Below, one piece after another: positions 1 through 36,444 of a DNA stretch of 36,444 nucleotides (the stretch's first letter is position 1; every line of letters begins with the position of its first letter). Made by a program: the position numbers and the translations under genes. Where the stretch lies: positions 1 through 36,444 of the IMG/VR virus record IMGVR_UViG_3300048580_000754. The stretch is one strand, 5' to 3'. The notes beneath the pieces were generated by a model that made no database searches, had not been told where the DNA came from, and saw only the letters and a program-made list of their open reading frames with translations. The DNA is from a virus (Duplodnaviria; Caudoviricetes).

Positions 1-68
1 GGGCCTTGTGTCTCCCCTTCGACGAACGCAGCGACTAACCGCCGCGCCGCTCCCAAAATTCGTTTCAT
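1..68 (-). CDS. 5' end of a leftward gene truncated by the window edge (MKRILGAARRLVAAF...)
   Basis: ATG at 68-66 overlaps the stop of the RHH gene (ATGA); frame stays open to the edge. Confidence 0.5.
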   Translation of the reverse strand, partial: MKRILGAARRLVAAFVEGETQG

Positions 69-262
69 ACTCCCGCCTCCGTGGTCACAGGTTGAGCCGC
101 GGCCGGCGCCCGGCGCTTCACGTCGCGACGCATCAGGCGGCGGAAATACTTCGAGCGGTCCGTATCATCCGACTCGACCAGCCGATCCACGACGCCCAGC
201 AGGTCCACGGGCACCGTGATCGAAATTTGCGTCATTCCGGGAGAGCGTTTCGTCTGCTTCAC
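65..262 (-). CDS. Ribbon-helix-helix (CopG/Arc-like) regulator, Cro-like position
   Basis: QISITVPVDLLGVVDRL...DRSKYFRRLM has the beta-strand/helix/helix RHH pattern; divergent from a second RHH gene. Confidence 0.8.
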   Translation of the reverse strand: MKQTKRSPGMTQISITVPVDLLGVVDRLVESDDTDRSKYFRRLMRRDVKRRAPAAAQPVTTEAGV

Positions 263-269
263 GGTTGCG

Positions 270-297
270 ATAGTGTATCACACTTTATTAGTGTCAA
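270..297 (-). promoter_or_regulatory. Putative sigma70 promoter for the leftward operon, possibly leaderless
   Basis: TTGACA (297-292), 16-nt spacer, CACTAT (275-270), ending 7 nt before the GTG at 262. Confidence 0.5.
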
Positions 298-302
298 TCA
301 CT
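272..302. promoter_or_regulatory. Two tandem palindromic operators AGTG-N5-CACT
   Basis: AGTGTATCACACT (272-284) and AGTGTCAATCACT (290-302), 18-bp period, overlapping the -10 and -35 boxes; half-site AGTGTATC at 327-334. Confidence 0.65.
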
Positions 303-342
303 TTTGCTTGTCGGCCGGTAAATCACAGTGTATCCATCACCC

Positions 343-555
343 ATGCCACCCGGAGTCCGCGCCGCCGAACAAACACAAGTCAGCATTTCGCTCCCCAAGG
401 AGCTACTGGCGCAGCTCGACACCAGGGCGGCCAAGCTCGGCCTGTCTCGCAGCGCCTATCTCGTGCAACTGGCGCGGGCCGACGTGGCCGACCGCGGGCC
501 AATGGTCCTGAAAGAAATCGAAACGCCCTACAAAACCAAGAACCACAACAAATGA
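343..555 (+). CDS. Ribbon-helix-helix regulator, CI-like position (putative immunity repressor)
   Basis: QVSISLPKELLAQLDTRAAKLGLSRSAYLVQLA is a canonical CopG-type RHH; first gene on the integrase-side strand. Confidence 0.8.
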   Translation: MPPGVRAAEQTQVSISLPKELLAQLDTRAAKLGLSRSAYLVQLARADVADRGPMVLKEIETPYKTKNHNK

Positions 556-878
556 ACCTCCCCACCCTTCGCGCCTTCGCGCCTTCGCTGTTTGCCCTCC
601 TCCTGCTCGGCTGCGTAACCAGCTCGCGCAAGCTCAGCGACATTTCGACCGGCATGAGCAAGGCCGAAGTCATCCAAATCCTTGGGCGGCCCAAGAGCAC
701 CAGCGCGCACGACGGCTGCGAACTGCTGCGCTACCAGCTCAGCGGCCGCTACGCGCCGCCACTCAACCCCAATCATCCCATGTTTGCCGATGGCTACACC
801 GTTCAACTCTGCGCCGGAAAGGTTGTTGCATTCGGTCGCGACGACGAATTCCAGGCGGTCCGCGTCAAAATGGAGTGA
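552..878 (+). CDS. Lipoprotein with SmpA/OmlA(BamE)-like domain
   Basis: ATGA overlap with the repressor stop; lipobox LLGC; ISTGMSKAEVIQILGRP motif. Confidence 0.7.
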   Translation: MNLPTLRAFAPSLFALLLLGCVTSSRKLSDISTGMSKAEVIQILGRPKSTSAHDGCELLRYQLSGRYAPPLNPNHPMFADGYTVQLCAGKVVAFGRDDEFQAVRVKME

Positions 879-917
879 CGGCGCCCTTCGTGCTTTCCTG
901 CCTTCCAAATTTGTCTA

Positions 918-946
918 TTGACATTCAAGACGCCACGCGCTAAACC
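918..946 (+). promoter_or_regulatory. Putative sigma70 promoter
   Basis: TTGACA-17 nt-TAAACC in the intergenic space before the early small genes. Confidence 0.4.
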
Positions 947-1022
947 TACCCACGAAACGGCCGCCGACAGTGCTAGAACACCGCCGACGGCCTGAACAAA
1001 ACCAGTGAAAGAACCACAAGTT

Positions 1023-1493
1023 ATGTCTCGCCAAATCCTCGCCACTCCCGCCGCCCCGCGCAACGAATTCTGGGGCCCGGCCATCTCCGTTTACACCCGC
1101 GCCCAAGCCATCGCCGACGGCGTGCTCGTGGATGTCACCGATTCCCCCGAGTTCCGGGAATCCGGCATCAAATTCCCGGTCTGCCTCACCATGGGCGCCT
1201 TCGAGGCCACCATCAGCACCGGCGGCGAATGGGTGGACGACGGCACCGGCACCGGCGAGCAGGTCCTGAGTCTGCCCGGCGGGCAGAGTTTCGCCGGCCG
1301 CCTCTGGGATGTTCTCTATCTGTTCAAGCGGGCGGCCAAAGCCGCACGGCCCGGCGAGGATTGCGTCTGGTTCGTGCTGAGCGTGGACGCCAAGGGCGAC
1401 GGCAAGCACGAGATCATCAAGCTCTGGGCCCGCATCGGCCCCGGCGACACCGCCGCGCCCGTTATCACCATCATGTTGACCAGCGAAGACTAA
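1023..1493 (+). CDS. DUF6573-like mobile-element protein
   Basis: YTRAQAIADGVLVDVT, GRLWDVL and GPGD...PVITIM..ED motifs; alternative GTG start at 1005. Confidence 0.7.
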   Translation: MSRQILATPAAPRNEFWGPAISVYTRAQAIADGVLVDVTDSPEFRESGIKFPVCLTMGAFEATISTGGEWVDDGTGTGEQVLSLPGGQSFAGRLWDVLYLFKRAAKAARPGEDCVWFVLSVDAKGDGKHEIIKLWARIGPGDTAAPVITIMLTSED

Positions 1494-1512
1494 CACCCAG
1501 CCACCGCACAAC

Positions 1513-1731
1513 ATGAATACGCCCTCCATCATCCGCGCCGGCGAACTGATCGCCGAACTCGATCCGGCCCTTGCCCAGCTCTGGCTGCGGCAACCGTTCC
1601 AGCGCCACAACATCGTCAGCGCGTTTCACCGCTCGCTTAGCGGCTCGCGTTACGCCGCTCTGGCCGACGAAATCGCTGTCAATCTGCGCAGCGCAATCGA
1701 CAGCACCACTCCCGCGCCCGCCATCGCTTGA
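1513..1731 (+). CDS. Hypothetical protein (72 aa)
   Basis: ATG after an A/C-rich leader; codon usage like neighbouring genes. Confidence 0.6.
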   Translation: MNTPSIIRAGELIAELDPALAQLWLRQPFQRHNIVSAFHRSLSGSRYAALADEIAVNLRSAIDSTTPAPAIA

Positions 1732-1806
1732 CCCCGACACGCGCCCCGGCCAGATGGCCGCGGGCGAAGTCGGCGCCAATCCCGGCCCCGTGAACCCCAT
1801 CACAAA

Positions 1807-1962
1807 ATGAACCGATTCACCGTCATTGTCAGGACACCAAAGGACGGAAGCCGCATGACGATCAAAAACATAAAGGCCGAGACGAAGCAGGAAGCCTGCG
1901 ACAAGGCCGCGAAGATCAACGGCGGATTCCATGGAACGCTGTCGGTCAAAAAGACAAGCTGA
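1807..1962 (+). CDS. Small basic hypothetical protein (51 aa, MNRFTVIVRTPKDG...)
   Basis: Read by hand (below ORF-track cut-off); fills the gap and ends 1 nt before the next ATG. Confidence 0.6.
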   Translation: MNRFTVIVRTPKDGSRMTIKNIKAETKQEACDKAAKINGGFHGTLSVKKTS

Positions 1963-1963
1963 C

Positions 1964-2170
1964 ATGAAACACCCCACCACCCACGGCGGCCCGCGCCCCG
2001 GCGCCGGCCGCAAACCCTCCGGCAAGGTGATGATCTGCACCAACGTGTTGCCCGCCACCGCCGCCGCCCTGCGCCGCGAAGCCAAGCGCCTCGCCCAAGC
2101 CGCCGGCACCACCCGCCCCCAACTCGGCCCCGCCATCGACGCCGCCGTGGCCGCCTCGCTCCTGCCATGA
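1964..2170 (+). CDS. Small putative DNA-binding protein
   Basis: N-terminal HGGPRPGAGRKP (AT-hook-like) motif followed by a strand-helix segment. Confidence 0.6.
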   Translation: MKHPTTHGGPRPGAGRKPSGKVMICTNVLPATAAALRREAKRLAQAAGTTRPQLGPAIDAAVAASLLP

Positions 2171-2370
2171 TCACCTTCTACCGCCACACCCGTCTCGCCG
2201 CCGCCATGGGCGTGGATCCCGCCACCCACGCCCTACACGCGCACGAATGGCAACGCATGGCCGCCGGCCTCGACCCGCTGCCCGACTGGGCCGACACCCG
2301 CGAGGCCCGCCGCAAAGCCTTGATTCACCTGCGACTGGCCAAGCGGTTTCAGCGGTCCCGCCTTTCCTGA
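2167..2370 (+). CDS. Hypothetical protein (67 aa)
   Basis: ATGA overlap with the upstream gene; directly precedes the integrase. Confidence 0.55.
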   Translation: MITFYRHTRLAAAMGVDPATHALHAHEWQRMAAGLDPLPDWADTREARRKALIHLRLAKRFQRSRLS

Positions 2371-2397
2371 TTTCCTGCCTTCCAAATTCTCCCCGCC

Positions 2398-3915
2398 ATG
2401 AAGATTCCCGCCTACCCCGGCCACGGCTGGGAAATCACCGCCCGCACCGAGCCCCCCGAAGCGCGCCCGCTCAAGGTCGCCTTCGCCAAACACCGCGCCG
2501 GATTGCTGGATGGAGCGCTTCGCAAACACCCCGGCGCCGGGCCCGATTCGGCCGCGCCCTGGTATCTGCGCACCCCCACCAGTTGGCGCCGCGTGTCGCC
2601 CCTCGACGGCCCGCCCGTGTGGACGCCCGACGGCATTGTGGCCGCCATCCGCAACGCCCTCGACCACCTCACCGCCACCAGCCAGGAGCGCGACCCCTTC
2701 GCCCGCGCCCGGGCCCGCGTCGCCTACCGGGCCAACCTCACCCTCGCCAAACTGTCCGCCGATTGGCTTGAACTGGGAATGCCCGGCCTCGACCCCGACA
2801 GCGACGGCGCCGCCTTCGCCCCGCGTTCACCCGCCGCCCGCGCCGCCCTCCTGCCATTCCTCGAAACCGCCTTGAAATGGTGGGGCAGCCACGATCCCGC
2901 CGCCGTCACCCAACGCACCATGCGCGACTACCACGCCAGCCGCTGCGCCCAGGTCGCCGCCGGGGCCCGCTCGGGGCAGGGGAAGGGCAGCCGCGCCGTG
3001 GACCTCGAACTAAACGCCCTCGCCCAGCTCTGCCGCTGGGCCGTGGCCGACGAACGCCTCGGCCACAACCCGTTTGCCCAGCGCCCCCGCTTCCGCTCCT
3101 CGAAGTCCATCGTCCACTGCCACGCCAAGCAGCCCGACACCGACGAGGAACTTCACCAGCTTGCCCGCCATCTGTTCGGCCGGCCCGCCGCCATCGTCAG
3201 TGGCGCCCGGCTCCTGTTTGCGGCGATGACCGGATTGCGACCCGGCGAACACGGCTTCCTGCAATGGAACGCGCAGGGCCCCAGCCCGAAACACCGGGCC
3301 CCCGGCGAACAATTCACCGACGCCAACGGCCGCCGGCTGCTGGCCGTGCAACGGGAGAAACACGGCATCAACCCCGGCGTGGAGATCCACGCGACGCTCG
3401 GCGACTTCCTCGACGTGTGGCGCGTGTTCACCCTGGAGCGCTTTGGCGCCGGCTGCCCGTGGATGTTCCCGAACAACGCCGGCACCGGCCCGTGCGACAG
3501 CGACACCCTCAGCCGCGACCTGCTCACCGCTTGCGCCGCGCTGGGCTTGCCCCCGCGCACCGGCCACGCCGCCCGCGCCTACTACGTCAGCGTGCGCCGC
3601 AGTCAGGGCCTGAACGACAGCGACATCGCCAGCCACCTCGGCCATCGGTCCGGCGAGAAGATCGTTGTCCGCATCTACGGCGACCCCGGCGACATCCGCG
3701 GCACCGGCCGCCTCGACTGGCTCCCCGCCGACGGCACCGCCCCCGCCTGGGAACTCCTGCGCCCGGCCGCCGCGTCCAACCTGGTCGCCTTCGCCCCCGC
3801 TGCTGATACGCTACAAGATACGTCCGACCGTATCACCAACCGTCCGCCAGAGTTCACCAAAGTTCACACCGACCCCGCCGCGATACGGTCAAACGTATCA
3901 GCCGGCACCCCCTGA
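2398..3915 (+). CDS. int: Tyrosine recombinase / phage integrase
   Basis: Catalytic set TGLRPGE (R), REKHG (K), HAAR (HxxR), LGH, RIYG (Y); adjacent to a tRNA-derived att site. Confidence 0.92.
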   Translation: MKIPAYPGHGWEITARTEPPEARPLKVAFAKHRAGLLDGALRKHPGAGPDSAAPWYLRTPTSWRRVSPLDGPPVWTPDGIVAAIRNALDHLTATSQERDPFARARARVAYRANLTLAKLSADWLELGMPGLDPDSDGAAFAPRSPAARAALLPFLETALKWWGSHDPAAVTQRTMRDYHASRCAQVAAGARSGQGKGSRAVDLELNALAQLCRWAVADERLGHNPFAQRPRFRSSKSIVHCHAKQPDTDEELHQLARHLFGRPAAIVSGARLLFAAMTGLRPGEHGFLQWNAQGPSPKHRAPGEQFTDANGRRLLAVQREKHGINPGVEIHATLGDFLDVWRVFTLERFGAGCPWMFPNNAGTGPCDSDTLSRDLLTACAALGLPPRTGHAARAYYVSVRRSQGLNDSDIASHLGHRSGEKIVVRIYGDPGDIRGTGRLDWLPADGTAPAWELLRPAAASNLVAFAPAADTLQDTSDRITNRPPEFTKVHTDPAAIRSNVSAGTP

Positions 3916-3923
3916 AAGCATAA

Positions 3924-3951
3924 GGGTTGCAACGGTTTCCCACTGCAACCC
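3924..3951. other. Inverted repeat between int and the att core
   Basis: GGGTTGCA-N12-TGCAACCC; possible terminator or protein-binding site. Confidence 0.35.
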
Positions 3952-3962
3952 CTTGCAAATCA

Positions 3963-4020
3963 TGGCGGAAGGGGAGGGATTCGAACCCCCGGATGGGTTA
4001 CCCCATCTCCTGATTTCGAG
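3963..4020 (-). tRNA. 3' half of tRNA-Ser(CGA), the att core; not a complete tRNA
   Basis: Minus strand reads CTCGAAA anticodon loop, long variable arm, GGTTCGAATCC T-arm, acceptor strand ending CCA; the 5' half is absent. Confidence 0.85.
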
Positions 4021-4108
4021 GCTGGCGCGGTGGCGTTGTAATTGCCTGCACCGCAGGGCGAGCCTAGGCCACCTTCGGCCGTGATACGTGGCAAGATACG
4101 TTAACAGA

Positions 4109-7100
4109 TCACTGCTGCGTGGGCAGGAATTTGGCGGCTTTGGCTTCGGTCAGGAGCGTGTCGGCCAGCTTGGTCAGGTCGCGATAGACCGATTGCCGGG
4201 CGCGCAGGTCCTCGGTCTGCTCGGCGATGCGTTGGGCGAGGCGGACGCTTTCCATCCGGCCTTCCAGCATGTTGGCAAAGGCGCGCAGGTGGGGCGCCAG
4301 CTCCTTGTTGCGGGCCCGCGCCTGCCAGTAGAAATGCAGGTCGTAAAGCTCCGAAATCTGCCGGTTCACCGCGGAGAACTCGCCGCCGCGGCGGAAGGCT
4401 TTGCCCACGACGGGCAGCTCCGAGGGTTCCTGCCGCGTGGATCCGGGACGCAAGCCCAGCATTTGCTCCAGGCCGGCCACGGTATCCGAGGCCGCCCCAC
4501 CGCCGACGCCGCGAATGACGTGATCGACGCGCCGTGGGCTCACCTTGTCCGGGAAGGCCCGGCCGAGCGTCGTCGCCAGCCACGAGGTGTAGGGGCCCGA
4601 CTGCTCGCCCGGCCGCAGGTCCACCTGGGCACGCGGCACGATGGGCCGGTCGAAGAAGTCCATGTGATTGCGCGCCTGCTCCCACGCGATCTTGCCCACC
4701 ACCGGCAGGTCAAACGGGTTCACCGTGGCAAACACGTGACCGAAAGCCGCGTTGACCGCCTCGGGATTGTCCCGGTGCGCGGCATCCAGCAGCGCCTCGG
4801 GGATCACCGCGAAGGCGTTCTGCCACTCCGGCGGCCGGGGAATCTGATACACGTTCCCGTTGCCGTCGGGCACGTTCCAATACAGGTAACGCTCCCGCCA
4901 GGGCAAAGCCCGATACCAGTCCTCGTCCTTGTTCTGCCACCACGCGTAGAGCGCAGGCACCGTGAACATGGAAAACCCATACAGCACCGCCTGCGCCGGC
5001 CGTTCCTGAAGCGTCCGCAGGAAACCCCGGGTGCCTTGGATGTTGGCGTTGAAGAACGGGATGGCCTGCGACCACAGCTTGGCGTAGCTGCCGCCGGCCG
5101 AGAAGTCGGTCGTCACCCGCTTGGCCGCGATGGTCAGGGCCAGCGCCTGCTCGGGCGTCAACGGTTGGCCCGGTGACCAGCCCAATTCCTTGGAGCGCAG
5201 CCGCAATTCCGCGATGCGCGGCACGGCCTCGGTGAAGCTCAGCAACTCGCGCAAGGTCTCAATCGGCGCCGTGACCCGCTTGAACACCTTGCCATGAAAC
5301 AGCCCCTTGGCCTCGCGCCGGGCGAAACCCACGTCGCCGCCGAGCGGTTGGCCGGCCATCACACCCAGCCGGTCGAACAGGTCGCGATACGCCGACGGCT
5401 GGCGCGTCAGGCCCGACTTCACCACGTCGCCCAGGGCGCCGAAGTATTCGGCCACCCGCCGGAGCGGATTGGCGCCGGCCGTGCTCTGCATCAGGAAGGT
5501 TTGCAGGTCACGGGCCGGATTGGTGAACAGCGAGAAGGCCGGCCGCAAGCCCGTGGTGCCCAGCCGGAAGGTCCGCGCCGGCACGCCGAGCAACAGGTCG
5601 GCCACCAGCGGCAGGCGGGCCGGCTGGATGCCTTCGAGCGCGCCAAACAGGTCCGGCCGCACGAAATACCACTTCGTTTCCCCGTTCACCTTGCGGGCCA
5701 CGATGGGGTCCGAGCCCTTGGGCGAATCCGCGCCGGTGTAGTATTCCAACAGGGTGTCGGCGGGAATGTTTGTGGTGTCCACGCCCATGCCTTCGAGTTG
5801 CTGGCGCAATTTCTCCACGTTCACCTGCTCCTTCACCTGCGCCCGCGGCACCTCCTCGATCATGCCGCCCATGCCCGGCTGCTGGGCCAGGTGGAAGATG
5901 GATTCCATCACCTGGTCCCGGTGCGCCCGGGAAATCACCTGCTCGGCCGCCAGCAAGGTCTGCACGTCCAGCTCCTTCACCGGCAGCGAACTGCCCCGCA
6001 TGCGCCGCAAGGCCCCGCCCACGCCCTGATTCTCGCCGGGACGCGACTGGTTGGCGTCGAGCACACGGGCGAGCGGCACGTAATCCCGCGACCCGTTGCG
6101 GATGCGCTTCACCAACTCCGCGTTGGCCGGCGATGAGGCGCCCAGGTAATCCAGCACCCCGTCCCACCATTCGTAGTAGCGGCTGGCGGCCAGTTGGAAG
6201 TCGGGCGTCTCCAGCGTCTGCCGCAGGTATTGCGCGTCGGCCAGCGAAATGCCCGGGTTCTTGTCCTGCCCCCAGCGTTCAATGGCCCGGCGACTCCACA
6301 GGTAAGACCAAAAGTCCGCGGCGCGCCGGTTCCGGGCCAGCACCTGGTCGGCCCGCAAGCCCTTGGTCACCGGCGCCAAGGCCTCCCGCAGCGACCGGCC
6401 GCCCGTGCGATTGCCGGCGGGATCAATCATGCCCTCGTCGGCCATGTAGGCGAGGATGGCCCCGGCCTGCCCGCGCCGGGCGGTGGCAATCTGGAATGGA
6501 TCCTCGTCGGCCCGCAGCGCCCGGCCGGCGACCGCCTTGAAGCGTTTGCCCAGCGCCTCGTAGGGGGCAAACTGTTCCACGAAACCCTCGCGGCTCGCAT
6601 ACTTGCCCAGCTCCTGGCGCAGCCGGGCCAGCTTGCCGTCGGCTTGGCCCGTCTGGGCGCGCATCCGCTCCCGGGCGCCCATGCCGCGCCACACGTCGAT
6701 CTCGGCGCGGGCCTGTCGCATCGCGGCGGCCACCTCGGGAAAGGCGGGCATCACCGTGCCCTCCAGCCACGCCGTGGCGTTCGGGGCGCGCTTCGCGATG
6801 TCGTCGGTCGTCAGGTAATCCGACACCAGCTCGGCCCAGCCTTCGCCCGCGTAGCCGGCATTCGGCCGGGTCTTGCCATAGAGCGCCTTGCCCAGGGCGA
6901 CCAGCTCGCGGCCGGCGGCCGGGGGAATACCGCGCACCTTGCCCACCGAAGTGGTCGCGTAAAGCGCGTCGGCCAGGGCGTGGGCCACCTCGTGGGCCGT
7001 GGTCGGCAGGTTCAGCCGGTCCCACATGCGGATCACGCGGCTCGGCGTGGTGTAGACGCCGGCATACCGTTTCGACAGGCGGGCGCTGCGGATCGGCGAG

Positions 7101-10100
7101 GCATCGGCAATGCCGCGGGCCACGTCCACGATGGCCGACAGGCGGGCCTCGATCTTGGCCACGGTAGTGAAGCCCGGCACCAGCCGCTCCATGGTCACCA
7201 CCATGCGCTTGCTCGGCACGGCCGTGGCGGTGCCCGCCGGCAACGCGGGCAGGCCAAACTGTCCTTGAGCTTCGAGCGGGGAACCGGCGGCGCCGCCTTT
7301 CGCTTCCCCGACAGTATCTTCATTGATCCGCTCCCGCCCACCGATCAGCTCGGCCATCTTCGCTGAACCGCCAGCCTTCTCAATGTTGGCCTCAGCCTTG
7401 GCAATTGCTCCGGCTCGCGTCTTGGCGTAGGTGTCACCCGGCCGCTGCCCGGTTGTGTATTCGTAGACCGCCCACGTTTTGCCATCGGCCGCCACCACAT
7501 ATTGGTGCGCCGGATCTGCTGGCAACGTCACCATTTGCCCGGACCGCTTCACCGCCGGATTGCCTGAAATTCGAGCCGGAATCAGGAAGTCCACCTTGCC
7601 ACCCAACACCGGCTTGGACGGCCGGGCAGGTTCCGTTTGTGCAACTACACCTTCCTTCGGCGGCGCATTTAGTGCGGGCGGCGGTTCTGCTGGCGCCGCC
7701 ACAGGAGGCGGCTCCGGCGGCAGACTATTCCTCAATCGGACGGCCGCCTCGGCCAACAGCTCACGCTGTTTAGGTTCGATCTCCAGCTCCATGTCTTCAG
7801 CCTGCCGCTGCAACACGTCGGCCGCCCGGCGGTCGCCATATACCTTGCGGGCATCCTCAATGACGCGGACCACATCCATCTTGGCCGCCCGCGCCACGGG
7901 CGCCTTGCCCGAAACGGACGCCCCCGTTTCCAACCGCTTGGCCCGGCCCAGCAACTGGCCCAACTGTTCCTTGGTGTTCCAGACGGTCAACGTGCCATCC
8001 CCGGGAATCTCGATGGTGACCTTCTGCCTCGGGTTGTCGGTGTCCTGCATTGTCGGCGCCGCCTCCACCGCCTTCCCTAGCTCACCGATCAGCTTGGCCT
8101 TGGCGTCCTTGGCATCGGTCACCAGCGGCTTGCCCTTGCCAGCCCGGCCGCGCTTCACCACCTCACTGACAAACCGCAGGTTATCCATGCCGCCCTGCAT
8201 GGCCGGCGCCGCCGCGGCGGGAGCCTGCGCCGGCTCAGTCGGCTCTGCCGGTCGCACCTCGGCCGGCTTGGTCATGGATTCCGCGGCCGGCACAGCGGGA
8301 GCTTCAGCACTCGCCACACCCGCGGCGCGGCGCAACACCTCAGCTTCGGCAAATCCGCCATGCGTGAAGGCGAATTGACCGCCCACCGGGTCGAACTTGA
8401 TGGCCTTGGCCTTGCGATACTCGGCCAGCGCCGTGGTTGCCTGCTCTTGCGTCAGTCCGGCCGTTTGCATGGCAAACTCCAGGAACCGATCCTCGGCGTT
8501 GACCATGCGTTGCGCGACCGACCGGGTGCCGGGCAATGTCTCCGGCGTCTGCTGTTTCACCCGCCGCCCCATGCCCACCCCGTCGATGCCTTCCGCCGGC
8601 ACGTTCTCGCCCACCCCTTGGTCGGTCGCAAACGGGTCGAGCGGGCGCCCCGGCTCCGCATTCGGAATTCGGAACTCGCCCCTCGGCACTGCCGCGGCGC
8701 GGCCGGGCGGCTGTTCCTTTGGCAACGTCCGGGCCCGGCGAACCAATTCCGGCGGCAGCACAAATTCACTGCGCGGCTGAAGGCTGTGCTTGCGCGCCCC
8801 CGGCACATTCACAACCCGGTAGGCTTCCAAGTCCGCCTCGGGCACATCGACATAAATGATCCGCCCATCGGGATCGTGGGCGGCTCTGGCGTAGGGCTTG
8901 GCCACGTCCGGGTCGGGCGTGAACCAGCGCCCCCGGAATTCGGGCGGCTCAAACGTGGCCCGATCAATTTCACCGGAACGCCCCCACGACGGCGGCCCGG
9001 GTTTGGTTTCTCCGCGGTAGAGTCGAACCATCTTTGGCGCCTCAAACCCCGGCCCGACCTCCCCCAGCGGCGCCTCGCGGCGGAACAGCGGCCCGTCTCC
9101 CTGCTCCCCGCTCCCTGCTTCGGGCCGCGTGGCGGCCAGCGCAATCTCGTCCGCGCTCTGGCGCAGGGCCTCGATCACCTCGGGGTGGTTGGCGGCATCG
9201 CGCAGGGCCACGGCCACGTGCTCGGCCGGGCTCAGCCTGGCCTGCGTCTCGCTCGGCAGGGACCGCCGGAAACCCGGCACGTCGAGCGCCAGAAAGGCGG
9301 TGTTGGCCACGAGGTTGCGCAGGATGGCTTCCTTGCGCTCCTGCGGCGGAAGGGCCGCGTATTCCGGCAGGCGCAAGCCTTCCATGAACACCTGCACGGC
9401 ACCCTGCGAGCCGAGCACTTCCACCGCCTTCTGCGTGGCCGTGGCCTGGGGCGACATGAGCCCGCGCTGGATCAGTTGCCGGTTCACGCCCACGGCCAGC
9501 GACTTGCCCGCCTGGGCGACGGCCGGAATCGCGGCGCCCATCACGCCGGCCTGGAACGCGGCCTGCGGATCACCCGTCTCGCCGTAGGTCTGCGCGGCCA
9601 TGGGCCCGCCGAACGCGGCCATGGGCGGCACACCGTAGGCCGACAACGCCATGCTGGCGCCGAGCACGGGAGCGGACCGGCCCACGTCCTGCAAACCTTG
9701 GGCGACGGGCCCGGCGGGGTCGAGGGAAGTCAGGCCGGTGACCTTGCGCACGTCCTCGGCCAGCAGATTGCCGGCGGTGGAGAACACCTTACCGGCCTCG
9801 CGCAGCGGTTGGCGCAGCATGAGGCTGGCGGCCTCGGGAACGGCGGCGGCCCACTCGGCGGCGGTGCCCCCGGTGAGCGGCTGGATCACCTCGCGGTCCA
9901 CGGCGCGGGCGGCGTCAAACCCCACCTCGTGCGCGGCGTTGATCACCCCCTCCAACTGGCCGGAGAACCCGGACCGGGCGGCGGTGTCTTGGTTGTTGGC
10001 CTGCATCTGGCCGAACGCCTCGAAGTTGGCGGCGAACTTAGCGTCGCGCTCCAGGTAGGCCGGGAACTTGGTGCCAATGGCGAGGGTCAGCTTGTCGTCG

Positions 10101-10159
10101 GGCACGTCCGCATATTGCGGATACTTGGCGCGCACCCGGTCAATGAGGCGGTCACTCAT
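4109..10159 (-). CDS. Large polyvalent internal virion/ejection protein with ART-like, zincin HExxH and LPD38-like domains
   Basis: N-terminal RAKYPQYADVPDDKL motif; LYRG..RWFT..A..YA segment; HEVAH...EGWAE; C-terminal DFS.GG..IPFFNA.IQG...YQIPRPPE; last gene of the late operon. Confidence 0.8.
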   Translation of the reverse strand: MSDRLIDRVRAKYPQYADVPDDKLTLAIGTKFPAYLERDAKFAANFEAFGQMQANNQDTAARSGFSGQLEGVINAAHEVGFDAARAVDREVIQPLTGGTAAEWAAAVPEAASLMLRQPLREAGKVFSTAGNLLAEDVRKVTGLTSLDPAGPVAQGLQDVGRSAPVLGASMALSAYGVPPMAAFGGPMAAQTYGETGDPQAAFQAGVMGAAIPAVAQAGKSLAVGVNRQLIQRGLMSPQATATQKAVEVLGSQGAVQVFMEGLRLPEYAALPPQERKEAILRNLVANTAFLALDVPGFRRSLPSETQARLSPAEHVAVALRDAANHPEVIEALRQSADEIALAATRPEAGSGEQGDGPLFRREAPLGEVGPGFEAPKMVRLYRGETKPGPPSWGRSGEIDRATFEPPEFRGRWFTPDPDVAKPYARAAHDPDGRIIYVDVPEADLEAYRVVNVPGARKHSLQPRSEFVLPPELVRRARTLPKEQPPGRAAAVPRGEFRIPNAEPGRPLDPFATDQGVGENVPAEGIDGVGMGRRVKQQTPETLPGTRSVAQRMVNAEDRFLEFAMQTAGLTQEQATTALAEYRKAKAIKFDPVGGQFAFTHGGFAEAEVLRRAAGVASAEAPAVPAAESMTKPAEVRPAEPTEPAQAPAAAAPAMQGGMDNLRFVSEVVKRGRAGKGKPLVTDAKDAKAKLIGELGKAVEAAPTMQDTDNPRQKVTIEIPGDGTLTVWNTKEQLGQLLGRAKRLETGASVSGKAPVARAAKMDVVRVIEDARKVYGDRRAADVLQRQAEDMELEIEPKQRELLAEAAVRLRNSLPPEPPPVAAPAEPPPALNAPPKEGVVAQTEPARPSKPVLGGKVDFLIPARISGNPAVKRSGQMVTLPADPAHQYVVAADGKTWAVYEYTTGQRPGDTYAKTRAGAIAKAEANIEKAGGSAKMAELIGGRERINEDTVGEAKGGAAGSPLEAQGQFGLPALPAGTATAVPSKRMVVTMERLVPGFTTVAKIEARLSAIVDVARGIADASPIRSARLSKRYAGVYTTPSRVIRMWDRLNLPTTAHEVAHALADALYATTSVGKVRGIPPAAGRELVALGKALYGKTRPNAGYAGEGWAELVSDYLTTDDIAKRAPNATAWLEGTVMPAFPEVAAAMRQARAEIDVWRGMGARERMRAQTGQADGKLARLRQELGKYASREGFVEQFAPYEALGKRFKAVAGRALRADEDPFQIATARRGQAGAILAYMADEGMIDPAGNRTGGRSLREALAPVTKGLRADQVLARNRRAADFWSYLWSRRAIERWGQDKNPGISLADAQYLRQTLETPDFQLAASRYYEWWDGVLDYLGASSPANAELVKRIRNGSRDYVPLARVLDANQSRPGENQGVGGALRRMRGSSLPVKELDVQTLLAAEQVISRAHRDQVMESIFHLAQQPGMGGMIEEVPRAQVKEQVNVEKLRQQLEGMGVDTTNIPADTLLEYYTGADSPKGSDPIVARKVNGETKWYFVRPDLFGALEGIQPARLPLVADLLLGVPARTFRLGTTGLRPAFSLFTNPARDLQTFLMQSTAGANPLRRVAEYFGALGDVVKSGLTRQPSAYRDLFDRLGVMAGQPLGGDVGFARREAKGLFHGKVFKRVTAPIETLRELLSFTEAVPRIAELRLRSKELGWSPGQPLTPEQALALTIAAKRVTTDFSAGGSYAKLWSQAIPFFNANIQGTRGFLRTLQERPAQAVLYGFSMFTVPALYAWWQNKDEDWYRALPWRERYLYWNVPDGNGNVYQIPRPPEWQNAFAVIPEALLDAAHRDNPEAVNAAFGHVFATVNPFDLPVVGKIAWEQARNHMDFFDRPIVPRAQVDLRPGEQSGPYTSWLATTLGRAFPDKVSPRRVDHVIRGVGGGAASDTVAGLEQMLGLRPGSTRQEPSELPVVGKAFRRGGEFSAVNRQISELYDLHFYWQARARNKELAPHLRAFANMLEGRMESVRLAQRIAEQTEDLRARQSVYRDLTKLADTLLTEAKAAKFLPTQQ

Positions 10160-10162
10160 GGG

Positions 10163-11101
10163 TCAGTTGAACAGTCCGAGGGGGTCGTTGACCGCGCCGG
10201 CCGCGGTGGGGGCGGCGGCCGGTGCAGTGCCGTTCAGCAGGCCGTCCAGTTCCTCCGTCAGTTTCTGGCGGCGGGGCAGGTTGGATTCAACCTTGAGCTG
10301 GGCGAGGATGGCATTCACCCGCGTCTTGGGATCCACGCCCTTGGCCGGAGTGCGGACCAACTGCATGCCGTTGCGCCCGGGAATCGCCTGCCCGATCACG
10401 TTGCCCTCGCTGTCGGTCACCGCCACGGCCTGCGCCTGCTGCTTGGCCGGGTTGGTGCCGGTGGGAATCAGGCTGTTGCCAAACGTGGCGACGCGCGCCC
10501 CGGTCACGGGATCTTCCTGGAAGGCCAGCTCGGCCCCCGCATTCCCCCGCTGCCCCATCTGTTCCGCCCGGAGCAGTTGCGCAAGCGATGTGGGTTCGAG
10601 CGTGAGCCCGCTTTGGCCGGCGGCCTGCACGATGTCGGCGAGGCCCACGTCGCGGGCGGGTTGCGGTTCGCCGGCCAGCGTGTTGGCGAAGTCCATGCTC
10701 GGTCCGCCGCCGGTGCCCATGAGGCTGGCGAGCGATTGGGTAAAGCGTTGCCCCGCGGCGTCGCGTTCGTTGGCCCGGTTCATCTGGCCCTGTTGCAGGT
10801 CGGCATACACCTTCGACAGGTTATATTCCCGGTCCTTGTTCGACTGGTCCTGTGCCAGCTTGTCCTTGGCCGCCTTCATGCCGATGCCGGCCACGTAGCC
10901 TTCGAGGTCGGCGAGGCCCATGGTCTGCACCTCGTCCTTCAGCTCGGGGTTGTAGATGCCGATGGTCTTCCGCAGCGACGACGCCTTCTGCGACTGCTGC
11001 TTGCGTTGCTTCACGGCGTCGGCGAGAGAATCGGCGGCGCCGGTGATGCCGCGGAACAGGAATTCCCCGGTGCGATTGGTAACGGTGGGCTGGTAGGGCA
11101 T
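10163..11101 (-). CDS. Putative internal virion (ejection) protein
   Basis: Q/A/G-rich helical protein immediately upstream of the large ejection protein. Confidence 0.6.
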   Translation of the reverse strand: MPYQPTVTNRTGEFLFRGITGAADSLADAVKQRKQQSQKASSLRKTIGIYNPELKDEVQTMGLADLEGYVAGIGMKAAKDKLAQDQSNKDREYNLSKVYADLQQGQMNRANERDAAGQRFTQSLASLMGTGGGPSMDFANTLAGEPQPARDVGLADIVQAAGQSGLTLEPTSLAQLLRAEQMGQRGNAGAELAFQEDPVTGARVATFGNSLIPTGTNPAKQQAQAVAVTDSEGNVIGQAIPGRNGMQLVRTPAKGVDPKTRVNAILAQLKVESNLPRRQKLTEELDGLLNGTAPAAAPTAAGAVNDPLGLFN

Positions 11102-11103
11102 GG

Positions 11104-11523
11104 TCAGGCAGCGGTGGGGGTCAACTGGTCACGGGCGACGATGGGCCACAGGTCGGCGGCGATGGCCTGCATGTGGATCCAGCCGCCGCAAAGGAAGGCG
11201 ACGGCCAGCGGCATCAGGTTGCCGCTCAGCCGCAGGGTGTTGGCCAGCGGACCCGTGGGGGCGATGACGCTGGTGGAGTAAAGGCTGGCGATCAGCGCAT
11301 GCACGGTGGCGAGCGCCATGTGATTGGCCCGCCAGAATTCGCAGTTGGTGAGCACGGCCACCTCCATGCAGCGGTCCACGGCGTTCACGCGATGCCGGCC
11401 GGGCTCGTCAATGTCGTCGTCCACCTGGTGCGCGTGCGCGTGGAAGGCCATGAGGAACAGGAACGCATCGTCCCGGTTCAGCGCGGCCCGGCGGTAGAGG
11501 TTAAAGAGTGGCGGCACGTTCAT
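11104..11523 (-). CDS. Helical protein with DDxxD motif (isoprenoid-synthase-like)
   Basis: HQVDDDIDE motif; ATGA coupling at 11520-11523. Confidence 0.55.
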   Translation of the reverse strand: MNVPPLFNLYRRAALNRDDAFLFLMAFHAHAHQVDDDIDEPGRHRVNAVDRCMEVAVLTNCEFWRANHMALATVHALIASLYSTSVIAPTGPLANTLRLSGNLMPLAVAFLCGGWIHMQAIAADLWPIVARDQLTPTAA

Positions 11524-11966
11524 GGCAGCAACGAACAGCGAAGGCGCGAAGGCGCGAAAAGGCTTTTGCCATCCTCCGTTCCTGCTTTCCTGCCTTCCAA
11601 ATTGTCCTCTCCGATTTCCCGCAGTTCCAAATCCGTGGCGGCGCTGGTCATGGGCACGCCGGGCAGCCACCGCTCGAAGTTGGCGAACAGGCCGAACCAG
11701 CCGAACGTCATCGCGGCGTGGGCGCAGTGCGGGGCCACCTCGAAGGCGCGGCCGATGTGGCGCCACGTCATCAGCTTGCCGGGCTGCTGGTCGCGCCACC
11801 ACGCCATGCGCCCGCCCAGGAAGATCAGCGTGCTGCGGATGTGCGGGTGGACATGGCGGGGAATGAAGGCATGGCGCGGCGCCAGCCAAAGTTCCAACTG
11901 GCGACCCCGGCCCAGCGGCAGCGTGAGCCCGTAGCACCCGAAGCGGCGTTGGAAGAAGCGTTTCAC
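11520..11966 (-). CDS. Cupin-fold protein
   Basis: IPRHVHPH...FEVAPHCAHAA cupin motifs; GTGA-coupled start; C-terminus built from B and A repeats. Confidence 0.6.
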   Translation of the reverse strand: MKRFFQRRFGCYGLTLPLGRGRQLELWLAPRHAFIPRHVHPHIRSTLIFLGGRMAWWRDQQPGKLMTWRHIGRAFEVAPHCAHAAMTFGWFGLFANFERWLPGVPMTSAATDLELREIGEDNLEGRKAGTEDGKSLFAPSRLRCSLLP

Positions 11967-12277
11967 AACGAGGACAGGAGGCTGCTCTTGCCGGCGCTCT
12001 TGGCCGCGGCGCCGAGCGCGGCGGAATCCTTGGCCTTGAAGCCCAGCGCCTGCCGGACCGAATCGCGGGCGTCGTCGCGGAACTGCTCCCGGCGTTCGGC
12101 CAGGCCCCGGCGAAACTCGGTGCCGCGCATGAGCAGGCTGTCGTCGGCCACGCCCAGTTCCTGCATGCGCTCCATGCGTTTCACCCAATCCTCCTCGGAC
12201 ATGGGCTTGGTCATGCTGCCGGCGCCGGGCTGGATTCCCCGCGGCATCGGGGTGGCGTTGTAGTTGTTCATGGTCAC
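11963..12277 (-). CDS. Hypothetical virion-module protein
   Basis: Overlaps both neighbours by 4 nt; within the ejection-gene cluster. Confidence 0.55.
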   Translation of the reverse strand: MTMNNYNATPMPRGIQPGAGSMTKPMSEEDWVKRMERMQELGVADDSLLMRGTEFRRGLAERREQFRDDARDSVRQALGFKAKDSAALGAAAKSAGKSSLLSSL

Positions 12278-13128
12278 AGGGCTGAGCCCGCGGCGGAAAT
12301 GCCGGCGCCCGCGAGCGCGGCTGAATTGTTGGCGCTGGACACGGCGGCGTCGCGCTGGCTGTTGGCGTTCCAGTCGAGGATGTTCGAGGCCCCGCCGTAG
12401 ATGCTGCCGGTGGTGCCCTGCGCGTTCTGGTTGCCCATGCCCAGCAGGCCCATGCCCGCATTGGCGCCGCTCGCCCGGCCGGTCACCAGTTGGAACGGGT
12501 CGCCGCTCGTGGCTTGGTTCAGCCCGGCAATGCCCGTGGCGCGCTGGAAGTTGTTCTGGAAGTAGCGTTCCCCCGCGTCGCTGGTGGCGAGGGCTTCCAT
12601 GATGGCGTCGTTGGCGCCAAAGCCAAAGCCGCGCCCGGCCTGCGCGCTGCGGAGGTTCTGCTCCACCTGCCGCTGGATGCCCGGCGGAAGCTGCCGGCCG
12701 GCGCTGATGCCCTCCAGGGCGCTCGCGTTGAGCGCCTGCATGAGGGCCTGCTGCTCGGGATTGGCAGCGCGGAATGCCTGCACGGCGCCGGGCCCCAGTC
12801 GCGTCACGTCGGCAATGTCCTGCTCGCGCTGCGCGGTCGAGGCTTCTCGATCCGCCCGGGCGGCGGTCGGGCTGGCGTCCTCGAAGTAGATGTCGAGCAG
12901 GCCGCGGGTGCCGTCGTCGGGCGAGCCCAGCAGTGTCTGCTCCAGTTGCCGGCGGTTGATGGCGCCCAGTCGCGGCGAATACTTCTCGGTGGCGGCCAGC
13001 GAAGCCTCCGTCTCGGCGGCCACGTCGCGGGCCTGGATGTCGGGCGACATGTCGAACCGCGTGCCGGCGGGTGCCCGGAGTCGCCAGACATGGCCGGCGG
13101 CAAACTCTTGGTTGAGGAAGTCCTTCAT
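12274..13128 (-). CDS. Small ejection/DNA-transfer protein (P22 gp7 / T7 gp14 position)
   Basis: A/Q/G/N-rich with hydrophobic Gly/Ala C-terminus; first gene of the ejection cluster. Confidence 0.6.
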   Translation of the reverse strand: MKDFLNQEFAAGHVWRLRAPAGTRFDMSPDIQARDVAAETEASLAATEKYSPRLGAINRRQLEQTLLGSPDDGTRGLLDIYFEDASPTAARADREASTAQREQDIADVTRLGPGAVQAFRAANPEQQALMQALNASALEGISAGRQLPPGIQRQVEQNLRSAQAGRGFGFGANDAIMEALATSDAGERYFQNNFQRATGIAGLNQATSGDPFQLVTGRASGANAGMGLLGMGNQNAQGTTGSIYGGASNILDWNANSQRDAAVSSANNSAALAGAGISAAGSAL

Positions 13129-13153
13129 CTTCGTTGTCTCCGTTCCCTTCTGT

Positions 13154-13309
13154 TCAGTCCGTAACCGCCACCAACAAACTCTCGTGCAGGTAAAGCGTCG
13201 TGCCGTCGGTCGTGCGCCGGCAGATCCACACGCGGCCGGGCAGGGGGGACTCCGGCACCACGAGGTGCAGGTCGCCTTGGCGGTCGCGGTAAACGTGGGT
13301 AGGGGTCAT
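13154..13309 (-). CDS. Small hypothetical protein (51 aa)
   Basis: ATGA-coupled; C-terminal part of the ORF-track entry 13154..13885. Confidence 0.5.
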   Translation of the reverse strand: MTPTHVYRDRQGDLHLVVPESPLPGRVWICRRTTDGTTLYLHESLLVAVTD

Positions 13310-13713
13310 GCGAAACAAAGTTGGTCGGCCGTGGGCTGGTTGGCGCGATGCCCGCACAGCCGGGCGAGGCGTTCCACGTATTCGAGGGAGTAGAGTTTGC
13401 GGCGGCCGGGATGGCTGAGGTTCGTCTTGCGTTCCGAGCACGGCACGCGGTCGGCCAGCAATTCCTCCACCCACGGATATTGCCGGCGGAACTCCAGCAC
13501 CAGCAGGCCCGTGGCGTCGGCATCCACGGCCATCACGTTGGCCACGTAGAGCGTGCCATCCTCCTGGAACCAGCCGATGCCGAGCGCCTGTCCCGGCAAC
13601 CAGATGCACCGGACATGCCGCTGCGTGAGGTAACGCCGCAGCGTGTCCTCGGGCGCCGCCTTGAGCTTGGGCGTGCCGTGCTCGCGGATGAACTGGAGAA
13701 GGTCGGAGTTCAT
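13306..13713 (-). CDS. Possible GNAT-like tail assembly protein (P22 gp14 / T7 gp13 position)
   Basis: ATGA-coupled; GTLYVANVMA strand-helix pattern; position between tail and ejection genes. Confidence 0.45.
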   Translation of the reverse strand: MNSDLLQFIREHGTPKLKAAPEDTLRRYLTQRHVRCIWLPGQALGIGWFQEDGTLYVANVMAVDADATGLLVLEFRRQYPWVEELLADRVPCSERKTNLSHPGRRKLYSLEYVERLARLCGHRANQPTADQLCFA

Positions 13714-15128
13714 GCGAGCAGGCGGACTTCCAGCGCGGCCCGGGTGCTGGCCACGTCGCCCACGCTTGGAACGCTGAAGCCAATCCAGAAACCCTCGGTC
13801 GTGGGCGTGGTCGAGTAGGGATGATGCGGATACGCCGGCCCGCCCGACAACGCGGTGGCGATGGACGCGACGTTGTAGTTCGCACTGGCCAGCGCCGTGG
13901 TGAAGTCCACGAAGTAGCGGGTCAGGCTGTTGTTCTTCACGATGCCGTCGATGTTGTTCGGCGTGCCGCTGAAGGGGCTGGCGGTCCAGTAGCGCACCGT
14001 GTTCACGCTGGCGCCGGTGCTGCTGATGTTCACCAGGTCGCTCAGGCTGGCGGCAATCGCCCCGGCCTTGGTGGTGTGCAGCTTCACCGTGTCGACATCC
14101 ACCACGTCCACGTAGTAGGGCACGTGGGCAGTCGTGCCGCCGATGGTCGTGGCGTCGAACCACATGAGTTGGCCGTCGCTCCAGCCGTGCGCGGTGATCG
14201 TCACCGTGTCGGCCGTGGCATCGCTGCTCACCGTGGCAATCGTGCTCGTGCCCGCGCTGGGGTCGAACACCGCCATGGCGGCCGACGTGCTGGCCGGCGC
14301 ACTGCCCGCGCTGGCCGCGGTCACCCGGCCGTTGACATCGAGCGTGATGCTCGTGGGGTAGGCAATCGCCCCGGCCCCGGGCCCCACGCTGGGCAGGGTG
14401 AAGCTGGTCGAGTTGAGCAACTGCCAGTAAGCCCCGTCGAACGTCACCGCCACAAACCGGCCGGCGGTCAGGGCGCCCGCGGCCACCGCGGCGCCGTCGG
14501 GCGCCCGCACGGACACGGCGCCCAGGCCGTTCACGTTCAGCGTGCTGGCGCCGGTGTTGGTCAGGGCCGCGCCCACCTTTAGCACCAGCAACCGGCCGGT
14601 CAGGTCGCTCACGTCGCCGATGGTGATGCCGGCCAGCGTGGTGGTGTAGGTGTTCACCGTGCCGCTTAGCTCGCCATACAGGCGGTCCGGCAGGTTGGGT
14701 TCGGCCAGTTGCCAGTAAGTGCCGTCGTAACGCACTTCGACCATGGCCCCGCTGCGGAGGTCGCCGGCTTCCACGTCCTGGTCGGCCAGCTTCTTGAGCG
14801 CGACGGCGCCCAGGCTGTTCACGTTCAGGGTGGCGGCCCCGGTGTTGGTGAAGTTCAGCTTGAGGATCAGCCACGCGCCCGCGGTCAGGGCCGACAGCCC
14901 CGGGGACGGCGCGGCCACGTAGGCATTGGCGCTGCCCGTGGTCAGCGCGTAGGCGATGGGACCGGGCTTGACGTGCGTGCTGTTGACCGAACTCGCCGCG
15001 AGTTCCGAGGAACCGACGGACCCGGCAATCGTGATGGTCGGCAACGCCGCGGCGTTGAGGTCGTCCACGTCAAACCGCACCTCCGAGGTGAAGGTGTAGC
15101 CGCGGGCGACTGAAATGGTAAGTGCCAT
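13710..15128 (-). CDS. Tail fibre protein
   Basis: Two tandem TNTGA.TLNVN.LGA...DG.YWQL domains; T/A/S/G-rich. Confidence 0.75.
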   Translation of the reverse strand: MALTISVARGYTFTSEVRFDVDDLNAAALPTITIAGSVGSSELAASSVNSTHVKPGPIAYALTTGSANAYVAAPSPGLSALTAGAWLILKLNFTNTGAATLNVNSLGAVALKKLADQDVEAGDLRSGAMVEVRYDGTYWQLAEPNLPDRLYGELSGTVNTYTTTLAGITIGDVSDLTGRLLVLKVGAALTNTGASTLNVNGLGAVSVRAPDGAAVAAGALTAGRFVAVTFDGAYWQLLNSTSFTLPSVGPGAGAIAYPTSITLDVNGRVTAASAGSAPASTSAAMAVFDPSAGTSTIATVSSDATADTVTITAHGWSDGQLMWFDATTIGGTTAHVPYYVDVVDVDTVKLHTTKAGAIAASLSDLVNISSTGASVNTVRYWTASPFSGTPNNIDGIVKNNSLTRYFVDFTTALASANYNVASIATALSGGPAYPHHPYSTTPTTEGFWIGFSVPSVGDVASTRAALEVRLLA

Positions 15129-15237
15129 GCGCCTGTCGAGGATTCAGGCGCGGGAGCTGGCGGCCCCTGCTACATTGGCGGGCATAAATTAGGCCGGGTC
15201 ACCGCCCGTGGCAAGTGCGAACCGGCCGGGGAAGGGG

Positions 15238-15602
15238 TGAACAGCGAAGACGCGAAGGCGTGGAGAATCTGGAAGGCAGGAAATCAGGAAGCCGAAGCAG
15301 GGAGCTATGGCCATGGCCACCCGAGTGGCGTAGATGCGAGCGCTTCGCCGTCCATCCAGAAGGTGGCGGTGGTCGTCGTCTGCGAGATCCCCACACACTT
15401 CAGAATCTCAAACGGGCGGCCGGGATGTTGGCGCGACAGGCGTTCGGCCTCGGTCTGCGCACTTGAAAGCGTGGCGTGTTTCACCTTTGGGACGGACGTG
15501 CCATCAACCCAGAGGATGCGGTAATACGGTTTCATCAGTTTCTATATTCCTGCTTTCCTGTTTTCCAGATTCACCTTCGCGCCTTCGCGTCTTCGCTGTT
15601 CA
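15238..15602. mobile_element. Inverted-repeat-flanked gene cassette (A+B arms)
   Basis: Arms 15238-15290 and 15547-15602 are reverse complements (outer 23 nt identical, inner 26 nt with 3 mismatches) around one gene. Confidence 0.7.
15305..15535 (-). CDS. Small phage hypothetical protein (cassette cargo)
   Basis: PKVKH.T...A..EAERL...HPG..F.IL; lower GC than flanks. Confidence 0.7.
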   Translation of the reverse strand: MKPYYRILWVDGTSVPKVKHATLSSAQTEAERLSRQHPGRPFEILKCVGISQTTTTATFWMDGEALASTPLGWPWP

Positions 15603-16259
15603 TTGGGTCTGCGGTTGCACTAACCCCCGGATGGCGGCCACGCGGTCCACGCCGCGGGCGGTGGTGGCGTCGTAGCTGCAATGGATCAGCCGGGCGTGCA
15701 TCGCCGCGGGCACGCCGTAGCAGGCCATCACCCCGCGCACGTCGTGGGTCTGGTCGTTCCGCCACAGTTCGTGCCAGAGATACATGTCGGACGTGTGCAG
15801 TTGGCCGTTGATCACGTCCAGTTCCCGGTCCACGCCCCGCAGCACATCGTCCACAAACTCCTGATAATGGCCGCGGGTGCCCAGCAGCAGGCCGGCGTTG
15901 GGATGCGCCCCGTCATGCCACGCGAGCAACCGCGCTTGCAGGCCATGCTGCGCCATACCGTCGCGGGCTTCCTCGGCGGTGAAGCCCACGTTCACCAAAT
16001 CATCGTCGCACCAGAAGCCACCCACTTGGGCGGCCACCAGCCACCGGCGCCAGCAGGCATCCTCGTAGGCGCGGGGATTCACCGTCGGCAGGCCGTTGAT
16101 CACCGTCTCGTAACTGCCCGCCTGCGGATGCGCGCTCGCCTCGGCCCGGGTATGCACCACCGGTTCCCAGCCATGCCGCCGCCACGACTCCGCCCACAGG
16201 CTCAGGATCTCCGCCCGGTCCATCCCTGGCACCGGCTCGTGATAGGTGTGAACGGTCAT
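15600..16259 (-). CDS. Putative glycosyltransferase (DXD / GT32-like)
   Basis: SWRRHGWE...RW....GGFWCDDD...NAGL pattern; ATGA-coupled start. Confidence 0.65.
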   Translation of the reverse strand: MTVHTYHEPVPGMDRAEILSLWAESWRRHGWEPVVHTRAEASAHPQAGSYETVINGLPTVNPRAYEDACWRRWLVAAQVGGFWCDDDLVNVGFTAEEARDGMAQHGLQARLLAWHDGAHPNAGLLLGTRGHYQEFVDDVLRGVDRELDVINGQLHTSDMYLWHELWRNDQTHDVRGVMACYGVPAAMHARLIHCSYDATTARGVDRVAAIRGLVQPQTQ

Positions 16260-17164
16260 GCCTTCGTTTCCTCCTTCGCGCCTTCGCGCCTTCGCTGTTC
16301 CATCTGCCGCTGCTCCCTGAGCACCCGGATCAAGCTCCCGTCCTTGTTGCGATGGAACACCACCGCCTCCTTGGGAATCCGCCGCAGGTCGTCCACCGTG
16401 TGGAACGTGGGCGGATGATCGAGCCGGCCAAACTCTTGGTGAAACAGCGCGGTGGCGTGCGCCTGCGGAGTCAGCACGTCCGCCATGGCGATGTCCCACG
16501 CGGTCCCCATCTGGTCGGCGCGGAAATGGTGGAACACGCTGTGATGATACGCCGCGTTGCCGGTCAGGTGCCGCGGGTAGTCATTGGTCGCCGGCTCGAT
16601 GAAGCCCATGTAGGGCCGGCCGCACGCGGCATACTCGGCGCGGATCGCCTCGAACCAGCCGGGCTTGAGCGGGATGCAGTCGGGTTCGTTGAACCAGAAG
16701 TCCCGGTGGTGGCAGCGGCAATGCTCGGCTGCGGCCAAGAAACTCCAGTTGGCACCCGTCGGCCACCCTTCCCTAGGGAGGTCGAAAGGCGTAAACACAA
16801 CGTCGTAGGTCGCAAAGGCGGCGCTAGTCATGTGTGCCACTTCGTCGGCCAACTCCTGCGAGCCCGGCACTACCAGAACCGCCTTGGCCGGCACTTGGCC
16901 CAGCTCGGCAATCCACCCCAGCAACTGCCGGAACCGGTGTTCATCCGCCGCACAGAAGGGCAGCACACACACAAACTCCCGCCCCGGCGTGAACTCCACC
17001 TTGGCCGTCGAGTGCTTCAGTTGCCGGCGCAGGTCGTCCCGCTCGCGGAGCAGGCGGTTGACCACTTCGCTGGGTTGCGCTTGGGGAGGTCCTTGAACTA
17101 GGGGCGGTCCCAACTCCACCCGTTCCGATTTGCGTCGTCCGAAGACACGCGACAAAAGATTCAT
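16256..17164 (-). CDS. Putative GT-A glycosyltransferase
   Basis: GWPTGAN, FWFNEPDCIPL, HLTGNAAY, WD and FHRNK motifs; N-terminal coiled coil. Confidence 0.6.
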   Translation of the reverse strand: MNLLSRVFGRRKSERVELGPPLVQGPPQAQPSEVVNRLLRERDDLRRQLKHSTAKVEFTPGREFVCVLPFCAADEHRFRQLLGWIAELGQVPAKAVLVVPGSQELADEVAHMTSAAFATYDVVFTPFDLPREGWPTGANWSFLAAAEHCRCHHRDFWFNEPDCIPLKPGWFEAIRAEYAACGRPYMGFIEPATNDYPRHLTGNAAYHHSVFHHFRADQMGTAWDIAMADVLTPQAHATALFHQEFGRLDHPPTFHTVDDLRRIPKEAVVFHRNKDGSLIRVLREQRQMEQRRREGAKEETKA

Positions 17165-17254
17165 GCGAGCCAATGTAGATTGGCTCAGGAGTGGATGCGC
17201 GGACAGTGCCACCGCGCCCATCCACTATCAACTCAAATCTCCCTCCACCGCCCG

Positions 17255-18964
17255 TCAAACCACCGCCGGCCCGCGGCGTTCGTCCGCCTCGCACTCCACC
17301 GACAGGTCGTTGACCACCGTGCGCCCGCGGCTGCCGGTCACCTCGATCTGCACGTAGCGCCCGCGCCGGTGAATCTGCCGGGCCTGCTCCAGCTCTTGGT
17401 GCAGGTCGCCGGTCAGGCCGTTGGCCGCCAGCTCCAGCCCGTCGGCGCCCACGTTCAGCGCGTAGTCCTGCCGGTAGGGCGTGTGGAAATCGTCGCCCTC
17501 ATTCGTCGGGTCCCAGGCCGTGGCGTCGTGCGGCCGGTCGTAGGCCGTGGCGCTGCGCGTCTGGCTCGTCACCAGCGCCCGATCTTCGGCGACGCCCTCG
17601 ACCACGGCGGCCAGGGAATGTTGCGGCCACCACGTCGCCAGCCGGAAGCGCGCTTCGCCGAACCGTTTCCGCCCCGGAATGCCGGCGCCGTAACCGCGGC
17701 TGCGAAAGGTCGTGGCCACGCTGGCGCTGCTCCAGGCGCCCAGGCTGCCGGGAATCTGGTCAAGGTAACCGTCCTCATACAGGCACACGTAACCGTCGTC
17801 GGAAATGTAGATGAGCCGGATCTCGCCGCCGTAGGGAATCTTCAGCCAGTCAAACACCTTCACCACCGCCGCCGTGTCGTGCCCGCACCACCGCTGCGTG
17901 AGCGTGTCATACACCAGCACGGCGTTGTTGTAGTCCGCCTCGTCGAGCGGCACGGCCACATACACCTTGTTGTCCCAGAAGGCCATGGTGGCATTGCCCG
18001 AAGCTTGCCAGTTGATGCGTTGGATCAGCGGGTCAATGTCGCGGCTCACCGGCACGTCCACGCCCTGCAGCTTGTTCTGCTCCGTCTGCCGGATCGAGCA
18101 CACCCCGCGGCGATGCGCCAGGAACCACACGTCATTGCCCACCTGCACCACGGCCTTGGGCGAGCGGATGCCGTATTCCGTGGAGATGCTGTCGAGCCGG
18201 GCGTTGGCGCTGATGTCCGCGTTGGTCCCGTAGATGTTCGACACCGCGTAAACCGAGTCCTCCTTGAACGCCAGCAGGGTCGTCTCGTTGAACTTGTAGA
18301 GCGCCACCAGCGAATCGCGGCTGCCCTGGTTGATGCGGAAGGCGTTGTAAATCGCGTCGCCCTTCAGCGTGTCGAGCGTCGAGCCGAAGTCCGACACAAA
18401 CACCAGGTCACGGTAACTGGCCGACACGCCGCTGCGGTCGATCACGAACAGGCGGTTGGCGAAATAGATGCCGTTGTCCGACGCCGGCAGGGCCCGCGTG
18501 CCGCCCGTGGGCACCGGGAGCGTCTTCCACCCCTCGTCCAGGTCGTCGCAGTAAATCGGGTCGTAATCCTCGCCCCGTAGCATTACCAGCCCGGAGAAAG
18601 TCTGGAGGATCTGCACCCGCTCGGGAATGACCGTGCCGGAGGGCAGGGGCATCGGCGAGCCCGTGGTGCCCGGCCGCGTCTTGTAAACGCCGCTGGTCGT
18701 GGCGATGATCAGCCACACCCCGCCGCCGATGGGGTCATTGAACACGCCGGCGCCGGCCACGTTGCCGTAGGGCAGGATGTCGCCCGGCCCATAACCCGCC
18801 TCGCTGCGGGCGCCCCACGACAGCAGGCGCACGCCCTTGCGCGGCGCGGCGCGGCCATCACGGAACCGCAGGTTGATGCCGAGCGCGGCCAGCCCCGGCT
18901 CCAGTTGTCCCGGGTCCCGGCGCATGTCCACGCCCACCCAGCCGCGATCTCCTTCGAGGGTCAT
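17255..18964 (-). CDS. Tail nozzle / tubular protein B-like (P22 gp10, T7 gp12 analogue)
   Basis: 569-aa beta-rich propeller-like protein (NRLFV, G..SPKAVVQVGNDVWFL); podovirus gene order. Confidence 0.7.
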   Translation of the reverse strand: MTLEGDRGWVGVDMRRDPGQLEPGLAALGINLRFRDGRAAPRKGVRLLSWGARSEAGYGPGDILPYGNVAGAGVFNDPIGGGVWLIIATTSGVYKTRPGTTGSPMPLPSGTVIPERVQILQTFSGLVMLRGEDYDPIYCDDLDEGWKTLPVPTGGTRALPASDNGIYFANRLFVIDRSGVSASYRDLVFVSDFGSTLDTLKGDAIYNAFRINQGSRDSLVALYKFNETTLLAFKEDSVYAVSNIYGTNADISANARLDSISTEYGIRSPKAVVQVGNDVWFLAHRRGVCSIRQTEQNKLQGVDVPVSRDIDPLIQRINWQASGNATMAFWDNKVYVAVPLDEADYNNAVLVYDTLTQRWCGHDTAAVVKVFDWLKIPYGGEIRLIYISDDGYVCLYEDGYLDQIPGSLGAWSSASVATTFRSRGYGAGIPGRKRFGEARFRLATWWPQHSLAAVVEGVAEDRALVTSQTRSATAYDRPHDATAWDPTNEGDDFHTPYRQDYALNVGADGLELAANGLTGDLHQELEQARQIHRRGRYVQIEVTGSRGRTVVNDLSVECEADERRGPAVV

Positions 18965-18998
18965 ATCAAATCGGTTTGAAACAGTAGGGGCACGGGTA

Positions 18999-19070
18999 AA
19001 CAGCGAAGGCGCGAAGGCGCGAAGACAGGGAAACCGTGTTCAATCTTCGCGTCTTTGCGCCTTCGCTGTT
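18999..19070. repeat. Empty inverted pair of A repeats (hairpin)
   Basis: 18999-19024 and 19045-19070, 20-nt spacer. Confidence 0.85.
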
Positions 19071-19073
19071 CAT

Positions 19074-19259
19074 TCACTCCCTCCCGCCGGCCTCGCGGAC
19101 GTAGTCGGCTTCGCTCTTGGCGTTGAGGGCTTGCAGCTCGGCGATCTGCTCGGGCGTGAGTTCGCCGCGTTGCTTCAGCAGCCGGAGCACGTCGAGAGCG
19201 TAAGGGGCGAGAGCCTTGGCGGCTTCAAGGGCGAGCGGTATGGCGATGGCGGCACTCAT
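19074..19259 (-). CDS. Small hypothetical protein of the lysis block
   Basis: ATGA overlap with the upstream lipoprotein. Confidence 0.6.
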   Translation of the reverse strand: MSAAIAIPLALEAAKALAPYALDVLRLLKQRGELTPEQIAELQALNAKSEADYVREAGGRE

Positions 19260-19708
19260 TTGGCAAAGGCGTTGACGGTGGTTTCGAGGTCAGTGAGCAG
19301 GGCCAGCACCTGGCCGGCGGCCGGTTGCTGCGTGTCGTAGCGGGCGGCGGCGAAGGCGGTGGCCCATGCGGCGGAGAACTTCCGCCGCGCATCGTCCACT
19401 TGGAGCCGGCGTTCGAGGAGCTTCGCGTGGGCGGCTTCGCGCTGGCCATCGGGCAAGGCATCGGCGCGCTTCTGTTCGCGCACCACGTAGCCGGCCCACA
19501 GCTTCATGGCGGCGTCGGCCCCGTATTGGATGCCGGCGAGGGTCTTTTGGCTGTTGGCTTTGGTGGAAGCGCATCCGGCAAAGAAACAGCCTATGCCAAG
19601 CAGCATGAGGCAAAGGAGTATCTTGCCCAGATGGTCCTCAATCCACCATTCCACTTTGTCGTGCCACGGAATCGGGCGGCCGTAGATGTCGGTTTTTGGG
19701 GTCTTCAT
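19256..19708 (-). CDS. Helical lipoprotein (possible spanin-like lysis accessory)
   Basis: Hydrophobic stretch ending FFAGC, followed by coiled-coil helices. Confidence 0.5.
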   Translation of the reverse strand: MKTPKTDIYGRPIPWHDKVEWWIEDHLGKILLCLMLLGIGCFFAGCASTKANSQKTLAGIQYGADAAMKLWAGYVVREQKRADALPDGQREAAHAKLLERRLQVDDARRKFSAAWATAFAAARYDTQQPAAGQVLALLTDLETTVNAFAK

Positions 19709-20019
19709 GGTTTTGGAATGTTCACCGTTTGGCCGGTCCGGGCTTGGAGCGGGAGTTTCACGCTGGCGATGTAGTCGGCGAGGAAAGCAAGCAGGCGATA
19801 GGTGCGGCTGGCGAACAGGGCGTTAATGCGGTCCACGGCATCGGCGTCCTTGGTCGAGACGCTGAATTCCACGAAGGCCGCGATGGCTTCCTCCAGCTTG
19901 CCGGAAACCAGCTTGAAGGCGACGCGGGCGGTGCCGATCCACGTCAGCGCGGCGGCGAGCCAGCCGTGTTTGGCGGAATAGGTATCAAGCAGGCCGGCAA
20001 TGAGCGTTTCTTCGTTCAT
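19705..20019 (-). CDS. Putative holin-like membrane protein
   Basis: 104 aa with amphipathic/hydrophobic helices in a block of membrane proteins. Confidence 0.4.
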   Translation of the reverse strand: MNEETLIAGLLDTYSAKHGWLAAALTWIGTARVAFKLVSGKLEEAIAAFVEFSVSTKDADAVDRINALFASRTYRLLAFLADYIASVKLPLQARTGQTVNIPKP

Positions 20020-20375
20020 CGTTGTTGGGTGTTGATGCTAGCACGCACGGAATCGAGGGAGGATTTGATGACCCAGCCGCCGATGGTGATGCCGAGGAAG
20101 CTGAGAATGCCGATGACCAGACCCACGACCGCGACGTGGACGCGTTGCTCGGACTTGAGGTTGTGCAGTTCGGCGGTGATGTCGGTCTTCAGAGTGTGCA
20201 TTTGGTTGTTGTGTGCCTCCCAGCGGCCCCGGGCTTCCTTCTCAAAATCATCCAAGCGCGCCTCGGTGCGGTTGGCTTGTTCCCGCAGCGCGTCTACTAC
20301 CGGCTCCAGATGGGTGAGTCGGTCGGCCATTGCGTTCAGGCGTTTCCATACGTCGCCCTGGCTGATGGGTGCCAT
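20016..20375 (-). CDS. Coiled-coil protein with C-terminal transmembrane helix (holin/XhlA-like)
   Basis: N-terminal coiled coil, then VAVVGLVIGILSFLGITIGGWVI. Confidence 0.5.
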   Translation of the reverse strand: MAPISQGDVWKRLNAMADRLTHLEPVVDALREQANRTEARLDDFEKEARGRWEAHNNQMHTLKTDITAELHNLKSEQRVHVAVVGLVIGILSFLGITIGGWVIKSSLDSVRASINTQQR

Positions 20376-20376
20376 T

Positions 20377-20757
20377 TCATGGTTGTGTAAACATTGTGGG
20401 CGAGTAAGTCGCGAGGCCGTGGGTGGCGAGGAACTCGAAGGGTGCGGCGCCGTTGGTGAGGTCGTAGTCCAGCACCAGCGTCACGCCGGCAAACGGCGGC
20501 GTGTTGGCCAACACGTTGAGCTTGGCGCGATTGGTTGCGGAGAACGGCGTCGCGCACCAGAAGTGCGTCACGTTGGTTGCGGGTGGCGTGACCAGCGCCG
20601 CGGTGAACGTGAACTCGCCGCCAAGCGGATCGAACTCTGCCTTGGCCACCGCGTTGGCCGCGTCGCGGAGGTGCGCGGGAACGATGATGACCGTGGAGGT
20701 TTGCGCCAACAGCGCGAGCGGGAGTATTGCGAGCAGGATGGCAAGGATGATTCTCAT
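20377..20757 (-). CDS. Secreted hypothetical protein (126 aa)
   Basis: Signal peptide MRIILAILLAILPLALLA-Q. Confidence 0.65.
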   Translation of the reverse strand: MRIILAILLAILPLALLAQTSTVIIVPAHLRDAANAVAKAEFDPLGGEFTFTAALVTPPATNVTHFWCATPFSATNRAKLNVLANTPPFAGVTLVLDYDLTNGAAPFEFLATHGLATYSPTMFTQP

Positions 20758-21512
20758 GGCGCAGGGGTCCCATATTTCTCAGCTGACCGTAGGTAAGCCT
20801 CCACGTTCTGCCGCTCCGTCGTGGTCAGTGTTCGGTTGTAGAAGATCAGCTCGGCCACATAGACGGCTGAAAACTCAAAGTTTGACCGCGCAAACAGCCG
20901 GTCAAAGTCAGTTGTGCCGGTGGCGGAGGCCGCGGTCAGGGTTTGAGCCGTTCCATCCACCCACGCATTGAGCGTTCCCGACGCATCCTGGCCGGTGAGC
21001 ACGTGCCACGCATGGCTTGGGATTGTGGCGTATTTCTGGTCTGTCCTCGATGCGACATAAAGCCGAGAGAGTGAGCCGTATTCGATCGGGCTGTAGGGGG
21101 GAGTGATTGACGCCGTTGCCAGCGCGTAGCCCAGCGACCCGCTGGCCGAGCGTTTCTGCACCGAGAACACGGTCCAACTGGCCGTTGAGGATACGGACGC
21201 GGAAAGGGTCATCAGGTCGTTTACGCCGTCCGCGAGCACTGCATTGTGCCCATTGACTTCGCCGGTCTGAAGCGTGGGGCGCGAAGCGAGCGTGGCTTGC
21301 GTCGCGTTAATCGTGGTCGGGGTGCGCGCTGACCATGTTTGCACCGTGTCGCCATCGGCCCCGGAAATGTCATCGGCAACCAGCCAGATCGTGAGCCCGG
21401 AAACGTCGGCCGGGCTGAATGCCGCCGCGCTCGCCCCGTTCTGCGCGAAGAACAGCGGCGTCGGCGCGTAGCAGCGGAGCGCGAGCAGGAGGGAAAGGAG
21501 GAGCGTTTTCAT
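20754..21512 (-). CDS. LamG/concanavalin-like lectin-domain protein with signal-like N-terminus
   Basis: FSPADVSGLTIWLVAD, ATQAT..SRPTL and VAELIFYNRTLTTTERQNVEAYL..KYG motifs; begins MKTLLLSLLLALRC. Confidence 0.7.
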   Translation of the reverse strand: MKTLLLSLLLALRCYAPTPLFFAQNGASAAAFSPADVSGLTIWLVADDISGADGDTVQTWSARTPTTINATQATLASRPTLQTGEVNGHNAVLADGVNDLMTLSASVSSTASWTVFSVQKRSASGSLGYALATASITPPYSPIEYGSLSRLYVASRTDQKYATIPSHAWHVLTGQDASGTLNAWVDGTAQTLTAASATGTTDFDRLFARSNFEFSAVYVAELIFYNRTLTTTERQNVEAYLRSAEKYGTPAP

Positions 21513-21619
21513 CGCATGGCGGGTGGGTTATACGTGGGCGGTGTCTTACATCCGCACGCGAGTCCACACAGCAAAACCATCAGCAGGAGTGACCAAGCCC
21601 GTCTGGGGTTCAAACGCAT
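21509..21619 (-). CDS. Possible 36-aa lipoprotein overlapping the protease gene end
   Basis: MRLNPRRAWSLLLMVLLCGLACG-C; its stop overlaps the next ATG (ATGA). Confidence 0.4.
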   Translation of the reverse strand: MRLNPRRAWSLLLMVLLCGLACGCKTPPTYNPPAMR

Positions 21620-21944
21620 AGAGTATTTCATCGGAGCACAGGCAGAGGTTGAGAACATGCGCGGAGCGATCCTGCAAACAGGACGCTTCGCCAAAAGTGT
21701 GGCCGGCATCGCGCAAGCCGGCCTTGACCAAGGCCAGGTCCGCTTCGTGCGCGGCCCAGCGGGCAAACTGCTCGCAGTCGAATGTTTCCGGGATAAACTC
21801 CAGTTTCTTGCCAGCGAGATAGCTCCCGAACTCAACAAGCCATTCCCGCGACGGCGCGGCATATGCCGAATCCATGAGCACGATGTCGCGCACGCCAATG
21901 GCGCGCAGCTTCGTATAGATCAGTTCGATGGAAACAGCTTTCAT
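21546..21944 (-). CDS. Papain/transglutaminase-like cysteine protease (agglutinin C-terminal-like)
   Basis: FDCEQFA, HVLN and FEPQ give a Cys-His-Glu triad; ATG 1 nt after the tailspike stop. Confidence 0.65.
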   Translation of the reverse strand: MKAVSIELIYTKLRAIGVRDIVLMDSAYAAPSREWLVEFGSYLAGKKLEFIPETFDCEQFARWAAHEADLALVKAGLRDAGHTFGEASCLQDRSAHVLNLCLCSDEILYAFEPQTGLVTPADGFAVWTRVRM

Positions 21945-21945
21945 C

Positions 21946-24531
21946 TCAGTAGGCTCCCAGGTTGACCGACACGCGGTTGGTTCCACCGACCGACACGACG
22001 CTCCACGCGAGTTCGGCCCAGCCGTTCGTGGCGCCGGTGATCGTGAGTGTGGTTGAGCCGGTCGCCGTCGCGGCGGAGCTGCCCGCGGCGCGGCCGGGTG
22101 AACTGACAAGCACCGTGACGTTGGTGGTGGCGGGAATCAGATGCACCACGCCGCCGTCATTGTCCGTGAGGCCCGACCAGAGCAACTGGAAGTTGTTCGT
22201 GACCGTCAACAGGCTGCGTTGCATCGGTCCTTTGCCCGCTGTGATCGTGACGTTCGTGGTTGAATAGGTGAGCGTCTCGGTCGTGGGCTTGAGCGCGACT
22301 TGGACGCCTTCAACGGCTAACTGCCCAGCACTCAACCGCGAAAGCGTGGTGTCAGAGGCGTGGCTGAGTTCGATGCCCGCGGTCGTCTCAAATGTCCCGG
22401 TCGCCTTCACGGTTCCGGCAACCAGGTTCAGCGTCCCGCCGGTCGTTGCGGTGCTGTTGGTCGAAGCCGTGATCGTGTGGCCATTAAAAGTGATCCGGCG
22501 ATTGCCCGTTCCGGGGTTGAACAAAACCGCATCGTTGGTTGAGCCGGCGGTGAAGATGCCGAGCGATGCCGAAGTGTTGGCGGCTTGCAGCGTCAGCGCC
22601 TTCTCGGTCAGCCCGGTGGCATTGTCGCGGGCGTAAATGCTCGTCCCCGTGATGATGACGCGCCGATCTAGTGTGCCGCCAATCGAGAACTCGATGTTCT
22701 CCGCGGACGCACTGGCGGGTCGCAGCAGGCGCGAGTTCGGATACGGCGTAGACAGGGCCGACGTCCGGTTCCAACGGGCGCTCGCATCCTCGTAATGCTG
22801 GCCGCCGAACGTCAGCTTCCCGCCGCCGGCAACCCAATTCAACGTGGTGCCCGCATACCACAGGTCACGAGTCTTCACGGTGCCAGCGTTGATGGTGGAG
22901 TTGACGTTGCACCCAAACAGCCGATAAGTCGAATTCGTCGGAAACGTGCAGTTGAAGAAATCCATGTTGTCCACGTCGCCGCCTTGGCCCAACCAAATCA
23001 CATAACCAGAAGTTTCCACGCCTGTAAAACCTTCCAGCGACAGGCCGTTGATGCCCATGGTTCCGTCGGAGTAGACCGCAGCGTAACACTTGGTGTATTC
23101 GACATTCAGGCCATACCACTGCGACCGATTGCCGCCGGCTTGATAAATGCCGTAGAGCGCCGCGGTGCCGATGTAGGCTTCCAGCGAGGCGGTGCCGCTC
23201 ACCGAGCCGGACGGCGCGGCGGACAACACGTAGCTGAGGCCGGTCGCGTTGGTCGCCGTGACGGTGTGAATACCGTTGAACTCGCTTGGACTGAGGCCGC
23301 TCACGATGACCAGGTTGCCGACAATCAGGTTGGTCATAAACGCGGCCGAAATTCCGCTTATCGTGACGTTCGTTCCGGTGTTCGACGGCGTGCCCGTGGC
23401 GGTGTTGTTCGGGTATTGGGGAGTGTTCCGGATGTCGCAGCCGAACATGAAGTTTTGTGTGCCGCTCCCGCGCATGTCCCAGCCGGTGCCGGAGTAGCCA
23501 TACACGTCCACGTTGAAATACTGGTTAGAATAGTGGCTGTAACCCTCTGCGGCTTGAATCGGAATCCAAGCATTCTTCAGGCTGATGTCGGAAAACGTCG
23601 TGTTGTAAACGGTCAACTGCTTCAGCGCGACGCAGTTGGTGTTCGTGGGCAGGCTCGCCCCGTCGTAACGGATGAGCAGGCCGGAGACGCGGCCACCGCC
23701 GCCGGCCACCACGACGATGGGCGCGTTGGTGGACGTGGAGAAGATTTCCGCGCCGCTGTTGTCGCTTGGCCCGGCGCCCGTGATGATGAAAGACCGGTCG
23801 CTGGTTGAGTTGGTCAGCCAGAGCGTGCCGGTGACCTTGTAGCGCCCGGCCGGAATATAGAGAGGTTGCCCATCGCGGGCGTCCCACGCTGCTTGAATGG
23901 CCGTCGTGTCGTCATTCGTGCCGTCACCCATTGCGCCGAACATTTGTGGGGTGACTCCGAGCGCGTCAGGAAGCCGCTGCCATGCGTAAATTGGATTGCT
24001 TGTAGACGCAAGGAAGGTGCCACGGTTAGTGCTTCCAGAACTGGTCAGCACGCGGCGAACATTTCCGCCACCACCGTCGCCGGCAGACGTGTAACCAAGG
24101 ACTTCCACATAGCTGAACACATCCGAAGTGGTCGGATCGGCGGCCACGAGGTCGGCGATGGTTGGAACGGTCCGCAACCGGGCGCGAACGGACGTGGACG
24201 CGAGCCCGACATCCAGCGCGGCACCGTAGTCATTGCCGAATGACAGCACGGATTCGTCTGCCAGGTCGTAAGTCAGTGAGCCGCGCACGGTCGCATTCGT
24301 CAGCGACCCCGTGAGGTTCACGGCGGCGCCGTTGGTGATGTTCAGCTTGTTGGCCGCACTGTTGGTCGCGATGGCGTCGATGTTGTAGCCGTTGAGCGTG
24401 ACGCCCGTGATCGCGTTTCCGACGTAGAGATTGGTCAGCACGCGGAAGTTGTTCACCTGCTGCTGCGCGGCAGCGGCAAACCCAAACCACAGTGCCAGGA
24501 TGATGGCCCACAGTGTTCTCATAATGTTCAT
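21946..24531 (-). CDS. Tailspike-like beta-helix (pectate lyase 3-like) protein with N-terminal signal peptide
   Basis: GYTSAGDGGGG and FGAMGDGTNDDTTAIQAA...LYIPAGRY motifs; start ATGA-coupled at 24531. Confidence 0.8.
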   Translation of the reverse strand: MNIMRTLWAIILALWFGFAAAAQQQVNNFRVLTNLYVGNAITGVTLNGYNIDAIATNSAANKLNITNGAAVNLTGSLTNATVRGSLTYDLADESVLSFGNDYGAALDVGLASTSVRARLRTVPTIADLVAADPTTSDVFSYVEVLGYTSAGDGGGGNVRRVLTSSGSTNRGTFLASTSNPIYAWQRLPDALGVTPQMFGAMGDGTNDDTTAIQAAWDARDGQPLYIPAGRYKVTGTLWLTNSTSDRSFIITGAGPSDNSGAEIFSTSTNAPIVVVAGGGGRVSGLLIRYDGASLPTNTNCVALKQLTVYNTTFSDISLKNAWIPIQAAEGYSHYSNQYFNVDVYGYSGTGWDMRGSGTQNFMFGCDIRNTPQYPNNTATGTPSNTGTNVTISGISAAFMTNLIVGNLVIVSGLSPSEFNGIHTVTATNATGLSYVLSAAPSGSVSGTASLEAYIGTAALYGIYQAGGNRSQWYGLNVEYTKCYAAVYSDGTMGINGLSLEGFTGVETSGYVIWLGQGGDVDNMDFFNCTFPTNSTYRLFGCNVNSTINAGTVKTRDLWYAGTTLNWVAGGGKLTFGGQHYEDASARWNRTSALSTPYPNSRLLRPASASAENIEFSIGGTLDRRVIITGTSIYARDNATGLTEKALTLQAANTSASLGIFTAGSTNDAVLFNPGTGNRRITFNGHTITASTNSTATTGGTLNLVAGTVKATGTFETTAGIELSHASDTTLSRLSAGQLAVEGVQVALKPTTETLTYSTTNVTITAGKGPMQRSLLTVTNNFQLLWSGLTDNDGGVVHLIPATTNVTVLVSSPGRAAGSSAATATGSTTLTITGATNGWAELAWSVVSVGGTNRVSVNLGAY

Positions 24532-25442
24532 CCGACCCACCCCGTGTTGCCGGTGCCGGTGGCCTTGACCCACGTTTGGGTGGCGGTGCTGGAGACCTGC
24601 TGCACGTAGATGCTACCGACCACGGCGGTGACCACGCCCTCGGGCGAGCCGGTGCCGGTGTAGATCCGCGGGCCGCTGCTCGCGGTGCTGCTGCTGGCCG
24701 CCTCGTCGTCCACGGCGGTGTAGGTGGCCGTGTTGCTCCACGCCACGCCGTTGAACCGGTGTGGCCGCACCTGGAACTCGATCCACACGCTGGGCTGTTC
24801 GGTGTAAACCTGCACGCCCACCTCGCTCCGGCGCCATGGCACATGCGGCGCCCCGGCGAAGGCCCGGGGATTCTCGGCGAACACGCCCATCACCCGGCCG
24901 ATGCTGGTGAAGCCGGTCTGGATCGGCGACACGTAGGGATCGAACGCCGCGAGCACGCCCCAGTAACTGGTGCTGCTCGGCAGGTTGCCCGTGCTGGCCG
25001 TGTGGCATTGGTAGAACCGGCCGGTCTCCGGGTAGTAGGCGAGGTCGCCCGCCACGTAGGCCGTGGTGGCGCTGTAATCGGCGGCGGAATAGGCCCGGGC
25101 GCAGGCGGCCCAATAGGCGCTGTTCTCGGTCCACACCCCGCCGCTTTCGGTGGCCGGCTCGTTGCCGGTGGTCGCCCGCAGGGCCTGGTAGTAGGTCTGC
25201 GTGGGCGGGTAGAACACCTCGGCGCCCGCGGCGTAGGCGGTGCCGTCCACGTAATGGTCGCGGAACCAGCGTTCCTCGCACCGCTGGAAGCCGAGCGCAC
25301 CCACGCGCCGGGCGATGTTGGCCAGGCCGCGGTTCACGCCGTCGCGGATCAGGGCAAACTCGCTGGCATCGAGGTTGTCGGGATCGAGTCCCAGCAGCCG
25401 GGCGATGCTGGCCTGAAGATCGGAGTAGGGGGCGGTCCTCAT
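24528..25442 (-). CDS. Head-tail adaptor / tubular protein A-like, N-terminal part, with CBM5/12-like repeats
   Basis: Helical N-terminus; two Y...TAY.AG..V.Y...YQ repeats; C-terminal GTGSPEGVVTAVVGSIY...WVKATGTGNTGW fibre motif. Confidence 0.6.
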   Translation of the reverse strand: MRTAPYSDLQASIARLLGLDPDNLDASEFALIRDGVNRGLANIARRVGALGFQRCEERWFRDHYVDGTAYAAGAEVFYPPTQTYYQALRATTGNEPATESGGVWTENSAYWAACARAYSAADYSATTAYVAGDLAYYPETGRFYQCHTASTGNLPSSTSYWGVLAAFDPYVSPIQTGFTSIGRVMGVFAENPRAFAGAPHVPWRRSEVGVQVYTEQPSVWIEFQVRPHRFNGVAWSNTATYTAVDDEAASSSTASSGPRIYTGTGSPEGVVTAVVGSIYVQQVSSTATQTWVKATGTGNTGWVG

Positions 25443-25732
25443 CGCGTGAACACTTGGATGGGTTGGCCGTTGCCGTTCTCCCGGTGATAGTTGAGCGCCA
25501 GCAAGTTCAGCGCGGCATCAGCCACGCGGCGTTGCGGCAGCACCTGTTCGACCAGCGACCGGCCGAGGGCCTGCATGGCGTAGGCGACCGCTTCCTCCTC
25601 CAGGTAGGGCAGCCATTCCTCGGGCAGGGCGAGCCGATTCCACTTGGCCGGATGGGTGTCCGGCGATTGCGCGGCGGTCGTGTCGCTCACGCATTCCCAG
25701 AAGTCGCCGGCGTAGTAAGCCTGGGAGGGCAT
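25439..25732 (-). CDS. Adaptor-associated protein (probable detached C-terminal part)
   Basis: Begins with half a CBM repeat (QAYYAGDFWEC...SP...KW), followed by helices. Confidence 0.55.
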   Translation of the reverse strand: MPSQAYYAGDFWECVSDTTAAQSPDTHPAKWNRLALPEEWLPYLEEEAVAYAMQALGRSLVEQVLPQRRVADAALNLLALNYHRENGNGQPIQVFTR

Positions 25733-25738
25733 GGCGGT

Positions 25739-26044
25739 TTAGCGAACCAAGGGCGTGGCGTGGATGTCGCTGCTGGTGGCGCCCTGCCGGATGAACTTGG
25801 CGGCCTTGGCCACGGACAGCGGCACGATGGCGGACCAGCCGGCGGCAAGGTAATGCCCCTCGCTGGCGGTCGGCGTGCCCGCACCGTCGAAGACTGCCCG
25901 CACGGGTTGGGCCCCGTTGGTCAGCAACACGTGGGTGCAGGTAAAGTTGGCGGTCAGCGACACCGAACTGGTCGCGACGGCTAGGGCCTCGTCGGTCCCG
26001 GAAGGCCGCAGGTTGCTCAGGTCGAAATTGGGGGGCTGGTTCAT
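25739..26044 (-). CDS. Small beta-rich virion protein (101 aa)
   Basis: ATGA-coupled; VRAVFDG..TPTASEGH motif; post-capsid position. Confidence 0.6.
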   Translation of the reverse strand: MNQPPNFDLSNLRPSGTDEALAVATSSVSLTANFTCTHVLLTNGAQPVRAVFDGAGTPTASEGHYLAAGWSAIVPLSVAKAAKFIRQGATSSDIHATPLVR

Positions 26045-26418
26045 GCGTAGGACTTGTGAAACCGTTTGGCGGCGCCATCGGTCACGGAACCGACGGCAAG
26101 GGTGAGTTTGGCCGGGCGTTGGTTCACCCGGGCGTATTCGCTTTCGGGCCGCTTGAGCAGCCACGGCTTGAACTCGGGATCGAGCGGGTTGGCGCGTTGC
26201 ATGCCCACCTGTGCCCAGTAGTGGAACGGGTCCATGCGGTGGGTGATTTCGCCCAGGCCGGGCAAGGGGGTGCCGCCGTCGTGATTCATGCGGCCGATGG
26301 CCAGCATGCGCCGCTCGGCGTCGAGCGCCTGCGTCATTGCCTCGTCGGCCAGGAGTTCGTGCATCTCCTTCAGCTCCTCGGCGGACAGGTTCTCGGTCAG
26401 GGCTTCGAGCGCGGTCAT
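26041..26418 (-). CDS. Hypothetical protein (125 aa)
   Basis: In the operon, overlaps the downstream gene. Confidence 0.65.
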   Translation of the reverse strand: MTALEALTENLSAEELKEMHELLADEAMTQALDAERRMLAIGRMNHDGGTPLPGLGEITHRMDPFHYWAQVGMQRANPLDPEFKPWLLKRPESEYARVNQRPAKLTLAVGSVTDGAAKRFHKSYA

Positions 26419-26430
26419 GGGGCGGGGGTG

Positions 26431-26540
26431 AACAGCGAAGGCGCGAAGGCGCGAAGCAGGGAAGCGGACAGGTTCTTTCCTGCTTTCCAGCTTTCCAGAT
26501 TGCTCCGTCGGCCCTTTGCGTCCTTCGCGGCTTCGCTGTT
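26431..26540. repeat. Inverted A pair enclosing one B repeat
   Basis: A 26431-26456, B 26477-26501, inverted A variant 26514-26540. Confidence 0.8.
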
Positions 26541-26558
26541 CATTTCTGGTTTCAGTAA

Positions 26559-26584
26559 GGGGCGGCCGGCGAACCGGCCGCCCC
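26559..26584 (-). terminator. GC hairpin after the capsid genes
   Basis: Perfect 11-bp stem with UUCG loop on the minus-strand transcript, 17 nt after the stop; weak U-tail. Confidence 0.65.
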
Positions 26585-26601
26585 GTGAGAGTTGCGGCAA
26601 C

Positions 26602-27168
26602 TTACCGGTTGGCTTTCTCCAACTGGTCGAGGTTGGCGATGGCCACCAGGAACCAGACTTCGCCCGAGGTCAGCACGGACAGGTTGGCGCCGGTGGCGGT
26701 GAACACGGCTTCCAGATCCCACGCCACGTTATGGCAGACGGGCTGGAGCTTGAGCACGCTGTTCAGCTTGGTGCGCAGCGACGCAATCACGGTGGATTCC
26801 TCCGCTCCGTAGGTGCCGTCCACCGTGTCGGTGGCCACGTCGGTGATTTCCACCGGGGTGGCGTCAATTTCCGTGGCGGCGCCGCAGATGCTGGTGTCCG
26901 CCTGGAAGGCGTCATCGTCATCGGTGCCGCTGGACAGGTTGTAACCAACCTTGACCACCAGCTCGGTGATGGATGGGCCGTCGAAGTCGGCGAGCAGGAC
27001 ATGGCCGACATAACGGAACGCCGTGTTGGCCGGCAGCGCGGCGATCAGGTCGAAGGTTCCGGCCGTGGACGCCGTGGCGGTCAGGTCGGTGTAAGGCACC
27101 TTGATGACGTGCGTGGCATTCAGCGCCAGCCGGGCTTCAATGGTGCTCAGGGGCAGAATAGTGGGCAT
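26602..27168 (-). CDS. Putative capsid decoration/cement protein
   Basis: Directly follows the MCP, before the hairpin; beta-rich and acidic. Confidence 0.55.
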   Translation of the reverse strand: MPTILPLSTIEARLALNATHVIKVPYTDLTATASTAGTFDLIAALPANTAFRYVGHVLLADFDGPSITELVVKVGYNLSSGTDDDDAFQADTSICGAATEIDATPVEITDVATDTVDGTYGAEESTVIASLRTKLNSVLKLQPVCHNVAWDLEAVFTATGANLSVLTSGEVWFLVAIANLDQLEKANR

Positions 27169-27204
27169 GTGATTGTCCTCGGTTCAGGTTAGTGTTGCCG
27201 GTGA

Positions 27205-28242
27205 TTACGAGGTCGCCTTGATCGCGAAGTTCGCCTTCGGATGCAGGCAGCGCAGGCCCACCAGGTTCTTGAATTCGGCGCTCCAGCCGCTGCCGTCGTA
27301 GGCGAGTTCCTTCTCGCTCTCGATGTTGCCGTCGAGGGCTTCCCAGGTGCTCATCTTCAGGCCGTAGCAGAAGCGGCTCATCTTGGCCGCCGTGCCGCCC
27401 AGCGCCGTGTGGGCGAGGAACAGGCTCGGGACCAGCTCCAGCTTGCCCCAGTCACCCTGGAAGGTGTCGATGGTCTGCCACAGCACGCGGGCCGCGAGGT
27501 CCGCGTTGTAGCTGTTGGTGGTGCGGTAGGCGTTGGTGCCGCTGGCAAACCCGGTGAGCGTGCTGATCTGCTGCTTGAACAGCCGGCCGCACAGGCCCAT
27601 GTAGGATTCGCCCAGCTTCACGCCGCCCCGTTCCCACGTCGCGCCCATCGCCCCGTTCAGCGTGTCCGCCGTGGTGCTGGACGTGGCCGTGGTCAGGATC
27701 TGCGAGCTGTTGGGCAACAGGTCCGCGCCCACGGAGTAACCGCTGGTGGCGATGCTCGTGGCGAGCCAGCCGCCGACGCCGCGCAGCTTGTTGGGCAACA
27801 CCGCGGTGCCCACCTGCACGTCCTGTTCGGACAGATAGAGGGCTTCAAGGCAGTAGTTGAGCTGGCGCAGCGCCTTCATGCGCGCATACGCCTTCTTGGA
27901 CTTGATGCCGGCTTGGTTCTGGATCTCCGCCAGCGGGCTCACGCCCTTGACGGTCCGGTTGAACTGGAGCCGGCCGGCGACCACGGTGTAGTCGCTCTGC
28001 GCGTTCTCCGCGGTGCCGGCGGGGTCGCCGTCAATCGTGGCAAGGTCCTGCACGGGTTCCTCCAGGTCGAACGGCCATTCGTCCACGAGGGACGAAGGGG
28101 TGCCGATCCCGGTCTTCTTCACGGTGCTGACGAACGGCGTTTCCTTGCCGTCGAGGATCAGCACCTTGTCGAGCAGCGCCCGGCGGTCGCCGGTCGTGCT
28201 GGTGGTATTTCCGCCAACTTGGGTGGCGAGTAGTTGTGGCAT
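27205..28242 (-). CDS. Major capsid protein (SU10/DUF5309-like)
   Basis: ETPFVS, EW..D, GDWGKLELVP..F and ELAYDG motifs; follows the scaffold gene. Confidence 0.85.
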   Translation of the reverse strand: MPQLLATQVGGNTTSTTGDRRALLDKVLILDGKETPFVSTVKKTGIGTPSSLVDEWPFDLEEPVQDLATIDGDPAGTAENAQSDYTVVAGRLQFNRTVKGVSPLAEIQNQAGIKSKKAYARMKALRQLNYCLEALYLSEQDVQVGTAVLPNKLRGVGGWLATSIATSGYSVGADLLPNSSQILTTATSSTTADTLNGAMGATWERGGVKLGESYMGLCGRLFKQQISTLTGFASGTNAYRTTNSYNADLAARVLWQTIDTFQGDWGKLELVPSLFLAHTALGGTAAKMSRFCYGLKMSTWEALDGNIESEKELAYDGSGWSAEFKNLVGLRCLHPKANFAIKATS

Positions 28243-28268
28243 GTGATGTGTCTCGGTCGTGCGCCGGG

Positions 28269-29429
28269 CTAGTAGTCCAGCGCCGCAAGCAGGGCTTTCT
28301 CACTGGGCTCCTGCTCAAACTGCTTCAGGGCAATCGCCTGTCGGGTCGCCGGCTGGCCGGTCGTGCGCGGGGCCGCCTTGGGGGCGGTCGCGCCCGGCCT
28401 TACGGCGGCGGGCTTGGCGGATGCGGACGCGGCGGGCTTGCGGCTGAGTTCCAGCCGGTGATCGAGTTCGGCGAGCGCCACGGCCACCTTGAGGCCGAGC
28501 GGATGCCGCTTGATCTCGGGCGTGCCCATGTATTGCGCGAACCGGTTCCACCGGGGATCGAGCTTCCGGCGCAACTGGGCCACCGTGGCGGTGTCCTCGT
28601 CGGCCGCGGCCTCGCGGAGCTGGTTCAACACCTCGGCGCTGGTCTGCACCCACGGCGCGACGGTCTCCACCTGCTGCTGGGCTTCCGCCCGCGCCGTGGT
28701 TTCCATCTGCTGCCGCCGTTGGGCTGCGGCCTGTTCGGCCGCCGTCAGCGTCGCCTTCGCTTCCGCCAGCTTGTCGCGCTGGTCGTCGGCGTAGTCGTTG
28801 AGCCATTCCCGCAGGCTTTCCTCGTCGGCCCCCACCCGGGGGTCCACCTTGCGGATTTGTTCCGCCACGGCGTCCGGGTTGGTCTTCAGCAGGGCCTTGA
28901 GGTCGCGGGCCGCCTTCAGTTCCGCGTCCGCCTTGGTGGCGCGTTCGCGGTGCGGTTTCAGCTCGGGGTCCTCTGGCGGTGCGGCGGGTTGGGCGTCCGG
29001 TTCCTTGGCTTGCGCCTTGGCTTCCAGGGCCTCCAGCCGTTCCTCCAGCGCCTTGCGCTTCGCAATCTCCTTGGCCAGCCGGCGGTAAGGCACCGTCTGC
29101 GGTGTCTCCTCGGCTCCGGGCTCCGCTTCCGTCTCCGCGTCTCCCGTCTCCGCGTCTCCCGCGTTGGCTTCCGGGTCCGTGTCCGTCCCTGAGTCAGTTT
29201 GAGCAGGCGCTTCGTGGGCTTCCGCCCCGCCTGCCTGATTTGAAAGATCGGTCGTGGTTTCCTCCGCGGCACTTACCGCGGCGGGGTCTCCAAACAGGCG
29301 GTCGATGTCCGCGATGAGGCTGGCCTCGACTTGCTGTTCGGATGGCTGCGTGGGCGCAAGTTGCGCTCCGGTCACCGGCGTTGACGCCTCGCGGGCGCCG
29401 GGGGCGGTGGCCCCGTTCGGTTCAGTCAT
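28269..29429 (-). CDS. Capsid scaffolding protein
   Basis: Acidic disordered N-terminus, VPYRRLAKEIAKRK coiled coil, Pro/Ala-rich tail; between portal and MCP. Confidence 0.75.
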   Translation of the reverse strand: MTEPNGATAPGAREASTPVTGAQLAPTQPSEQQVEASLIADIDRLFGDPAAVSAAEETTTDLSNQAGGAEAHEAPAQTDSGTDTDPEANAGDAETGDAETEAEPGAEETPQTVPYRRLAKEIAKRKALEERLEALEAKAQAKEPDAQPAAPPEDPELKPHRERATKADAELKAARDLKALLKTNPDAVAEQIRKVDPRVGADEESLREWLNDYADDQRDKLAEAKATLTAAEQAAAQRRQQMETTARAEAQQQVETVAPWVQTSAEVLNQLREAAADEDTATVAQLRRKLDPRWNRFAQYMGTPEIKRHPLGLKVAVALAELDHRLELSRKPAASASAKPAAVRPGATAPKAAPRTTGQPATRQAIALKQFEQEPSEKALLAALDY

Positions 29430-29616
29430 TTTGTTGGCTGCGGCGACAGGACCGCAGAATTCAGGCGTGAGGCATTCCGGGTGTAATGACACCCGCCGGT
29501 CACTCAACCGGCGGGTGCCGGAATGAAGCGGGGCCGCCAGACCGCGCTTGAGCCGGTTTCACCCGGCCCACTGCGCATAAAGCACGGTCGGGCGCCGCGG
29601 CCAATGGGGTGCCGGT

Positions 29617-29646
29617 CTTCGCCACCCTTCGCCACCCTTCGCCACC
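29617..29646. repeat. Tandem 10-mer CTTCGCCACC x3
   Basis: Three exact copies just after the stop at 29652. Confidence 0.85.
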
Positions 29647-29651
29647 CGAAG

Positions 29652-29891
29652 TTACCGAGGCGGTGGGGTGGGCTCGCCCTGGAGCCGTTGCAGCTCCTCG
29701 CCCAAATCATCCAGCGCCGTGAACGCGCCGGACTCAAACTCGCGGTCGCCGCTCGGCAATTTGCTCGGCGGCAGCTTGTGCCGCAGCAACGCCTCCGCCC
29801 GCCGCGCCCGGATCAGCATCAGCACCGCTGGCAAGGTCTGGTCGCCCGGCGGCAGGGACCGCAGGACCTTCTGCGCCTGCTCGAGGGTCAT
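29652..29891 (-). CDS. Small post-portal protein (Bbp19-like position)
   Basis: 79 aa helical protein, ATGA-coupled to the portal stop. Confidence 0.6.
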   Translation of the reverse strand: MTLEQAQKVLRSLPPGDQTLPAVLMLIRARRAEALLRHKLPPSKLPSGDREFESGAFTALDDLGEELQRLQGEPTPPPR

Positions 29892-32059
29892 TGTCCGCCC
29901 TCCATCGGTTGCACGCCCAGGCGGCCGACCACCTTGTTCTGCTGCTGCACGGCGCTCTGCTGCCGGTTCTGCGCCCAGTTCTGCATGGCCATGGCAAACC
30001 GGCCCTCGGGATTGCCCACCAGCTCTTTCTGGTAGAACGGATTCGCGCCGACGATCTGTTGGGCAAACCCAAGCTGCGCGGGCGCCGTCGGGTCGTTCTC
30101 GACGAGTCGCGGCGGATTGCCGAGGAACATGGCGGCGATGTCCGCGTTCACCTGTTCCTGCAACTTGGCGCTGGCGCTGGCGTCGCTCACCAGCAGCGAT
30201 TGCGCCAGCAACGGGTCCACCGCCATCAGCTTCATCCGCACCAGTTGCGTCTTGTCGATGACGCCGGCGGCGTCCTCGGGCACCACGAACTGCGAGATGG
30301 CCTGGAGCTTCTTGATGCTGAATTCCATGTCCTGGTCGCGCACGTCGGTCTGAAGAATGATCCCCGTCTCGCCCGCGATGACCGCGCCCGCCAGCTCGGG
30401 CTTGGGTGTGCCGGTCACGCCTTCCCATTCGGTCGGCGTCGTGTATTGCTGCATGAGCGCCCACATCTGCTGGAACACCTCGTTCCACAGGCTCAGGAAG
30501 TTCGACACCATGCGCTGCTGTTTCATCTGCACCCGGGCCGGCGCCGCGGTGGGTGTCATGCGGCCGAACCGCTGGTCGGCGATCTCCAGCTCCAGCCGGA
30601 TGATGCTTTCCGCCACGCCATCGTGGCCGGGCAATTCCATGAACCGCGGTTCCTCGCCCCGCAGTGTCGGGATGCGCGCCGCCGGGCCGAACACATCCTG
30701 TTCGTCCATCATGCGCGACGGCACCAACCGCGGGGGCAGGGTGGTGAGCGAGGTCCGGTCAATGAGCGAATCCTGCTGCACCTTGATGCTGCGTTGCTGC
30801 GGGAACGCCCGTTCCGGCACGCCGCGGCTCGCGGTCAGGCTGCGGCACCACCATTCCGCCGCGCTGCTGGCAAAGGGCATCTTGCCATGCTTGAAGTCGC
30901 ACAGGCCATGCCGGGCACACAGTTCCTTCTCGTTGTCCTCGGGGTCGTGCGTGAAGTGCGGCGAGAACACGGTCACGTAAACGCCCGGCACCCCATACTC
31001 GTCGAGCCGGGTGGTGTAGGCGGTGATGACTTCGACCAGGTTCACGCCGTCTTCGGTGTCGGCCACGTAATCGGTCTCATGCACGCGGGCGCGGCCCTTG
31101 TCGGCCTCGTCGGTCCACGTCGAGTATTTGCCCCGGCTCGCCCACGCCTGTTCGATCCATTCGTGGTCCCAGCCGTCGGTGTATTCCTTGGCCCGCAGTT
31201 CGTCCTCGGCCAGCCGTTCGCGCACGAACACCTGGCCGGTGGACGTGTCGCCCTGCTCGTCGGGCACAAACACGTCGCGCCACGGTTGCAGCGCCCGGAT
31301 CAGCGGTTGGTTCCGCATCAGCGCCGGCACGGCCAGCTCGATGGCTTCGCCGGCCCGCAGGGTTTTGACCAGCGCCTTGGCCTCGGTCATCGAAAGCTCG
31401 GGCATCCGTTCCAGTTCCATGCCGTCGAGTTCCGCGGCCACGCGCTGCGCATACACCTGCCGCAACAGTTCGGCCGACAGTTCGTCCTGCATCGGGTCCG
31501 CCACCAGCACGGCCAAGTCGGGCGCGAGGCTTGCGGCGTCGTTGAAGCTGAGCTTCACCTTGCGTTTGCCCAGCCGGCGGTCCCAGCCGACTTGCACCAC
31601 CACCCAGCCGTAGGTGCGCTGGTATTGCGCGGCCAGCTCCACCTCGCGTTGCAGCGATTCGTTGAGCTTGGTCCGCACCATCCAGTAAATCATGCGGCTC
31701 GCCACGGCGGCGGCGGCGGCGTCGCGCACCTGCGTGCCCTCGGCCTTCGTGAGCGAACGCCAGAAGGCGTTCACCAGGATGTCCACGTCGTCGGCGATGA
31801 TGTCGTCGGCCAGCAACACGCGCTGGTCACTGGCGCCCTCCCACGGCATTGCCTTGAAGTCGCCCGCACTGTGCTTGCGACAGTCGCGGGACTGGTTCTC
31901 CCACAGGGCGAACCGGATGCGTTCCGCGTCGTAAAGCCGGTTGAAGGCGCCGCCGCTGGGCGAGCACCGCTGGAAGGTCTGCGTGAGGTCCGCCAGCCGT
32001 GGCTGGTCGGGATCGAGCACCACGGAGGGTGACCCGTCATCGTGGTCGGTTGATGTCAT
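29888..32059 (-). CDS. Portal protein
   Basis: About 720 aa, PWEGASD motif, Q-rich C-terminal barrel; between terminase and scaffold (alternative ATG 32080). Confidence 0.85.
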   Translation of the reverse strand: MTSTDHDDGSPSVVLDPDQPRLADLTQTFQRCSPSGGAFNRLYDAERIRFALWENQSRDCRKHSAGDFKAMPWEGASDQRVLLADDIIADDVDILVNAFWRSLTKAEGTQVRDAAAAAVASRMIYWMVRTKLNESLQREVELAAQYQRTYGWVVVQVGWDRRLGKRKVKLSFNDAASLAPDLAVLVADPMQDELSAELLRQVYAQRVAAELDGMELERMPELSMTEAKALVKTLRAGEAIELAVPALMRNQPLIRALQPWRDVFVPDEQGDTSTGQVFVRERLAEDELRAKEYTDGWDHEWIEQAWASRGKYSTWTDEADKGRARVHETDYVADTEDGVNLVEVITAYTTRLDEYGVPGVYVTVFSPHFTHDPEDNEKELCARHGLCDFKHGKMPFASSAAEWWCRSLTASRGVPERAFPQQRSIKVQQDSLIDRTSLTTLPPRLVPSRMMDEQDVFGPAARIPTLRGEEPRFMELPGHDGVAESIIRLELEIADQRFGRMTPTAAPARVQMKQQRMVSNFLSLWNEVFQQMWALMQQYTTPTEWEGVTGTPKPELAGAVIAGETGIILQTDVRDQDMEFSIKKLQAISQFVVPEDAAGVIDKTQLVRMKLMAVDPLLAQSLLVSDASASAKLQEQVNADIAAMFLGNPPRLVENDPTAPAQLGFAQQIVGANPFYQKELVGNPEGRFAMAMQNWAQNRQQSAVQQQNKVVGRLGVQPMEGGQ

Positions 32060-32145
32060 GGCCTTGCGCTGCGCTGGCATCTGGCGGCCCCGACTCCGGC
32101 AAGGTCTGGCGGAAAGCTAAGGATTGATCGCCGAAAGGCAAGTTG

Positions 32146-32222
32146 AACAGCGAAGGCGCGAAGGCGCGAAGCGGGGAACGTCATGGCTTTGCCTTCCTTC
32201 GCGTCTTCGCGTCTTCGCTGTT
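32146..32222. repeat. Empty inverted pair of A repeats (hairpin)
   Basis: 32146-32171 and 32197-32222, 25-nt spacer. Confidence 0.85.
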
Positions 32223-32235
32223 AATCCCATGCCGG

Positions 32236-32442
32236 TCACTGCTGATACCCGCACAGTTCCCCCACATCCACCTTGCAATAGCGCACCCGTTTCCCGGTGC
32301 GCCCCACCTTCAGCGTCCGAAGCCGGCCCACGTCCACCAGCGCCCGGATGTCTGTTTTATACAGCCCCGTGAACCGGCACACCGTTTCCAACGGCACCCA
32401 CGCCGGCAACCCCATCCACGTCTTCCTGCTGATCTCGTCCAT
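32236..32442 (-). CDS. Excisionase/MerR-like winged-helix DNA-binding protein
   Basis: LETVCRFTGLYKTDIRALVDVGRL...RVRY pattern; may start at the coupled GTG at 32478. Confidence 0.6.
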   Translation of the reverse strand: MDEISRKTWMGLPAWVPLETVCRFTGLYKTDIRALVDVGRLRTLKVGRTGKRVRYCKVDVGELCGYQQ

Positions 32443-32474
32443 AGTGTCTTTGTGTTCTGCTCCTAGATGTTTGC

Positions 32475-33011
32475 TCACAAAACTACCAACCGCCCCGGAA
32501 GGCCGCTTGCCCGGATTGCCATTACATTCTCTGCCCCAAAAGCTATAAGGCAGCTTGGCGCCGGACTTGTGTTTCCGGGCTCGCCGGTGACGTGGTAAAA
32601 GGTAAGCCGGCCTTTGAAGAAGAAGACTGCGGTGGCCGCCTGCCATACGTAATCGTGAAACATGCGGGTCTCTGTGCGAGCAAAGGTAAGTGCGATTGCG
32701 TTTCCGTGGTCGTGACACCGCGCCAACCATTTGCAGGTCTCGTCGCCATACGGCGGATTGCACCAAACCCGGCCCTCCCACGGCTTCAACAACCCGTTGT
32801 CCTCGAAAGTGTAATGGCGGGCGGCCATTTCCCAGGGGCGAACCCGCGGTGCGCACGGGTCCAAATCAAATGATCCCAGCGCGCGGATTATTCCTGGCGG
32901 AGTAAGCCATTCATCCTTGCCTCGCTCCACCCGCTCAAAGTGGCCAAAGCCACCAATCTCCGGTGCCGCGTCAATCTGGCCGTTCAAAAGAAACTGCTGC
33001 CCTGTGCTCAT
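32475..33011 (-). CDS. Phage DNA N6-adenine methyltransferase (phage Dam family)
   Basis: DEWLTPP, FDLDPCA, VWCNPPY, ARTET and GRLTF motifs. Confidence 0.9.
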   Translation of the reverse strand: MSTGQQFLLNGQIDAAPEIGGFGHFERVERGKDEWLTPPGIIRALGSFDLDPCAPRVRPWEMAARHYTFEDNGLLKPWEGRVWCNPPYGDETCKWLARCHDHGNAIALTFARTETRMFHDYVWQAATAVFFFKGRLTFYHVTGEPGNTSPAPSCLIAFGAENVMAIRASGLPGRLVVL

Positions 33012-33038
33012 GTCTTCCTGCTTTCCTGCCTTTCAAAT

Positions 33039-34940
33039 TCAATAAGCGTAACCCGCCTTCGCCCGGAACATCCCCGGCGTGACATGCACCAGCTCGTCGT
33101 CCTGCGCCACGTAACGCACGAGGTCCGCCGGGTCCTTGCACGCGCCGTCCTCGCCGCCGCGCCCGGTGAAATTCTCGAACATCCACATCACCTGCTGCGC
33201 CGCGTCGCTCACGCAGAGCCTCGGTTCATTCACCACCGCGCACAGCGGCTGCTGCTCGTCGAAACTCAGCAGGTCATGCACGGCCGTCACGCCGTTGTCA
33301 TCGCCCCGGCCCGTGTAGGCGGGAATCAGGTCCACGCCCTCATGCACCTGGCCGCGCTCCTCCTGCTTCGCCGCGAACAGCTCGATCAGGTTCGTGCCGC
33401 CCTTCTCGGCCGCCTGCGGATTCATCGCCGCCCGCGGGTCAATCTTCCGCAGTTGGATCGGATACCGCACCACCACCCCCCGCTTCCGCACCTCCGCAAC
33501 TTCCTCCCGTCCCCACTTCATTCTGCCTTCTTCCTTCTTCATTCCGCCTTTGGCCATGGCCTCGTCCAACAACCGCCTCGCCATCGGGTCCTGCGCCTTC
33601 CATTCCCCGTCCGCGCCCAGCTCCAACGGAATCGTCTCCAGCTCCTTCAGCAGCCGTTTGTAGCGGGTCACGCCATAGCCCAGGTTCATCTGCGCCGGGC
33701 CCGCGTCGCCATCCCAGCCGTGCCGGGAATCCTGCGTCACCTTGCGTTCCGTCGGCACCGCCCACTCGCCGTAGGTCTGGCAGTCGGGCCAATCCTTCCA
33801 GATGAACAGCCGGCGCGGATTGCCCGGCGCCACGCGCACGTAGAGCAGGAACCAGTTGCGCGCCCCGGCCGGGTCGATGAACAGGTAGTTCGTCCCCTCC
33901 GCCGGCAGCTCGCGCTCGCGCACGACATGCACGTTGCGGTTGAACGTCGGGAACTGGAGCCCCATCACGTCCTTGGTGAACCCGTAGAAGATTCGCAGCA
34001 CGTAATCCCGCGGCTTGCCCTCAACCGCCCGCGCCACCTGCTGCCCGTAGGTCTCGCCGCCGCTGCCGAACACCGTCATGTCCGAGTGGAAGTAAACCAC
34101 CCGCGTGCGCTGGATGGCCCCGGCCTGCACCAGCGGCACGCGCCCCGGCCGGCACCCTTCGACCAGCACTTGGTTCTGCGGCAGGATCTTCGCCACCTTC
34201 GTCCGCAGAATCTTGCCCGTGCCCACCGCCTCCTTGATCGCCGGCGTGATGCCGTTGATCGGCGTGAAGCTCCACACGCCGTAGCCGGGCCGATACTCAC
34301 CGCGCCGCCGCAGCATGGTCAGCCACGGGATCGGCGCGTTCTCGTCGAGCCACCACGCCACGCCGTAACCCTCGCGGGCGCCGAACTCGAACCCCTCGAA
34401 CTCCGCCGGGTCGCCGCGATACGTGGCGAACAGCAGCTTCACCCCGCTCGGCAGCACCAGGATGCGGTCGGCGAACCCGTTCTTCGGATCGTAACCGATG
34501 CTGAACACGCGCCGCGGATCGCGCCGGCCGTTCAACGCCTTCAGGTCCGGCGGCAGGAAACGCCACACCAGTTGCTGCGCCGTCTCGATGCTGCTCCGCT
34601 CCGTCTCCGACCCCACGAGGAACCGGGCATCGCTGCCCGCGTCCTGCGACAGCATTTCCAGCACCAGATGATAGGCGCAGTAGAACGACTTGCCCGACCG
34701 ATTGCCCCCGAGCAACACCAGCAACTTGGGCCGATACCGCCGCACCACGCGCCGCGTGAGCTTCCACGACTTCATGGGCGGCAGGAACTGGAGCGGGTCC
34801 CGTTCCGCGTCCGCAATCGCCTGCCGGCGCCGGCTCAGGAAATCGCCCAGCCCCCGCTCCCCGTGATTCCGCAAGATCGCCCGCGCCTGCCGCTCCGTCG
34901 GCAACGCAAACAGCGGATGTTGTGGCTCCTGCTCAAACAT
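33039..34940 (-). CDS. terL: Terminase large subunit
   Basis: Walker A GGNRSGKS, Walker B WWLDE, coupling motif FTP, nuclease FIDPAG and KDPADLVRY. Confidence 0.92.
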   Translation of the reverse strand: MFEQEPQHPLFALPTERQARAILRNHGERGLGDFLSRRRQAIADAERDPLQFLPPMKSWKLTRRVVRRYRPKLLVLLGGNRSGKSFYCAYHLVLEMLSQDAGSDARFLVGSETERSSIETAQQLVWRFLPPDLKALNGRRDPRRVFSIGYDPKNGFADRILVLPSGVKLLFATYRGDPAEFEGFEFGAREGYGVAWWLDENAPIPWLTMLRRRGEYRPGYGVWSFTPINGITPAIKEAVGTGKILRTKVAKILPQNQVLVEGCRPGRVPLVQAGAIQRTRVVYFHSDMTVFGSGGETYGQQVARAVEGKPRDYVLRIFYGFTKDVMGLQFPTFNRNVHVVRERELPAEGTNYLFIDPAGARNWFLLYVRVAPGNPRRLFIWKDWPDCQTYGEWAVPTERKVTQDSRHGWDGDAGPAQMNLGYGVTRYKRLLKELETIPLELGADGEWKAQDPMARRLLDEAMAKGGMKKEEGRMKWGREEVAEVRKRGVVVRYPIQLRKIDPRAAMNPQAAEKGGTNLIELFAAKQEERGQVHEGVDLIPAYTGRGDDNGVTAVHDLLSFDEQQPLCAVVNEPRLCVSDAAQQVMWMFENFTGRGGEDGACKDPADLVRYVAQDDELVHVTPGMFRAKAGYAY

Positions 34941-34994
34941 GGTCAGGCAAATCGGGATGGAACAGCGGAGGCGCAAAGGCGCGAAGCGGGAACG

Positions 34995-35246
34995 TCACAG
35001 CTTGGCATGGTCCCATTCTTCAATCGCAACCACGTCTTCGGTGAATACGGATTCACGAAGGCGGAAGGCAATTTCATCCCCCGCCTCCACCAGCCGGCGG
35101 ATGCGCTTGTTGGCCGCGGCCAGATCGATTTCGAGTTGATCGGCGTGGTCCAGTGCCAGCTTCAATCCGTCTCCCGGATTCATGAAGTCTCCAATAGCGA
35201 TGGTTTGACGGATTCCATTCGTCCTCGGTGTTGGTGTGTCGCTCAT
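34995..35246 (-). CDS. Small hypothetical protein (cassette cargo)
   Basis: MSDTPTPRT start; shares LEIDLAAANKRIRRL with 35464..35703. Confidence 0.65.
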   Translation of the reverse strand: MSDTPTPRTNGIRQTIAIGDFMNPGDGLKLALDHADQLEIDLAAANKRIRRLVEAGDEIAFRLRESVFTEDVVAIEEWDHAKL

Positions 35247-35467
35247 TTCAACCTCCGTTCCGCGTCTTCGATCATCGCAACCAACTGTTTCGCGTTATCA
35301 AATGCCCAACGCTCGGTTTTGATCGTGAAGTATTTTCCAGCGCCTCCGTCGTGAGATTCGATTTCGATGTATTGGCCAATCGTGCTGTCGTCGCAGCAGT
35401 CGTTTTCCTGCCCATAGGTCAGTTGCCCGGCTTCCATGACCGGCTCTTTTTTTGGTGTGTCGCTCAT
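35243..35467 (-). CDS. Small hypothetical protein (74 aa, cassette cargo)
   Basis: ATGA-coupled on both sides; low GC. Confidence 0.65.
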   Translation of the reverse strand: MSDTPKKEPVMEAGQLTYGQENDCCDDSTIGQYIEIESHDGGAGKYFTIKTERWAFDNAKQLVAMIEDAERRLK

Positions 35468-35703
35468 GCTTTTGCCTCCTTGGCTTTGGTCCATTGGTGA
35501 GTTTGTAACGTCGGGTGGTGAAATTGCTGGAATAACGCATCCCCCGCCTCCTCCAGCCGGCGGATGCGCTTGTTGGCCGCGGCCAGATCGATTTCGAGTT
35601 TGCAGTAGGAGCAAAGCAGGCTGGGCGACTCAACGCGCCGCACGGAACAACCATTGCACCAATACACCCATTCACTTCGCGTCTTAACGTCTTCGCTGTT
35701 CAT
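35464..35703 (-). CDS. Small Cys-containing protein (79 aa), possible Zn ribbon
   Basis: CNGC...CSYC; N-terminus MNSEDVKTRS encoded by an A repeat. Confidence 0.6.
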   Translation of the reverse strand: MNSEDVKTRSEWVYWCNGCSVRRVESPSLLCSYCKLEIDLAAANKRIRRLEEAGDALFQQFHHPTLQTHQWTKAKEAKA

Positions 35704-36098
35704 TTGGTTTTCCTTTGCTTTGCCGTCTCCGCGTCTCCGCGTCTTCCCCTCTCCGCGTCTCCGACCACCCGTTCCCATTCCCTTAGCCAATGCAGGCACG
35801 CCGAGGGGTTGGCGATCTGCCGTTGCCAGCAGACCAGATCCAGCATGGCCTCGCGTTCCAGTTCCGCCGACGGCCCGGCCGACCACGCCGCGTGATACTG
35901 CGTGGTGCGATCCGCGACCCACCGCTCAATCGTGGCGTCGGTCTGGCGCCACACCCAATTGGCCACCAGCGCGGCGTCGCCGTTGCGCCACGGGGCGGGT
36001 CCGTTCCGCGCCGGCCACGCCGCCGTCGCCTCCGCCGTGGGCACCGTCCCCCACCGCTGCTTGGGCACCTCCGTCTCAGGGTTCACACTCATGGGCAT
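35700..36098 (-). CDS. Hypothetical protein (about 130 aa)
   Basis: In the operon; C-terminus encoded by GGAGACGC-type 8-mers. Confidence 0.55.
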   Translation of the reverse strand: MPMSVNPETEVPKQRWGTVPTAEATAAWPARNGPAPWRNGDAALVANWVWRQTDATIERWVADRTTQYHAAWSAGPSAELEREAMLDLVCWQRQIANPSACLHWLREWERVVGDAERGRRGDAETAKQRKTK

Positions 36099-36394
36099 TT
36101 GAATCTGGAAGGCAGGAAATCAGGAAGCGGCTCCACCAAGACCACCCGCAGCTTGAGCGGGCGCAAGTCCGGGCGTTCAAACCGTTGTTGCGCCTTCGTG
36201 TTGTAAAACGCCCACCGGACCGAAGGGGGATGCGGCAGGTCTAGGCTCCTGTATGCCTCGATGCGGCCTGGGTCAAAATCAGCCCAGATGAATTTAGGTG
36301 GTTTCACGTCTTCGTTTCCCCTGTTTGCTTCTGTTCCTGCCTTCCTGTTTTCCAGATTCATCTTCGTTCCCTCCGTTCCCTTCTGTTCCGTCAC
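36089..36394 (-). CDS. Hypothetical protein bracketed by inverted B repeats
   Basis: GTGA-coupled start (alternatives at 36361 or later); both termini repeat-derived. Confidence 0.55.
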   Translation of the reverse strand: MTEQKGTEGTKMNLENRKAGTEANRGNEDVKPPKFIWADFDPGRIEAYRSLDLPHPPSVRWAFYNTKAQQRFERPDLRPLKLRVVLVEPLPDFLPSRFKCP

Positions 36395-36444
36395 TGCGGC
36401 AACTCCTGCGGGGTCTCGTCGTTGTCCACGTGCGCGTCGATGAA
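36391..36444 (-). CDS. 3' end of a gene truncated by the window edge
   Basis: Open frame FIDAHVDNDETPQELPQ-stop overlapping the next GTG. Confidence 0.4.
   Translation of the reverse strand, partial: FIDAHVDNDETPQELPQ

What the first reader, a model, noticed from the sequence alone, without database searches (positions are those of the whole stretch)
567..36387. Family of periodic 25-26-bp repeats marking gene junctions: a candidate gene-cassette system
Seen: repeat A (AACAGCGAAGGCGCGAAGGCGCGAAG, 8-nt period) at 567, 11534, 15240, 15575, 16274, 18999, 19045, 26431, 26514, 32146, 32197, 34961 and 35675. Repeat B (AAT[C/T]TGGAAGGCAGGAAAGCAGGAA, 9-nt period) at 887, 2364, 11579, 15266, 15547, 26477, 33015, 36102 and 36334. 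Repeat C (AACAGAAGGGAACGGAG..AACGAAG) at 13129, 36310 and 36362. All begin AAC/AAT, have about three purine-rich periods and lie at or near gene boundaries. Closely spaced inverted pairs keep the AA end outward. Pairs are empty (18999-19070, 32146-32222), nested (26431-26540) or loaded with 1-3 accessory genes. Inference: a REPIN/MITE-like, non-autonomous system that inserts or exchanges cargo in the phage operon. No transposase is visible here, so the catalyst would be host-encoded, outside the window, or the phage recombination machinery.
Basis: partly seen in the sequence, partly recalled or inferred. Interest (0 to 1): 0.88.

Follow-up and report, generated by a model that had tools for sequence, protein, structure and literature searches.

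The report
Host hairpin arms swap phage genes
A lake phage that likely infects Verrucomicrobiota carries, at a third of its gene junctions, short periodic repeats shared with those bacteria; close relatives gain, lose and swap accessory genes right at these repeats, likely by recombination within them that a small host nuclease may start.

Summary
All 25 repeats are real (0 in 10 shuffles); B has an 8-nt, not 9-nt, period. They are arms of hairpin cassettes of Verrucomicrobiota chromosomes, about 20-80 times denser in this temperate phage than in two candidate-host genomes. A second phage group and a host site show the same, and a queC-like cargo sits behind B arms in both phage groups. The phage encodes no driver. 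In the host, A, B and C arms flank GxxExxY (PD-(D/E)XK) genes (12 of 18 loci), not RAYT-type genes (0 of 11); arm type follows nuclease clade. Unrelated arm families replace each other at the same site, which homology alone does not explain. Catalysis is untested. The scan noted this cassette family before on other DNA; the phage allele series is what is added. Not found in print (10 searches). It works like PeSL linkers plus REPINs and is a member of neither.

The parts
567..592 (-). A arm (8-nt period), in frame in the 5' end of a small lipoprotein-like gene 552-878; gene and arm are absent in L007
887..911 (-). B arm after the lipoprotein-like gene
2364..2388 (-). B arm before the integrase; L007 has two other genes and B, C, A arms here
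2398..3915 (+). Tyrosine integrase-like gene (lysogeny; not shown to act on the arms)
   Evidence: phrog_1 E 8e-16; no NCBIfam hit
3963..4028 (-). attP-like copy of the 3' 66 nt of host tRNA-Ser(CGA), 95% to G002, G003, G535, G536
9090..9116 (-). Heptamer arm (family E) in frame inside the 2016-aa LPD38 gene
   Evidence: 6 mismatches, shuffle mean 0.2; family flanks host TIGR02436 genes
11534..11603 (.). Mixed pair: A 11534-11559 (+) and B 11579-11603 (-); L006 holds a 136-nt piece of another phage gene (82% to a segment in L159) inside it
13129..13154 (-). C arm (9-nt period) filling the whole spacer between a TGA and the next ATG; absent in L012
15240..15600 (.). Nested cassette A 15240-15265, B 15266-15290, cargo gene 15305-15535 (-), B 15547-15571, A 15575-15600; L006 has an empty B pair instead
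16274..16299 (-). A arm; L006 adds an 84-aa ORF behind it; the distant L125 has a B arm plus an FkbM methyltransferase here
18999..19070 (.). Empty A pair (hairpin z -6.8 coding strand); L012 has an empty B pair, shared with group-2 phages at the end of the common module 19072-22374
26431..26540 (.). A pair 26431-26456 / 26515-26540 holding one B arm 26477-26501; no arms at this junction in L121 or prophage L290
32146..32222 (.). Empty A pair, unchanged in the close relatives examined
32475..33011 (-). Cargo: Dam-like methyltransferase behind the B arm; absent in L009, L021, L028, L031; another gene in L036
33015..33039 (-). B arm overlapping the terminase stop; heptamer arm instead in prophage L290
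33518..33543 (-). Heptamer arm (family F) in frame in a terminase loop; L036 and L290 carry two other heptamer families at the same codons
34961..35700 (.). Loaded A pair 34961-34986 / 35675-35700 with three small genes; ORF 35464-35703 starts inside the arm and is absent in L008, L021, L031; part of the cargo is 99% shared with group-2 phages
35727..35752 (-). Fourth 8-nt family (D) arm in frame in the 3' end of gene 35700-36098
36102..36387 (.). Site with arms B 36102-36126 (+), C 36310-36335, B 36334-36358, C 36362-36387 (-) and cargo about 36127-36309; four alleles among close relatives (window, L008, L021/L031, empty L118/L138)

Best explanation
The repeats are arms of hairpin cassettes shared with Verrucomicrobiota chromosomes, and in this phage they sit at gene junctions where relatives differ in accessory genes right at the arm's inner edge, likely because a break in or at the hairpin, probably made by a host GxxExxY nuclease acting in trans, is repaired from another arm-bearing DNA with the crossover inside the shared arm. 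Step 1 (inferred): while the phage is a prophage or replicates in a host that carries GxxExxY-type (8-9 nt arms) and four-helix-bundle-type (mostly 7-nt arms) cassettes, arm pairs are seeded at stop/start junctions, imprecisely and without target duplication. Step 2 (shown from sequence): the arms are tolerated because most have no stop codon in any frame, and a forward arm often begins in a TGA/ATG overlap and can lend its ATG to the cargo. Step 3 (pattern shown, mechanism inferred): arms stay with the flanks while the inside is replaced, flipped or emptied; donors are other sites, other phages and perhaps the host; the far end is the partner arm or a short match at the next start codon. Step 4 (pattern shown, unexplained): unrelated arm families replace each other at the same site.
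For: Junction test: 12 of 15 arm junctions vs 6 of 30 others vary (Fisher p 2.2e-4; late region 7 of 10 vs 1 of 22, p 2.6e-4; spaced junctions only 11 of 14 vs 2 of 11, p 0.005); 17 of 30 breakpoints lie within 35 nt of an arm, 5.1% of the window does. Inner edge: 41 allele pairs at 11 arm ends, identity runs a median 1 nt inward and 80 or more outward. Four alleles at 36102-36387, three at 33015; two alleles of 35477-35675 and of 36126-36334 lie in one lake run. A second phage group, with no tblastn hit to five window core proteins, has four arm sites with 4-6 alleles each. Same cargo at different sites or in both groups: queC-like pair 88% over 1158 nt (L118, L018), L139 cargo 93.5% in L148/L156; a 51-nt spacer flipped between B arms. 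Host site H1: five close genomes carry four different inserts and one remnant between A arms, 12 distant ones have no element. Host link: attP-like tRNA-Ser match and a related prophage in G535. Partner: A/B/C arms at 12 of 18 GxxExxY loci vs 0 of 11 Y1 loci in five host genomes; inverted arms around 36 of 53 GxxExxY genes vs 3 of 101 controls, and the A-arm genes form one clade (100/100); confident model (pLDDT 95) with PD-(D/E)XK-type matches and invariant D79, E89, K91. Stop-free arms 20 of 25 vs 41% of random 26-mers.
Against: No cleavage, circle or intermediate was seen; the nuclease link is by neighbourhood only, and GxxExxY could itself be just one cargo (site H2 holds it in some genomes and other inserts in others). 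4 of 15 variable events have no arm in either allele, and 3 arm junctions did not vary among close relatives. Arms and accessory genes may both gather where insertions are tolerated; the spaced-junction test reduces but does not remove this. Many relatives were fetched through the arm patterns, alleles share ancestry, and the events and inner-edge sites were listed by hand. Five of the A-clade proteins were found through their arms and four of those sit at one orthologous site. Crossover in shared arms cannot explain swaps between unrelated arm families. The L006 insert is a gene fragment joined by microhomology, which looks like repair, not dedicated capture. MAG assemblies may under-count arms and inflate the density ratio.
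Confidence: 0.55

Rival explanations
1. Passive linkers: arms were picked up from the host once, and ordinary phage or host recombination (no dedicated nuclease) uses the 25-nt homology to shuffle modules, as proposed for PeSLs and Botstein-type linkers.
For: Explains inner-edge breakpoints, flipped spacers and cargo shared across phages with no extra enzyme; PMC2839356 (Discussion) argues T4 recombination needs under 50 bp.
Against: Does not explain how arms reach new junctions (C pair at 25740 in L290 only), nested A/B pairs in phage and host, family swaps at one site, or arm type following GxxExxY clade.
Confidence: 0.25
2. Selfish hitchhikers: a REPIN/MITE-like host element simply lands where insertions are tolerated, and the coincidence with accessory genes reflects shared tolerance, not exchange at the arms.
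For: Arms are in core-gene junctions as empty pairs and in frame in protein loops; some arm sites are invariant.
Against: Identity between alleles ends within a median 1 nt of the arm's inner edge; enrichment holds among spaced junctions; the same cargo recurs between arms at different sites.
Confidence: 0.1
3. Dedicated capture system: the nuclease (or a partner) cuts precisely at the inner edge and joins in headless ORFs under the arm's ATG, integron-like, whatever the arm family of the donor.
For: Zero-nucleotide inner overlap in 20 of 41 allele pairs; cargo ORFs that start in the arm in phage and host; family swaps and in-frame replacement in terminase; mismatches favour pairing on the non-coding strand in phage pairs (50 vs 15).
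Against: Far ends are ragged or at start codons; one insert is a gene fragment; strand bias is weak in hosts (34 vs 20, p 0.08) and phage pairs are not independent; a lone 140-aa nuclease has no joining domain.
Confidence: 0.07
4. Phage regulatory motifs (ribosome-binding, termination or RNA-processing sites) kept by selection, with cargo turnover as a side effect.
For: Arms fill stop-to-start spacers (13129-13154) and empty pairs fold strongly as RNA (z -4.6 to -6.8); IVS hairpins are cut by RNase III (PMC4990558, abstract).
Against: No sigma-70-type promoter and no terminator-like site at the arms in 11000-20000; arms are absent or of another family at the same junctions in relatives; the coding strand folds less well than its complement.
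Confidence: 0.03

Closest known systems
PeSL (promoter-early stem-loop) cassettes of T4-type phages RB49/phi1 (PMC2839356; abstract, section 13 and Discussion read)
   Same: Repeated intergenic motifs that mark where close phage relatives gain, lose and replace small ORFs; proposed exchange by recombination in the motif.
   Different: PeSLs are phage promoter plus terminator units in direct orientation and make mini-circles; these arms have no promoter match, come as inverted pairs of several periodic families, are shared with the host chromosome and with another phage group, and are tied to a host nuclease family.
REPIN/RAYT systems (PMC3337134, first third read; PMC3116915, passages read)
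   Same: Short inverted doublets with variable spacer, several sequence groups per genome each beside its own single-copy enzyme gene, insertion into or next to existing copies, non-autonomous.
   Different: Arms are periodic purine tracts, not palindromic REPs (B and C do not fold alone); the neighbouring gene is PD-(D/E)XK, not HUH/Y1; loops carry whole genes that are swapped; very dense in phages.
ORF-bearing intervening sequences of 23S rRNA (S23p/four-helix bundle; PMC4990558, abstract only)
   Same: A small ORF inside a long hairpin; TIGR02436 genes in the host clade have inverted heptamer arms of the families also seen in these phages.
   Different: Not in rRNA; the 25 listed arms go with GxxExxY genes; no four-helix-bundle gene was looked for or noticed in the window; cargo is varied.
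Integron cassettes (recalled)
   Same: Promoterless ORFs added in operon orientation at repeated foldable sites; gene-arm-gene-arm runs in L007.
   Different: No attC-type structure tested or seen; the phage integrase has no integron-integrase model hit and sits beside a tRNA-type attP.
Tandem heptamer repeats of prokaryotic intergenic DNA (PMC6344855, passages read) and cyanobacterial STRR (recalled; search listing only)
   Same: Short periodic purine/pyrimidine-skewed tracts; that paper calls their function unexplained.
   Different: Here 8- and 9-nt as well as 7-nt units, paired as inverted arms and linked to gene exchange.

Membership tests
REPIN/RAYT | Two short repeats in inverted orientation with a spacer, folding as a hairpin | tested here: met
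   Empty A pairs fold with z -5.3 to -8.9; host doublets
REPIN/RAYT | Each unit is an imperfect palindrome (REP) | tested here: not met
   B and C arms fold at 0 kcal/mol alone; A forms only a 4-bp stem
REPIN/RAYT | Repeats cluster beside a Y1/HUH (RAYT) gene | tested here: not met
   0 of 11 strong PF01797 loci in five host genomes have an A/B/C arm within 300 nt; 1 of 30 loci has any arm; 4 weak matches were not fetched
MITE | Terminal inverted repeats around a non-coding or passenger core, no own transposase | tested here: met
MITE | Target-site duplication | tested here: not met
   No exact duplication over 1 nt beside 7 window pairs; naive/filled pairs at 65-87% identity show replaced or added spacer, too divergent to exclude a 2-nt one
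MITE | Ends shared with an autonomous transposon | tested here: inconclusive
   Arms are shared with GxxExxY cassettes, which are not known transposases
PeSL | Sigma-70-like promoter in the motif | tested here: not met
   0 promoter-like sites in 11000-20000, which holds 10 arms; other promoter types not covered
PeSL | Terminator-like stem-loop in the motif | tested here: inconclusive
   Pairs fold but no T-tailed terminator at arms in 11000-20000
PeSL | ORF gain, loss and replacement between close phages map to the motif | tested here: met
PeSL | Mini-circles | not testable with these tools
   Only assembled contigs were laid; short-sided joints there are cross-matches between arm copies
Integron | Integron integrase (IntI) with attI and attC | tested here: not met
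   Window integrase has no NCBIfam hit at E 0.01 and lies by a tRNA-Ser attP-like piece; attC structure itself not modelled
23S rRNA IVS with S23p | Located in rRNA and removed by RNase III | tested here: not met
   All window copies lie between or in protein genes; RNase III action not testable
GxxExxY periodic-arm cassettes (earlier scan notes; no paper found) | Same arm sequences flank GxxExxY genes in bacteria | tested here: met
   A: L040, L060, L172, L175; B: L180, L301; C: L174, L299
GxxExxY periodic-arm cassettes (earlier scan notes; no paper found) | The nuclease acts on its arms | not testable with these tools
   Fold and invariant acidic/lysine residues fit a PD-(D/E)XK nuclease (best Z 8.1, rmsd 2.7, 93 aligned), which shows no substrate

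The most novel reading that the evidence does not exclude
A host-encoded family of small PD-(D/E)XK nucleases and their periodic hairpin arms form a general gene-capture and exchange system: it seeds swap sites into operons, lends start codons to captured ORFs, writes one arm family over another, and is used by several phage lineages of one host as a shared, plug-in accessory gene pool (methyltransferases, queC-like, Lar-like genes). This would be a recombinase-free counterpart of integrons and would give the unexplained 7-9 nt bacterial repeats a job.
Probability: 0.3. Interest if true: 0.92.

Novelty: new variant of a known kind. Interest (0 to 1): 0.76.

Why it matters
How phages place new genes exactly at gene boundaries is an old question; shared linker sequences were proposed decades ago and shown in few cases. 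Here the linkers come from the host, are shared by two phage groups and the chromosome, and have a candidate enzyme, so both the linker idea and the role of GxxExxY proteins (function unknown in PMC3424549) become testable with a 140-aa protein and 25-nt arms. The exchanged cargo includes DNA methyltransferases and queC- and Lar-like genes, the sort of genes phages use against restriction. It also bears on the unexplained abundance of short periodic repeats in bacterial intergenic DNA (PMC6344855).

Tried and rejected
RAYT/HUH partner: rejected. Target duplication: none seen. Promoter or terminator identity: not found. Phage-encoded GxxExxY: one viral contig unrelated to this set in a viral scan, none in the window or related loci. 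Metagenome scan with the terminase found no relative. Phylum-wide capsid search gave only 23-29% matches in 6 of 401 genomes; the prophage came from the family search (1 of 81). Long-range 'joints' with sides under 30 nt are other arm pairs cross-matching (the letters between some of them are the window's own 11534-11603 spacer) and were not counted. No RNA holder of the stretch was listed. Read-level variation for 11000-20000 was not obtained, so co-occurrence of alleles there is open. First structure model was poor (pLDDT 51) and was replaced; no PDB relative by sequence; Foldseek gave no E under 0.001 (best Cas4 SSO0001, E 0.018) and VIA Z values are middling, so no specific nuclease subfamily is claimed. 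Strand bias of mismatches is kept only as a lead. Left out of the event count: one equal-length divergent patch (16792-16886); near-identical events and multiple alleles of one site were counted once. Literature searches with no description of this system: (open-access library only; supplements not read).
Full report
Observation. The window is one 36,444-nt virus record with capsid, terminase, Dam-like and LPD38 genes. A fixed mismatch rule finds exactly these 25 and none in 10 shuffles. A and B have an 8-nt period, C 9-nt. 20 of 25 lie within 40 nt of a gene end against 4.6 expected (gene calls from my codon score, three small ones approximate). In coding orientation a purine-strand 'forward' arm follows or overlaps the upstream stop and a 'reverse' arm precedes the next start. 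Three further arm families lie in frame inside genes.

Host. Exact A matches occur in 75 stretches of bacterial genomes, 63 of them titled Verrucomicrobiota or a subgroup; seven titled Kapaibacterium come from a genome that the tool groups in the same family as G003 (L095 = L222). The window has an integrase-like gene followed by 66 nt that match the 3' part of tRNA-Ser(CGA) at 95% in G002, G003, G535 and G536, and G535 holds a related prophage (terminase 89% aa, 1 of 81 genomes; nucleotide blocks 72-94%). With the same criteria A occurs at 329 per Mb in the window and 4.2-5.8 in G002/G003, B at 247 against 8-12; B was not found in G001, G004, G005. So the likely host clade carries the same arm set, and the phage is about 20-80 times denser, with the caveat that these are incomplete assemblies.

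Relatives. Loci came from arm-pattern scans and protein scans. From relatives of about 90% identity or more I listed 15 gain, loss or replacement events. Ten have a window arm within 35 nt of a breakpoint, one more brings its own arm, four have none. By junction, 12 of 15 with arms vary against 6 of 30 without (p 2.2e-4); 7 of 10 against 1 of 22 in the late region; 11 of 14 against 2 of 11 among junctions with 15 nt or more of spacer. The site 36102-36387 has four alleles including an empty one; the Dam-like gene behind B 33015 is present, absent or replaced; the nested 15240-15600 cassette is an empty B pair in L006; the empty A pair at 18999 is an empty B pair in L012. Two alleles of two sites lie in one lake run. 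At 11 arm ends chosen because cargo differs, 41 allele pairs stay alike for a median of 80 or more nt outward and 1 nt inward.

Replication elsewhere. A second phage group, with no tblastn hit to the window's capsid, terminase, portal-like, LPD38 or integrase proteins in 20 loci, has four arm sites with 4-6 alleles each; it also shows arm-free events (three in L010 vs L015). It shares with the window lineage the module 19072-22374, whose end is the arm pair, a 351-nt piece of arm-bounded cargo at 99%, and a queC-like gene pair at 88% over 1158 nt behind B arms at unrelated sites. L138 is a mosaic of the two groups that switches inside arm-bounded cargo. One cargo sits between B arms at two different sites and one spacer is flipped. 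In host chromosomes, site H1 has four different inserts and a remnant between the same A arms in five close genomes and no element in 12 distant ones; the three intact inserts translated start in the arm, as does window ORF 35464-35703.

Partner gene. Host A pairs enclose GxxExxY genes (PF13366, TIGR04256). Of 53 such genes 36 have inverted arms against 3 of 101 control windows; A-arm genes fall in one clade (100/100, 8 rows, one with a related arm), the two B genes group weakly (92/75), and other clades carry other arm types. In five host-clade genomes 12 of 18 GxxExxY loci (one borderline) and 0 of 11 strong Y1 loci carry A, B or C arms. TIGR02436 four-helix-bundle genes have 7-nt-periodic flanks on both sides in 15 of 24 loci (3 of 46 control windows), including the families found in frame in the terminase of the window, L036 and L290. 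The GxxExxY model is confident (pLDDT 95) and matches restriction-like nucleases only at middling scores. No GxxExxY gene was found in these phages. Its function is listed as unknown in PMC3424549 (table row read).

Mechanism. Shown: host origin of the arms, their position, translation-friendly build (20 of 25 stop-free in six frames against 41% of random 26-mers), and cargo change at the inner edge. Inferred: exchange by crossover within shared arms, which predicts exactly an outside that stays, an inside that changes, flips and shared cargo. Inferred more weakly: a host GxxExxY nuclease makes the starting break and seeds new sites; support is neighbourhood and clade-arm matching only. Unexplained: unrelated families replace one another at one site (A/B at 18999 and 16274; heptamer pairs in L290 and group 2; three heptamer types in one terminase loop), which points beyond simple homology. 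Against a dedicated machine: ragged far ends, single-arm events, a captured gene fragment, arm-free events, no target duplication, and no intermediate seen.

Comparison and novelty. It works like PeSL linkers (PMC2839356) and is built like REPINs (PMC3337134, PMC3116915) but fails defining tests of both. Ten searches of the open-access library found no description; subscription papers and supplements were not seen. Integron, STRR and linker-model details beyond the cited passages are recalled. Earlier notes of this scan describe the GxxExxY and four-helix-bundle cassettes on other DNA; I had recalled the GxxExxY link before the look-up and tested it here. What this window adds is a phage saturated with the arms, allele series in two phage groups and a host site, shared cargo across them, and a host assignment.

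Noticed in passing
window 33500-33550; L036, L121, L290: One terminase loop holds different in-frame tracts of nearly equal length: three distinct host heptamer families (window, L036, L290) and an unclear one in L121.
   Followed up: partly
phage arm pairs (28 distinct) and host pairs (29): Arm mismatches give A-C on the coding strand and G-T on the other (50 vs 15 in phages, 34 vs 20 in hosts), so the non-coding strand folds better; pairs are not independent.
   Followed up: partly
L030 14705-15574, L021, L031, L118 (outside the window, same phage lineage): Behind one B arm relatives carry a Dcm methyltransferase, other methyltransferase-like genes or a queC-like pair.
   Followed up: partly
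L021 5673-6521 and L031 1279-2230: The Dcm-like gene is overlapped almost end to end by a second long open frame (272 and 315 aa) on the same strand.
   Followed up: no
window 34995-35703: Small genes starting MSDTP and a 63-nt direct repeat (35075-35137, 35538-35600) shuffle among themselves and with group-2 phages without arms at the breakpoints.
   Followed up: partly
window 65-555 and 552-878: Divergent ribbon-helix-helix gene pair followed by a small lipoprotein-like gene (weak BamE match), a likely immunity region; the lipoprotein gene is missing in L007.
   Followed up: no
window 29617-29646: Perfect 10-nt tandem repeat (three copies) between two late genes, different in L290.
   Followed up: no
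window 20855-21139 and 22289-24310: In-gene domain swaps in tail-related genes among close relatives, far from any arm.
   Followed up: no
L030 (IMGVR_UViG_3300042507_006529): A 43.9-kb relative shows that about 6.5 kb (helicase-like, methyltransferase and other genes) lies between the window's end and start, so the window is an incomplete circular genome.
   Followed up: partly
L095/L222 (G536): Record title says Kapaibacterium, but the genome groups with Verrucomicrobiota and is 93-95% like G003 at two loci.
   Followed up: no
L258, L264, L265, L276 (host site H2): Decayed GxxExxY cassettes with internal deletions persist at the same junction as intact ones.
   Followed up: no
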